From: Hemiscyllium ocellatum
Taxonomy: Eukaryota
Assembly: GCF_020745735.1 (NCBI RefSeq)
Contig: NC_083417.1
Coordinates: 72,478,001-72,542,000, forward strand
Reading direction: 5' to 3'
Length of the DNA: 64,000 bases
The position numbers and the translations under genes were made by a program. Numbering within the stretch: the stretch's first letter is position 1; every line of letters starts with the position of its first letter. This document shows, in pieces, positions 1-64,000 of this stretch. The notes beneath the pieces were generated by a model that saw only the letters and a program-made list of their open reading frames with translations, ran no database searches and had not been told where the DNA came from.

Positions 1-525
1 CAATTCTGGTCTACTTCCTATCGGAAAGATGTTGTGAAACTTGAAAGGGTTCAGAAAATAGTTACAAGGATGTTGCCACGGTTGGTGGATCTGAGCTACA
101 GGGAGAGGCTGAACAGGCTGGGGCTGTTTTCCCAGGATCATCAGAGGCTGAGGGGTGACTTTATAGAGGTTTACAAAATTGTGAGGGGCATGGATAGGAT
201 ACATAGACAAAGTCTTTTCACTGGGGTCGGGAGTCCAGAACTAGAGGGCATAGGTTTAGGGTGAGAGTGGAAAGATATAAAAGAGACCTAAGGGCAGATT
301 TTTCACGTGGATTGTGGTGCTGTATGGAATGAGCTGCCAGAGGATGCGGTGGAGGCTGGTACAATTGCAACGTTTAAGAGTCATTTGGATGTGTACATGA
401 ATGGGAAGGGTTTGGAGGGATATGGGCTGGGTGATGGCAGGCGGGTTGGGATATCTGGTTGGCATGGACGGGTTGGGCCGAAAGGCCTGTTTTCATGCTG
501 TCCATCTCTATGACTTTATGACTGT
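1..525 (+). mobile_element. CR1 (HER1-like) LINE 3' end
   Basis: LERVQK..TRMLP...RLRGDFIEVYKI and WNELP, with a ctatgact tail. Confidence 0.9.
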
Positions 526-2132
526 ATAAGTTGAAACGGAATCGATCCAGGCGACAGTATCTGAGGGAAGAAATTCATCCACAGTTTTGCAAAATTACGA
601 CAGAATGATGTGAGGAAGATAACAGCTTAATATTGATAAGAAACATAAACATCTCTGTGAAACAGTCTGTGCTTCTATCTGCTAAGTGTATTTTTATTTG
701 CCCAGTGTAGTGGCTGCTTTTCGCCACTGCATACACTGGACTTTTTTCTTGGTATTTAGGTTTCGATGATGCACCGTAGTCATTGAAGGTAAACTAGTCT
801 GCTGTAGGTCATGCTCTGTCTTGTCTGAAAAACAGCATTGAAACTGATTTACCATTCATCTGAATCATTCTAGATGAAAATTACACAAAGCTATTTTTGA
901 CATTATCTTGAAATCAACTCATTCTAACGAATGAATTCATTATTTATACATATGAGCTGAAATGTACCTCTGTACATAATGCGATTTCTTCCTGTTTTTA
1001 GGCATGAATCCATCCTCAGAATCTACTCGGTTAAGAGCAGAGTATGTCAGCTTATCCTCAGGCATCTCTTGTTCTTTCTAGAAAGTCAAGATTTAACATT
1101 CAATTGGTTAGTTCATTTTGGAGACAAGAGACAAGCATACATTCTTAACGCAGGCAATTTGTTTCTTGTAGTGACTTTGCTAAAACTTCATTACAATCAT
1201 GATACTTTACAGTTCCTCACTCTGAACTGTTTGTTGCCAGGAAAATCACATCTAATCACAATAAGGAAACCTTATTGTTTCAATATTATTAATATTAATA
1301 TAGTTTGAATTCAAAGTTTACAGGAAAATACTGCAATTATGCAGAGTTCATGCATCAGTTCAATTTAATTACATTTTTGAATTCTGATAGGTGACTTTCT
1401 GTTTTATTACATTCTGCTGCAGATTGAGTATGCAGTACAGTTTATTAAGTGAGGCAAAAATAAATGTGTTTGCGTTTGCTTAATAACTATGAAAAAGAAT
1501 CACAGTTCTCAATGCTTCAACATAAAATTACAAGTGACAAATACTTGAAATGAGTTAGTAAAGTCTTTCATTCGGAGGGTATATGGTGCAGTATTTAATT
1601 GAAAATTCCCTCAAATTAAATCAGTAAATCAGTTAGAGAAAAGGACAAACTGTACTTACCACTGCTAATAGAAAATTAGTTTCAGAACCACCCTGTTCCT
1701 TTATGAATAAAGGAAGGTATTCCATTCTATTTCAGTAGGCCATATAAATACAGCCATTAAAGTTTTAATTGAAAATGAAGTTGCAATGTATTTTCAAAGA
1801 AGTCGCAAGAAATTCTTGATGCCAGATAGCATGTTTAAAGTAAATTATTGATGTTTTAAGTTAGAATATGTACCATTTATTTAGGGAGGTACATGTTCGG
1901 CTTGGTGACAATGAAAAAATGTAACAAAGACAGTGTGATTTTGTTTAAAATGTAAAACATAATATTTCAGTGCTCTAAAATGTGCCTTTTGGTCTTCAGT
2001 GAGGTATTTCTCAATCATAGACATTTTTGTTTTCTCTTTTGATCTGATCCACTGTTCGTGAAACAATGAAACGCAATCTAAGTATTGCATCTGGCTATGG
2101 GAGGATTTTATTCCATTACCTACAGCAGTGCA

Positions 2133-2550
2133 GTTTCAATATAGTCATAGAGATGGACAGCACGTAAACAGACCCTTCAGTCCAACTGGTTCATGCCGAC
2201 CAGACATCCCAATCCAATATAGTCCCACCTGCCAGCACCCAGCCTGTATCCCTCCAATACCTTCCTATTCACACACCCATCCAGATGCCTTTTAAATGTT
2301 GCAGTTGTACTAGTCTCCACCACTTCCTCTGGCAGCCCGTTCCACACACACAATAACTTCTGCATGAAAAGGTTGCCCTTTATGTCTCTATTATATCTTT
2401 CCCTTCTCACCCTAAACCCTCTAGTTCTGGAATCCCTACCCAGGGAAAAGACCTTGCCTATTTACCCTATCCATACCCCTCATGATTTATAAATCTCTGT
2501 AAGGTCACCCCTCAGCCTCCAATGCTCCAGAGAAGAAAGCCTTAGCCTAT
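2133..2550 (-). mobile_element. CR1 LINE 3' fragment
   Basis: ORF 2177-2410: WNGLPEEVVE...TFKRHLD. Confidence 0.85.
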
Positions 2551-2866
2551 TCAACCTATTAGATTACTTACAGTGTGGAAACAGGCCCTTCGGCCCAACA
2601 AGTCCACATCGACCCGCCGAAGCGCACCCACCCAGATCCATTTCCCTACATCTATTACTACGGGCAATTTAGCATGGCTAATTCACCTAATCTGCACATT
2701 TTTGGAATGTGGGAGGAAACTGGAGCACCCAGAGGAAACCCACGCAGTCACGGCGAGAATGTGCAAACTCCACACAGTCAGTTGCCTGAGGTGGGAACTC
2801 AACCCATCTCTCTGGCGCTGTGACGCAACAGTGCTAACCACTGTGCCACCGTAACCACTGTGCCAC
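2551..2866 (-). mobile_element. HE1-like tRNA-derived (V-)SINE
   Basis: Family core gggcaatttagcatggc.aattcacctaa.ctgcaca...gggaggaaac..gagcacc. The tRNA-like head is on the minus strand and the tail is CR1-like. Confidence 0.85.
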
Positions 2867-3387
2867 TGCGTCCCAAATGCCTTCTTCTTTGGCTCATCTG
2901 ATCAAACAAAAACTCACAGAAAAATATGCAGTGATGGATTACAGACTTTGTCCCAGTTTTCAGAAGACCTCCAAGAAAGGAATTTATTTTTTGCTACACC
3001 TGCAGCACACAAGTGGGTCTATTCTGCACGACATATGTTTTAACGGATAAATGCTTCGCATTAAGAGTCCAGTAGCGAAACAGCTTCTTGACTTCCTGCA
3101 ATCCAGGTAAGTTAACTACATCGTTGTCAGGGAGAGAGTTCCATTTACCAGATGCAATGAAAGGGTTATTTTGGTTGTATTAAATTCAAGGATGTAGAAT
3201 AAAAAACCTTTTTAAAAGCAAACTCAGGTCCACACCTGAATTGGAAACGATATAGCTGTTGAATTCATGCTTTAAAATGCATTTAAAGGGATGAAATCTG
3301 CTGGTCTATACTGCATTCAATTGCAATCAAGAATAAATATCTATAATTGCATGGTGCACTCTGGATTGACAACAGAGATTTCAAGGC

Positions 3388-3610
3388 AAAAGTGAGGACT
3401 GCAGATGCTGAAGATTAGAGTCAAGAGTGTGGTGATGTAAAAATACAGCAGGTCAGGCAGCATTTGAGGAGCAGAGGAGTCCACGTTTCGGGCAAAAGCC
3501 CTTCATCAAAGGCTGGTAATTCCTGGCCTCATTCTTGACGAAAGGCTTTTATCCTGCCCCTCAGAGGCTGCCTGACCTGCTGTATTTTTCCAGCATCAAA
3601 CTCTCAACAA
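3388..3610. repeat. Inverted-repeat Penelope-derived tail element
   Basis: Arms atacagcaggtcaggcagc / gctgcctgacctgctgtat flank a decayed hammerhead. Confidence 0.75.
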
Positions 3611-4235
3611 AAATTTGCCAAACTGTTCTAATTGTTCCTGGAAAAGTCTTACCTGCTCCTTTTCAGTTATCACAGACTGGAAGCTTCTTCTCACGTGTCA
3701 CTAATATCCACATTTTGAAAATTAAACCTGAGACAGGTTTGTATCACAATGGCTCATCCACTTGTTTTTCAAGATTGCAGCACATTGCACTGGCAGAGAG
3801 GCAGCCTGCAATAAAAGCTGCCTGAGGAAGCCAAGTTGGGCAAGCTGTCTGCATAATTTCTTGAGATCTTTGCCAGAGTCACTCGAGAGAAGTCAGTCAT
3901 AGTGACCAAACTCAGAGTAATGGATGAATTAATTTTCAACAGTGTAGTAAGAAAGGTGAGCGCAGTCATCTCTATTTGCAGTGAGAAACCTACCATTCAG
4001 AATAATCATCACTCCAGTGTAGCATTACGTCTATAATCAATGCAACAAAATTATTCATCATACTGTCACTTGTTAAGTATAAATGAAAAGTCATGCAAAT
4101 AAAAACAATTATAAATATATTTGAACATTTAAAATAGTTACAACCATTTTCTATTACTTTTATTTTGTTTTTATTCAGCTGATGTTGCGCAGCTGAGTGC
4201 TGATGGTATCTTCACGACTTATGTACAAGTTAGGA

Positions 4236-4240
4236 ATATA

Positions 4241-4273
<33 letters not shown>

Positions 4274-4280
4274 GTGTGTG

Positions 4281-4315
<35 letters not shown>

Positions 4316-4320
4316 GCGCG
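4236..4320. repeat. Compound microsatellite (GT)n(TA)n(CA)n
   Basis: Directly visible. Confidence 0.95.
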
Positions 4321-4521
4321 TTTCGAGTTTAAATTGTTCAACTAGACTTGAAAATTGAAAATGGTAAAAGCAATGACTGCAGATGCTGGAAACCAGATTC
4401 TGGATTAGTGGTGCTGGAAGAGCACAAAAGTTCGGGCAGCATCCGAGGAGCAGTAAAATCTATGTTTCGGGCAAAATGCCCTTCAAATTAAAACAGGTAG
4501 AAGAAAGTAAATTAGCCTCAC

Positions 4522-4714
4522 CACATCTTCATGCTGAGTTGGATTGAATGATTTTTTTCTTTCTTCCTCCTGAGAAATAAAAATGGCATAAGCCAACAAC
4601 AGAAAAAGGGTGATACTTGGACGTGTCAGCAACCAAAGAAATCAAAAGAAAATCGAATACTATTTGCAGTTGTAAACAGCGTAAAATAGGAACCAATAAC
4701 TTCGCACTACTAGT
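4522..4714 (-). pseudogene. Pseudogene A: candidate TM exon
   Basis: gtttag|ACT then TSSAKLLVPILRCLQLQIVFDFLLISLVA. Weak alignment to the B TM (LQIVF vs LKISF). The phase does not fit without an indel, and no C1 exon was found (a CR1 occupies the expected position). Confidence 0.3.
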
Positions 4715-4871
4715 CTAAACAATACACACAGATGCTTTGAATTTATGTCTTGAGGGTTGAAGCTATGGAAACTTCTTTCAGCATTGAATGTCTCTATCAT
4801 GACTTTGATCTATACTGATACAACATAGCAAAATGAAACTGCAACTCTTCTTATTGTATATTTGATGTGAA

Positions 4872-5312
4872 GCTAGGCCTCTGACAAGGTTGCACAAGGC
4901 AGGTTAGTCAGGAAGGTGAGGTCGCATGGGATCCAGAGAGAACTAGTTAATTGGTTACAAAATTGTCTTGATGGTAGGAAGCAGAGGGCGATGGTTGAAG
5001 GTCGTTTTTTCACACTGGAGACCTGTGACCCGTGGTGTGCCACAGGGGTCGATGCTGGGAACTTGTTATTTGCTATTTACATAAATGATCTGGATGTGAA
5101 TGTACCAGGCATGATTAGAAAGTTTGCAGATGATATAAAATTTTGAGGTATCGCTGATAGCGAGGAAGGTTACCAAAATTTACAGAGGGATCTTGATCAA
5201 ACGGGGAAGCCGGCTGAGAATTGGCAAATGCAATTCAATACAGGTAAATATGAAGTGTTGCACTTTGGAAAGTGAAACAAAGTTAGATCTTAAGTAGTAA
5301 ATGGTAAAGTCC
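4872..5312 (+). mobile_element. CR1 RT fragment
   Basis: LFAIYINDLD...IRKFADD. Confidence 0.85.
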
Positions 5313-5454
5313 TGACGAACATTTCAAAATGCACAACATTACCAATAATTTCAAGGATATTCATCCTGTTAACCTGTGTTCAAATGCAAAAAAAAATTAT
5401 TGAAACCAATTTCCATGAAAAAGCTAAATTCAAAAATCTGAAGCAACCCATGAA

Positions 5455-6245
5455 CAAATGCAGCAAAAACTGGACAACATCAAGGCTTGGGCTGAAAATT
5501 TGGAAGTAACATTCATGCCATACAAATGCCAGGTAAACACCATCTTCAACAAGAGACGATTCTAAATATTATGCCTTAACACAGTGGCATCATCATCAGT
5601 GATTCCCCTGACTATCTATATTTTGGGGGTTATCATTGAGCAGAAACAGAATTGGGCAAGCCACGGACATAGAACTTCAGGTCAAAGGTGAGGAATCCTG
5701 CAGCAAGTAACTCAACTGTTGACTCCCCAAAGCCTACTCACCATTCACAAGGTGCATGTTAGGAGTGTGTTAGAATGATCCCCATTTACCTGCATGCTGC
5801 AGGTCCAAAAGCACACAAACAATTTGACATAATCCAGCAAAAACCAACCATTTGAATGGCACCACATTCAGTCACTCCATTACAGATGCTCAGCAGCAAC
5901 GGTGTGTACCATTGAAATGCACTACAGAAATTCACCAAAGATCCTGACACAGCATCTTCCAAACACACACTCATTACCATCTAGCAGGACAAGGGCAGTT
6001 AGTATATGGGAATACACCATTTCCAGGTTTCTCCCGAGCCACTCACAATCCTGAAATCACTGTTCCTTTACTGTCGCTGGGACAAAATCATATAAATTCC
6101 TCCCTAACAGCTTTGTGGGTCTGCTTACAGCACATGGATTGCAGCAATTCAAGAATGCAGCTCACCACCACCTTGTCAAGGGCAACTAGGGACAGGCAAT
6201 AAATGCTGGACCAGCCAGCGATGCCCACTTTCCACAAGCATTTTT
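5455..6245 (+). mobile_element. 3' end of a second LINE family (L2/CR1-superfamily-like)
   Basis: Decayed RT C-terminus. The 3' end aagggcaactagggacaggcaataaatgctgg...cccac is the tail type that I recall for the second SINE family. Confidence 0.6.
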
Positions 6246-6351
6246 AAAATTGAGCATATCTCAAACTTTGCAGTGTCATTGGCTCTCCAGGTCCTCCAAT
6301 GTTCTTAAACATGTTTCATTTTAAGTAAATGCAAATTTTTGCATAATATTT
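6245..6351 (-). pseudogene. Pseudogene A: 5' part of Cys-containing exon X, cut by a LINE
   Basis: ctacag|AA then EILCKNLHLLKM...ANDTAKFEIC. Aligns by eye with pseudogene B exon X (EKKC...HFFGM...NCT..ANGIEIC). Confidence 0.5.
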
Positions 6352-6394
6352 CTGTAGCTAATAACGTGTTTTTTTTTGGTGACACACAGGGTAA

Positions 6395-6695
6395 ATGGAT
6401 CTCTGGCCCAGAAGGCAGTTAACGTTCAACCACATTACTGTGGCTCTAGAATCACATGTAGACCAGACTGGATAAGGATAGCAATTTCCTTATCAAAATG
6501 TCATTAGCAAACCAGACAGGTTTTTCTGATAACCGATCATGGCTTAACATTCATTATTAGACGTTCACTTCCAGATTCTTTTTTGAATTCAAATTTCATC
6601 ATCTGCCATGGCAGGATTTGAATTCAGATTCCCAGAATACTGGTTGAGTTTCTAGATTGATTGTCTAGTGATAATTCCAATAAGCTATTGCCTTC
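6395..6695 (-). mobile_element. Second tRNA-derived SINE family
   Basis: The reverse strand carries a B-box-like gaattcaaatcctgccatggcagatg and the family body. A truncated copy lies at about 50490-50630. Confidence 0.6.
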
Positions 6696-6770
6696 TCAAC
6701 TGTTTGGCTTGTTGTTGTTGATTGCTTTTTAAACAGTTAAAACTCCACATTAATGTGCAGAGGCATTTAC

Positions 6771-7081
6771 CAAATACGGTAAGTTGCACAGAAGTTTATT
6801 TTCCAACTATTCGACGCTGATATTTGACGACACAGTAATATGTTGCAGTATCCTGGACAGTTACATTCAGAAAATTAAGGTAGGCTACTCCTTTAGTGAC
6901 ATTGAAAAACTTGCTGCTATCCTCCTGCAGAAAGGTTTTGTCACCTTCTCTCCGACAGTAAGCAATAACATTTGAATAGCCGATTTTGAGGAAGAAAAGA
7001 CAAAGCAAGAAACGGTTGAACCCCTCTAAGCTGTTATTCATTTCAGATGTGGATTCACTTTGGCCAAAATACTCACAGCAG
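6771..7081 (-). pseudogene. Pseudogene A: disabled VJ-type V exon
   Basis: gatag|CT to G|GTAAAT, 311 nt. Reads AAVSILAKVNPHLK*ITA*RGSTV(fs)LLCLFFLKIGYSNVIAYCRREG...LNVTVQDTATYYCVVKYQRRIVGK*TSVQLTVF. Three stops, one frameshift, core Trp changed to Cys. Confidence 0.85.
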
Positions 7082-7280
7082 CTATCAACCAAAGAAACAC
7101 ACTGAGATTAAACAAGAAGGACAGTCTGCACCAAATAACATTGTTATTCCAGACGATTGATGCAACAATACTTTATGGCACTTTACTCATCAACTAATTC
7201 TCCAGTTTTTAAATTATTGGTCGAATTGAATGCCATATTTTCTTCCTACTAACTTAGTGGAAAATGAGTTCTGGGAATAC

Positions 7281-7317
7281 TTAACTTGAAAAAGAAGACA
7301 ATAATAAAAGGTATCAA
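7281..7317 (-). pseudogene. Pseudogene A: leader-like exon, start codon apparently lost
   Basis: TTG-initiated LIPFIIVFFFKL then A|GTATTC. The TTA A|GT junction matches the pseudogene B leader, with a 199-bp intron to V. Confidence 0.4.
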
Positions 7318-8404
7318 TTTATTTGTCAAATGTTTTTAAGTACATATTGCGTCTTGATTACGAATAGTGAAGCTGTATAGCAAAAGAAACATGTACCTGC
7401 ACAAAAGATTCACTGCAAACAGACATCCCCTTGTCAATGCCATATAGAAATATTGGTAGTTGTGACTGAGGACAAAATAGATAAATTATTGTTAAATGCT
7501 TGTCTCTGTGCCTCATTTAATCATATACGTATGTGTGGTCAATAAGCACACGACTAATTGCTGCATTAACAAAAATATCTTTTCAAATAAGATCTGCTGT
7601 TTTTGCTATGGGAAACTGCCACAAAAATTGTGACACTAGATAGGGTACAGAAGGGTATTTGGGAGATTACTGTTGGGACTTGAAAATGTGGCTGAGGAAA
7701 GATTAGATGGGATGATGCTTTTGTCTTTCAAATAAGCTGAGCCTGAGGGAAAAATTGATTGAGATGCACAAAACTGAGATGGGCTGAGACACAGTCAATT
7801 GGGAAGAGGTCATTAACCTTCATACTGAGGTCAGTGATTGGGGGTCTCAGATTTAAAGAGATTGTTGTAAAACCTTAACAATGGGATGATGAAACATTTC
7901 CAGAGTGTGGTAGACATCTGGAACATGTGGCTTGAAAGGAAATTAGAGGTAGGCACATTTACTCTTTCACAAGTAACTTTGTTTGGATATGTACTTGACG
8001 TGCTGTAATCTGCCATACTTCTATGATGATACTGTCGCTTTAAAAGGATATTTTATCCTTTTTTTAAGAGAGGTTGAAAGGCAAATGCGCTGAGCTGTCT
8101 CTAAAAATGTAAACAATTTGTGAGGCCTTGGCTTTTTTTAAAGTTGTAACAATGGAAACAACCTGGGTGTGGCCAGCTCTCAAAGACCTGATTTTCTACG
8201 TTTTTGTTTTCTAGGACCTGCATTTCTAGATACGTCTGAATGTTAATGTTCCTTTTGGTTCTGCATTTACAGTATAACTGTATTCATTTCTCCTGATGTG
8301 GTCTCATCTACATCAGAGAGACTAAGCGCAAACTATGGGACCAGTTCAGGGAAGATCTTTAGTCTGCACACTCCAATCAACCCCACCTCCCAGTTCCCAG
8401 CCAT

Positions 8405-9965
8405 TTCATAGAACACAGAACATAGAAAAATACAGCGCAGTACAGGCCCTTCGGCCCTCGATGTTGCGCCAACCGAAGCCTACCTAACCTACACTAGCCC
8501 AAAAACCTCCATATGCTTATCCAATGCCCGTTTAAATAACCATAAAGAGGGAGAGTCCACCACTGCTACTGGCAGGGCATTCCATGAACTCACAACCCGC
8601 TGAGTAAAGAATCTACCCCTAACATCTGTCCTATACCAACCTCCCCTTAATTTAAAGCTGTGTCCCTGAGTAACAGCTGACTCCATACGCGGAAAAAGGT
8701 TCTCACTGTCAACCCTACCTAAACCCCTAATCATCTTGTACACCTCTATCAAGTCACCCCTAAACCTTCTTTCCTCCAATGAGAACAGCCACAAGTGCCT
8801 CAGCCTTTCCTCATACGATCTTCCTACCATGCCAGGCAACATCCTGGTAAACCTCCTCTGCACCCGTTCCAGTTCCTCCACATCCTTCCTATAGTATGGC
8901 GACCAAAACGGCACACAATACTCCAGATGAGGCCGCACCAGAGCTTTTACAACTGCAACATGACCTCAGGACTCCGGAACTCAATTCCTCTACCAATAAA
9001 GCTCAGTACGTCAATTGCCTTCTTCACAGCACTATTTACCTGAGTGGCAACTTTCAGAGATCTGTGTACATGGACACCAAGATCCCTCAGCTCATCCACA
9101 CTACCAAGTAGCCTACCATTAGCCCAGTAATCCATCTTCTTGTTACTCCTACCAAAGTGAATGACTTCACACTTAGCTACATTGAACTCCATTTGCCACC
9201 TTTCTGCCCAGCTCTGCAGCTTATCTATATCCCGCTGTAACCTGCCACATCCTTCTTCGCAGTCCACCATTCCACCGACTTTCGTATCATCCGCAAACTT
9301 GCTCACCCAGGCTTCAAGCCCCTCCTCCAGGTCATTTATAAAAATGACAAACAGCAATGGTCCCAAAACAGATCCTTGTGGAACACCGCTAGTAACTGCA
9401 CTCCAAGATGAACCTTTGCCATCAACTACTACCCTCTGTCTCCTTCGAGCCAGCCAATTCCTAATCCAAACTTCTAATGCACCCTCAATGCCATACCTCC
9501 GTAATTTTTGCAGTAGCTTATCATGGGGTACCTTATCGAACGCCTTGCTAAAATCCACATACACCACATCTACTGCTTTACCCTCGTCCACTTCCTTGGT
9601 CACCTTCTCAAAGAACTAAATAAGGTTTGTGAGGCACGACCTGCCCTTCACAACACCATGCTGACTATTCTTGATCACATTATTCCTATCCAGATGTTCA
9701 TAAATCCTATCCATTACAATTCTCTCTAAGACTTTACCTACAACAGAAGTGAGACTCACTGGCAGAAAGTTACTAGGGCTATCCGTACTCCCCTTCTTGA
9801 ACAAGGGGACCACATTCGCTATCTTCCAGTCTTCTGGCGCTATTCCTGTTGACAACGACGACATAAAAATCAAGGCCAATGGCTCCGCTATCTCCTCCCT
9901 AGCTTCCTAGAGGATCCTAGGATAAATGCCATCAAGTCCAGGGGACTTATCTATTTTTAACCTTT
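8405..9965 (-). mobile_element. Relatively young 5'-truncated CR1 LINE
   Basis: ORFs 9616-9879, 8947-9603 and 8489-8938 contain YVDFSKAFDKVPH, GVPQGSVLGPLLFVIFINDL and KFADDTK. Confidence 0.97.
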
Positions 9966-10009
9966 CCTTTATTCCCCAGACCTCTTCTTTACATACCTCA
10001 AAGCCATTT

Positions 10010-10470
10010 CAACTCGCCCTCCCTTTCCCTCAATGACATATCTATCCCAGGTCTCCTCCATTGTCAAAATAAGGTCATCCACAAACTGGAGGAAGAACAC
10101 CTCATCTTCCACCTTTGGAGCTTAAGAACGTATAGCTTCAAAATAGACTTAACCAGTTTCCAAATTTCCCTAACCCTACTTTATCCTAGGTGCAGCCCTG
10201 CCTCTCTACCTTGCCGTCTTGACTGGATCTCACCTGTCCATCTTCCTCCCTATCTATCTGTTCAACCCTTTCCACTGACTAATCACAATCACCTGCATCC
10301 ACCTATCACCTCTGCAACTTCCTTGCCCCCAGCCCCACTCCCCTCCATCTAATTATTTTTAAGGCCCCTTCCCCCTCCCCAGACCTACTGAAGGGTCCTG
10401 CTGGAAATATTAATACTTCTGATCCACTGATGCTGCTTGAATAGTGTGCTTTTTCCAGCTCTACATTTTA
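10010..10470 (+). mobile_element. Penelope-like element 3' remnant
   Basis: LEEEHLIFHL resembles a GIY-YIG C-terminus. It is followed by a pyrimidine-rich UTR and a decayed gaagggtc...gaaa motif near 10390. Confidence 0.55.
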
Positions 10471-11950
10471 TCAACTCTATATCCTGTTTATCCTTTTGCA
10501 ATCGTCAGCACTATCATCAACTTCATCAATCTTCATGTCATCTGCAAACTTACTAATCAGACCACTCACATCTTCCTCCAGGTCATGTATGTATACTACA
10601 AACTACAGGGGACCTGAGACTGATCCCTGTGGAACCCAGTTACTGGTCTCCATTCTGAAAAACACTCCTCCACCTCTATCCTTTGTCTGCTATGACCAAG
10701 CAAATTTTGCATCCATCTAGCCAGCCTACCCCGAATCCCCTGTAATTTCAGTTTTTGTACCAATCTGCAGTGTGGGACTTTATCAAATGCCTTCCTAAAG
10801 TCCACATTAACTGCATTCACAGCTTTTCCCTCATCAATAATTCTCATCACCACTTCAAATAATTCAAGCAGGTTGGTGCAACATGACGTTCCCAATCCAA
10901 AGCCATGGTTCCTGTTACTAACCAGTTCATTTTCTTCCAATTGTGTCGAGAATAACCTTGATTATCCAAACGAGACAAGCGGAAGTATTTTGTTAGGATA
11001 ACTGATTGTTTGGATTACTGATCTGAATGTAAACAAATGAAGCATTTATGGGACCTTGAGGTCTTGTTTGGATAATCCGAAATTCGGATAATTGATTTTC
11101 AGATAACTGAGGTTGTTCTGTATCTATCTTAGATCCTCAGTATCTTCTCCAAGAGTGTCCCCACCACAGATATCAGGATCGCTGGCCTATAATTGCCTGG
11201 ATCATCCCTGCTTTCTTTCTTAAACAAAGGGATAACATTGCCTATCTCCAGTCCTTTGGAACCTCACCTGTGGTCAAAGAGGATGTGAATATGCCTGCTA
11301 ATGCCCCAGCTATTTCTTTCATGGCCTCTTGCAGTGACCTGGGATAAATCCCATCTGGCCCTGGGGACCCGTCTCCATTAATACAATTTAAGATACGCAA
11401 ACCTTCCTCCTTTAACATATTGACATTCTCACGAGCATTCACATACTCATCCCTGATCTCAACATCAGTCATGTCCTTCCACTCAGTGAATACCGAAACA
11501 AAGTATTTGAAGTATCTCTCCCACTTCCTGTGGTTCACTGCATAAATTACCTCCTTTATCCTTGAGTGGGCATGTTCTTTCCCTTGCTACCATCTTTCTT
11601 CTAATATAAGCATTAAAAAGCCTTAGGATTCGCCTTGAACCTGTTTGCTAAAGGCATTTCATGGCCACTTTTAGCTTTCCTAATTCGGTGTTGAAGTTCG
11701 TTCCTAATTTCTCAAAACTCCTCCAGGACTTTGCCAGTTGGTATCGAATGCTACCGTTTTCCTTTTGACTATGCTTAAAATTTCCCTTGTCATCCATATT
11801 TCCAGAATGCTGCCATTCCTATCCTTCAGTTCTGCAGCGATATACATGTCCTGCACGTTAATCAACCGGTCTTCAAAAGCCTCCTACATGCTAGACATAG
11901 ATTTGCCCTCAAATAATTGCTCCCAATCCACATTCCCCAGTTTCTGTCTA
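10470..11950 (-). mobile_element. CR1 ORF2 fragment with nested MITE
   Basis: DFRKAFDKVPH and SPGPDGIYPR..E motifs. Confidence 0.9.
10945..11122. mobile_element. pogo/Tigger-like MITE
   Basis: Ends aataaccttgattatcc / gataactgaggttgttctg-TA. Related to the left end of the 17413 element. Confidence 0.6.
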
Positions 11951-11959
11951 ATGTGTGTA

Positions 11960-12240
11960 GATTAGATTCTCTACAGTGTGGAAACAGACCATTTGCCCAA
12001 CATGTCCACTCTGTCCCTCCGCAGAGTAACCCAACAGATCCCATTCCCTCTGACTAAAGCACATAACACCATGGACAATTTAGCATGGCCAATTCACCTG
12101 ACCTGCAAATCCTTGGAGTGTGGAAGAAAACCAGAGCACCCGAAGGGAACTCCACACAGACAGCCGCCCAAGACAGGAATCAAACCCAGGCTACTGGTGC
12201 TGTGAAGCAGTACTGCTAACCACTAAGCCAGCATGCCACC
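11960..12240 (-). mobile_element. HE1-like SINE
   Basis: Same core as 2551-2866. Confidence 0.85.
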
Positions 12241-12854
12241 CTATTTAAGCACCCTCACCCTAGGGCCACTACTCGCCCAAAGATTGGGTTTCACCGTATC
12301 TAACCTATCTGCAATTTATTTCTTGTTTTTCTTGAAAACATTTGAATCTTGAAACTTCAAATAAAGTCCGATATTGTGAAACATCCTCCTGATTTAACAC
12401 TTCAACAAAACTGCACTATGACTAAAAGCGAGATACACCACCACATAGTGCCCACCTTTGAATTCATGACTGATATTCCTGAAATATAACATACCTCCCT
12501 TTATGTTCAGCAATCTTAAGATTAAAAATTGCTAGTTTAGAAAAATGAAGCATTGTCAATAAAATTAAAAATTGACAAAGTCACAAGTCAATATTTTTGC
12601 TAAAATACACCCCTCTCAATTTCATTTCCTACCGTCAACTCTTTGATCACATTATGAAATAAATGACACATAGAATCAGAAAACTGATACCTGCTTTGCT
12701 GGTAGACAGCTGGTGGTGATTGTTGCATATTTGTGTATGATGTTTGTAGATGAAACTGCCCTTGAATGGTAACATAAATCATGATGTGATGATCTCCTAA
12801 CAGATGTGGACATAACAATCCCAAATCTAAACTTTAAACATGCTAGTATGACAG

Positions 12855-13965
12855 TCAGAGTCACAGAGTTATTTTACTGCAGTGAAAGCTGCCCTTTGAC
12901 CATTGTGTTTGCGCTGGCCATAAAAGATCTATTTATTCTAATTCCATTTCCCAGCACTTGACTTGTACCTTTTGGCTTCAAGTACACACCTAAATACTTC
13001 AGAAATGTCTTGAGTTTTCCCATCACTATTGTCCTTTTAGATATTTAGTTCAAGATACCCACAATCCTCTGGGTGAAAAGGCATTTCACAAACCCCCCCT
13101 TAACTATTTGCTCCTCATCTCAAAACTGTGCCCCATGTACTGATGCCTCTACTGATTGGAAATGTTTATCCCAATCTGCTCTATATGTGCTCCTTATGAC
13201 TTTATATGCTGCTGCAATGGATGTTTGATGCGATAAGGTTTCAAATATACTAACAATGTTGGAAAATGGCAAGACACGGAATACATGTAATTAATTACAT
13301 TTTCAAATTCAACTGAAGTGTTGGACTGATGGAAGGTTTAAGTCAATGTTTACCTTGATTCCATCCTTGTGATACTAACTCTGTGATATAAATTCAAATT
13401 GTTATCCTTGCAACTTCGTATAACATTGCGCATCTGACATTGTTTAGAATTTCTTCTTTGATATTAATCTTGAGGCGGAATTGTGCATGCATTGTATAAA
13501 ACCTGCTCTAAGGTCATAGAGTTGTACAGCATGCAAACAGACCCTTCGTTCCAACTCGTCCATACTGACCAGATATCTTAATCTGGTTCCATTTGTCAGT
13601 ATTTGGTCCATAGCCCGCGAAACCCTTCCTGTTAACAAAGCCATCCAGACGCATTTTTAATGTTGTAATTGTACCCGCTTCTACCACATGCTCTGGCAGT
13701 TCAATGTATACAAAGATCAAACTGTGAAAAGTAGCCCCTTTAGTCGCTTTTAAATGTTTCCCTCTCACCTTAAAACTATACCCTCTAGTTTTGGACTCAA
13801 GTATCCTGGGGAAAGGTCTTTGGCTATTCACCCTAGCCATGTCTCTCGTGGTTTTATAATCCTCTATATTGTTACCACTGTCCGACACTCCAGGGAAAAT
13901 AGCCCCAGTATATTCAGCCACACACTATAACTCACACCCTCCAACCCGGAAACATTGTGTAAGGA
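12855..13965 (-). mobile_element. Two CR1 3' fragments (about 12855-13205 and 13512-13965)
   Basis: ELPEHVVEAGTITT.K..LD in ORF 13514-13921. Confidence 0.75.
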
Positions 13966-14329
13966 AATAGATGGATTCTGTAATAATGGAAAGGTATCAG
14001 TGATGGTGACGAAAAATTTTGACTGAAGAAACGTAATGTCAGCTCACCCAATATTGGATATTATTCTGAGATTGTTGGGGCAGTGCAGTCAGTGAAAGAG
14101 ATGATTACGAGCTTATGCCAGGGGTCCTAAAATATACCTTTGGGAACGGATGTGATGTTTCCATATGTAGACCCTTAGAAGCAACGTGATTATGGGAAAT
14201 AGCAGAAATGGGAAGGATCCCCTGATAGTTCCAAACATAATATGCTGGAAATATACAACATTCCACAGCAAGTAATTCAATTCAAAAGATAAGAACCAAT
14301 AGGGAAGTAGGGATCAAATAAATTCTTGG

Positions 14330-16230
14330 CCATCAAATATTTGGAGTTTGGTTCCTTTGTAATTCAGCTTAAAAAACTCCAAAGACGTCAAGGTCACTCA
14401 TGCTCCTCAAGTTCAATGACCTGGCTGACCTGTGGGTGGTGTGCCAGTGCTAGGCAGTGTAGTCTGTGGCATCTTCCCCCAGGTCAACTGGGCCAAACTT
14501 TCTGGACTCCAGATCAGTCTGTGGAGGGTGGACTCTCTGCCAGAGGAGTTACAGTGGTTCAGCTGGAATACCACCCATAACCTTTACCTGGGCTCTACGT
14601 CAGCCCAGCTGAGGAAACATGGCCAGTGAAAAGGCAGGAGCTGGAGGCCAAAGTCTCAGCTCACCTAGGCCACCGGACAGGTCTGCTCTGAGTGCTATCT
14701 TACAGGACTCGAATGTTGGTCTTATACCACGGTGGCCACCATGCTGTGGTCGAGGCTGGTCTCTTTGATCTCTCCTCCTGGTTTTCTCGCTGACATCAGA
14801 GAATGTTGGTTCACTTAAGTGGCCGTGGCACAGGTTCTGAGCCTCTCTATTATGGAGGGTGCACCCAAACCCAAGGTGGTGACTTTCTACCTTCAGACCT
14901 TGTGGCAATACCTTTCCACTCAACTTCCTCCTTGGTGGTTAACCCAGGTGATGTATTTTGTCTACCAGTTGGGTAATCTCAAGTACAACATGCAGCTCCT
15001 GTTTATCAACTGTGAAGTGCTCTCAGGACACTGCCTGACTTTTACCAGGACTTGATCACTGTCTGCAACATGGCCAACACATGCTAGGCCTTCCCTTCGT
15101 CAGGAAGAGTGGCTATTGTCAGACAGCCGCTTCTCAGGAATCTGCACCTCCATGATTGCAGGTTGAGAGGAGTCCGGTGTCTGCGGGGATGACCAGGGTT
15201 GGGGACGTGCTGGATGGGAGCGTCAGATGCCGTATGCTACTGTAGGAAGTAGCACACAGGGTGGCAGCCACTGCAATCCAGCACCATAAAACGGTGGATG
15301 CTAGTACCTGGCATTGTCCACACATCCCCTGCCCGGATGGAATTTCACATTGGCCCCACAATTCCGGTCTTCCACTGGGAGCCTGTGCCCCACAACCTGA
15401 GCCATCTCCAGCATGTAGGCAGTATGGATTTTTAGAGTGAAACGGCCAGCTCTGCACAGACTGCTGCTGCACACCATCCACCTCTTCTCCTTCATCCACT
15501 GGCCAGGTATGCCTGGCATTACCAATTAACCACCAGGTCGTGGAGATCCCCAGTGGAACGCACTCTACCCAGGAGTCTGCCTTCTTTCCCTTGGGGATCT
15601 GCAGAGTGCGGTGTTTCATAGACTCCCAGCCTAACTGTTTACTTTGTGGTGCTATGGAGTCCATGAACCATATGCATGTTGGGTTTGGGCATTTAGTTAT
15701 CTCAAAGAGCTTCACCTCTGCTTTTGGTTGCACTTCAGCCCCATGTTCCTGATCTTTGGGCAGGTCGGAGCATCTCCTCGTGGGTCTGCTCCAGGAAGAC
15801 TATAAACAAGTCGAACAGTGGGCCGTGGACTTACTTATGCTGACTGCCTACCCCTCTTCCACAGTTACATTCCAGTTCGAGTGTCCCTCGAAAAGGAGCA
15901 CATGGTATCCACCAACAGTCATGATGCCTTTATGGAGAGGTGGGTACCACGGAGAGTTTGATGCTTCCTCTCCCCTTCTAACTCTGTTTTGATTTGATCA
16001 CTTCCCTCCCCTTCACTTTTTGTTTCACACAAGCATTGCCCGACCAGGGTTCTGCTTGTCACTGTTCCCTGGCCACATGGGTGTTTGGTGGCGGAATATT
16101 AATAAAGTCACTTAAAAATCTTTTTTTTTTACTGTGTCTTGCACCTTACAACATAGATGCGAGGAAAAATTGACATTACTGCTGTATGGCAGTAGTGTAG
16201 AAGTTATATACAAAAAGAAAAAATATATAA
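14330..16230 (+). mobile_element. Tx1/L1-clade non-LTR retrotransposon, 5'-truncated and decayed
   Basis: C-terminal CLLCGAMESMNH zinc-knuckle motif, GC-richer than the flanks, and an A-rich 3' end near 16210. Confidence 0.65.
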
Positions 16231-16577
16231 TCAAAACATTCAGAGTCTTCTCACTTCAGGGCTGACTACAGCTGCCTGGCCAGACTTACTGTGCACATGC
16301 GTGGCCTGCTGATGGAATACCAGCCTCTGTGCAGTTATTTCAGTTTTCACTTGAGAAAATGAGAATTACAATAGAGTTAATGGATAGAGGGAATGTGCCT
16401 TCTGAGAGTCAGGCATTACTAATATCAGAAAAATGATGGATTTGAATTTTGAACTAGGGCTGCACAGTCAAAAAGTGAAATGTTGGTGAAAATGAAGGCA
16501 GTTTGCCATCTGTGCAGAATTGTGGCAAAGTACTGTAGACTAATCTAGGCACACACATTTTCCAGCAGATAACATAT

Positions 16578-16895
16578 AATTGATTAGATTAGATTACTAG
16601 ATTCGATTACTTACAGTGTGGAAACAGGTCTTTCAGCCCAACAAGTCAATACTGACTCGTTGAAGTGCAACCCACCCAGACACATTCCCCTACATCCACC
16701 CCTTCACCTAACACTACGGGCAATTTAGCATGGCCAATTAACCTAACCTGCACGTTTTTGGACTGTGGGAGGAAACCGGAGCACCCGGAGGAAACCCGCA
16801 CAGACACGGGGAGAATGTGCAAACTCCACACAGTCAGCCACCTGAAGTGGGAATTGAACCCGGGTCTCTGCCGCTGAGAAGCAGCAGTGCTATTT
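16578..16895 (-). mobile_element. HE1-like SINE, well preserved
   Basis: Full core plus attagattagatta tail. Confidence 0.9.
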
Positions 16896-17029
16896 AGATA
16901 AAACACATGCAGAATTCCACACTGATTGCGGTTCATTTGAAAAAAACTGACCAGAAAATCAGTTGTGCTGAATTTCAGCAGGATATCTCTGACACAAGCA
17001 CCGAGAATGCTCGAGACACTGGGCAGATC

Positions 17030-17410
17030 TTGTGACATCTCTTGTGGAGAGAGAATCAGAGTTAACGTTTAGAGTGCAATATGACTTCTTCAGAGCCGAA
17101 AGCTGTTGGAACATAGTTTTTTTTTATCTGTGTGCTTCTTGACAGAGGCAGAGGAGGAGCAAGAGAACAGAGCCCAGTGCAAAAGATAAAGGTTGGGGGA
17201 ACTTTAACTTTTGCATTCACAATTTAAAAGTTAAAAGTTTTTCATAGTAGAGAAAGAGAAAAAAGAAGTGACAAATGTGTAAATTTAGGTGTGACAGGGA
17301 GTCATTGTTTTGACTAAGTAAGTAAACATCACAACGATGTGAGGGAGTGGGAAGGTGTGGGGGGGGCAAAGAGGTGTAAAAACAATGAGAAACAAACATA
17401 AAGTGGTCAG
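17030..17410 (-). mobile_element. Penelope-like 3' remnant with decayed CTGAAGA hammerhead
   Basis: The reverse strand reads ctgaagaagtcatattgcactctaaacgttaactct at about 17060-17097. Confidence 0.45.
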
Positions 17411-17412
17411 TT

Positions 17413-18162
17413 TCGAAAGTTAGTGAATTGAATACAGGGCAACAACGATTATCCGATTACCAATTATACAAACATCGGATTGTCCAAAGGAGATCTCGAG
17501 GTCCCAATAGAACCATTACATTAAAGACGTATTTCCAAGAATGATCGCACCTTTTACTTACAGTGATTAAATAGGCACCGTCTCCAAATGAAAGTAAAAG
17601 TTGTGTCTGTGGGGCTTTTTGGAGACGTACCCCACAAATGCAGCAGCAGTCTTATTGCTAGTATCCATTTCAGATGCCCCAGAGAGGGGCTGGGGGTGGA
17701 TGGCTATGTGGGGGGGTGCGTGATGGGAGTGAGTGCACGCCGCTTTGTGCTGGGGTTTGTGGCGGGGTTGGACTGGGTTGGGGCAGGGTTGAACGGTGTT
17801 GGGGGTAGCGTTGGACCGGGTTGGAGACGGTCGAGTTGGGTTTGGGGGGGTGGTTGGCCAGTGTTGGTGGGGTGGGGGACGGATTTGAACCGAGTTGGGT
17901 TTGGGGGGCTGGGTTGGATAGTGTTGGGGGGCCGGGGATTAGTTTGGACTGGGTTGGGGGGTGGTGTTGGATGGGGGAGGGAGGCAGTGTTGGGGCGAGG
18001 TGTCGCACGTTGTGTGTTGCTGCTCGTATCCTGAACGGGGAGCAGAACTAAAACTCTGAGCCCCAGAATAAAGGCTTTTAATTGATAAACCAAATAATCG
18101 ATTATCCAAATGAAATAGTGCATGCCCATCTCGTTTGGATAATTGCGTTTCCATTGTATTGG
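17413..18162. mobile_element. pogo/Tigger-like MITE with G-rich interior
   Basis: TA-cagggcaacaacgattatccg ... ggataattgcgtttccattg-TA terminal inverted repeats. The interior at 17690-18000 has dense GGG(G) runs. Confidence 0.6.
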
Positions 18163-18884
18163 GACTTCTGCAGAAACAAAAGTGTCCTGCCAGCTTGTGT
18201 TGTGTTTCGTTGGAACCTTGTAGCAGGCCCAGGACAGAAATGTTTGTGTTTAGAACATCATCTGGATTTTTGGAATACTGGATCGTTGCTTCCATCCCTA
18301 CTTGGTGCCATTGGACTTTGGGAATTATTCAGTGAATGTGATCATATCAAGATATCTTTCTATTAAATAATTCGTCATACTCGACGTTGTTCAAATACTA
18401 CCACATTATTGTATGTGTTTATGTCACAACATTAAATTTGCTAACGTGTTACATTTGAACATAGAAAAATCAGTACCCTTCAAATCTACTGAAAGTATTT
18501 TGAATTTTTTGTTTGATAATCAGTCTCTCACACATCAAAATCTTCAGCATTCTGTTGTTTTGATTCCCCTAACAATATTAGAGCAGAATTTTACACTTCA
18601 AGATCTGCTCCTGGCATGTTTGCCTCTCATGTCATTGATCTGTGTTAATTTTTCGCGCAGTTTCAACCCTCTTTTGAGATTGCTTCACCTTTTATTCTTT
18701 AAATGATCCATGTACCAATGCACAAAAATTCATTTGAACTGCTACAATTCATATTTTTTAAATATTTCGAAGAGAGTCAAAATTGAGTTCTAGAGTGTTA
18801 TATTTATTTCATCATAATGAATTGGTCGTGCCTGTGCAATTCTTCACTTACATAGCATACCATAACACTCAAAGGAGACATCTA

Positions 18885-19075
18885 GACATATTAGATTATA
18901 TACAGATGGAAGCAGTCACTTCGGCTCAACAAGTCCACACCAACCCTCCAAAGAGTATACCACCCACCCTTTACCCGAAAAGACCTAACACAATGGGCAA
19001 TTTAGCATGGCCAATTCACCTGACCTGCACACCTTTGGATTGTGGGAAACCCACATCGACATGGGGAGAATGTGC
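18885..19075 (-). mobile_element. HE1-like SINE, partial
   Basis: gggcaatttagcatggccaattcacctgacctgcacac core. Confidence 0.8.
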
Positions 19076-19526
19076 CGCTCCTAATCTGAATGACTTGTCT
19101 GACAAATTACTTGTACTGAACACTACAGCCTCCAAAATTAAATACACAGTAAAGAATCACTCTGTAACCGTAAATAACAATTAACATCATTCTTACTCAT
19201 TCATCAGGGGAAGCATTTCTCAATCATCATCAGCATTAGCCAGTCAACAACATTTCTACACATTCATCAGCAGCAGCTTCACCCAGTTGCTAACAACAGT
19301 ATCTCACAATTACAAATGATATTCATTAATCTTCATCTTCCCTTAAAGCGAATTCCCATTGACTTCAACATCACCAGCATTACCCAGTCATCAGCAGAAA
19401 TTCAGTTATCACCAGTCTTGACCAGTGACTAATACAAACAGCAGTCAACAAAAACACTGTTTTCCAGTCAATGGCACATCACCATCATGAGTACTCAACC
19501 AGAAGCAGCAAAATACAAACTGAACA

Positions 19527-19725
19527 GAATCTGGATCAGTGGTGCTGGAAGAGCACAACAGTTCAGGCAGCATCCAACGAGCAGCTAAATCAACGTTTCA
19601 GGCAAAAGTCCTTGACTTTTGCCCGAAACGTCGATTTCGCTGCTCATTGGATGTTGCCTGAACTGCTGTGCTCTTTCAGCACCACTGATCCAGAATCTGG
19701 TTTCCAGCATCTGCAGACATTGTTT
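19527..19725. repeat. Near-perfect foldback of a Penelope-derived tail
   Basis: Arms of about 80 bp, with a 3-nt centre (ctt) at 19611-19613. Confidence 0.85.
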
Positions 19726-20039
19726 TTACCAAATTGAACAGAATGCCTACTTACTCATCACCACCATCACTTAGACATTAGCTGAATCTCATGCCCATAG
19801 CAATTTCAAAGTCACCAGTAGCCCTTACTAATGAACCATAGAGTTGTACAACACAGAAAGAGGCCTTTGGCCAAAGTCAATGACATCAAATATTAGAATC
19901 TGCAAGCAGTGACATCATACGTACACCATCTATTAAAGCAGCCATGAGAAATGACATCATCAGGTTTCTAGCAGGAATCAGCAGCACTTTCTAAATATAA
20001 ACTGCACATCTGGGTGATTTGAGGAAACATTTCTTTCCT

Positions 20040-23000
20040 CAAATGGTCTCCAAACGTGTTGCCCTTCATCATAAAATTATGCCCCCTCATTACACCAGTT
20101 CAGGGGAACATCTGCTACCTTTTCATCTTGCCAATGCCCCTCAATCTTATACACCTCAGTCAGGTTCCTGCACAAGCTTCTATGCTCTGCAGAAAACAAA
20201 TTGAGCTTAGCCAGTTTCTCTTTATAGCAAAATGGTCCAATCCTGGCACCATCCTGGTGAACCTGCTCTGCGCCCACTCCAATGCAATCACATCTTTCCT
20301 ATCATGTGGTGACCAAACTGCACATAGTGATCAAATGCATGTTCTGAACAGCATCAACATAATTGCCCTGATGTGATAATGTATATCATGACTGTGCATC
20401 ATTCACCTTCTTAACCACCCTATGAATCTGTCAGGTGCCTTCTGGGATCTGTGGTGAAGCACCCCATGAACTCTCTCCCTCTGAGCTTTCTTGTATCCTG
20501 CCATTCATTTAGTATTCCCTTGCTTTGTTACTTCTTCAAAAGTAGATCACTTCCCATGGCTCAATTCTATTTTCACTGACCTGCCTACCTGTCAAATATA
20601 CTACATCTACTCATAACTGACAAACATTCATTTCTCACTATTAATCTCTTGGCCAATTCTTGCGTCATTTGCAACGTACTTACATTATCCCTCATATTCT
20701 CATCTATGTTGTTTAACGAACCATTGAATCATAATTTCGCGAGAGTATGGAAGCAGGCCATTTACCCATCGAGTCCACACTGTCCCTCTGAAGAGCATCA
20801 CAACTAACCCACCCCCTACCCAATCCCAGTAACCCTACATTCCCATTGCCAATCCAACTAACCTGCACATCTTTGGACTGAGGAAAGAAAGCGGAAAACC
20901 CAGAGGAAACCCACACAGGCACGGGAAGAATGTGCAAACTCCACGCAGACAGTTGTCTGCGGGTGGAATCGAACCTGGACCCCCGGCGCTGTGGGGTGGC
21001 AGTGCTAACAACGAAGCCGCTATGCCATCCCATTTATAAGTAAATCATAAACAGTAAGGGACTCAGCACTGACCCAGTATTATGCCACTGCACACCAACA
21101 GCTAGTCACTGACAGCCTTCTGCCAATAAATCAATTTTAGATCCAACTTTCCAAGTTATCCTCAATTGAATGTAGTTTTACTTTCTTCATTCATATCCCA
21201 TGTGGGATCTTGTCAAAGGCTTTGCTGAAGCCTGTGTAAAATATATTAGTCTCATCTGGACATCTGATCGCCTCCTCAAAAAAAAATCAAACTTAATATG
21301 TATGACCCCACTCTGACAAAGGCATGATGACTCTTCCTGAGAAAACTTCACCTCTCGAAGTGGAGATGAATTCCCTCCTTCAGAATTTTCTCCTTTAGTT
21401 TTCCTACCACTGATACGAAACTTAGCAGTCTGAAATTCCCTGGTTCATTCCTACTATCTTTCTAGAAAAGTGGAATCACACTAATCCTCTCGAACCTTTC
21501 CAGTTGCCACAGAGAAATTAAAGTTTTTGGATCAGATCCTCTTAAATTCCTTTGTAGCCTCTGGCAGTAGGCTCGTATACAATTCACACAGATCTTTGGA
21601 TTTGACCACCTTTATGTCAGCCAAAACCTCCAATACCACCTCATTCCCTACGTCAATCAGCTCAGGAACCTCACAGATCTTCTTCCGAAATTCTGTACTA
21701 CTTTTTACTTCTCCTGAGAGAACACAGAGGTGTGAAGTAATAATTTAAAGATCTATCAACATCCTTCAGCTCCACTCACGGATAGCTCCTTAAATCTCTA
21801 ATGGGCCATACTCTTTCCCTGGCTATCCACTTTCACTAAATATAATTACAAAATATCTTGGGATTCTCCCTTAACTTACCTGCCAGGTTTGTTCTCCTTT
21901 GTTCTCCAAATTGCTTTCTTATGTTCCTCCCTGCCACATTTTCATACTCCACTGAGGCCTCCTCTGATTTTCAACTTTCTAAAAGTCGTTTTATTTTTAT
22001 CCAGTGATGAGTATTCTTAGACATCCAGGGTTATCTGGACTTGTTACTCTTACACATCACCTTATTGTCATGCTAAAGTCTTGTTGTCTGTTACCAAATG
22101 ATCTGTGGCTTTTGGCCAATGGGGTTATGAGAGGGGTTGAAAGCATTCAAGGCATCATTCCAATATCGTTCACTGTTGCCATGTGAGGGAAATGTAATGT
22201 GCACCTCCACAGTCACTGGCTGGAAGTCAAGGTGCCAGAAAGTTTGATCAATCTTCTCCAATACACAACTCTTAGGCTGATTGCAACTGGCTTCCCCTGA
22301 ACCTTTGTAACCTCTTCACCTTAGTTTCCACTGTTCGCTGCAGCCAATAGCTGCTGGCTGCTGCTTAATTTAGTTTGGCCAGTTTCCAGTCAGACTAGAT
22401 TCCTCTTGTTTTGTGTCAATTTATAATGTTCAATTTTGGGCCTGTTGGCGCTTGACCACAGTGATTACTCTCCCCATTTAATTTGTGATCACCCTTTTGC
22501 CCCTGCTATCCACTGCTCTGTTCTAGATTTACCCAGAAGTAGCTGTTCCCAGTCTATTTTGGTCATATTCTGCCTCTTTTCAATAACACTGGCAAAACTC
22601 ATTTTTTGCAGACTATGTTTTCCTTTTATGTGTGAGAAACTTCGCAGAATGATTGTTTTGTGGCTGCTATCACTAAAATGTTCTCGCATTGCCACCTCTA
22701 ACACCAGCTGGCTTTGTCCCTCAAAGTGAGGTCTAGCACTTCACTGGCCCTTGTTGGGCATTCTACATGTTGACATAAAAATTTTAACTGAAACATTTCA
22801 AACCTCCACTCCCTCTCAATCCCCATTAATATTGGGCAAGTTGAAATCCCCTCATACTCTTCTGATTATTATCATTATTATTACACTCTTCAGTGAAATG
22901 TGTACATATCTGCTTCTCTATCAGTCACTGGCTATTTGTTGGCCATGACACACAAGCAATGTTTCTACTCCCTTTTTATCCTGAGTTCCACCCCCAGACC

Positions 23001-23720
23001 TCATTTGATATCTTGTCAACCCTCCTTATTCCTTTATGTGATACCACCTTGACATTTTACACCCTCCCCTGTTCTGGCTAAAGATCTTATATGTCATGGA
23101 ATGTTGAGTTGCTAGTCCTATCTCTTTGTCAACCATATGTCTGTGATGGTAAGAACATTGCAGTTCTATTTGTCAATACATTCTCTTCACTTATTTGTCT
23201 GATACTCGTAGCATTACAGGTCACTTTACTCCCTTGAGACTGAGCATAGCCAAACTGCCTCTGTAACAGCCCCTTTACTATGTTAAACTGTGTCCCTAAT
23301 GTATTAACACTATGTGTCCTCACCCCCTGCCAAACTAGTTGAAATTCCTCCCAACAGCAGTAGCAAACTTACTTGCAACAATATTGGTTCCCCTCCCATT
23401 GAGGGGCAGACTGTCACACTTGTACAGGTCCAACCTTCGACAGAAATGGTTACAGTAATCTAGGAATCTAAAACTCTCCCTCTTGCACCAACCTCTGAGT
23501 CATTAAAGTACTGCATACTCCTCTTTCTATATTCAGTAGCACATGGCACCTGGAGTAATCCAGACATTAGACATTTAGAGATCCTGCATTTGAACTTACT
23601 GCCTAGCTAACTGAATTCTGTAGGCAGGACTTCATCCCATATTCTACCTGTATCTTTGGTACTGACAACTTTTAACTTATTGCCCTTCCAATTCAGGATG
23701 CACTCTAGCCATTTAATGAT
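20040..23720 (-). mobile_element. Long decayed CR1 ORF2 with nested HE1-like SINE (about 20720-21030)
   Basis: RT C-terminal motifs near 20080-20280, cccacatgggat/tgtcaaaggc (KAFD.VPH) near 21200, and endonuclease-region remnants (DHN/GDFN-like, DWEQ) at 22400-22900. Confidence 0.75.
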
Positions 23721-24475
23721 ATCCCTCTGTGATAATGTAAATGCCAGAACTTAAATAACTGTTCATGGATTGAGAGGATCACCAATGACTCTTTCTGGAT
23801 TAAATGCTTCATGAGATGATACCAACAAGATGAAACTGTTACGAAGAAACTAAATGCAACATGCTCATAAGCCATTACTGGAAAGGTCATGTTTTCACAT
23901 ATCCAGCTAACACTGAATGTAACAAGGATTACATAATCTGAAGGATTGTCAATAATGTCACACCATGAAGTTGAATGACAGGAAATACTTTAAGAATTCA
24001 AATCCAGGATTCTTCAGTTGCAGAACTTTGAAAACAAAGGATCAAAACTTGGGCATTCACAGACAGACACTGCTGTTTGGAATGTTAGCTAAATTCCATG
24101 ATTATTTGGGCTGTGAGACTTCATTACTTGAGGGGTCTTATTTTGGTTGCTGCCTGCTACAACACGTGCTTCTTCAAGGTGAACTGGTTTAAATGCGGTT
24201 GAAGAATTCAGACAGTTACTTGTAGACTGCAAACGTTCCTGACCTGTATTGGCTAGAACGCTATTCCAGCCGTATTAGTTTAAATGAGGCTGCCATTGCA
24301 CGAGTGCCTTATAACTGGAGAACAGAACAGTCGCGTTATACAAAATCCGACTGTAATTGTTTCAGTATTTAAGTTTTTTTTTTAAATAAGCCCTCGAACT
24401 AAAGGCATCTTGTGGTAATTTACACACACCACCCATTTCCAGAGTTACATCTATGGCCACAGAAACACCCATCTT

Positions 24476-26515
24476 CACTACAGTGTGGAAGCAGGCCAAT
24501 CGGCCCATCAAGTCCATACCAACTCTGTAAAGAGCAACGCACCCAGACCTAAAACGCTGCATTTCCCATGGCTAAGCCACCTATCTTCCACCCCTGGACA
24601 TTATGTTCAATTTAGCATGGCCAATCCGCCTAACATTCGCAGCTTTCGACTGCGGGAGGAAACTGGAGCACTCAGAGGAAACCCAAGCATACATGGGGAG
24701 AATGTTCAAACTTAATCCAGTCAGCCTGGGCCAGAATCGGACCCAAATCCCTTCAGCGTCCTGGTCTTTGCCTTTAGCTGCATTCCCTGCAACCACTTTC
24801 CAACACGAGCAAACCATTATTGATTAGAATTTCCTCCGGTAACTTCTAGTCTGTCTGCTTCACCTCTTTCCTCGTTGTCCTCCATGCTCACCCTGTCTAC
24901 AACTCCATAGTCTGCACCACGTCAGAAAACGTGCTATCACGTCGTCTTTGTTTATCGTTGTGGTTGAACCTCTGGGTGTCCAGCCGATGGGGAAGTTCCA
25001 AGACTCGGCACTCGAGCTATTCGAATGGGCAGCATTTCCGTATAGATGTGGTCATCCAGACTTCCAGAATTAGGAGCACAGATTCCCACATGTTGCAGAC
25101 AGTGCAGCACGTTATCCTGGGCTCCCTCTGACGTGTTCAGCTGAATTTAGAAAACCCTCACGGTAGCAAATTTTTTTTTTTCTCTGGGGGCTGGAAAGTG
25201 GATCGGTGCAGCAATATTTATTGTGCTTGGATAGTTAGCCCAGTTTGCTGTGTGAGCTCCAAATTCTGGAGATGAAACTTATTTTGTGGGAGAGCAAGAA
25301 ATAGACATTGGAGACCTGCCTTACAGCTGCTGAGATTTGGAGCTGGTCTAATCATGGTGTGTAGATATAAGCATAAACGAATGTAAAACAGATCGATTTC
25401 AGTGTGTGTTGTCTCGAAAGGACAAAGGTCGCGCTAATAAACGACACCATCATTATGCACAGTCCCCCAGTTGAAGGAGCCTTTGAAAGGACTTGAACTG
25501 TGAATTGTTACATCTGCATGGATGCATTTGCAAACAGGCAGTGAATTTCACAATGCGGAATATTTAATCTCGTGTGGCCACCTATGGCCACAGAAACACA
25601 GATGTTCACATAGATTCACTACAGTGTGGAAGCAGGCCAATTGGCCCATCAAGTCCACACCAACCCTGTGAAGAATATCGCACCCAGATGTACAACGCTG
25701 CATTTACCACGGCTCAACCACCTAACATCCACACCCCTGAACATTATGTGCAATTTAGCATAACCAATCCGCCTAACCTACACTTCTTTCAACTGCAGGA
25801 GGAAACCCAAGCAGACATGGGAGAATATTCAAACTTGACCAGACAGCCTGAGGCCAGAATCGAACCCAAATCCCTCCAGCGTCATGGAATTTGCCTTTAG
25901 CTGCATTCCCTGCAACCGTTTTCCAACACGAGAAAGCGATTATTGATTAGATTGGTCTCTGTGGCATTCCAGGCTGCCTGCTTCACTTCTTTCCTCGTTG
26001 TCCTCCACGCTAACCCTGCCTGCATCACGTCAGAAAACGTGATATCAGTAGTTTTATTTAGGGTTGTAGTTGAAATTTGAAATACTTATGGTAGCAATTC
26101 TTTTTTTCTCTGGGGGCTGAAATCTGGAAGGGCGGCAATATTTCTTGAGCTTGGATAATTAGTCCAGTTTGCTGGTTGATCTCCAAATTCTGGAGATGAA
26201 GTTTTTTTTGTGTGGGAGAGAAAGAAAGAGACATTGGGAACCTGCCTTACAGCTGCTGCGGTTTGGAGCTGGTCTACTCAAGATGTGAGGTTATAACATA
26301 AATGAATGTAAAACAAATCACTTTCAGCATATGTTGTCTCGAGGGAGGCAAAAGTCATGCTAATAAACGACACCATTGTGCACAGTTCCCCAGTTCAGAG
26401 GTCCGTCAGTTGAAGGAGCCTCTGAAAGGACTTAAGCTGTGAATTGTTATATCTGCACGATGCATTTGTAAACAAGCAGTGAATTTCGCAATGCAGACTA
26501 TTTGACCTCATGTGC
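24476..26515 (+). repeat. Direct tandem duplication (about 24476-25575 and 25617-26515)
   Basis: Both units start ttcactacagtgtggaagcaggccaat and share unique sequence through gcagtgaatttc.caatgc.ga.tatt. Unit 1 has an extra insert of about 190 bp. Confidence 0.9.
24955..25140 (-). mobile_element. CR1 ORF1 5' fragment present only in duplication unit 1
   Basis: The reverse strand reads ...CNMWE...LDDHI..., followed by a leucine-zipper-like LE.RVLEL, typical of CR1 ORF1 N-termini. Confidence 0.55.
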
Positions 26516-26722
26516 AATGTGCGATATTCCCTTGAATAGCTATGTGTACTTAGATTGTTATCACTTCCGAGAAACCAATGTTTTAAATAGCTGCTTCGGT
26601 TCTCTTGTGGTTTGTCAAATTGCAGCACGTCCATTATCAAATATTTTCACCACCAGCAGCGCATTGCAGTGTTTCCATTTAACTTGGACCAGGGGTGACC
26701 GAGGTTATCAACCATATACAAC

Positions 26723-26777
26723 ATGTTAGCACTTGATCTGTTGAATTACCTTTCGACATTAGGCATTATTTACATAG
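26723..26777 (+). CDS. Gene C exon 1: signal peptide of IgSF V-C1-TM-ITIM receptor
   Basis: ATG at 26723, MLALDLLNYLSTLGIIYI, then G|GTATAT phase-1 donor. A 181-bp intron joins it in frame to the V exon. Confidence 0.75.
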
Positions 26778-26958
26778 GTATATGCATTTAAGACTTTCGG
26801 ATCAGTAGAAGTGGAATAAGAACTGTGTGACGATCGCTGATACTTAATGTTTATTGTAGTTTCCGCTTTAATTACATTATACAATAACGGTTTTATTTCT
26901 ATTTAATGCTCTTGAATTATCACTGTTGATAATCTCTGTTTGTGCTCATTTCTGACAG

Positions 26959-27282
26959 CCTCAGACACTGTGACCCCTTTCTCCTTGCATCAGGTCCCAC
27001 AGCGTGTGACCGGAGTGAAAGGCGAAAACATTTCCATTAATTGCTCTGTGTCTTTATTCATTCGGAATGCAAAATTAGATGTTTATTGGTGGAAGAAAGG
27101 GCAACGCTCAACTTTTAGTATGACGAGAGAGAAAACGAAAATAGCAATGCCTTTTCACCAAGGATTTTCCGAGTTCCACCTGATCAATGTGAGTTTTCAA
27201 GATTCTGGGGTTTATTACTGCAGCGTTAAAAAAGGGCCAGGAATGAGGTCTAATGGCACTGGGACTGAGGTCACAGTATACG
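26959..27282 (+). CDS. Gene C exon 2: germline-joined VJ-type Ig V domain
   Basis: Acceptor tttctgacag|CC, donor G|GTAAGT, 324 nt phase 1-1, open. Motifs GENISINC, VYWWKKG, NVSFQDSGVYYC and J-like SNGTGTEVTV. No RSS seen between the V and J parts. Confidence 0.95.
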
Positions 27283-27924
27283 GTAAGTGATACTGAGGAG
27301 CTAAAGGGCTCTTTGAAATTAATCAGCGAATACCAGCGAATAAGCAAATGAAAATGTCTCTCTATGCTCATCTCTCATTGTATTTGCAGCGAATGTTTTC
27401 TGGTGAAATAGCCGCATTTATTGCAGGAGTGATCACATTTGAATGCCAGACTTAACCAATAATTTCTTTCTGAGGGATTATGTATATATTTTTGAAGCAC
27501 CCCTTTTTAATGATTTTCTTCGGCTGAGTAATGTCGGCATTGCCACTGTTGGTTTCTTACCATTTGAGAGAGTTTCTTTTTCTTCCCATTTCCCAATGCC
27601 TCCTTCCAACATGATTGAAATTGTAATCCTAAAGCAATAAACAATATGTAATATATTTCTAAGACATAATAGTGCCTGACCTGAAAGGGGTTTGTGGTCC
27701 TGGTCTGCTCATGAGGATGTTGTCCTTTTGTTTCCAAGTTACAGTACTTTTATGATGGTTGATGCAAAACGCTACGGACTCTAGTGGTGCAGCGGTAGTA
27801 TCCTTACCTTTGAGACAGGATATGACTTTCCAGCATCTGCTGTCATTACTATCACCATTGAGGCATGCAGCTTTGGTTCAAGTCCCACCTGTTCCAGAGG
27901 TATATAATAATATTCCAGTGCAGG

Positions 27925-28150
27925 GAGGAGAAACTGAGGACTACAGATGCTGGGGATCAGAGTCGAGAGTGTAAAAGCACAGCAGGCGAGACAGCATCTG
28001 CTCGCTAGGAGAAAGTGAGGACTGCAGATGCTGGAGGTCAGAGCTAAAAAATGTGTTGCTGGAAAGGCGTAGCAGGTCAGGCAGTGTCTAAGGAGCAGGA
28101 GAATCGACATTTCAGCCCTTCTTCAAGAATTCTGCCCAAAACTTCGATTC
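27925..28150. repeat. Penelope-derived tail / inverted element in gene C intron 2
   Basis: aaagtgaggactgcagatgctgga...ggagcaggagaatcg...cgattctcctg; the head motif is duplicated. Confidence 0.65.
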
Positions 28151-28420
28151 TCCTGGTCCTGCATTACAAGTGTGGTCTACCAAAGTTTTATAGAGCAGCA
28201 ACAAGATCTCACGGCTCTTAAACTCAATCACCCTGTTAACGAAAGCCAAAACACCATATGCTTTCTTAACAACCCTGTCCACCTCGGTGGCAATTATAAG
28301 GGATTTATGTACCTGCACACCAAGATCCCGCTGTTCCTCCACACTGCCAAAAATCCTGTCTTTAATCTTGTACTCAACTTTCCAGTTCAACCTTCCAAAA
28401 TGCATGACCTCGCATTTATC
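28150..28420 (-). mobile_element. CR1 fragment in gene C intron 2
   Basis: MHFGR...EQRDLGVQVH.SL...VDRVVKKAYGVLAF. Confidence 0.85.
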
Positions 28421-28576
28421 CAGGTTGATAGCAGGTCAGGCAAAATCCGAGGAGCAGGAGAATTGACATTCCGGGCATAAGCCCTCCATCATCCAGTGCC
28501 ACACTTTTTGACTTCAAACGCTTCAATCTAAAAATCACACAACACCAGTTTATAATCCAGCAGGTATATTTAGAAA

Positions 28577-28611
28577 CACTAGCTTTCGGAGTGTTGCTCC
28601 TTCATTAGGTG
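28577..28611 (-). ncRNA. Hammerhead motif of the same family, core mutated
   Basis: cac-CTAATGA-A-GGAGcaacaCTCC-GAA-AGCT-A-gtg; G5 changed to A. Confidence 0.55.
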
Positions 28612-28786
28612 GTTATGAGGTATAAGATCCTAAGACACAGAATTGACACAGACACTTCAAGCTAGTTATGGTGATTGAAACTCCAGCTCAGAAATGATCT
28701 GCCTTCCAGGTAGGTAGTCGTGCTTCTGTTGTCTTTGGAATGGCATGAAACGTGTTTTAAACTTATTTCCTTTGGCTTATTCACAG

Positions 28787-29068
28787 TGCCTCCAACTCCA
28801 ATAACGATTACTCGACTGTCCTCTCAATTCCTCACACTTCTCTGTACGACAGCTAGCTTCTTCCCAGAAGAATTTAACCTCACCTGGTATGAAAATGACA
28901 GAATAATTACATCTGGAATAAATACTACAAAGTTTCAGGAAAGGGAGGGATTACATCAAGTTTCCAGCTCCTTATATCCTGTGGAGATCGGGTTAGTTTA
29001 TACCTGCCAAGTTTCTCATGTTTCACTGGTGGACCCAGCCAATGACAGCTACTTGGTTTCAGATCAGG
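28787..29068 (+). CDS. Gene C exon 3: Ig C1-set domain
   Basis: ttattcacag|TG to G|GTAAGA, 282 nt phase 1-1, open. C1 motifs LLCTTASFFPEEFNLTWY and YTCQVSH. Confidence 0.95.
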
Positions 29069-30123
29069 GTAAGAGTCTCAGCTTCTTCATATTCCCCTGA
29101 ACTATAATTTGTTAGATTTAACAGGGCAATATTAGCACTCTGTCTCCAATAATCTGCAACATAACTTAAAGTAATTACATGATTGGCAAGAGATTGACTT
29201 CAAGCTTTTTTAAAAAAATCATTGGATAGCATGGAAGGAAGCCATTTTGTTTATTTTACATTGTCATGTTCTTTGTCATGCTATTCTATTTGGCCCTCGC
29301 ATCCACTTCATCGCAATAAATTCTCCCTTTAGTTTTTATTCCAATTTTTTTTCAAATGTGATCATTGAAACATCTTTCCTGCTTTTAGAAAAAAGATTCC
29401 AGATTATAACACACTATATAAGTAGAGCTTCCTCCATTCCCTTGCCAAATGTTGCCTGTTTGTGTGCCAATTACTCTAAATACACATCTTTGAATAACCA
29501 ACCATTCCACCGCTCTTTTTCTACACTGTATTTAAATATTGATTTTAAACACAGCTATATCAATTTGTCTTAATCATTGCAGCACCATGAAGAATAGTGC
29601 TGGCTTCTCCACTGATTTTACACAATGAAAATCCCTTGTGTCACTCTGGTATGTAGCTTTGTATATGCATATGCATGCCTATGTACTGTGAGGATATTCT
29701 GTTCTAACAACCTATTCAGATTCTATATTCTAGCCATGCTTAATTCCACTCTAATCCCCATTATTCTTCAGAATCAAATGCACCCCTTTATTTTAAAAAT
29801 CTATTCAACAAGACTCTTGCATTTTTTCAACATGTCTGTGTTTTGCATAAACAAATCTCACATGCATATAACATAAACAAAGTTAAACATGATAATTATG
29901 CTGAACAAAATGCTTAAATGATCAGAAAATTGAATTGTGTGTTCTTTAAACCAAGTTTGCTCAGTTAATACTGTCATCAAACCTCTGGATAAATGGAGAG
30001 TTTATTACATTGGTGAGAGACGATGGGTTTGATGTGTCAGAGGAGCCTGTTATCTGTTGTTGCATATTATTTAGCATCATTTGGTCTTTAAATGCGAATG
30101 TTTATATTCTCTATCATCTTTAG

Positions 30124-30237
30124 GTAAAAAAGGAAGTGGTTTCTCCTATGCCGTAGCATTAAGCTGGACAGCAGGATGTTTTCTAATTTTGGTTCTGGCA
30201 ATTGTTGTCAGGCAATACAAACTAGAGAGATCTCATG
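30124..30237 (+). CDS. Gene C exon 4: uncharged transmembrane segment
   Basis: catctttag|GT to G|GTAAGA, 114 nt phase 1-1. Encodes GKKGSGFSYAVALSWTAGCFLILVLAIVVRQYKLERSH. Confidence 0.88.
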
Positions 30238-30589
30238 GTAAGACTATGATTAAAAGTTGACTTAAAACATTAAGGGTACTGCAATGGTGCGGAAGTAAGG
30301 GGATAGGTTATTATATCAACAGGCCACTGTAATGAGATAGTTTACCATACTGATATGGCTCATCAGGATAACTTCAACAAACAATAACTGAATTGTCAGG
30401 TTTTTTTGTGATAAATGAGAATGAGAAATAGAATGAGTATGTTAAATACCTTTGAGGCTGGATTGACGAAAAAAGACACAACAACTATGAGTCAGAAAAA
30501 ACAAATCAGCAAAGCAAGACAGAAATATTTCAGTTACTCAACGGATCAGACAACATCAATGAGATAAAAGCAGAGGTAATACTTCAAGA

Positions 30590-31510
30590 TGTGAACATAG
30601 GAGGTATGATTAGTAAATTGCAGATGACACCAAAATTGGAGGTGTGGTGGACAGTGAAGAAGGTTACCTCAGAGTACGATGGAATCTTGATCAGAGGGGC
30701 CAAAGGCTCAAGGAGTGATAGATGAAGTTTAATTTAGATAACTGTGAGCTGCTGCACATTGGAAAGGCAAATCAGGCAGGTCTATACATTTAATGTTAAA
30801 TTCCTGGGGAGTGTCGCTGAACAAAGAGACCTTGGAGTGCAGGTCCATAGTTCCTTGAAAGTGGAGTTGCAGGTAGATAGCATGGTGAAGAAGGTGTTTG
30901 ATATGCTTGCCTTTCACGTCAGAGTATTGTGTATAGGAGTTGGGAAGATATGTTGCAGCTCTGTGGGACATTGGTTAGACCATTTTTGGAATAGAGTGTG
31001 CAGTTTTGATCTCCCTGCTATAGTAAGGGCATCCTGAAATTTGAAAGTGTTCATAAGAGGTTTACAAGGATTTTGCTAGGTTGGCGGGTTTGAGTTCTCA
31101 GGAGAGGCTGAATAGACTGGGACTACTTTCTCTGGAGTATCAGAAGCTGTGGCCCTTACAGTAGTTTATAAAATGATGTGGGGATAACAGACAAGATTTT
31201 TTTCCCAAGGGTTCAGGAGTCCAAAGCAAGCTGGCATTGTTCTAAGGTGAGAAGTGAAATATTTAAAAGGGACCTAAGGAGCACGTTTTAATGCAGAGAG
31301 TGGTGCATGTATGGAATGAGCTGCCTGAGGAGGTGGAACAATTGCACCATTTAAAAGGAATTTGGATGGGTATATGAATAGAAAGGGTATGGAGGTATAT
31401 GGGCCAAATGCTGGCAAATGGAACTAAATATTTAGGATATCTAGTCAGCATGGAAGAGTTGAACTGAAGGGTTTGTTTCTGTGCTGTATATCTTTTGGAC
31501 ACTATGACTG
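30590..31510 (+). mobile_element. CR1 3' portion in gene C intron 4
   Basis: EQRDLGVQVHSSLKV and WNELPEEV. Confidence 0.88.
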
Positions 31511-31808
31511 TATGACACATTTTTAGAACATTAACTCTGTTTTCATTTCCACAAATAATGTCTGACCTGCTAAATATTTCCAGCAAATTCTGTTTTTATG
31601 TAATACTTCCAGCATCTACTGTATTTTACTTTTGCGAGCAACATGACATGTAAAATTGATCACATCTCAACCAGCGATAGAATTGGGTATTTTTTTAATT
31701 GGTGATTATGCTGCTCATACTTTGCTCAAAGTTTGGGTTTTATCCTTTTTTCACAGACATACCTGACATTTTGAAATTCATTATTGGTGTAAATTTGTTC
31801 TGTGGCAG

Positions 31809-31852
31809 GTGATACAGTTGCTGAGGAAATTGACAGCCAGGTTGAGGAGCAG
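31809..31852 (+). CDS. Gene C exon 5: 44-nt cytoplasmic exon
   Basis: tgttctgtggcag|GT to CAG|GTCAGT. Encodes GDTVAEEIDSQVEEQ. It gives exactly the phase 1-to-0 change needed to keep exon 6 in frame. Confidence 0.75.
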
Positions 31853-32444
31853 GTCAGTTTGGTCTGTTTTTATAAAACCCAGGCGACTTTTGCAATGCAC
31901 TTAATGCTTTCACCTGTTGCAGGTATATCTAGTTTCCTGGTATGTCAGAAAATCACCAACTAATTGTGGAAAATGTGCCAAACATAATTCATTCATGGAA
32001 CTCTCAGGATCCTGAGGGAATATTATAAATGCTGTTGTTGACAGTGGTCTTTTCCACTGCTCATTCGGCATTTATCAAAATTCTTTACAAGGTATAGTCT
32101 GCATAATTTTGTAATAAGATTGATTCTCCCACCCGCTAATGTTTGAACGGCTGCTGAGTGTTGACTGCTGCTGCTCTGTATCAGGGATTTGACTCTGTGC
32201 CTTGGTTCAGAGCTTTCGCAGAAAAATGCATCTTCGAAATTAAGCAAACTCGGAACTTGAATGTCCAATAAGCAGGAGGTGGACATACGCCAATCCTTAC
32301 CCCATCTGGTCAAGATGCGGAATGTAACTGTGAATTAGAAGTAGCATTCAGATAAATGACATCAGCTCAAAGTTAGTGGTCTCAATTGTCCTCAGTAGAA
32401 AATTATTGATTGGCCAATGTCATTTAAGGAGCAAAAAGCAGATA

Positions 32445-32605
32445 TTGCTGGGAAAAATTCAGCAGGTTTGGCAGCATCTGTGGAGAGGAAACAGAGTTAA
32501 TGTTTCAGGTTGAGTGACCCTCCTTTGGAACTTTTCAAAACTTGTTCAGAAGGGTCACTGGACCTGAAACATTAACTGTTTTTTGTTACAGATGCTGCCA
32601 GGCAA
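32445..32605. repeat. Inverted-repeat element, gaagggtc hammerhead family
   Basis: ttaatgtttcaggt..gtgaccct / agggtcac..acctgaaacattaa arms around a 12-nt spacer. Confidence 0.7.
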
Positions 32606-34290
32606 GGGTCAGACAGGGTTTTGGAGAGTTATAAGGTGGCCAGGAAGGAAATTTACATAGATTCCTGAACGTTCCAATACAGGTTGATAGGATTGTTAAA
32701 AAGCATACGGTGTCTGAGCTTTTATTAGTAGAGGGATTGAGTTTCAGAGTCAGAAGGTCATGCTGCAGCTGTTCAAAACTCTGGTGCCTCTGCACTTGGA
32801 GTATTGCATTAGTTCTCGTCACTGCATTGTAGGAAGGCTGTGAAAGCTTTGGAATGGGTTCAGAGTTGACTTTCTAGGATGTTGCCTGGTATGGAAGGGA
32901 GGTCTTATGAGGAAAGACTGAGGCACTTGAAGCTATTTTCATTCAAGAGAAGAAGACAGTGAGGTGACTGAATTGAGATGTATAAGATAGTTGGAGGGTT
33001 AGATAGGGGTGGACAGTGAAAGCCTTTTTCCTCAGATGGTGATGGCTAGCATGAGGGGACATAGCTGCAAATAGAGACGTGATCAATATAGGACAGATAT
33101 CAAAGGTAGTTTCTTTACTCAGAGTAGTAAGGGCATAGAATGCCCTGCCTGCCATTGTAGTAGACTCGCCAATTTGAAGGACATTTAAAAGGCCATTGGA
33201 TATGCATATGGATGAAAATGGAATAGTGTAAGGTAGATAGGGTTCAAGGATGTGGCTGAGCTGAGCTGGAATGTTCAGTTTCAGATGTTTCGTCACCATA
33301 CTAGGTAACTTTTTCCAGTGAGCATCCAGATAAAGCACTGGTGGTGTAGCCCGCTTTCTATTGATATGTTCAGGCTTCGTTTAATTGGTGATGTCATTTC
33401 CTATGGTGACATAATCTCCTATGGTGATGTCATTTCCTGTTCTTTTTCTCAAGGGTCCATAAATGGGATCCAAGTCAATGTGTTTGTTGTTAGGGTTATG
33501 GTTGGAATGCCATGCTTCTAGGAATTCTCGTGTGTGTCACTGTAGGCTTGTTTTTGGATGGATGTGTTGTCCCAGTCAAAGTAGTGTCCATCCTCATCCG
33601 TATGTGAGGATAGTAGTGAGAGTGTGTCATCTTTTTGTGGCTAGTTGATATTCACAAATCCTGTGGCTAGTTTTCTGCCTGTTTGTCCAATGTCATGTTT
33701 ATTACAGTTCTTGCAAGGTATTTTGTAAATAACATTAGTTTTGCTTGTTGTCAGTATCGGGTTTTTCAAGTTCATGAGCTGCTGTTTTAGTGTACTGGTA
33801 GGTTTCATGGGCAACCATGATACCAAGAGGTCTGAGTAGTTTGGCAGTCATTTACAAGGCGTCTTTGATGTAGGGAAGACATAGGGAAGACCATATTCAA
33901 ACTTTTCTCATTGAAGCGAAGAAGGATGAGAGGTGACTCAATAGAGGTGTTCAAGATGATGAGAGGCACAGATAGAGTGAATAGTCAAAGACTTTTCACT
34001 AGGGCAGAAACGGCTATCACAACGGGACATAATTTTAAGGTGATTGAAGGCAGGTTTAGAAGAGATGACAGAGAATGATTTCCACAGAATGATTGGTGCG
34101 TGGAATGCATGCCAGCGGTGCTACTAGAGTCAGATACAATAGGGACATTTGAGCGACTCATGGAAATGCACATGGATAATAGTAAAATGAAAGGTGTGTA
34201 GGTTAGTTTGATAGACGAATAGGATAAAAGGTCAGCAATGGGCCGAATGGCTGCACTGTACTGTACTGTTCTATGTTCCATGCTACCAAA
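32605..34290 (+). mobile_element. CR1 pieces (about 32605-33240 and 33890-34290) split by the Penelope fragment
   Basis: CR1 RT C-terminal motifs on both sides. Confidence 0.75.
33245..33880 (-). mobile_element. Penelope-like element 3' fragment with GIY-YIG endonuclease
   Basis: TNVIYKIPCKNCNKHDIGQTGRKLAT (33641-33826). A decayed hammerhead (GTTACC-tagtat-GGTGAC-GAAAC) follows at 33282-33320. Confidence 0.85.
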
Positions 34291-34497
34291 CCTGCTGAGT
34301 TTTTCTCACAATTATTGTTTTTATTTCTAATTTCTAGCATCAGCAGTTCTTTCATTTTCAGTTTATTTAATGCCATTCAAGCTCTGGGTGCTGTTTTTGC
34401 AGACCCCAAATATGTTTTGTTGTTGATATTTTCCTGAACTAATTTTGCTTTTGTTTCAATTTGATAAGTAACTAATATTCTCACAAATTCTCCACAG

Positions 34498-34641
34498 GTC
34501 ATCCATAAAGGAAAAGTGGAGGACCCAGCTTATGCTGATCTCCACTTCAATGAACACAGGAAAATGTGGAAACCCAGAAATGAGAAAGCGACTGTTGTTT
34601 ATACAAACATAAATTACCTTTCTGTCCAGGACCAATTCTGA
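34498..34641 (+). CDS. Gene C exon 6: cytoplasmic tail with ITIM-type motifs and stop
   Basis: aattctccacag|GTC, phase 0. Encodes VIHKGKVEDPAYADLHFNEHRKMWKPRNEKATVVYTNINYLSVQDQF*. VVYTNI fits the ITIM consensus and PAYADL is ITIM-like. Confidence 0.88.
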   Translation, partial: VIHKGKVEDPAYADLHFNEHRKMWKPRNEKATVVYTNINYLSVQDQF

Positions 34642-34814
34642 AACAGGTATGGGATAACAGCAACATGAATTAATTCATTGACTTGTGCAAGCAGTTAGTC
34701 ATTGAGTGTAGCTAAACTGAGTTAACTTTTGGAACCTGGTGAATGTCAGCGTTTTAAAGTTTAAGTTTAATAGTTAATCTCTTACTGAAGTCTAGCCTTG
34801 TTTACATTTGTAAT

Positions 34815-35720
34815 TTAGAGTCAGATAGGTCAGATACTGGCTCTTTGGCCCAACTCATCCATGCTGATCATGTTTCCTAAACTGAACTAGTCCTTACTTG
34901 CCCACATTTGGTCCGTATCTCTCTCAGCCTTTCATATTCACTTACTTGTCCAAATTTCTTTAAAATGTTGAAATTGTACTGCCCTCTACACTTCCTCCAG
35001 GAGATCATTCCTAATACGCACCAACTTCTATGAAAATGTTTCTCCTCAGAGCTATTTTTAATCTTTCCCCTCTCACTTTAAACCTATGCCCTCTAGTTTT
35101 GGACTCTGCTACCCTGGGGAAAAATACCTTGGCTATACACCTTATCTTTGCCCCTCATGATTTTACAAACCTCTATAAGGTCACCCCTCAGCATCCTACT
35201 TTGCAGGGAAAACAAAATTTGAGCCTATCCTGCATCTCCCTAGAACTCAATCCGAGTCTCTGTAACATCCTTGTAAATCTTTTTGCACCCTTTCGAGTTT
35301 CATAACATCCTTCCTATAGCAGGGCAACCAGAATTATACGCAGTACTCCAAATGCGGCCTATCCAAAGTTTTGAACAGCTGTAACATGACGTCACAAGTC
35401 CTGTAGTCATTGCTGTTACTGATGAAGGGGCAAGTGTACCAACTGTCATCTTCACAATTCCATCCACCTGTGACACCACTTTCAAGGAACAATGTTTTTG
35501 CACCGCTAGGTCTTTCTGTTTGAAAGCACTCCTCAGGGTCCTACAATTAACAGTGTAAGTCCTGCCCTGGTTTGTCTTACCAAAATTCAACAACTCACAT
35601 TTATGTGAATTAAATTGCATCTGTCATTCCTCAGCCCACTGGGTTGATCAAGATCCTGTAGTACTCTTAAGTAACCTTCTTCACTGTTCACTAAACCATA
35701 ATTTTGTTGTCATCCACAAA
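34815..35720 (-). mobile_element. CR1 3' portion
   Basis: MQFNSHKCELL.FG...KDLAVQ.H.SLKV. Confidence 0.85.
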
Positions 35721-35904
35721 CCTCTTAACCATACCATCAAATATCCCTCCAACTTACTATGAAAATGTATTCCTGTCTTGGGAATTAAGATGTTGTCCAT
35801 TGAAATGACTGCAGAATGTTAATTAGGTAGCTAGCATGAAATCAATTCTCTAACCAGCAATCTCATTTGCTTAGGTTTATACCTCGCATCAATGCAAATG
35901 GTCT

Positions 35905-36170
35905 TCTATGGGTGGCATGGTGGGTCAGTGGATAGCAACACCTCCTCACACTGCCAGGGACCAAGGTTCAATTACCGCTTCAGGCAACAGTCTGTGTGGA
36001 GTTTGCTCATTCTTCACATGCTTACTGGGGTTTCCTCCCACAGTCCAAGGATGTGCAGGTCAGGTGAATTGGCCATGCTAAATTGCCCATAGTGCTAGGT
36101 GCATTCATCAGAGGGTTACTCTTCAGAGGGTCAGTGTGGACTGGTTGGAATCTAACCTGAACTATGCAAG
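35905..36170 (+). mobile_element. HE1-like SINE
   Basis: ggtggcatggtgg.tcagtgg.tagca head and gaattggccatgctaaattgccc core. Confidence 0.8.
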
Positions 36171-36974
36171 CATAGGGACAGCAGCTCCTCATTAGATACA
36201 GTATGTGTACCTAGGAATGTAGAATGGGGAGGATATACTTTGCATTTAAATAAGAGCATAGTTTGCCAGATCCACTTTAGAATGCTACGACATAGCTAAA
36301 GGATTAATTGCATACTGAGAAAATCATTATATGCTGTTGGACAGCATCAGTTATATATTTGACAGATGAGTATTTTGTTAGCTTGTCTTCAGAGAATCAT
36401 GCAATTTGTGAGTCCATATAAGATTTTAAATGCACTTGTTTAGTTTACCAATAGGAGTAAACCTATTTGATCGGTTGTGACCTTATAATGAATAATGGTA
36501 GATTGATTAACAATAAGTAAATGTTGTATTGGGACTACGGAATGGTAGTTGCTAAGAAAATCAATGTGATTCAGAGAAAACACATCTTCTTTAATTGTAT
36601 GTAGCAAGAGGAGCTTTAAATTAGTTTTGATAAGCTGTAGGAAGAACTGCAGGTGCAGTGAAACTCAGTGATGGAGTAACTTACCTGGTAAAATTGTTTC
36701 GGGAGCAGTCGCATTCCTTCAGCTAAGAAGAATCTGAGAGGTTATCAGTTATCAATTATAAGATGCATTGCAGGTCAGAGGGCTGTGAGGAATCAATACG
36801 CAATGGTAGAAAGCCTTTGTCCTTGAAATTTGAGAACTGAGTCAATGAGAGAAAGACTGCAAGGTGGATGAGTGGACTGGCAACATGGAGATAAAAGGTT
36901 CTTCTTTTTGGGTTTAGACTTCATTACTTATGGAAGAGATGGATTCTGGTTGGATAGACTCAACACAAGGCGAA

Positions 36975-37200
36975 AATTAGGACTGCAGATGCTGGATGTT
37001 AGAGTCAAGACTGTGGTGCTGGAAAAGCACAACAGGCCAGGTAGCATCTGAGGAGCAGGGGAATTTTCGTTTCGGATAAAAGCCCATCGGGCTAACTGGC
37101 AGAACTGAGGATAGGTCACTCGACTGAAACTTTGACTCTATTTCTGTCCACAGATGCTGCCAGACCTGCTGAGATTTTCCTGCAATTTCTATTTTTGTCA
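36975..37200. repeat. Two different Penelope-tail families joined back to back
   Basis: The left arm is the gggcttttgccc family reversed. The right arm is ctgagga..ggtcactcgac.gaaac forward. Confidence 0.6.
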
Positions 37201-37445
37201 CTGTTCCGAAAGCTGAGGATAGATTAATCTAATTTCTAATTCTACTCTCGCTTTTAAAAGAAGAAGTATTTGTTACCTCACACTTCTTGTTTTACAGGCT
37301 GTTGGAGATAACTATGGTTGGGTAGGTATGCCTTTAAGCATGTTCATGTCAGTCTTATCTGGTTCTTTATGATGGCTGCATAATCTTAGTTTAGCTTTTC
37401 AAACAAATTTAAACGCTGAACTCACTTGATTTTTTTTTCATGGAT

Positions 37446-37486
<41 letters not shown>
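37446..37486. repeat. (GT)n(AT)n microsatellite
   Basis: Directly visible. Confidence 0.9.
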
Positions 37487-37488
<2 letters not shown>

Positions 37489-37519
37489 TCATGTCTATGT
37501 TTTGATTAGCTTGAATCGA

Positions 37520-37815
37520 CTTGAGGCAGCACAGTGGCACAGTGTTGGCATTGCTGCCTCCCAGCAGCAGGGACCCAGGTTCGATTCCCACCTTGCATGT
37601 TTTTTCCAAGTCTGTGTGATTTTCCTCCAGGTGCTCTGACTTCCTCCCACAATCCAAAGATGTGCAGGTCATGATAAATTGCCTATTATGTCTTAAGTGT
37701 ATTAGTCAGGGGTAAGTATAGGGGAGGGGAATTGGTCTGGGTGGGTTACTCTTCAGAGGGTTGGTGTGGACTTGTAGGGTCAAATGGAATATTTCCATAT
37801 TTAGGATTCTAATCT
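37520..37815 (+). mobile_element. HE1-like SINE
   Basis: ggcagcacagtggcacagtg head and ccaggttcgattcc B-box. Confidence 0.8.
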
Positions 37816-38269
37816 AATCAAATGTGTCACATTCCTGAACTGGTATTTAACTACCATGGAAACAAATTTAGCCCATCCTGAAACATTTCCATTAGTTGTA
37901 GGCAAATTGGTTAAGTCGTACTTTGTAAAACCTTTGATTTTTGAGGTAAAAGTTCTGAAATCACTTATTGTTTACAATGTTTTATTAACGAAAAGCAGAT
38001 CTTTTGGCATGTAACTTTGCCAATCAGACCCTGATTTAATGAATCCACGGTAAAGCTTTAGCTACAAAAGGAATCAATTATTCTGCAAGGGGAATGCTAT
38101 CTAATCATTCATTATGTAATTGTTGTCCAAGTTACATTTTTAACTCACAGATCATTGAGTTGAATGACCTGCTATAAGTGCTGTAAGTTAAGATTTCAAT
38201 CTTTTTAATGTATTTTATACTTATACATTTCATTTCAATTTGATTTATACTTAAAAAGTAGTAACCTAC

Positions 38270-41200
38270 TAAATATGCAGTGTTGTCAAAAATTGGTCTT
38301 GAATACAAAAAAAAGACTGAAGAGTGTACCAGTTACTGAAAGTGAGCATGCAGTTATAGCTAGTGGCCTTCATGTCGATTTGAGTACAGGAGCAGGGATG
38401 TCTTGCTATAGTAGTACTGGGCCTTGGTGAGACCACATCTGGAATGTTATGTTGATTTTTGATCATTCCATGAAGAAAGATGTTCTGGCTAGGTTTAGCT
38501 AAGATTTACCAGACTGATTCCTGGAATGCACCTATGAGGAGACATTAGATCAGTTAGGACTGCATTCACTGAAGTTTAGATAAAATAAGTAGGATCGATA
38601 AAATTCTAACAGGATTAGACAGGTGAAAAGCAGGAAGTACATTCCTATAACCAGGAAGTGGAGAATTACGGGTCATAGTCTAAGGAAATGGCATATGCCA
38701 TTTAGGATTCATTTGAGAAGAAATTTCTTCATTGTGTGATGAGCGATTATTTGAAGCCAAAACATGAAGTAGTTCAATATAGCTCTTGGGGGTGAAGGGA
38801 TTAAGTGGTCAATGATGAAAGCAGTAAATGGGTGCTGAATTGGTTGATTGTACTGATTGATTGAAGAGCTGGAAGGGCTGAATGGCTTACTCGTTCTCCC
38901 ATTTCTTCTATTTCAATAGCTCGCATTTTAGTATTGCTCAAGTGAAGCAGTGAGTCACACTTCCAACGGTGAATGGAGCATCTAAACACCTGATTGCTAC
39001 ATGACATCAAGTCTTTTAAAAAGTGTCCTCAATCTTTGCATTCAAAAATGTCTATCTTCACATCATGAACATCATCACCTTGCAAATGCTATTATGGCAT
39101 ATTAAAGTGGGAATTGCAGTTTTTGAAAACAAATGTTTTGTTCTATGTTACATTCGCTTGTGACAAACAATATTTCCAGATCAATTTTCCACAATACTGT
39201 CATTTTGCTTATTTTTAAGGACAAGGAATGGAAACTGTGCGGCCAAGACAGTTTGTTCTGAGTGGAAGGGAGGTGTGGTGCTGCCAGTAAGAGTGGTGAC
39301 AGATCAATTCATGCTTTGGTACTCTGTGTAACTACTGTGTTCAGGTTTTAAAAACTAGTTTCCACCAATGAATGTCGTAATCTCACCACAGTTAAATGAT
39401 GGCCCATATAAGTACTTTTCAAGTCTGTCTTGCCTAAACTAGAAGACTACCAGTGTGAACCTGTGCATTCTGACACCTAATGCCAAGATAACAATAATTA
39501 GCATATCTATATGCAATGGTCTTGGCAATATTCTTAATTATGATGCTTAGATTTGATATCCATGTAGAAACTGCAATGACTTTATTCAATATCATCAAAA
39601 GTGTTGCCAGGATTGGAGGGTTTGTGCTATCGGAAGAAACTGAATAGCCTAGGTCTCTTTTCCCTGCCGTGCTGGAGGCGGAAGGGTGACTTTACAGAGG
39701 TTTACAAAATAATGTGGGGTATGGATAGGGTAAAAAGACATTTTCCCTCGGATGGGAGAATGCAGAACTAGAGGGCATAGGTTTAGCGTGAGAAGGGAAA
39801 GAAATAAAACGGGGCTATGGGGAACTTTTTCACGCAGTGGGTGATGCATGTATGGAATGAGCTACCAAAGGAAGTGGTGGAGACTGGTACAATTATACCA
39901 TTTAAAAAGCATCTGGATGGGGACATGAATAGGAATGGTTTAGAGGGAAATTGGTCAAGTACTGGAAAATTGGACGAGATTAATTTGGGATATCTGGTCA
40001 GCATGGACAAGTTGGATCGAAGGACCTGTTTCTATGTTGTACACCTCTATCTCTCAGCGATTCTTAATCTGAAGAATAAAAAATTAATTGATATGAGGTG
40101 AGAACTAGTCATGATTAATTGGTAAATAGACTAAATGCTATGCAGGTAAATGAACAACCAGAAACCTTTAAATAAATATTGGATGTAAGTATTGGATAAA
40201 AACACATTGCACTGAAGACCAGAAACTCAGCAATAGATCCTCATTTATGTCTCATTAAGGAAGTTTAGTGTAGTGTTTGGTTAAAAGAAGAAACTTAACT
40301 GTAGCAAAAAACAATTCACAAGGTTAATAATTGGAAACGTGTTAAAAATCAGAAAAGCATTGATAAGAACTTAAAGAATAAAATATGAGATTGAATTATA
40401 AAAATAAAATCAGATTGCAATTGCATTGATAAGCATATAAAATGAACATAGTAGCTAAAGTATGTGATCGTCCCTTCGGAACACTGTCAGAAGAAATTAG
40501 CATGTTGAATGAGGAAATTGCAGAAGCATCATTCAAACGTTATATCCATTTTCAGAGTGAAAAATTTCAAACCAGAAGTGCAGTGTATAGTAACATCACT
40601 GCTGTAAGAAAGTGAGGAAGTTAATATAGCAGTCAAGAAATATTGGAGAAAAGTGTCAGACTAAATTCTGACAAACCCCGAGAATGAGGTGGCCTACCCC
40701 AGGTAGTTCTAAAAGCGATACCTTCAGAGAACTTTTTGCACAAACTATGACATTTCAATATTCCTTTGATTTGTGAATGCTCCATCAGATTTTGCAATAG
40801 CAAGCCTTATATTGCTGTTTAGGAAGCAAAGTAAAGCAGAGAGAGCACAAGCCAATTAACCTTACATGACTTGCTGTGAAAATGCCACAATGATCAGCAT
40901 TGGGTCCTCAACCGTTTAGAATCGATGTCAATGACCCAGATGAATAGATACAGAAAAATGTATTTGACTTTGTTGATGACGCTAACCTGGTCGCAACTGC
41001 GAGTTGAGAGGAGGTCATAGAAAAGCCACAGAGTGATATTGGCAGATTAAGAGAGTGGGCAACATGTTGCCTCGTGATTTTTTAATAGTGGAGTTGTTCA
41101 CCTTGATTGTGAGAATAGAAAAACAGCATATACTCTTACAAAAAGCATAAATTTAAATCTGCAGTTTGTAAGAATTTATATTTGATGTGATCAAGAATTT

Positions 41201-41830
41201 TGCTTGCTAAATGGTGCAAAAAGTCAACTCATGATGCACTAAACATTTGGAAGGCCCATGGTTTGTTTGATGTTATTACAAGATAATTGCAGTTTGGGAA
41301 TGAAGAAGTCTTGTTACACTAATAAAAAGTTTTGGATAAGAACACATTGCAAGTGCTGTGTGCAGCTTTCAACCCTGTATTCATTAAATAATTTCCTTAT
41401 ATTGGAAAGAGTGCACTGAAGATTCACTGAACTGCTTCCCAGTTGAAATGATTGTACTGTGGTAAGAGACTGAATAGATTGGCGTTGATTTCTCTGTCGT
41501 TTCGAAGAATAACAGGCAATCCCATTTAGACAAATATGATTCTGATAGGATTAACACGGAGAGTTTGATTCTGCTTAGTACTCTGAAGTTGGAAAGGGAA
41601 TTTATTTCACTCAAACTTTTCTGAGCCTGTTGAATTATTTACCCTGTAGAGTTATGAATGAGCTGTTGTTGAATACAATAATGACATGTACAGAAATTAT
41701 TCTGGCATCTGAACTAGCACAACAAGGGATGTTGGCAGGGGGTGAAACATTCGGCTGAAATGAAAGATTAGCTGTGATCACATTAGATAGTGTAAGAGTC
41801 ACTAAGGGCTGATTGGTTTACTCCTACTCA
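38270..41830 (+). mobile_element. Several decayed CR1 fragments (about 38270-38900, 39590-40060, 40250-41830)
   Basis: WNELPKEVVETGTI..FKKHLD at 39817 and other degenerate RT motifs. Confidence 0.65.
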
Positions 41831-43957
41831 TGCATCTGCTGTGCATGGTTTCCTAAGATAATCATTGTTGTTTCCACAGACCAAGCAAGAGACAGTTGAG
41901 AAAACACCTTCTGCATTTTGAGATCTCATTACTTCTGAGAAAGTGTCAAGAGTGAAAACAAGAAGAGCATGGCAAGAGTACGAGAATCCAGTGAAGCAAA
42001 GACAGAGAAACCTAGATCTCATGGGTGGGAGAAGTGTGACGGATCATGTCCTTGTTATTGTCTGAATACTAACTGCATAACCTAGACTTATTGTAAAGTG
42101 TTCCATAAATAAGTAGATTAAGGAGGGAGCACAGGAAATATAGAGAAACTCTTCGATCTTGATTTTTGCGCATTCTTAAAAATATTGATCATTGTATGAA
42201 TACTGCATTATTTATCATACAATTCACGTGGGAAGATTGTGACCTGTTGTTCAGTTCAGTTGAAGACAACAAGCTGGATCAGTTATTTCAAATATTACTA
42301 TGTCACAATTTTATAGAAGAGTTACATTACTGGCCACTAGTCTCAAGATGTCACTGACGTGTTGATACTCTTTACACTACCCTCATCTCAGCCTTCTTTA
42401 TCAAACCCATTTCAAATAGCTTTCTATTCACTTCCACAGCATGTATTTCTCCAAACCATCCTTAAACCCACCAATACGCTAGGTGACAACTTCTGCTGGT
42501 GGTAGCAATTTGCACATTCCAAGTGGTCCTCAGTAAGGACCAGGAAGTGGTTCCCAGGCATGTATTTCCTCTTGCATCAGTGTTTTCTCGTATTTATGAC
42601 TTCTATTTCTAGAACCATGTACAACTGTAATTGTTTATTTGGTGCTTACTCTGTTAATCCTATTTGTAATCCTAAATGCGTCTATCACGTCACCCTTCAA
42701 CCTTAAGACCATAAGAGGTAGAATTAGTCCATTAATTTCTATGACCCTTGCTAGTGTTACTTTAGCTCCACCTATTGATATGATCCAATACAGCAGTGTT
42801 TTCGTGGTATTCAGAAATGTATCAATTTGCCTAAAAAATAAATTTCACAATGCTTTTCATGACCATCATCTGAATTACAAATCTTCACAACAATCAAAAT
42901 ATTTCTGAAACATTACTTCATATTGTAAGAAATGAATAAGCTGAACATTAAACATAGAACATTTGAGTGCAGTACAGGGCCTTTGGCCCTGTTGCGCTTA
43001 CCTGTGAAACCAAAGTTTCATTTTGCTGAGTCGTCAACCTTGCCACATTCCTCTTTGGTCAAAAATTACAAAATATGTACAACAGCTGGAGAGGCAAAAA
43101 AAAATCCTCATCTTAATCCTGAGTGAACAAGCCTGTTCAGCCATCGAGTCTTACTAGCGGTATGTAACAACTTGCAACATCTAGTCCATTAAGTTTCTTC
43201 AGAATTTTGTACACACCTCAATGAGTTAACCTCAGTTTCTGTTTGACTTCTTCCAAGGAATATTAATCTGTGCACTCAGTATTTGTTTAAAACACAATAC
43301 GTTGATTCCAGCAGCCACTGTAATGAACAAAAACAGAGACTTCTGGAAAAAAACTCAGCAGGTCTGGCAGCACCTGTAGAGAGAAAGTAGAATGAATGTT
43401 TTGGGTCCATTGACCCTTCTTTAGAACAGTATGTCTCCAGTGCTAACACATTTCCCCTATATGCCAGATATGTAGATCCCAATGAACTCCAGTATTTCCC
43501 ATTCTCTCAGCATTTACAAATTATTCTGTTGTTCTTTTATTTATTTCCTTCCAAATGTATAACCTAACCCCAACTTTATTCCCTCTTTCACAATCTTGCC
43601 CATTCACTAAATTAGTCTAATATTAGACTCAATCAATGTAATTGGGTATTTAATTAGTAACAGTCTGTCAATTACAAAGTCAAATGACTGTCTGATTTCT
43701 CTCCATTGATCAGTCCATGATTCATACTTACTTAAAATTAAGTTCCATTTAACTTAGGTTTTATTAGCAAAAGTCCCAATTCCTTGGTTAAATGCTTCAT
43801 TATCTTCGTGTCCATAAGTACAGATAGAGGATATTATTGTCTATAACGGTGTGAAGAGCTTCTTAATATTCTGTCAGCTTCCTTATGTGATTGTCTATTT
43901 GCTTTTTGTTTGGTAGATTTTTCTAATTGCATTACACCATGTTAATATTTCTGGCAA

Positions 43958-44090
43958 CATTCCCGATGAAGAGCTTATGCCTGAAATGTCGGCTCTCCTG
44001 CTCTTGAGTTGCTGTCTGACATGATGTGCTTTTCCAGCACCACACTTTTTGACTCTGATTTCCAGCAGCTGCAGTCCTCACTTTCTCTTA
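43958..44090 (+). repeat. Penelope-derived tail with decayed hammerhead
   Basis: cCCGATGAagagcttatgcctgaaatgtc followed by the family tail ending gcagtcctcactttct. Confidence 0.65.
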
Positions 44091-44719
44091 ACATTGAAGC
44101 AGCACTACTATTTAATTCTGCTATGATGTAACAAAGATTATTGCTGATTTTGAAGATTGTCCACAAAGATTGATTTATTTGAATGGTAGATATCACTTTG
44201 TATATTATGGGCATGCAATTGGCATCAACACAGGGTTTTTGCAATTTCCAGTTAAAATAATGTTACCAAGCATGGTATACAATCAATCACGTTGATTGTT
44301 TCTCACAGACAGCAAAATTAGTAACTAGAATGCATTATACATCCTTCGCTAGTTGACATTGTTTGTAGGTTACATTATTGAAGAATTCTGAATTCGAATG
44401 TGAGAAGCAAACTTGAGAAGAAAGTAAATTATGGCCAAATAGTGTTGTCAATGAAAAAAAGTACTTGCTATTGATCAGAATGTTATTTCAATAATGAGAA
44501 ATTAATCTCTAAACATGGTTTCGCAAATGCTGAGTGGTGTTCAGGCATTTTGCCTAATGTTGTGTCATGGGTCAACAGTAACAACTGAAAGCTGTCAAAT
44601 TGACAATCATATTTTTATTTTCATGAATGAAGTTTAAAATCATTAAAATCTTTTAAGTCTAAGATATTTTCAGTGAGAGAAATGAGTGACTACTGTTTAG
44701 TTAAGGTATTAAGTCACAC

Positions 44720-46720
44720 AACATAGAAACAAACACTTTGGCCCACCATGTTTGTGATGATCAACAAATTCCAAACTATACTAATCCTTTTACCTAAACT
44801 TTGTCCAGTTACCACTATGCCGGGCATTGTATGTGCTCATTAACATGCTTCTTAAATGCTGCAAGAGTACCTGCCAGGCAGCACATACCATGGTTCTACA
44901 ACCTTATGGGTGAAAACATGTTCCCTCAGGTACCCTCTAAAACACTTATTCATCATCGTAAACTGATGCCCTCTTGTCTCAGACAAACCTGCCATGGGGA
45001 AAAGATACTCACAGTCTATATTATCTATGACTCTCATTATTTTGTAGTCGACAATCAGATCCCCTCTCACTCTCCTCTGCTTCATGGAAAAAAAACCTGT
45101 CCTCACCAGTCTCTTCTCGTAACTCAAACTTTTCATCCCAGGCAACATCTCCTCTGCATCCTCTCCAATTATCCTTCCAAAAGTATGGCAATCAGTTCTG
45201 CACGACTTTGTACCTCAGTACTCTGAAAGAGCCTACCATTCATTGTGTATATCCTTCCATTTTTAGACCTCCCAAAATGCATCATCTCATAATTATCAGG
45301 ATTAAATTCCATTTGCCATTGTTCAATTTACAGGCTGATTAATAAGAATACAACCTGAGTCCATTTGCATCACTGTCCACAGCGCCATCACTTTTCATGT
45401 TATCTGCAAACTTATTAATTATACCCTCCACATTCAGATCAAGTCATTAATGCAGATAACAAACAACAAAGCTCCCAACACCGATCCCTGTAGTATAGCA
45501 CTGGTCACTAAATCACTAAAACAATCCTCTGCCATTGCCCTTTGCTTCTATTTGCAAGCCAAATTTGCATCCAGTTTGCCAACATGCCTTGGATCCCATG
45601 GGGTCTTACCATCTGGTAAACTTCCATTTGGGATCTTGGAAAAGGCCTTACTGAAGTTCACGTAAACCATTTCAACTGCACTACTTTCATCAATATATTT
45701 AGTTTCTTTTTTTAGAAAAAAAAACAAGTTAAATTAGTAGACATGATCTCCCTCCAACAAATCTGTACTGACTTTCCCTGACCAATCCTTGCCTTTCCAA
45801 GTCTTAACTCGTCTTAACTAATCCTGTTCCGCAGAATTTTTTCAAATAATATTCCTATCACTGACTTCAGACTAACTGGTCTGGCATTGATTAGTCCAGC
45901 CGTACTGCGTTTCTTGAACTATTGAACCACATTAGTTATCTTGCAGTCATCTGACACTTCACCCATGGAACCAGCAAAGTCCTAAATATCTCTTCCATGG
46001 CCCCAGCAAACTCTTCCCTTGCTTCACATGCAGTCTGGGATGTATCTCATCAGGCCCTGATGATTACACCTTCATTCTCGTATATCTCCTCCAAATTAAT
46101 CCTATTATGTTCAAGAATCTCACCATCCCAAATGAAATCTTCAGCTGTATCAATTTTCTCCTTTTGCGAAAAGAGGTGAGAAATATTCCTTTAATACCTC
46201 ACCAATGTCTTCTGGCTCCATATGCCCTTTGGTCTCTCATTAGCCCCACTCTTTCCCACTGAATCTTCATGTTCTTCATATTATTCTAAAATATCTTGGG
46301 GTTTCCCTTAATTATATTGGCCAATGTTATTTCATTGCCCCTCTCTGCCTTCCTAATTTTCTTTTAAAAAAAACACCCTTCACTCTCTTTACTTCTGAAG
46401 GATGTAGACTTACTTGTAATTAGATGCTCGCAATCTATATTTGCCAGATCCGGTCCATTGATATTGAATTTGGCCTTCTCCCAATTCCGACAATTTTGCA
46501 TGATCCTTTTCCCTTTCCACAATGACTTTGAAACTTACACAGGTGTAGTCACTACTCACAAAACGCTTGCCCAGTGAAACTTCACTTGCCGATTTCATTC
46601 CATCGGATTAGATTAAACATTGCTCCATCTGTCGTTGGACTATCTATGTAATGGCACAAAAACCTCTCCTGGTTGCATTTCAAAAGTTCCAGCCCAAATA
46701 ATCCTTTCACACATTAATTA
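44720..46720 (-). mobile_element. Decayed CR1 ORF2
   Basis: MLPGM..LSYE.RL...G.FS...RR.RGDLI and gtgggtcttacc/aaggccttactgaagttc (DFSKAF.K.PH). Confidence 0.8.
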
Positions 46721-49499
46721 ATTTATATTTTCTGGAGTAAAGATTCAAGTTTGCATAATAATCTAGGACAATTACTTTGTCTCCTTGAGTTTGCTGGCAC
46801 TTTGTTACATTCTTAAAAGTCGAAAGTTTCTATTCAATATACAGTGGACAAAAATGAAAGCTGCCTCATTGTAACCCAATGAACTTAATGCAAACTATGA
46901 AACATCATGCTTAAATGTTTGAAACCTCAGAAGACAAACTCTGCAAAATTCTGTTTCCTGAGCATAAAATGATTGCATTAGCGCAACATTGTCTTTTTTC
47001 AACATTTGTACGGAAATCATTAAACATTACATCCTGTTTCAAATTTCAGATGTTGTGTACTTTTTGCTGTAGATCTAGAAAGAATTGTTCTGAATTTCCT
47101 TTACAAAGGTAAATAAAGTTGCTTAAACACAGGTCTCTTCATTTGGAAATTAAAGTGCAACTCAAACTGTATGCAATACTATTTAGTGCATTAATAGGTT
47201 TGAAACTGGCATTCCCTCATTTGTTTGCTGAATGCAGAAATTAATAAGTTAATTTCTATCTGAAGATTTTTTTGTCGAGATTGAAATATGATACAACAGA
47301 TTAATGGGAAGCCTGGTCATATAGAGAGCAATGAGCTAATTTAACAGTTTATTTCTTTTAAATACAAAAAAATATATTTTTATTTTACATATATGCACTC
47401 AAACTCTTTGTGCAATATTGCTTTATCAACAGGATTTTTTCATTCTCTTCAGATCTGCATCTCTGAACCTGATTCAGTGAAATATGGTGTCACATTTCAC
47501 AACCTGACAAGAGCAAAGGAAATGAAAGTACACATTAGCAAAGCTTAGAATCATATTCAAGCAGAGAAATTCAAAGGCTGTCAACTCAATGCATATCACA
47601 CTTACAATAAGGTAAATGATTAAATCAAATGAATAGAGATGAATGGCTATGGTGTAATTGACATTAAAAACACACCACTGCAGGATGATCAAGAGAACAG
47701 ATTATTCAATGATATTCAGGTTGGACAAAGGAAAATAAGATATTGTCATATTACACGAGTAGTAATGGATGAGACCTGTATTAGTCAAGACGAACCACAG
47801 ATAGAACATCCAAAGGATATCCTCAATGATGGAGCTAAGTAACAGCAAGCAGTAGGAAATGACAGTAGTCGCTAATAATCCACAAATGTGTAATAATGTG
47901 GGGCATAGACAACATAAAAAGATCAACGCAGTATCGTACGTGGGCTTTGCAGCAATCACGACTAGATTCAATCTGGACATAAATTTGACAAACTAATGAG
48001 CACTAAAGCTGTGAAGAATGAGTTTTGGAATGTGTTATGGATTGTGTTTTTCGAACGCTATGTTGAGGATTAGACTACAGAACTATGCCCCCCCAAAAAA
48101 GTAGTAATTAACAATATTGTTGTAAGTGAACCTGGAAACATGAGTGATGATAAAATGATGGAATTATTCATGACAAATATCATAGTTGTAAGAGTTTGTA
48201 ATAGTTTCAGCCAATTCTTCCTCTATCTTCCTTTCATATTCAAGATGAAGTTGCACTTTTGCCAAGACAGTAAAACTGTTTGACTTCATCCAGGCAGTTA
48301 AAAAAGTTTATTTTGATTGTGATGTCTGAATCATTCAGATCAATTCCAAAGCAAAGTCCGACGGTGAAGGACCTCACCTCATCTTTGTGATCAGTAGGAA
48401 TTATTGCCTTTTTCTATGAATCTGATGGCAACAAAGTTGATATTCATTGTCAAGAGAGATATGATATTCACATTCATCTATAAGCCAGCAAAATACCATT
48501 CAATTCAGATAGACACAAGGTACAATTGACTAACTCAACTCAGAATGTGACTCAGAATGTAACTCAAAATTTGGAACACAATTGCACACATTTAGTTGTG
48601 ATTTGAAGCTGTGGAAATATTCCTTCGGTGAAATTCACTAGACTTCCTTCTGATCTGAAAAGATAAGTTTTAACATGACATCGGTCTAAACCTTACCATG
48701 AAATACTAGCGTTGAATCAACACAAATGCTTGCAAGTAGTTTCGCATCATCCACTTATTTTAATTGAACAAGTTAGATTTCAGTACCCAATTATGCAAAG
48801 GCAATTTAATCAATGCATACATGCAAGTTATCTCACTAAGTATGTATATTCCTACTCGTACCTTGAGATATGATGAATAGGAGGCACTTAACAATGGTCA
48901 CTATGCAAGATAGAATTGCAAGCACTCCACGGTCCCATCCAAAGACAACAGCAGCAATGAGTTTAGCGGCAAAATCTATGAGAGGCACATAAAATTTAAA
49001 TAAGAAATTGTATTAGAAACCAGAGGCATATAAATTTAAATATCACATGATTTATTTCCATTAAATTTCCTTGTTAGTATTCTAATATTGTTCATGAAAT
49101 TTCATTTGTCAGTTCTCTGGTCAGTTTTCCTGCAGTCGGATACAAAGGGGGTAAGAATTTGGAGAAATAACAACAACAATGAAGAAATTTGAATAGTCAT
49201 CTTTTAATTCGTCAAAATACAGATAATTAATGTATCTAACACCAGCAGTATTCAATTACAAAGAGTTCAGATCAGATTGCAGATCTAATCTCAGTTCCCT
49301 GAGAGTCACTTTGGAGCACAAATGAACTGACGCCATTTTAAATTAAAACTTTTTGCATATGCAACCAGTCCAACAGTTGAGGAGAGAAAGTTGCACAGTT
49401 GTAATGCACTGTGCTAACAATGGAGAACTCCATGTTTGTGGCTCATGGATTTTAATACCACCAGCGTAGGTAGTTAAATTTGAAATCCTGGAATGGCCG

Positions 49500-50485
49500 T
49501 CGTACAAACTGGTCTCCTTGATATAACAAAGACGTTAAACTTGAAAGAGCTCATAAAACATTTAGAGGGATGTTGCATGAGTTGAATTCTCATTCAGGTT
49601 GTGAAAGTTTCTTGGACCTGTCCCTAGAAATTATTCATGCACATTACTGTTTGTGTAGCTAACTCCAGAATTGGGCAGTTCCCTGTGATATTATATGTCA
49701 CGGGACAGTTTCCTGCTCATAATCCTTGAGTGGTCCGGGTACTCAGTTCTGACTGCCATGCACATCCTGCTACATGGGCCCTTTGTCGAGCATGTTGTGT
49801 GGCTTCATATGCAGGCAAGGCTCCCGTACACCGGAGACACCCTTGAGCACTGAAGCTGGGTTATCCAAGCTCACAGGGACTCCCCTGCTTTCTGATAGAA
49901 CATGTTTGCCAATCCTGTAATTCTGTCATTATGTAATCTGGCACAATTCGAGTATGCTGTGGAGCGTGCTGGCCATACCTTGGGACTGTATTAGTCATTA
50001 ACAGAAGCGCTAAGGGACACATTATCACCATTACTGTCTCCTTCCCCATCAGTCCACTCATACTCCATATCGAAGAGGCTACTTGGTGTGAAGCTTTGGA
50101 GGCTGAATGTTGACTTTATAGATGTTTATAAAATCATGAGGGCTATGGATAGGTTAAATAGTCAAGGCATTTTCCCCAGAGTAGGGGAGTCCAAAACTAG
50201 AGGCATGAGTATAAGGTGAGCGGGGAGTGATTTAAAAGAGACCTAACAGACAATATTTTATGCAGAAGGTCGTGTGTATACGGAATGAACTGCCAAAGGA
50301 AGGGATAGAGGCTGGTACAACTGCGACATTTAAAAGACATTTAGATGTGTATACGACACAAAACATTTGGAGGAATGTGGGCCAAATGCTGGCAAATGGG
50401 TCTCGATTAGTTTAGGTTAAATGTTTGGCATAGACAAGTTGGAATGAAGGATCCACTTCCATGCTGTACATCTCTATGACTTTAA
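49500..50485 (+). mobile_element. CR1 3' end interrupted by the inverted gag copy
   Basis: CR1 sequence stops at gatgttgc (49576) and resumes at ...ggaggctga..tttatagatgtttataaaatcatgagg (about 50090). Confidence 0.8.
49574..50075 (-). repeat. Inverted duplicate of the ERV gag segment 50852-51399
   Basis: The reverse complement matches along its length, e.g. tgcatgagttgaattctcattcaggttgtgaaagtttcttggacctg vs caggtccaagaaactttcacaacctgaatgagaattcaactcatgca. Confidence 0.95.
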
Positions 50486-50851
50486 GACCAGCTAGCTTAC
50501 TTAATGTCCTTTCAGAAGGAATTCTGCCATTGTCAGCTGGCCTGCAAATGACTCACTGCTAAACGGATGATTGTTAACTGCCCTCTTGAAAATTAGGCAT
50601 CAACAATAAATTTCCTCCCAGTAAATAAAAAAAAACATTTCCTCCCATTGAATATAAAAATAATAATCAAACGGTGTTTCGTATTATGTTGATTGGGAAA
50701 GTTCACCTTGAACTACATTAGTTTCTAAACGTATGTGAAGATATTCAAAGGACTTCAAAATAAATAACGACAAAAAGGACTACTCAATGAATGGCAAGGC
50801 ACTAGTAAGTTCAGAGTAACTCATTGGGTCCCAATCATTGGACCAGTATTC

Positions 50852-51399
50852 CTTCGATATGGAATATGAATGGATTGATGGGGAAGGAGACATTAATGGT
50901 GATAATGTGTCCCTTAGCACTTAATGACTTCCGTTAATGACTAATACAGTCCCAGGGTATGGCCAGCACGCTCCACAGCCGGAATTGTGCCGGATTACAT
51001 AATGACAGAACTACAGGATTGGCAAATATGTTCTATCAGAAAGCAGGGGAGTCCCTGGGAGCTTGGATAACCCAGCTTCAGTGCTCAAGGGTGTCTAAAG
51101 TTTCTCTCAAAAATAAGAAGCTCCAGAGTACGAGAGCCTTGCCTGCATATGAAGCCATACATCATGCTCTACATAAGGCCCATGTAGCAGGATCACTGGC
51201 TGCATGGGTGCGTATAGCAGTCAGAACTGAGTATCCAGATCACGCATGGATTACGAGCAGGAAACTGTCCCAAGGCACACAATATCACAGGGAATTGCCC
51301 AATTCTGGAGTTAGCTACACAAACAGGTTTATGCATGAATAATTTCTAGGGACAGGTCCAAGAAACTTTCACAACCTGAATGAGAATTCAACTCATGCA
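50852..51399 (+). mobile_element. gag: Endogenous retrovirus gag remnant (class III / ERV-L-like)
   Basis: ORF 50959-51342 contains LANMFYQKAGESLGAWI and GSLAAWV...AV...YP, resembling ERV-L gag (YRQKxGE.xWxWIL; SLxxWL). Confidence 0.6.
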
Positions 51400-51881
51400 C
51401 AATGTTAATATGCAGTGTAGGTGAAAATGTTGTAGGTTTGTGTGTTGTGAGTGGGCTGGAAATATGAACCACAAGAGAAATGCTTTATTTTGGTGTATGA
51501 AGGGTGAATGTGGGCGTTGGGAAATCTGTGTGGGAACCCATCCCTTTCACGAATTGTTAATGATAAGCAGGATTGAGGGCACAAGGATATCACAGATATT
51601 ACTATAGAGAGAGAGAGACTGCAGAGGTTTATATGATCTGCTGTCCCCCTGTATAAGCTGAGCTGAGATGTCACATTTTATTAAATAGAATCTTAAGTTA
51701 TTTCATGAATTTAACTTGAAAGAATTTCGGGGATTTACATATTAATGAATGGAAATCTGCAACCCATTGTAAACGTTGAAAGACTTAACACTAATCTCGG
51801 TCTCTTCAATATGTCGCATCAGTACGATGACACTATGATCTTTTGCTCTAAACTCTGGTCCTATGATCCTTCTCCATGAGC

Positions 51882-51916
51882 TACCTGATGAAGGAGCAGC
51901 GCTCCGAAAGCTTGTA
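51882..51916 (+). ncRNA. Minimal type I hammerhead ribozyme motif, intact core, in a Penelope-type tail
   Basis: tac-CTGATGA-A-GGAGC(agc)GCTCC-GAA-AGCT-T-gta. All core positions are present, with 5-bp stem II, palindromic AGCT stem III and 3-bp stem I. Confidence 0.7.
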
Positions 51917-51974
51917 CTTCCAAATAAACATGTAGAATTATAACCTGGTGTTGTGTGTTTTTTAAATTTATCCC

Positions 51975-53340
51975 AGTATGACAGCCTTGTGTGACCAGTA
52001 AAGAGACCAGAGGGTAACCTGCGAATGACAATGGATGACTAACGGTTAAACCAACACACACCACCATTTGCATTTACTCTCCCAGACATTGTAACATTAC
52101 TGGAGCAGCTGTCATTGGGAGCGGCATGCCATAATCAACCGAGCTAATGCTTTATTCTTCTTGGTGAGAATTCACAGAATCAGTTTGCTTTCACATGGGA
52201 GGATACAGAGTTTTTGGTTTGTAGGTTGTGCACGGCAATTTGCTCAGTCCAAACCTCTGCCATAACTTAACAGCCTTGGATCTGGAGACGTTCTCTCTCT
52301 CTAGTGATATAACCAGTCCTTTATACTGATGATATATTGCTACATGACCTATGAGAGGAGGTAGGAGCCAAAGAGATAGCTACTTGACTCAGCATCTACG
52401 GATTAGAGTCTGGAAAAATAATCTTAAGAAAATCTAAGGACCAAGCCAGTGAGTGATTTTGCTGAGAACACAATGGGCCGAGGAGACCATCTTACTTATG
52501 ACAAAGTAAGAAATAAAATCAGTGAGGTGCAAGCCCGGTTCACTAAATAAATTACCCAAGGCTTTGTGGAGATGTTAGGTTCTTAAAGAAGGCACGTCTC
52601 TCACTTATCCTAATTACACTTCAGCACAGAACTGGTTTCTTACTGTGACGTCAGGGCACAGCGACTCAGGGAGATGTTCCCTTGGACAGTGGCTTATATG
52701 TGAGTTATTAGCTGACCTGCAAAACTGCTACCAAGATAAAAGGGAGTAAACCATATTAAGGATTATAATGATGAACCATGGATACAGGTCCATTGAATGC
52801 CACACCATTACCCAATCATCAGCAGTTGTATGACAACTATACCCAAATTATATGTTCGAATAGCTTACCTTCCCATTGCCACTCTTTAGATGCACCAGTC
52901 TCATCACAGAGGCGGGGCAGCAGAGATGTGCTCTTCTCTATTCTAGGTTGAGCAAAGGCACGAATATGTGCATTAATTTCCATGTTTATTGAGACTCAGC
53001 AAACCATAATTGCTAAAGCTGGGCAACAACTGAACTATTTGTTGCATGAATCAAATCCTTAGCTTATAAAGATTTAGCAAATTGACATTTGACTGACATG
53101 GCTTGAAAGTTTGTTAATAACACTATTTGGGAAATTATCACACCTAGATGAATCTTGGTGCTGAAGCTAACTGAATATATTGTAGTCTGCCCTAACTGTA
53201 TAGTTTGGAGCAGTGTTGTCAAGTAAACAGTGCATTGCTATCCGCACACTTGTCTTGGAAAGAATTATTTCATCTCACCATTACTACCTTAACACTTATG
53301 CCTGACTTATTAAAGAGTAATTGCAATGCCACAGCATGAA
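51975..53340 (+). mobile_element. pol: Endogenous retrovirus pol remnant (RT to integrase), ERV-L-like
   Basis: Interrupted frames: SLV*PVKRPEGNLRMTMDD*RLNQHTPPFAFTLPDIVTLLEQL, QFAFTWE, SPNLCHNLTALDL, LYTDDILL (52322), KKI*GPSQ*V. An integrase-like H/Y/LI remnant lies near 53280. Confidence 0.85.
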
Positions 53341-53624
53341 TACCACTTTTTTTTTAATTTTAAGTAGTACATACCTGGAGTTATGGTTCCCGTTTAGTAC
53401 TCTACATCATCTATTTGGGGAATTGCAGAGGACATCCTTGCTTTATGGCAAATGGTTGGGTAACAGCAATTAGACTCAGTTGGAACAATAGCCAGAATGC
53501 CTAGTATACCCCTTATATTCTATGACCTTTGAATCATGAGTTTTGCAGTGTAGCAGAGGTACCTGCACAGGGAGGAAGTTACCCCTCAATGATACAATGT
53601 ACATAAAATTGGCCTGAACCCCAT

Positions 53625-53933
53625 ATGTGTTTATCCATCGCTCACATTGTCCACCTTAATAGTAAGAGAGAGGAACCACCCGCCAACCCATTTAGGGACA
53701 CTTTATACGTTATCTACGATGAAATTAAGTATAAACACAACATAATCAAAGAATGGGACAAGATAACTATGCATTGCCCGACTAATCGATTGAGTAGGTT
53801 TTCTCCAGAAGCGATATTTAAGAAATTTCAGGCTTTCCTTGCACAGCAGCAGCAGATTCTTTCTCATTTGGCAACAATACACCATGGTTTCTTATGGCAA
53901 GAAACGGCCATTGCTTACAACCATGATCAATAG
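53625..53933 (+). mobile_element. Candidate env-position ORF of the ERV
   Basis: 102-aa ORF directly downstream of the integrase remnant, with RLSR|FS and a following helical QQQQILSHLATIHHG stretch. The identity is inferred from position only. Confidence 0.35.
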
Positions 53934-54779
53934 ATTGGCAAAGCAGACAATGTAGGAACCCTTCCTCTGCATGATTGGTGGGTTATATTTAAAGGAGTGA
54001 TCATCAAAAGCTTCAGCAGTACTCTCAGTTTTATGGTCTCCAATTGTTAAATGAATGATAATTGCTTCTCGTTTTTATGTATTTGTGTAAAGGACTGTGA
54101 ACTATATCGCATGTATAACCAACTTGTAGCTATATAGCAGTATGCGCATGTTTGGATAAGGCTTTGACAATCTATTTTGAAGGTATCAATATGTGCAGTG
54201 TGGTCTAAAAAATGGTTCATCTAAACTAAACCATTCAGGGTTTAATGTCGAAGGATTAATTGAACATGAAAATCAACAATTGAAGACAAGTGGAAAATGA
54301 TGTCAAAACAGTTTTCTTTGGCTGGAAGGTCACTTCATGGACTTGGCTGGGTGGGGAAGAGAATATTGTGCAGTTAAAAATAAGCCGCCTTTACGATTAT
54401 TTTCAGCATGTTTTCTCCCTAGTGGAAAACTGGGAAAAGTATTGGAAAGACTTTGAAATGCTGATATAGCATGTAACAGTAGATCCAATATAGTATTCAT
54501 ATCGAGAATTTATCCCATTCAGTGAACTTTCACCATTGGGCTGGAGTTCGTGAAACTGGCACCGTGGAATCTGAGGTAAAGCTCCAAGTGTTGCCATCGC
54601 CAAACTCCCCAATGAGCAGAAAGACAGTATGAGAATCATTTTGTTTAACATATACCTGAGTTACCATTTAACATTTATACGTGTCCATAATTTTAAGTGT
54701 CAATTATTAATTCATACATGTATGAAGTATTAAACAGATAAATTATCTGAACAAGGAGTACAAGTCTTCTTGTAGCCAG

Positions 54780-55280
54780 TTCAATCAGATTTAAAACAGT
54801 CCGTTAGGTACTTTCAGCCTAACAATGCGGAAAGGTTTGTTTGCACTGGGGCGATTCACCAGGTTGCTGTCTGGACCACAGCATTTCAGCTATGAAAAGT
54901 TTGGAGAAGCTTAATTGTTTTCTTTGGAACAAAAACGGTTCAGGGGAGCCCTGACTGAGCTGTATATCAGTATGAAGGCACAGACAGGGTGGATTAAAAA
55001 CAACTGCTCTCTTTAGGTGAAGGATGAACGATGAGAGGTCATAGTTTTTTATAAGGAAAAGGTTTAGAGTGAAATTGAGGATTGATTTTTCTCCGAGAGT
55101 GTGTTGGGTATCTGGAATACACTGTCTGAGGGGGTAAAAGACCTGGTAAAATGTACATGGTTGATTACTTAAAATGTTACAACATTCAAGACGGTCAGAC
55201 AAATGCTGGAAAATATGATTATTGTAAATTGTCGGGCTGCACTCAATGGACCGAAGTGTCTCTTCCTGCTGTATAAACTG
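54780..55280 (+). mobile_element. CR1 3' fragment
   Basis: Degenerate LER.QRRFTR...WNTL motifs. Confidence 0.7.
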
Positions 55281-55364
55281 ATGTTATTCCTCTCCAACTC
55301 CTTGCCCCTATGTAATATTTCCAGTTGTTGAATTTAACCTTGTCTTCAATAGTGAATTTCAACA

Positions 55365-55525
55365 TTATGTCCTTAATCTCAACGATGGGAACTCGCGGTG
55401 ATGAATATCCACTGTTAGACGTCTCCCACGTGATAATATGCCACACAAATTCTTAATAAGACGAAGAAAGGAAATCTTTAACCACACAACATTTCAAATT
55501 TTGGGATTGATATAATGCGAGGTAA
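55365..55525 (-). pseudogene. Pseudogene B: candidate TM exon with Lys and short tail
   Basis: 85-bp intron after C1, ccgtcag|TT phase 1. Reads TSHYINPKI*NVVWLKISFLRLIKNLCGILSRGRR...LRLRT*. Degenerate, with one stop. Confidence 0.4.
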
Positions 55526-55610
55526 CTGACGGTTGTAATTACTTTGCACTTGTTTGTCCTTTTTAAGCAATATCGGAAAGATTCCCGTACAACGTGCCAT
55601 GGAACCTTAC

Positions 55611-55952
55611 CTTCATTCAGAACAGTGTCGCTGGCATTTGCTGGAAATGAACTCGAAACATGATATTCTTGACATGTATAGACGATGTCATTCCCGGGTG
55701 ACTTTGGCATGTCCAAGGAGCTGACGACTTTATAAAGACCCTCGCCGGTTGCCTGTTTTACGTTTCTAAACCCAGTGAAGATTTGTGTACCGTCTCTGTG
55801 CCAAGTCAGGTTATAGTCTTCTGGATAAAAGCCAGATGTCCTGCATTGTAATTTGGAAGAAGCAGGCGGAGTGTGCGGGCATTGGACTTCTACTCTAATA
55901 TTTAAAAGGTTTGCTTAACGATCCAAGAGATTTATTTCTGGGTAGGCCGGTG
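55611..55952 (-). pseudogene. Pseudogene B: C1-set exon with in-frame stop
   Basis: APAYPEINLLDR*...KLQCRTSGFYPEDYNLTWHRDG...EGLYKVVSSL...VYTCQEYH, donor G|GTAAGG. The expected acceptor AG is missing (tttgtg|CA). Confidence 0.85.
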
Positions 55953-56241
55953 CACAAATCGTCATTATTTATACTGGGAGGGATTGCTATTGCTTTTACC
56001 ATGTAGCGACCTCCTTATGGAATTGATGCATCATCTGTAGATGGGGTGCTACCTTCTGACCATATTAATTAACACAAATCTGTTTGAGTTGCCATACTGC
56101 AACCTGCTCGCAATGACCAGTTTGGGAACTGGATCATAGAAAACGAGACTGCTGGAGTACCAACGAGGGGAATAGGAATTTGGCTTTTCAAAGCAGAAAA
56201 CAACATGACATTTAAAATGTTTAATATTGCCGACAACTTAC

Positions 56242-56444
56242 CCTGTTACCCCATGCTTAAACTGTCAAACCTACTTCACGTAGAAGTCTTGCATTAACTT
56301 TGTATTCAACACAAATTTCAATACCATTTGCTGACACAGTGCAGTTGCCGCACTGTGTTGTGCCACTGGTGGTGCCTTTTAACCAAGTTATTAAGCATGT
56401 CATCCCAAAGAAGTGAACGATTTTGTATGCACTGCATTTTTTCT
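56242..56444 (-). pseudogene. Pseudogene B: Cys-containing exon X between V and C1
   Basis: The 75-bp upstream intron has a TACTAAT branch site and cttttcag|AG acceptor. Reads EKKCSAYKIVHFFGMTCLITWLKGTTSGTTQCGNCTVSANGIEICVEYKVNARLLREVGLTV*, with a strong G|GTAAGT donor at 56241. Confidence 0.6.
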
Positions 56445-56519
56445 CTGAAAAGTAGCTGCCCACGCAAATTCACTGTTCATTAGTACGAAGGCTTAACGTT
56501 TAACTGTGGTGACACTAAC

Positions 56520-56788
56520 CGTAGTCAACAAGTTGCGCAGCGGGTTTGTGAGAAACCATTTGATGCTGATATTTGACTATACAGTAATATGTTCCAGCGT
56601 CCATGACAGTCACATTGAAGAGATTACTTCCTCCAGAAGCATCCTGTTACCTTCCCTCGACCAGAAAACATTGATGTTTGAATGGTTGAGTTCAAAAGGG
56701 AAGGGGCATCGCATGATAACTCTTGGAGTAATCAGGGTCTTTATTTGCAGAATATCCGGAGTGACATTGTCCGACGTGCACACCACAA
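56520..56788 (-). pseudogene. Pseudogene B: frameshifted VJ-type V exon
   Basis: aatag|TT to G|GTTAGT, 269 nt (not 3n). Reads RVIMRCPFPFELNHSNINVFWSREG...(fs)NLFNVTVMDAGTYYCIVKYQHQ...AQLVDY. Paralogous to the pseudogene A V exon. Confidence 0.85.
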
Positions 56789-56961
56789 CTATTAACAAAA
56801 GCTAAATACACAGATTTGGCAGGGAGAATGGCTCACACCATGAAGTAATATAATTAATTCAGTACACTCGTTCAGCAGGAATTTAGCATGCCTTGCTGTT
56901 TTAATCCTGCTCCACGATCTGAATTTCTGTCCTAGCTGAATTATCACAAATCTGTTTTCAC

Positions 56962-57007
56962 TTAACCACAGTATTCTTAAGACAAGGAACATTGACGTGA
57001 AAAGCAT
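56962..57007 (-). pseudogene. Pseudogene B: leader exon
   Basis: MLFTSMFLVLRILWL then A|GTGAAA, phase 1. The 173-bp intron is similar to the 181 bp in gene C, and splicing gives the signal-like MLFTSMFLVLRILWLIVVCTS. Confidence 0.6.
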
Positions 57008-57454
57008 ACAAACAAAACTGCCTGGTTAGCAAATAACAGTTCAATCATTCTTCCATCTTATAAAGAACACTTCAAACACTGCACGAAGGAGCATGTTCCA
57101 GGATATTAAATGCACAAAAACCGTATGTGCCACAGTGATCCGTTTACAAACATAGCAACAACGCCAGCCTGACAGATCATACATTGGAATAAAAAGAGAA
57201 CTGATGAACATTTGTTGGAACGTCAGTTAAGAGTCAATATTAATCACTTGCATCAAAAGAAGTCAAGAAGAACGTGGCTAATTCCTTGCCAAGTGGACAA
57301 CATGCATGCGTTTTCAAATAGGATCTTGCTGTGGTAATGGTGAGCGGAAATGCTAACACGGACAGACAACTGCGGTTATAGGAAAAATCGGGGCCTCGAT
57401 GGTGAAACTACTGTCAGCGTCCGTGTGCACTCACATGACCCACCAAATTTAGGT

Positions 57455-57600
57455 ACAATATCGGCTGGACCTCCACAAAACCCCATTGCTTGTTGTTCTT
57501 TTACCAGTGTCCACACAGCAATAATATACACTAATTTCTTTGAGAATATTTTTCTCAGAATTGCAATATCCAGAATTTCAATTCAGCTGCAGGATACAAC
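57455..57600 (-). pseudogene. Possible C-terminal fragment of another V exon
   Basis: NILKEISVYYCCVDTGKRTTSNG resembles gene C NVSFQDSGVYYCSVKKGPGMRSNG. The upstream part is interrupted by a SINE. Confidence 0.35.
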
Positions 57601-57629
57601 AAAAGCCATTTCAAAGAACAACCATGCTT

Positions 57630-57850
57630 CGCTTGGCACGGTGGCTCAGTGGTTAGCACTGTTCAAGATGGTGACAGTGTGGACTGTGCACATTCTGCCT
57701 GTCTGGGTGGATTTTTGCTGTGTCTTCCGGTTTCCTCCTGCCATCCAAACATGTGCAAGCACGTCGATTGACCATTGTGCGTAGTGTCCAGAAATATGCA
57801 GGCAAAATGGGTTAGCCCTGGAAATGCGGGGTTGCACTTTGGTGGTGTAA
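57630..57850 (+). mobile_element. HE1-like SINE fragment
   Basis: ggcacggtggctcagtggttagcactg head. Confidence 0.7.
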
Positions 57851-58919
57851 GGACGGCCCATATTTGAAAGACACAAATTGCCGATAAGGGTGAGATAGAA
57901 TGAGACAGCCTGCTCCATCAGTAAAACACAAAATGGCCGACAAGACAAAAACAAATGAAACAGCCTACTCCAGCGTCGAAGTGAAACATAATGGTACCTT
58001 TTGAACAGAGCTACACCAAGTCATCAAAGGGCACTACAAGCCACCATCCGATACAGTTTGGAAAGAGGATGCCTCAGGATAAACAAGTAATTGATTTCAG
58101 CCTCATTAATGAAAGGTTGTTATCCCGTTAAGTGAACAGCATCAGTTAGAACAAGGGGTTAAAAGCTCAGCCCACGAACCAGCCAGCCTAACTCAAGAAG
58201 CAGCTGTGAAAACAATGGCTAAAGTTATGTTGAAGTTATTTCTTTGAAGTTGCTCACAGTATTAAGAAATAGTTTCTGGTTAAAATTCATCAGATAATCA
58301 TTGGGGTAGATTTCAATATAAGAAAGATCCACTTATAACAAAAGTACAATAGAAGCATTAGGGGAAAGACATTTAAACATAGTTGTGAAAATTAATTAGT
58401 CTCAGGAAATGTTTTCTCCTATTTCTAAAAATAGATGCCTGGTGTTCCTTGAACAAAACAGACGTTGCAACTTGTTAATCAAAAATGCTAACAGTGTTAA
58501 CTTTACACTGTATAACTATCTTCATACCAGAAATTAATATTACGAATCTTATAACAGTTAGTTAAAACCAACTGTCCTCTGTATTTTTAATATATAACCG
58601 GGACAGTGTGAAATATAATGAATAACAGCATGCAAGTAGACCTATGAGATAGCAAGTTTGGGACAGACCAGGAGTATAATCAGTAACTAATTAATCAGAT
58701 GTTTAGAAAGATCCCAATGCCTGGAACATTGTCATTTTAGAGTAGAATTCCTGCAGTGCAGAAAGTGACCGTTCGGTCCATCGAGTTCGCACCAACCCTC
58801 TGAAAAGCATCTCAACGAACATCCAGGATGAATAATCATGAAAGTAAATGCATGATATATATTAGTTATATAATAAATACTGGTATATTTCAAATATTAA
58901 TTAAATTGCGTCTGCCTTT

Positions 58920-59260
58920 GAATCATGGAATCCTTACAGTGCAGTGAGAGGCCCTTTAGCACATCAGGTCTCCACTGACCCTCCGCACTGACCCACGAAG
59001 GGCATCCCACCCAATCCATAACCTCATATTTACCACGGCCCACCCATCTATCCTGCACACGACAGGCAACTAAGCATTACCAATCTACCAAGCCTGCATA
59101 TCATTGAACTGCGGGAGGAAACCAGAGCACCCATAGGAACCCCAAGCAAACACTGGGAAAATGTTAAACTCCACAAGAAGTCGTCCGAGACAGAAATCGA
59201 ACTGGAGACCCCACTGCTATGAGGCAAGTGCGGCACCACGCCACCCAATTGGAACCTGGT
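58920..59260 (-). mobile_element. HE1-like SINE
   Basis: gggaggaaaccagagcacccataggaaccc core. Confidence 0.7.
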
Positions 59261-59684
59261 GATGGCGTCACTAAATGAACTGGTAGCATTATTTATTGAG
59301 AATGGAAATGTAGTAGGGAACCCAAATCTAATCAAAGGAAAACACAGAATTGTTGCAGATGATTTGACAACTATTGGTGTGTAACTTCATTAGAAGGCAT
59401 GGAAGCGGCTAAGCATTGGCGAATATGTAAGGAACAAATGCAGTGCATCACTAAAACATCTATATCTGGCACAAAACATTTATCAGAAAAGCTGCAACAA
59501 CAATGGTTGGTATTACATAATGCATGCCTTTGGAGGAAATGGGACTTGAACCCAGTCTTCTTGGCTCAAAAGTAGGACACTACGACAATGAGGCGAAAGT
59601 GAGGACGGCAAATGGTGGAGCTGAGAGTTGAGAGGGTTGTGCTGGAAATGCACAGCAGGTCAGGCAGCATCCGAGGTGCAGAAA

Positions 59685-59719
59685 AATCGTCGTTTCGGGC
59701 AAAAGCCCTTCATCAGGCT
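59685..59719 (-). ncRNA. Hammerhead motif (second family), cleavage site mutated
   Basis: CTGATGA-A-GGGC(tttt)GCCC-GAA-ACGA-C. U16.1 is replaced by A. It lies within a Penelope-type tail at 59595-59720. Confidence 0.55.
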
Positions 59720-60369
59720 ACTTTCCCAATAAAAACGTGAGATGACATGAAGTTAACGTGGTTATCCAAAGGGGAGTGGAGTCAACTACTATTAATCCAC
59801 TTAGTCCTAATTGATGACGAAAGATACAGTCCGCATTAAATGAAATTTTAAAATATCAGGATTTCATGAGAATATGGTTTAGATAGAAACCGTTATCTAT
59901 GAATGAAGAGACATATTGACAACTGGTTGGTTCAAATCTTCCCCTGGGCTATAAATAACAGATAGTGCTTGTGTACAGAATGGTCCCAATGACAACCATC
60001 GACGAAACCTGCAATTTGTATCTACTGAGATTGGTGAAAATACTTGGGTATTCACCAGAATATGCACCAACTCAATCTACCACATTTGAGTGGACAGCAC
60101 TTGTCTCAAACATTTTTCTCCATCAGGGAAGCTGCTACAAAACAATGGTCATCTTTACATAAGGCATAAATGATATGATAACAGTGGCATCCTTCCAAAG
60201 AATTGTGAGCGAGAAGTCGGTCATTGGTCACAGCCAGCTGTACCGTGGTGTCTGTGCCGTTGTGATTGACCAGAACCATATTAGGGATAATGATCTTGTG
60301 GCTGGCATTAGGGAGCGTTTTAAACTAAATAGTGGAGACAATGGATTATATGTAGAAAGTCATGGTCGA

Positions 60370-62920
60370 ACAAAGAGCAAAGATGTCGTCAATCAAAGGA
60401 GAAATCATGCATGGCAAATCTGTTGGATTTCGATGAAGTTGGAATCAGTACAGTTGACAAGGGGGAGCCTGTCGATGCGTATATTTGGACCTTCAGAAAG
60501 TGTTTGACAATGACTTGCATAAGAGATTATTGTGCAAGTTTGAAGTGCATGGGATTGAGGCAGTGTAATGTGATGATTATAAAACTGGTTGGCTGAGAGG
60601 GAACAGCAAGTAGGAATTAATGGGTCATTCTTGCATTGGCAGGAAAACTGGGGTGCCACAGAAATAGGTGCTGGGACCCTAGCTATTGACAATATATACT
60701 GATGATTGGATGAGGGAACAAAAGGTAATATCTCAATGTTTGCAGGTGATACCAAGTTGGGTGGAAGGGTGAATTGTAATGAGGATGCAGAGATCCTTCA
60801 GAATGACCTCGACAGGTTCAGTGAGAGGGCAAATCAATGGTAGATGCAGTATAATTTGGATAAATGTGAACTTATTCACTTTGAAAGCAATAACACGAAG
60901 GCAGATGGCTACGTGAATTGTTGTAAGTTGCGGAGGGCAGTGTGCAGCAGGACTTTGTGCATCAGTCGCTGAAAGTTAGCATGTCGTGCATTCAGTGGTA
61001 AAGTTACTGGAAAATAGTATGTTGGCCTTGACTGTGAGTGGTTTTGAGTGCAGGAGCAGGGATGTGTTGTTGCAATTATACAGGGAATTGATGATGCCAC
61101 AACTAGAATAGTGTGTGCAAGTTTGATCTCCTTCTCATAGGGTCCTAGGGTCATAGAGATGTACAGCATGGAAACAGACCCTTCAGCCAAACTCGTCCAT
61201 GCTGACCAGGTATCCCAACCCAATCTAGTTCCACCTGCCAGCACCCGGCCCATATCCCTCCAAACCCTTCCTATTCATATGCACATTCAAATGCCTCTTA
61301 AATGTTACAGTTGTACAAGCCTCCTCTGGCAGCTAATTCCATTAATGTACCACCCTCTGCGTGAAAAAGATGCCCCTTAGGTCTCTTTTATGTCTTTCCC
61401 CTCTCACCCTAAACCTATGCCGTTTAGTTCTGGACTCCCCGACCCCAGAGAAAATACTTTGACTATTTATCCTATCAATGCTCCTCATAATTTTGTAAAC
61501 CTCTATAAGGTCTCCCCTCAGCCTCCGACGCTCCAGGTAAAACAGTCCCATCCTGTTCAGCCTCTCCCTAGAGCACAAATCCTCAAACCCTGGCAACATC
61601 CTTGTCAATTCTTTCTGAACCCTTTCAAGTTTGCAACATCTTTCCGATTGAAAGGAGACCAGAATTGCATGCAACATGCCAACAGTGACCTAACCAATGT
61701 CATGTACAGCCGCAACATGACCTCCCAACTCCTGTACTCAATACTCTGACCAATAAAAGAAAGCATACCAAACGCCTTCGGCACTATCCTATCTACCTGG
61801 ACTCCACTTTCAAGGAGCTATGAACCTGCACTCCAAGTTCTCTTTGTTCAGCAATACTCCCTAAGACCTTGCCATTAAGTGTATAAGTCCTGCTAAAATT
61901 TGCTTATCAAAATGCATCACCTCGCATTTATCTGAATTAAACTCCATCTGCCACTTCTCAGCCCATTTGCTCATCTGGTCAAGATCCTAATGTAATCTGA
62001 GGTAACCCTCTTCGCTGTCCACTACACCTCCAATTTTGGTGTCATCAGCAAACTTACTAACTGTACCTCTTATGTTCGCATCCAATCCATGTATGTAAAT
62101 GACCAAAGGTAGAGCGCCCAGCACCGATCCTTGTGGCACTCCACTGGTTACAGGCTTCGAGTCTGAAAAACAACCCTCCACCACTACCCTCTGTCTTCTA
62201 CCTTTGAGCCAGTTCTGTATCCAAATGGATAGTTCTCCCTGTATTCCATGAGACCTAAGCTTGCTAATCAGTCTCCCATGGGGAACCTTGTCGAACACCT
62301 TACTGAATTCCATATAGATCACATCAACTGCTCTGCACTCATCAATCCTCTTTGTTACTTCTTCAAAAAACTCAATCAACTTTGTGAGACACGATTTCCC
62401 ACGCACAAAGCCATGTTGACTAACCCTAATCAGTCCTTGCCTTCCAAATACAAGTACATCCTGTCCCTCAAGATTTCCTCCAACAACTTGCCCACCACCG
62501 AGGTCAGGCTCACTGGTCTATAGTTCCCTGGTTTGTCTTTACCACCCTTCTCTTTCTCTTGAGGGAGAGCAGCGAAGGGTTACCAGACTGATTCCAGGGA
62601 TGACAGGACTGGAAGAGGAGAGATTGATTAACTGAGGATGGTTTTCGCTGGGGTTCAACTGAATGAGGTGGATATAATTGACACTTACAAAGTTCTAACA
62701 TGACAAGACAAGGGTAGATGCAGGAAGACATTCTTGATGGTGGGTGTGTCCAGGACCAGGTTTCACAGACTGAGGATTCGTGGGTGGACCATTTAGGACA
62801 GAGACGAAGAGAAGTTTCTTCCTGCAAAGGGTTGTGAGCCTGTCGAATTCATTACCATTGGATGTACTGGATGCAATAACATTGAAAGTATTCAAGAGGC
62901 GGCAATTATTACAAAGTAAA
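60370..62920. mobile_element. CR1 cluster: + (60370-61140), - (61145-62530), + (62560-62920)
   Basis: ORF 61987-62406 contains EFSKVFDKVPH, GVPQGSVLG and SKFADDTK. ORF 61342-61677 contains LERVQK.LTRMLPG. Confidence 0.9.
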
Positions 62921-63099
62921 AAGTGCATATGTCCACTTGAAGATAAGAAGCGTTTTCTGAATTGTAAAGTTAATTTTAGTACATCCATGGCTGCCAGAAA
63001 AGAACAGCTAAGAGATAGGCTGTTCCAAAATAGATACATGTTCCAAATGGCTGTTAAATTGATCCCTGAGTTTTGGTTGCCGTTTTGATAACAATTTAA

Positions 63100-63730
63100 A
63101 TTTAACCAAGTAACTTAAATTATGTCCAGTATACTGAAACCCAGTTGAGTTTGAATTTATTGTATTGACAACAGTGGGCCAATGACAGGGAATGATATTG
63201 AGGGTATAAAGGTCACCAGTATATTGAAAATTGGCCAGAGCAACTGTTGTAGAACCGAAGAGCAAAGGCCACCTGAAGATATAAGCATTTTGCTCTCAAG
63301 GAAATTTCAGAAGGCACTACGTACCAAAAGGTACCTTTTGCTGTGAGAATAATCATAGTAAAAGGAAAGAAGAAGACCCAGGGAGAAGACAGCAGAATCA
63401 GAAGACCAGAAAGAAGACAGCATTACAGACAGTGTGGACTTGAGATTAAGCTAATGTAATGTTTAACAATTGTGTTATTGGAGCAATATTTTTGCAGTGT
63501 TGGAGTTGGATGGTGATTAGGTAGGAAAAAAAAAAGAATTTGGATTTGTGAATAGTTTTTGTTTAGTGCTTACGAATATTGTTAGGGAAATAAATTATTA
63601 TATTCTTTAAGTAGTGAAAATTAGGGGTTCTCTTTCACTTATTTGCACATTTTAACAGATTTTGAGTTGAGGTGAGCTTTTCTGGTGTTTGGTTTTAATT
63701 AACAGAGGGCTTGACCTCCATGTCATCACA
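63100..63730 (+). mobile_element. Possible solo LTR
   Basis: Non-coding, with an AATAAA-like signal at 63590 and an end ccatgtcatcaca resembling LTR 3' ends. The left end and TSD were not resolved. Confidence 0.3.
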
Positions 63731-64000
63731 CACGAGGGGAATGGGATCAAAATGTTGTAGAAAACTGAAAAGTAAGACCACAGTTAGATTGTAGTGAAGA
63801 CCAGATATATGGATGCACCATCTGCACAGGTCAGATTTTCAAAAGAATATTGTATGCACGTTTGGTCTCCTTTTCTGAGGAAGTATACTCTTGCTCTCGG
63901 GTGATTTTAGGGATGGCAGGACTGATTGTGGGGAGAGATTGACAAGGTCAGGATTATTTTTGCTGGAGTTCAGATGAATGACATAGACACTTGTAAAATT

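Follow-up and report, generated by a model that had tools for sequence, protein, structure and literature searches.

A V-C1 Receptor Locus of the Shark Hemiscyllium ocellatum with One Intact, Putatively Inhibitory Gene and Two Pseudogenes

Introduction

In the KIR, Ly49, PIR/LILR, and Siglec-5/14 families, activating twins have gained a charge in the transmembrane (TM) segment and lost the ITIM tail. The ectodomains of such twins are near-identical, and the families turn over rapidly and contain many pseudogenes. A 64,000-nucleotide stretch of Hemiscyllium ocellatum DNA (the window) raises the question of whether a comparable pairing can be read in a cartilaginous fish. It holds three relatives of one immune-receptor family, a + strand gene (C) between two - strand genes (A and B), an order and orientation that the original prediction had described correctly. 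The same prediction took the locus for a birth-and-death cluster in which C survives as the inhibitory partner of two dead, activating-type copies. The analysis supports the turnover and the deaths; the partnership and the grounds for calling A and B activating do not stand. The full explanation, which we consider probable, is a tandem cluster in which C is an intact inhibitory-type gene, A and B are pseudogenes of an older clade, and the strings first read as TM segments are intronic. None of the papers searched describes the shark V-C1 receptor family.

The receptor family and the relationships of its members

All three genes belong to a large cartilaginous-fish V-C1 receptor family that carries the database label 'SIRP-alpha-like'. 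Pfam detects V-set and C1-set domains in the window genes and, together with the exon maps, places one V-set domain and then one C1-set domain in separate phase-1 exons, of which A keeps the V exon only. The genes group with annotated members on trees, and the DNA of A and B is collinear with Stegostoma loci. A single-pass TM exon followed by short ITIM tail exons is complete in C and recognizable in A through its tail exons with KLTYSAL; in B the TM exon and the first tail exon are seen and the ITIM exons are lost. The window contains no flanking genes from outside the family, and the region would be part of a tandem cluster of these receptors. Birth-and-death evolution is borne out by the multigene cluster, by lineage-specific duplications, and by the pseudogenes. 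Only C is intact, with an open coding sequence and an inhibitory tail, while A and B, which retain their introns, are disabled by lesions in exons that their orthologues keep intact (Table 1).

Other shark members are annotated as 'tyrosine-protein phosphatase non-receptor type substrate 1-like', 'tapasin-related protein-like', or 'NCR3LG1-like'; examples are LOC125459911 (P0153), P0152, and P0156 of Stegostoma tigrinum and P0014, P0022, and P0082 of Heterodontus francisci. They share with A, B, and C the exon plan of leader, V with a J-like end, C1, TM, and short phase-1 ITIM tail exons, at 50-67% protein identity. They differ from A and B in that the latter are broken copies.

As predicted, A and B share V motifs (YCRREG and YYCVVKYQ in A, FWSREG and YYCIVKYQ in B) and are more similar to one another than either is to C, on which pairwise identities and trees agree. 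Their V regions are 58% identical over 26 amino acids, with a 63-bp DNA match at 82.5%, whereas C is 24-39% identical to either in V and 45% in C1. In an ectodomain-only tree B pairs with P0153 (support 100/100), and A falls in an A-type clade with P0154-N, P0011, P0152, and P0156 (support 100/99). A and B appear to be pseudogenes of a different, older clade than C, marked by YYCxVKYQ in V. The near-identical ectodomains expected of paired receptors are not found between C and A or B, which lie in separate clades, and the view of C as their inhibitory partner fails on this point.

DNA collinearity extends through introns at 65-77% identity, joining B to Stegostoma locus L001 and A to L002 and L003, and A appears to have its same-locus Stegostoma counterparts in P0152/P0156, B in P0153. 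The closest intact relatives, P0153 for B, P0152 for A, and P0014 of the same clade, have uncharged TMs and ITIM tails. P0153 is a B-type model without a normal signal peptide, and GC is the donor of its conserved leader; this 'intact' counterpart may therefore itself be impaired.

Table 1. Features of genes A, C, and B and of the segments reassigned to introns, in window positions.
Feature	Position	Strand	Evidence
Gene A leader remnant, ATG changed to ATT, in-frame TGA	7397..7451	-	aligned to Stegostoma L002 leader
Gene A V exon, dead	6771..7081	-	tblastn E 3e-28 to P0154; DNA alignment to L002
Gene A site of lost C1 and TM exons	4873..5419	-	collinearity blocks, exon maps
'ILRCL' string, intron	4673..4687	-	aligned to Stegostoma TM-to-tail-exon-1 intron, 77%
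Gene A tail exon 1 remnant, 1-nt insertion leading to TGA	4522..4569	-	alignment to L002
Gene A tail exon 2, ITIM KLTYSAL, 1-nt deletion further on	968..1077	-	tblastn E 1e-6 to P0152, 2e-6 to P0156; alignment
Gene A tail exon 3 remnant (…QEKSPVYAVAKS)	705..824, low end approximate	-	tblastn E 6e-4 to P0152; alignment
Gene C exon 1, leader MLALDLLNYLSTLGIIYI, phase 1	26723..26777	+	ATG and GT donor; resembles P0147 and P0133 leaders
Gene C exon 2, V-set with J-like GTGTEVTVY end	26959..27282	+	Pfam V-set E 8.8e-12; AG/GT sites
Gene C exon 3, C1-set	28787..29068	+	Pfam C1-set E 4.3e-10; 66% identity to Heterodontus P0082
Gene C exon 4, uncharged TM FSYAVALSWTAGCFLILVLAIVV then RQYKLERSHG	30124..30237	+	hydropathy 2.57; AG/GT sites, frame
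Gene C exon 5, DTVAEEIDSQVEEQ	31809..31852	+	motif common to P0166, P0147, P0154; AG/GT sites
Gene C exon 6, PAYADL and ITIM VVYTNI, then stop	34498..34641	+	E 3e-4 to P0082
Gene B leader, in-frame TAA 57108-57106, donor GA	57099..57153	-	
Gene B V exon, 269 nt	56520..56788	-	
'X' exon of the original prediction, intron	56242..56444	-	69% identity to Stegostoma V-C1 intron
Gene B C1 exon, open, 303 nt	55611..55913	-	Pfam C1-set E 3.5e-8; 67% identity to P0153; AG/GT sites
'WLKISF' string, intron	55467..55484	-	aligned to Stegostoma C1-TM intron, 73%
Gene B true TM exon DFAAKLIAAVVFGWDRGVLAILSCIVTIVKCLLFIISQ, open, AG/GT sites	48862..48975	-	tblastn E 1.7e-7 to P0153; gapless DNA alignment
Gene B tail exon 1, TAG at 48416-48414 (AAG in Stegostoma)	48378..48421	-	
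Last gene B block collinear with Stegostoma	46705..46819	-	

Gene C, an intact inhibitory-type receptor

The coding sequence of gene C is open over 963 nt in six GT-AG exons and encodes 320 amino acids. Judged from its sequence, C appears to be an intact inhibitory-type receptor with a leader, V and C1 domains, an uncharged TM, one canonical ITIM, and one ITIM-like motif; the tail predicted for it is confirmed by VVYTNI in the last exon. Compared with most members of the family, C has a shorter tail, with two Tyr motifs. By analogy with other ITIM receptors, C would recruit SH2 phosphatases. The run X22 from the assembly animal, probably RNA although its nature is only guessed, contains 86% of the words of the gene C V exon and none of gene B's 1.8 kb.

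Gene A, a long-dead copy

Gene A is a long-dead pseudogene with at least ten lesions in which ITIM-type tail exons are still present. Its V exon carries TGA, TAG, and TAA stops, a 1-nt deletion that shifts the frame, and a change of a conserved Trp to Cys. At the place of the C1 and TM exons, 546 bp replaces about 2.8 kb of Stegostoma L002 (11731-14522) and includes a fragment of LINE reverse transcriptase (RT-like ORF 4877-5143). All three tail exons are frameshifted, and an 11-nt deletion has removed the RLTYLAL motif of the third; the ITIM KLTYSAL nonetheless survives in the second. Because the TM exon is deleted, the signalling type of A cannot be read.

The presumed TM strings and the 'X' exon are intronic

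The activating assignment of A and B had been drawn from two strings, ILRCL with an Arg in a candidate TM of A and WLKISF with a Lys in a TM-like exon thought to end B. Both exist in the translation and sit in open stretches, the one 3' of the gene B C1 exon being open for 51 codons. Both are nevertheless intronic. WLKISF lies 130 nt 3' of the gene B C1 donor, and ILRCL lies in the intron upstream of the first tail exon of A; each segment matches the corresponding Stegostoma intron at intron-level identity, and in each of the three Stegostoma genes translation past the C1 donor stops after 4 codons. Hydropathy is also low, with charged or polar residues within the strings: around WLKISF the best 19-residue value is 1.49, with R, K, and N included. 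The homologous TM and tail exons are located elsewhere. The intact relatives P0153 and P0152 have uncharged TMs and ITIM tails and use a different TM exon, the outcome that had been named beforehand as speaking against activating-type A and B. Together with the placement of C in another clade, this leaves the model of two activating copies with ILRCL and WLKISF as TM exons and C as their surviving inhibitory partner very improbable.

The 'X' segment likewise corresponds to intron, and the Stegostoma V-C1 intron contains stops and indels at this position. The protein orthologous to gene B joins V straight to C1 without it, and BLASTP finds no similarity between 'X' and the C1 domain.

Gene B, from leader to C1

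Gene B probably died more recently than A, given that its exons have few indels and no stops beyond the listed lesions: a stop in the leader, loss of a functional leader donor, and a deletion of 43 nt from V. The donor is GA in gene B, GT in A-type genes, and GC in Stegostoma. The V deletion is a single event relative to the 312 nt of the Stegostoma exon, removing 14 codons and shifting the frame. Indels are far rarer in the exons of B than in its introns, and no stop occurs in V, C1, or TM. Contigs from four animals agree almost completely over the leader-V-C1 stretch, without gaps and with 0-1 base differences at the V exon. Counted per lineage, nonsynonymous and synonymous changes number 47/25 in gene B and 26/14 in Stegostoma.

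The true TM exon of gene B: activating phase or decay

The true TM exon of B lies 6.6 kb further downstream than WLKISF. It reads GWDRG, with Asp-Arg codons at 48934-48929 in mid-membrane, and a TAG two codons into the following exon ends the tail. Beyond the last collinear block, the two ITIM exons that come next in Stegostoma have no counterpart. The proposal that B was activating-type thus falls for the WLKISF string and gains from the Arg and cut tail of the real exons, features that decay could equally explain.

Heterodontus P0022, P0156, P0154-N, and ray proteins likewise have an Arg at this TM position or beside it, and on a tree of eight rows its gain there takes at least four independent changes. 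P0022 has a short tail, and the tail of P0156 is cut by a 2-nt deletion. One reading, to which we give an even chance, is that shortly before its death B was a working activating-type receptor. Originally ITIM-type, it would have taken the known inhibitory-to-activating route, gaining a mid-membrane Arg while a nonsense codon cut off its tail. Such a receptor would signal through an ITAM adaptor, and the 43-nt V deletion and leader defects would then have inactivated it. Consistent with this, the conserved Gly of the TM directly follows an Arg in B (DRGVL), just as it does in P0022 (ARGAL) and in ray proteins (VRGAV, VRGSL). The TM exon itself has an open frame between good splice sites, and the death of B looks recent. 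In all three sister pairs (P0014/P0022, P0152/P0156, and P0153/B) the Arg member has a truncated tail, although three of three is not significant. An Asp adjoining the Arg is atypical for adaptor-coupled receptors, however, and the charged pair may be decay.

The other reading, to which we give slightly less than an even chance, is that B had no activating phase: an inhibitory gene decayed as pseudogenes ordinarily do, acquiring Asp-Arg and the TAG and losing its ITIM exons. The same-locus Stegostoma gene is ITIM-type and has no Arg, and in its own lineage the TM exon of B has evolved at an approximately neutral rate (18 changes in 111 nt, dN/dS about 1). Random change at a Gly, Ala, Ser, or Thr codon often yields a charged residue, and the ITIM exons could have gone in one late deletion; pseudogene A illustrates how genes of this cluster pick up large deletions and nonsense changes. 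Stegostoma already has GC at the B-type leader donor, so constraint may long have been weak. Ordinary decay accounts less readily for an Arg at the single position where it recurs among relatives, and for so few other lesions in the 686 nt of the V, C1, and TM exons.

The odds that B had an activating phase and the odds that it had none are about equal. That B preserves the traces of a conversion from inhibitory to activating, in a clade where Arg has appeared beside the conserved Gly at least four times and the ITIM tail is lost wherever the tail is known, we hold to be possible, a shade short of an even bet.

Implications and comparison with known receptors

The main value of the analysis lies in a corrected annotation, with two unannotated pseudogenes and one intact, putatively inhibitory gene placed in a large, fast-evolving shark family. 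The pseudogenes document birth-and-death turnover; considered alongside homologues in other species, they suggest that a membrane Arg was gained, and the inhibitory tail lost, more than once. If this is true, the evolution of paired inhibitory and activating receptors would date to the oldest jawed vertebrates, and the 'paired receptor' route of mammalian KIR, SIRP, and LILR would already operate, with fast turnover, in cartilaginous fish. The shark pattern differs from the KIR, Ly49, PIR/LILR, and Siglec-5/14 conversions in that it is read from sequence and that its candidate in the window, B, is dead.

Mammalian SIRP-alpha and SIRP-beta resemble these genes in having an N-terminal V followed by C1-set domains, ITIM tails in inhibitory members, and, as in the shark clade, closely related paralogues that combine a basic residue in the TM with a short tail. 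SIRP-alpha is the nearest mammalian match (P0164, E 1.5e-11, 30% identity across 35% of the query). In contrast to the V-C1-C1 plan of true SIRPs, with three Ig domains, no window gene or shark homologue has more than one C1 exon, and the basic residue is Arg rather than Lys. In PDB sequence searches generic Ig V and C1 domains rank ahead of SIRP.

UrIg and UrIg2 are non-rearranging VJ-C1 genes of elasmobranchs whose products are disulfide-linked dimers with peak levels in liver or gill (PMC12227049). UrIg2 combines one VJ with nine C1 domains, and three C domains from the N-terminal part of UrIg have been compared with it; the term ITIM occurs zero times in that paper (PMC12227049). Membership of this group, taken as VJ with three or more C1 domains and no ITIM tail, was considered and rejected, as the window genes have a single C1 and an ITIM tail; what they share with UrIg and UrIg2 is a non-rearranging V exon with joined J and C1-set domains.

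A family of V-C1 receptors

The three receptor genes of the window, A, B and C, are ordinary members of a family that is annotated but unstudied. An exhaustive search with the C1 exon of B, together with follow-up searches, returned V-C1 receptors of sharks, rays and a chimaera, whose database names are inconsistent (SIRP-alpha-like, tapasin-related-like, NCR3LG1-like, MHC class II beta-like); further searches yielded no new proteins among the matches listed. The nearest mammalian match is a rodent SIRP-alpha (30% identity over a third of the query), sequence searches of the PDB return generic Ig V and C1 domains only, and nothing specific was found in the literature on shark SIRP-like or paired V-C1 receptors. 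UrIg and UrIg2 were ruled out as the family of A, B and C by their different, multi-C1 architecture.

The window sequence is free of gaps, and its six-frame translation contains three exons of V type, each with a YYC motif, and two of C1 type (table), the V-set and C1-set domains being backed by Pfam. No family gene beyond A, B and C is encoded in the window. The V motifs by which the original prediction linked A and B are real, reading YCRREG and YYCVVKYQ in A and FWSREG and YYCIVKYQ in B. A and B have in common a 63-bp DNA match of 82.5%; DNA matches of either gene to C are confined to repeats. LINE reverse-transcriptase fragments are numerous between the receptor genes, on both strands.

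In a placement tree built from ectodomains only, the topology of which was reproduced by a second tree, B pairs with P0153 of Stegostoma tigrinum (LOC125459911; support 100/100). A falls in a clade with the N-terminal half of Hemiscyllium P0154, Rhincodon P0011 and the Stegostoma twins P0152 and P0156 (100/99). C belongs to a separate clade (100/100) and is not the partner of A and B that it was proposed to be. The B locus runs collinear with that of P0153 (L001), starting upstream of the leader and ending shortly before the ITIM exons, at 65–82% identity including introns, and the A locus is collinear with the loci of both P0156 (L002) and P0152 (L003).

Positions of receptor exons and other features in the window
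Feature	Position	Strand	Remarks
C exons, six	26723-26777, 26959-27282, 28787-29068, 30124-30237, 31809-31852, 34498-34641	+	canonical AG/GT sites
V-type exon	~27.0-27.3 kb	+	YYC motif, six-frame translation
V-type exons, two	~6.8-7.1 kb and 56.5-56.8 kb	-	YYC motif, six-frame translation
C1-type exon	28.8-29.1 kb	+	six-frame translation
C1-type exon	55.6-55.9 kb	-	six-frame translation
A V exon	7081-6771	-
B leader with donor	57153-57097		donor GA
B TM exon, counterpart of that of P0153	48975-48862	-	114 nt, AG/GT sites, gap-free alignment, reads DFAAKLIAAVVFGWDRGVLAILSCIVTIVKCLLFIISQ
WLKISF string	55467-55484		intron
ILRCL string	4673-4687		intron
Supposed extra exon of B (X)	56242-56444		intron
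72-aa stretch upstream of A	12609-12824	-	could be conserved exon or repeat
42-aa open stretch upstream of B	57452-57577	-	may be relic V exon
LINE fragments, examples	4877-5143	+	reverse transcriptase
	8492-9906, 61990-62517	-	reverse transcriptase

Two dead copies and one open gene

The proposal of birth-and-death turnover with two dead copies holds. A is long dead: the start codon of its leader is now ATT, with a TGA in frame, and its V exon carries three stops (TGA, TAG and TAA), a 1-nt deletion and a change of the conserved Trp to Cys. Where Stegostoma has 2.8 kb with the C1 and TM exons, A has 546 bp with a LINE fragment. Its tail exons bear a 1-nt insertion (exon 1), a 1-nt deletion (exon 2, which keeps KLTYSAL) and an 11-nt deletion (exon 3). 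The LINE fragment lies at the exact site of the missing exons. The Stegostoma gene model for P0152 includes an odd 5' exon to which a 72-aa stretch 5.5 kb upstream of the A V exon shows 47% identity (E 3e-13); this stretch may be repeat sequence or an upstream exon that has been conserved.

The leader of B contains a TAA stop, and its donor is GA; A-type genes have GT at this site, and the conserved B-type leader of Stegostoma (L001 21392-21446) has GC. The RefSeq model of P0153, moreover, starts from a remote first exon that lacks a signal peptide, so that in Stegostoma, too, the B-type gene may be impaired. The V exon of B has one clean 43-nt deletion, the C1 (303 nt) and TM exons are open, and the third codon of tail exon 1 is TAG. 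The two ITIM exons have no counterpart in B; collinearity with Stegostoma stops at 46705, and a search by motif and alignment between 35 and 48.8 kb found none. Over 55400-57200, contigs of four animals from two studies differ from the window by 0-1 bases, without gaps; the V deletion and leader stop therefore look fixed, and these contigs display no presence/absence polymorphism at B. Because indels are far fewer in the exons of B than in its introns, and because its lineage-specific nonsynonymous/synonymous counts (47/25) have the same ratio as those of Stegostoma (26/14), it follows that B still coded for a protein until fairly recently. The B-type copy of the whale shark, too, may be broken: a 118-aa gene-model fragment of Rhincodon typus (P0066), 68% identical to the C1 of B, switches frame after …PESDT.

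The coding sequence of C is open (963 nt, 320 aa). After the leader, the encoded protein has a V domain whose end, GTGTEVTVY, is J-like, then a C1 domain and a TM that is free of charged residues (hydropathy 2.57); PAYADL and the canonical ITIM VVYTNI are both in the tail. The protein is closest to Heterodontus P0082 and Scyliorhinus P0147, with 53-66% identity in the individual domains. Transcription of C is suggested by a small run of the assembly animal that is guessed to be of RNA: it contains 86% of the sampled words of the C V exon and none of the 1.8 kb of B. An open stretch of 42 aa (…SVYYCCVDTGKRTTSNG…) just upstream of the B leader may be a relic V exon, given its weak similarity to the F-G strands of the C V domain (BLASTP E 2e-4, single comparison).

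Transmembrane strings in introns

While the genes, motifs and relationships of the original prediction were recovered, its TM exons, from which the activating-type call was drawn, were not. In Stegostoma P0153, the V and C1 exons are followed, after 9 kb, by the TM exon, behind which come a tail exon of 44 nt and two ITIM exons. The string WLKISF, taken for the TM of B, is intronic: it follows the C1 donor at a distance of 130 nt on the 3' side, and the DNA around it aligns to Stegostoma intron at 73%; the segment is poorly hydrophobic, with R, K and N inside. ILRCL, taken for that of A, lies in the intron upstream of A tail exon 1 (77% alignment to Stegostoma intron). A placement of ILRCL inside a frameshifted TM exon of A was rejected, as collinearity blocks put it in the intron and the A TM exon is deleted. 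The supposed extra exon of B also proves to be intron: the Stegostoma sequence to which it aligns belongs to the V-C1 intron and is interrupted by stops and indels. It has no counterpart in the orthologous proteins and no BLASTP match to C1, and the tblastn alignment of P0159 that spans it is carried by the V part only.

The activating-type call thus rested on intron sequence, and for A it fails. The tail exons of A are of ITIM type; its signalling type is unreadable because its TM is gone and because Stegostoma P0156, an Arg-TM gene still retaining decaying ITIM exons, demonstrates that such genes can keep them.

Membrane arginine in B and its relatives

TMs without charged residues and tails with ITIMs are present in the intact relatives P0153, P0152 and P0014, the very pattern that the original prediction had given as its refutation. 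Members of the same clade carry an Arg in the TM exon: Heterodontus francisci P0022, the twin of P0014 (GCARGAL, short tail); P0156, the twin of P0152 (SCVARA); Hemiscyllium P0154-N (GCALRA); and the ray proteins P0158-P0160 (GWIVRG or DWIVRG), with P0158 and P0160 short-tailed. The ITIM exon of P0156 has lost 2 nt relative to that of P0152, which shifts the frame and takes away the distal Tyr motifs (L002 ~17.43-17.84 kb vs L003 25.24-25.67 kb). Among eight rows, the tree calls for at least four changes of the Arg state.

The TM exon of B contains an Arg (GWDRG) aligned with that of P0022 and the rays, and the Arg member has a truncated tail in all three sister pairs, although three pairs prove little. 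This pattern is in keeping with the classic route from inhibitory to activating receptor, and there is about an even chance that B passed through an activating phase. Against such a phase, an Asp adjoins the Arg in the TM, the TM exon has changed about as fast as neutral sequence would, and the Stegostoma gene at the same locus lacks the Arg; that the features of B reflect plain decay has a probability a little short of one half.

A short-tailed group comprising P0026, P0155, P0165 and P0157 of sharks and P0158-P0160 of rays has a strongly conserved Arg-containing TM (PVHLIYRS..GILVII..IIF[DN]H[VI]). An exon of this type was not found in the window. Read-through of the C1 donor was considered as the origin of this TM in P0026, P0155 and P0157, from a weak VPWHVVRES resemblance only, and was dropped, as the read-through is hydrophilic in B and meets a stop after four codons in the three Stegostoma genes. 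Within the well-supported clade that also contains A and B, the group supplies their nearest outgroups, and its members are candidate activating receptors of elasmobranchs.

Follow-up and report, generated by a model that had tools for sequence, protein, structure and literature searches.

The question raised by this locus of Hemiscyllium ocellatum, which lies within a 64-kb window (the whole stretch of DNA analysed), is whether it holds a functional non-rearranging receptor, to which family such a receptor would belong and what it could tell about the origin of the rearranging antigen receptors. The first-pass annotation had proposed a gene of six exons with GT-AG borders, matching phases and a total of 963 nt encoding 320 aa, and this observation is real, as confirmed by re-checking it on the sequence and against two independent gene models. 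The ORF ends at a TGA and has zero internal stops or lesions, every exon junction presents an AG acceptor or GT donor accompanied by pyrimidine-rich tracts, and the intron phases are 1-1-1-1-0. All six exons are on the + strand. Exon 1 (26723..26777) contains the start codon and most of a split leader (aa 1-18) and finishes at a phase 1 GT donor; exon 2 (26959..27282) encodes the end of the leader and the complete V domain including its J-like G strand (aa 19-126); and exon 3 (28787..29068) encodes the C1-set domain (aa 127-220), with Cys146, Trp160 and the motif YTCQVSH. Exon 4 (30124..30237) provides a short stalk, an uncharged transmembrane helix and the start of the tail, exon 5 (31809..31852) is a 44-nt acidic cytoplasmic micro-exon (aa 259-273), and exon 6 (34498..34641) contains the cytoplasmic tail with three tyrosine motifs and the TGA stop. 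A search for extra tail exons downstream of exon 6 found none. Because exon 4 has 114 nt, the frame is kept if it is skipped and, in fact, isoform X3 of Chiloscyllium plagiosum lacks exactly these 38 residues.

The gene had been presented as hidden, but it is already annotated in RefSeq in an N-terminally truncated form. XP_060693844.1 (H. ocellatum, "tapasin-related protein-like", 248 aa) corresponds to residues 73-320 at 100% identity; it begins at an internal methionine (M73), lacking exon 1, the leader and half of the V domain, and its match supports junctions 2/3 to 5/6, including the micro-exon 5. The C. plagiosum orthologue (isoform X1, 320 aa) is 91% identical from end to end without gaps and supports junction 1/2 as well, with identical start, stop and length. 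Full-length transcript support is nevertheless uncertain, because exon 1 is missing from the RefSeq model and C. plagiosum has a mixed set of isoforms, some with internal starts and one skipping the transmembrane segment.

The architecture described at first (split leader, V domain with an already joined J-like strand, C1-set domain, uncharged transmembrane segment and tyrosine-containing tail) is borne out by Pfam and by the location of the motifs. Pfam analysis of single exons detected a V-set domain in exon 2 (8.1e-12) and a C1-set domain in exon 3 (4.3e-10). The V domain shows Cys47, Trp62 and DSGVYYC (aa 100-106), followed by the G strand NGTGTEVTV (aa 117-125, 27252-27278), which is germline-joined at the 3' end of exon 2 and contains the GxG bulge, so that the VJ-type feature used as a criterion for SIRP is encoded in the V exon. 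V domain and G strand form one uninterrupted exon in which no recombination signal sequence (RSS) separates YYC from the G strand, and for these reasons membership of the rearranging Ig/TCR genes was rejected; a single weak heptamer-nonamer match, located at the 5' end of exon 2, is within what chance would give (∼1.9 per 9.5 kb). The transmembrane segment spans aa 227-249 (30141-30209). The protein has cysteines at positions 47, 106, 146 and 200 and one more inside the transmembrane segment, and no membrane-proximal interchain cysteine.

The cytoplasmic tail has 71 residues, and all three of its tyrosines and the position of the stop are kept in the C. plagiosum orthologue. The two motifs reported at first, PAYADL (aa 283-288, 34525-34542, + strand) and VVYTNI (aa 306-311, 34594-34611, + strand), are both present, although PAYADL is not a canonical ITIM because it has a proline at position -2, and the canonical INYLSV (aa 311-316, 34609-34626, + strand) had been overlooked. 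VVYTNI, which includes a YxN, is a canonical ITIM as well; it overlaps with INYLSV, at a distance of 5 residues from tyrosine to tyrosine, which leaves only one of the two usable at a time.

It had not been possible to assign this protein to a named family. The gene is a member of a large multigene V-C1 family of sharks, rays and chimaeras that is already predicted in the databases, where the gene itself figures in RefSeq. The source was looked up for 26 different V-C1 relatives, every one of which proved to be chondrichthyan, and identity to shark, ray and chimaera members is 30-58%. Their database labels include SIRPα-like (PTPNS1-like), which is the commonest, tapasin-related-like, NCR3LG1-like, Ig-lambda-like and CD276 homolog. 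In the alignment of 26 members, C47, W62, C106, G120, C146, W160, C200 and H204 are invariant, and a G strand motif NGTG[ST]xLxV is found family-wide. The columns that define the leader, the V domain with NGTG[ST]xLxV, the VPPTP linker, the C1 motif YxCxVSH and the transmembrane segment are there either invariant or conserved at a level of 90% or more, and the window protein contains all of them; the aligned relatives likewise have a single C1 domain. The tails of the family show patterns such as YAxL, TVYAQT, LTYAxL and EYAEI and hold as many as four or five tyrosine motifs, and several short members from other species carry an Arg in the transmembrane segment and tails of 8-19 aa, as in activating receptors. 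We found no description of this family in the searchable literature, and as a family of paired receptors it is apparently undescribed. Beside the gene, the 64-kb window contains only family fragments, among them pseudogenised ones, and LINE remnants. The explanation that we favour, with a probability of roughly three in four, is that the locus is an intact gene for a type I membrane receptor, an inhibitory-type member of this cartilaginous-fish multigene family of V-C1 paired receptors.

In the phylogenetic tree C. plagiosum X1 forms a pair with the gene (100/100), and both fall within an elasmobranch clade of 12 rows (100/99). The stem branch is long for its subclade (0.54 substitutions per site), and the gene sits on a long derived branch of an elasmobranch-only subclade. 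Its tail is also shorter than in most relatives, lacking two distal motifs. Long branch and short tail could be read as relaxed constraint in a decaying or functionally marginal member whose intact frame persists only through slow shark evolution, a reading to which the exons for the transmembrane segment and tail, the most divergent from the orthologue (13-18%, versus 4% in C1), the truncated RefSeq model, the heterogeneous C. plagiosum isoforms and the pseudogenised fragments in the window would also lend themselves. However, the 963 nt are free of lesions over six exons in two genera with the same start, stop and length, all the family-invariant structural residues and the three tail tyrosines are retained, residues 1-47 (leader included) are 100% identical to the N-terminus of C. 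plagiosum X1, exon 3, the best conserved exon relative to the orthologue, shows 4 changes in 94 residues, and the AF2 model is confident (pLDDT 90.8). Thus, decay seems an improbable explanation.

Comparisons of sequence and of the modelled fold gave high scores to several receptor families at once. When the profile was searched against the PDB, UrIg2 was the top compact V-C1 match (4.5e-33) and SIRPα (2wng, 1.1e-28 over V-C1) was the best non-rearranging surface receptor after it, UrIg2 and Ig chains scoring equal to or above SIRPα. The V profile aligned over its full length, G strand included, to V domains of TCR and IgL. In the AFDB Swiss-Prot fold search SIRPβ1 and SIRPα had the joint-highest TM-scores (0.74-0.75), with CD276, PD-L1 and NCR3LG1 also among the top matches and nearly equal scores for all the V-C families. 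A rigid-body search ranked first Neph1/Rst, B7-H6, PD-L2 and butyrophilins, with B7-H3 close. Foldseek (3Di+AA) gave Ig light chains as best PDB matches, and the modelled C1 domain fits the membrane-proximal domains of MHC class II with an rmsd of 1.2-1.5 Å and 24-30% identity. Neither the sequence nor the predicted fold picks out SIRP, UrIg or B7-H6 as a single parent family, and in these searches the gene could not be tied specifically to TCR/Ig, SIRP, NITR or tapasin.

The RefSeq name arose as an artefact when the gene was annotated automatically. The V-like and C1 segment superposes on residues 200-405 of mouse TAPBPL (TM-score 0.69, 24% identity), but the shark protein consists only of leader, V, C1, transmembrane segment and tail; a tapasin or TAPBPL identity was rejected because there is no N-terminal tapasin domain, no tapasin-family Pfam match and no tapasin/TAPBPR chain among the top PDB profile matches.

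The fold searches bring in the B7/butyrophilin group, with which the protein shares an extended V plus C ectodomain, a transmembrane segment and a cytoplasmic tail. B7-H6 (NCR3LG1) was the third-best rigid-body match (Z 16.4; 22% identity over 190 aligned residues), and together with the AFDB matches and the RefSeq names of several relatives (NCR3LG1-like or CD276 homolog) this could suggest that the gene encodes a ligand of this type, a counter-structure like B7-H6 for an NKp30-like receptor, in which the tail motifs would be incidental. This resemblance is not specific, however, because all V-C families score almost alike in structure. A GxG-T-x-V-x-V G strand, conserved throughout the family of this gene, is usually missing from B7 V domains, and multi-ITIM tails beside short-tailed members with an Arg in the transmembrane segment are the signature of paired receptors, so that we regard a ligand as unlikely.

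As an inhibitory paired receptor, the protein most resembles SIRPα/SIRPβ in its working. Both families have a V domain with a joined J-like G strand followed by C1-set, inhibitory forms that combine an uncharged transmembrane segment with an ITIM tail of several tyrosines, and short-tailed activating counterparts with Arg or Lys in the membrane within the same family. In contrast, the SIRP ectodomain has one V and two C1-set domains whereas the shark gene has one C1 exon between V and transmembrane segment, and SIRPα has four tyrosines whereas the shark gene has three, two of them in canonical overlapping ITIMs. No specific sequence affinity to SIRP was found for the shark V domain or tail: SIRP V domains were absent among the best 60 PDB matches of the V exon or V profile, and a tail-only search using a chimaera member as query did not find SIRPα. 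By analogy, a SIRP-like inhibitory receptor is the best-supported reading of its function, the gene being SIRPα-like in its probable working and its membership of the SIRP family proper not established. The V domain would bind a cell-surface or pathogen ligand, and Src-family kinases would phosphorylate Y285 and Y308/Y313; these tyrosines are separated by 23-28 residues, a spacing that therefore suits a tandem-SH2 phosphatase. Phosphatases of the SHP-1/SHP-2 type could then be recruited and damp neighbouring activating receptors, as with SIRPα.

NITRs are similar in being non-rearranging, with a VJ-type V domain and inhibitory and activating forms in a multigene family. Their ectodomains consist of V alone or of V plus an I-type domain; they are known only from bony fish, and none is known to have a C1 domain. 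As the second domain of this gene is C1-set and its host is a shark, membership of the NITRs was rejected. The first-pass annotation, which saw in this gene an inhibitory SIRP/NITR-like receptor with a TCR/Ig-like ectodomain, is thus partly supported: the SIRP-like inhibitory function stands as the best reading, but a specific affinity to SIRP, NITR or TCR/Ig does not.

The gene had also been considered relevant to how rearranging receptors arose. It is built like a single TCR/IgL-like chain, with a split leader, one exon for VJ, a single C1 and a transmembrane segment, and this, together with the light chains found by Foldseek, the alignment of the V profile and the PDB match to UrIg2, might indicate a surviving close relative of the VJ-C1-transmembrane gene into which the RAG transposon inserted itself. 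Such an origin is very unlikely. This architecture is common to tens of paralogues and to known VJ genes, germline-joined VJ being present in CD79, NITR, SIRP, CD8, NKp30 and PRARP (PMC11599192). Furthermore, the gene lies as a derived tip in a clade restricted to elasmobranchs, it has no membrane-proximal interchain cysteine, and the interdomain geometry of the model is extended and not Fab-like, with TM-scores of 0.41-0.47 to light chains. The 64-kb window showed no linkage to Ig/TCR or MHC genes, and it has no non-family genes usable for synteny.

The published precursor candidates, backed by synteny, are UrIg and UrIg2 (PMC12227049), which are also non-rearranging elasmobranch genes with a split leader, VJ in one exon and a C1-type constant domain. 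They carry several C domains (9-11 in UrIg2), and UrIg2 is a single-copy gene, linked to MHC or to the Ig/TCR complex and expressed in liver and gill, that forms disulfide-linked dimers with Fc-like C2-C3 domains; an ITIM tail of UrIg2 is not mentioned there (PMC12227049). The shark gene, unlike them, has one C1 and an ITIM tail, lacks an interchain cysteine and is part of a multigene family, and its inclusion in UrIg/UrIg2 was rejected for its single C1 and lack of that cysteine. PRARP, the V-C1 genes of chicken and bony vertebrates, compared by description only, are likewise non-rearranging with a VJ-type V domain; they appear together with SIRP and NITR in a list of joined-VJ genes (PMC11599192) and have been cited as bearing on antigen-receptor origins (PMC10751288). 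The gene is no unique relic of the ancestor of antigen receptors and, lying on a derived branch, offers nothing special in this respect beyond the known joined-VJ genes and UrIg/UrIg2. It is also doubtful that the V-C1 family as a whole is an independent ancient lineage of single-C1 VJ-C1 membrane proteins rather than a SIRP offshoot, with an ancestor as near to the pre-RAG gene as UrIg/UrIg2; if it were, it would constitute a second, signalling-competent class of relics.

Finally, the full 320-aa model, backed by the bamboo-shark orthologue, corrects a RefSeq entry that is both truncated and misnamed. This single gene raises no new question alone; it adds one probable inhibitory member to a family that pairs an antigen-receptor-type VJ-C1 ectodomain with ITIM or Arg-transmembrane signalling, and this V-C1 family as a whole merits a study of its phylogeny and synteny against SIRP, PRARP, UrIg and B7.

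The six-exon V-C1 receptor gene at 26723-34641 on the forward strand of the window is intact and is already present in RefSeq. In the model rebuilt from the window, the exons lie at 26723-26777, 26959-27282, 28787-29068, 30124-30237, 31809-31852 and 34498-34641 (+), with AG/GT at all internal boundaries, pyrimidine-rich acceptors and compatible phases, and the 963-nt ORF encodes 320 aa followed by TGA with no internal stop; N runs are absent from the window. With the V exon as query, an exhaustive HMMER search and subsequent look-ups pointed to a cluster at 90% identity, two members of which were informative. One of them, XP_060693844.1 of 248 aa, annotated as "tapasin-related protein-like [Hemiscyllium ocellatum]", reproduces residues 73-320 of the model at 100% identity, and the other, the Chiloscyllium plagiosum orthologue XP_043563318.1 (isoform X1), has exactly 320 aa, aligns without gaps at 91% identity and shares both start and stop with our model. 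All five of the predicted junctions are backed by these independent gene models. The first-pass annotation was right in proposing an intact gene of six exons, as splice sites, phases, ORF and the agreement of both models attest, and wrong in calling it hidden, as RefSeq had already predicted it as XP_060693844.1. The RefSeq protein begins at the internal Met73 (window 27120), within the V exon, and so has neither exon 1 nor the initial 54 codons of exon 2, which costs it the leader and half of the V domain; the 320-aa model is the better of the two. Furthermore, C. plagiosum isoform X3 (XP_043563321.1) lacks exon 4 precisely (38 residues), with the frame kept; this predicted form, devoid of the transmembrane (TM) segment, would be soluble and retain the tyrosine tail. 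Exon 4 of the H. ocellatum gene has 114 nt, and skipping it would also preserve the frame.

The ectodomain described from the sequence, a V domain with its J-like G strand already joined and a C1-set domain, followed by an uncharged TM, was recovered in full by Pfam and by inspection of residues. In single-exon searches exon 2 matched the V-set over the full length of the Pfam model (1-109, 8.1e-12) and exon 3 matched the C1-set (4.3e-10). The V domain carries Cys47, Trp62 and DSGVYYC (aa 100-106), and its J-like G strand, NGTGTEVTV (27252-27278), shares the exon with the remainder of V; the C1 domain carries Cys146, Trp160 and YTCQVSH. The TM segment spans aa 227-249 and the protein has seven N-glycosylation sequons. 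A scan of the gene for RSS found none at the V-J position, which indicates that it does not rearrange. Right at the 5' end of the V exon there is a CACTGTG, a perfect complement of the RSS heptamer (26966-26972, +), and a nonamer with 3 mismatches lies 22 nt from it, in the leader intron. We rejected this pair as an RSS, since it is misplaced for V-J joining and about 1.9 such occurrences are expected by chance per 9.5 kb. A germline-joined V next to a C1 domain could also be read as the relic of a true antigen-receptor precursor, which we regard as highly improbable for this gene; joined-VJ genes include CD79, NITR, SIRP, CD8, NKp30 and PRARP (PMC11599192).

The cytoplasmic tail contains three tyrosine motifs, all of whose tyrosines are kept in the C. 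plagiosum orthologue. Two of them, PAYADL (aa 283-288) and VVYTNI (aa 306-311), had been put forward as ITIMs and both are present; VVYTNI matches the consensus (I/V/L/S)xYxx(I/V/L) and also contains YxN, but PAYADL, with Pro at -2, falls outside it. The third, INYLSV (aa 311-316), was missed in the first reading and matches the consensus. Y308 and Y313 are separated by five residues and are therefore alternatives, and Y285 sits 23-28 residues upstream of them, a spacing typical of sites where tandem-SH2 phosphatases dock. The tails of most relatives are longer and carry four or five tyrosine motifs (xxYAxL, TVYAQT, LTYAxL, EYAEI), and those of the gene and its orthologue end earlier. A search of the window 3' of the stop codon found no convincing additional tail exons. 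A 38-aa match to a paralogue tail segment (QTKQGT...RRKQK) lies 7 kb downstream, at 41868-41981 (+); it is weak (E 0.2-1.8), has a stop codon inside and may represent either the decayed remnant of a distal tail or a chance match. The motif pattern of the family tails presumably resembles that of human SIRPα; a search confined to the four-motif tail of a chimaera protein retrieved chimaera proteins only, and not SIRPα.

The gene belongs to a multigene family of cartilaginous fishes, predicted in every annotated genome of the group. The nearest proteins, with 30-58% identity across V-C1, come from sharks (Heterodontus, Heptranchias, Scyliorhinus, Carcharodon, Cetorhinus, Mustelus, Rhincodon, Pristiophorus and Chiloscyllium), rays and skates (Mobula, Leucoraja, Amblyraja, Hemitrygon and Hypanus) and the chimaera Callorhinchus, and their automatic names are inconsistent: PTPNS1-like (SIRPα), SIRPβ-like, tapasin-related-like, NCR3LG1-like, Ig lambda-1-like, CD276 homolog and H-2 class I-like. 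The 26 different V-C1 relatives whose source we looked up were all chondrichthyan, and a word-indexed search with the 26-member profile returned chondrichthyan proteins only; the non-chondrichthyan matches of the exhaustive search, from turtles, lizards and lungfish, were multi-V proteins with another architecture. The 26-sequence alignment shows little or no variation at the structural residues and in the motif NGTG[ST]xLxV-VPPTP. Our literature search found no paper describing this family. In several short members the TM contains an Arg and the tail measures 8-19 residues; these are of the activating type, so the family is laid out as paired inhibitory and activating receptors. In a maximum-likelihood tree of the ectodomains the gene and its bamboo-shark orthologue form a pair (100/100) at the end of a long stem (0.54), nested in an elasmobranch-only clade of 12 (100/99), with the chimaera sequences in the other half of the tree. 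The gene is a slightly atypical member, with a short tail and a long branch. These two traits could be taken to mean that it is marginal or decaying, which we consider improbable beside an ORF free of lesions and an orthologue of identical length.

From the observed domain architecture, conserved tyrosines, uncharged TM, intact orthologue and paired family, we infer with a probability of about three in four that the gene encodes an inhibitory receptor. The V domain would engage a ligand, Src-family kinases would phosphorylate Y285 and Y308/Y313, and SHP-1/2 would be recruited to the tail, damping activating signals.

As to known families, a family profile was searched against all PDB sequences, with scores summed over domains. 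The best non-antibody chains were UrIg2 V-C1-C2-C3 (4.5e-33) and the SIRPα ectodomain 2wng (1.1e-28), the latter aligned across V-C1, and SIRPγ scored 1e-24; no tapasin or TAPBPR chain was among the best 60 matches listed. V-only and C1-only profiles, as well as single-exon searches, did not single out SIRP, and these two single-domain profiles do not discriminate because multi-domain chains dominate the ranking. For fold searches we used an AlphaFold model of the ectodomain of the C. plagiosum orthologue (pLDDT 90.8, pTM 0.84). In AFDB Swiss-Prot, E-values were near-equal for CD276, CADM2, Ig light chains, PD-L1, NCR3LG1, SIRPα, TAPBPL and butyrophilins, and the top TM-scores (0.74-0.75) were common to SIRPβ1, SIRPα, PD-L1 and CADM4. 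Foldseek on PDB placed Ig light chains first, yet TM reached only 0.4-0.47, since the two domains are predicted to be extended rather than packed as in a Fab. VIA-align (wide) ranked Rst/Neph1, B7-H6, PD-L2 and butyrophilins first, and superposed the second domain on MHC class II C1 domains at 1.2-1.5 Å. As B7, butyrophilin, nectin/CADM, SIRP, TAPBPL and IgL score nearly equally, the modelled fold assigns no family. The B7 matches are what a B7-type ligand would give, and we hold it unlikely that the product is one, given that the family combines multi-ITIM tails with short-tailed members carrying Arg in the TM. An inhibitory receptor, our preferred reading, is SIRP-like in design, with a VJ-type V, a C1 domain, an ITIM tail and activating partners in the family, but it has one C1 where SIRP has two, and a specific SIRP relationship is unproven. 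Of the "SIRP/NITR-like" label given at first, the SIRP-like design stands and the NITR identity is rejected. We also rejected a tapasin-related identity, since there is no tapasin N-domain and the RefSeq name is unsupported by domain content, and a UrIg-like architecture, since the gene has a single C1 and an ITIM tail and lacks an interchain Cys (PMC12227049).

The window also holds remnants of the family. At 55585-56801 (-) lie a V exon and a C1 exon from a second, divergent subfamily, with Heterodontus XP_067905013.1 as best match; the V exon is split between two reading frames by a frameshift near 56630, its G strand lacks GxG, and the C1, 39% identical to that of the gene, has CQEYH in place of the family CxVSH, so that this copy is probably a pseudogene. 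At 6730-7131 (-), another V exon of this minus-strand subfamily (YYCVVKYQRR...) is interrupted in its FG loop by an in-frame stop. Fragments resembling tail exons, with the motifs KLTYSAL and SPVYAVAK, follow some 6 kb on along that strand, at 671-1074 (-); together they look like the remains of another family gene. Fragments of RVT_1 ORFs (reverse transcriptase) at 8947-9603 and 61987-62406 (-) are LINE remnants, and we saw no other candidate coding features in the window. The N-terminal extension of one Heterodontus protein assigned to the family matches repeats of this kind at 5081-5248, 9160-9459 and 61864-62208, which suggests that it is a mis-annotated gene model.

VJ-C1 precursors and UrIg/UrIg2 have been discussed previously (PMC10751288; PMC12227049), and the bearing of VJ-C1 inhibitory receptors such as SIRP on antigen-receptor origins is already an established idea. 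The practical value of this gene lies in a corrected gene model and a corrected name.
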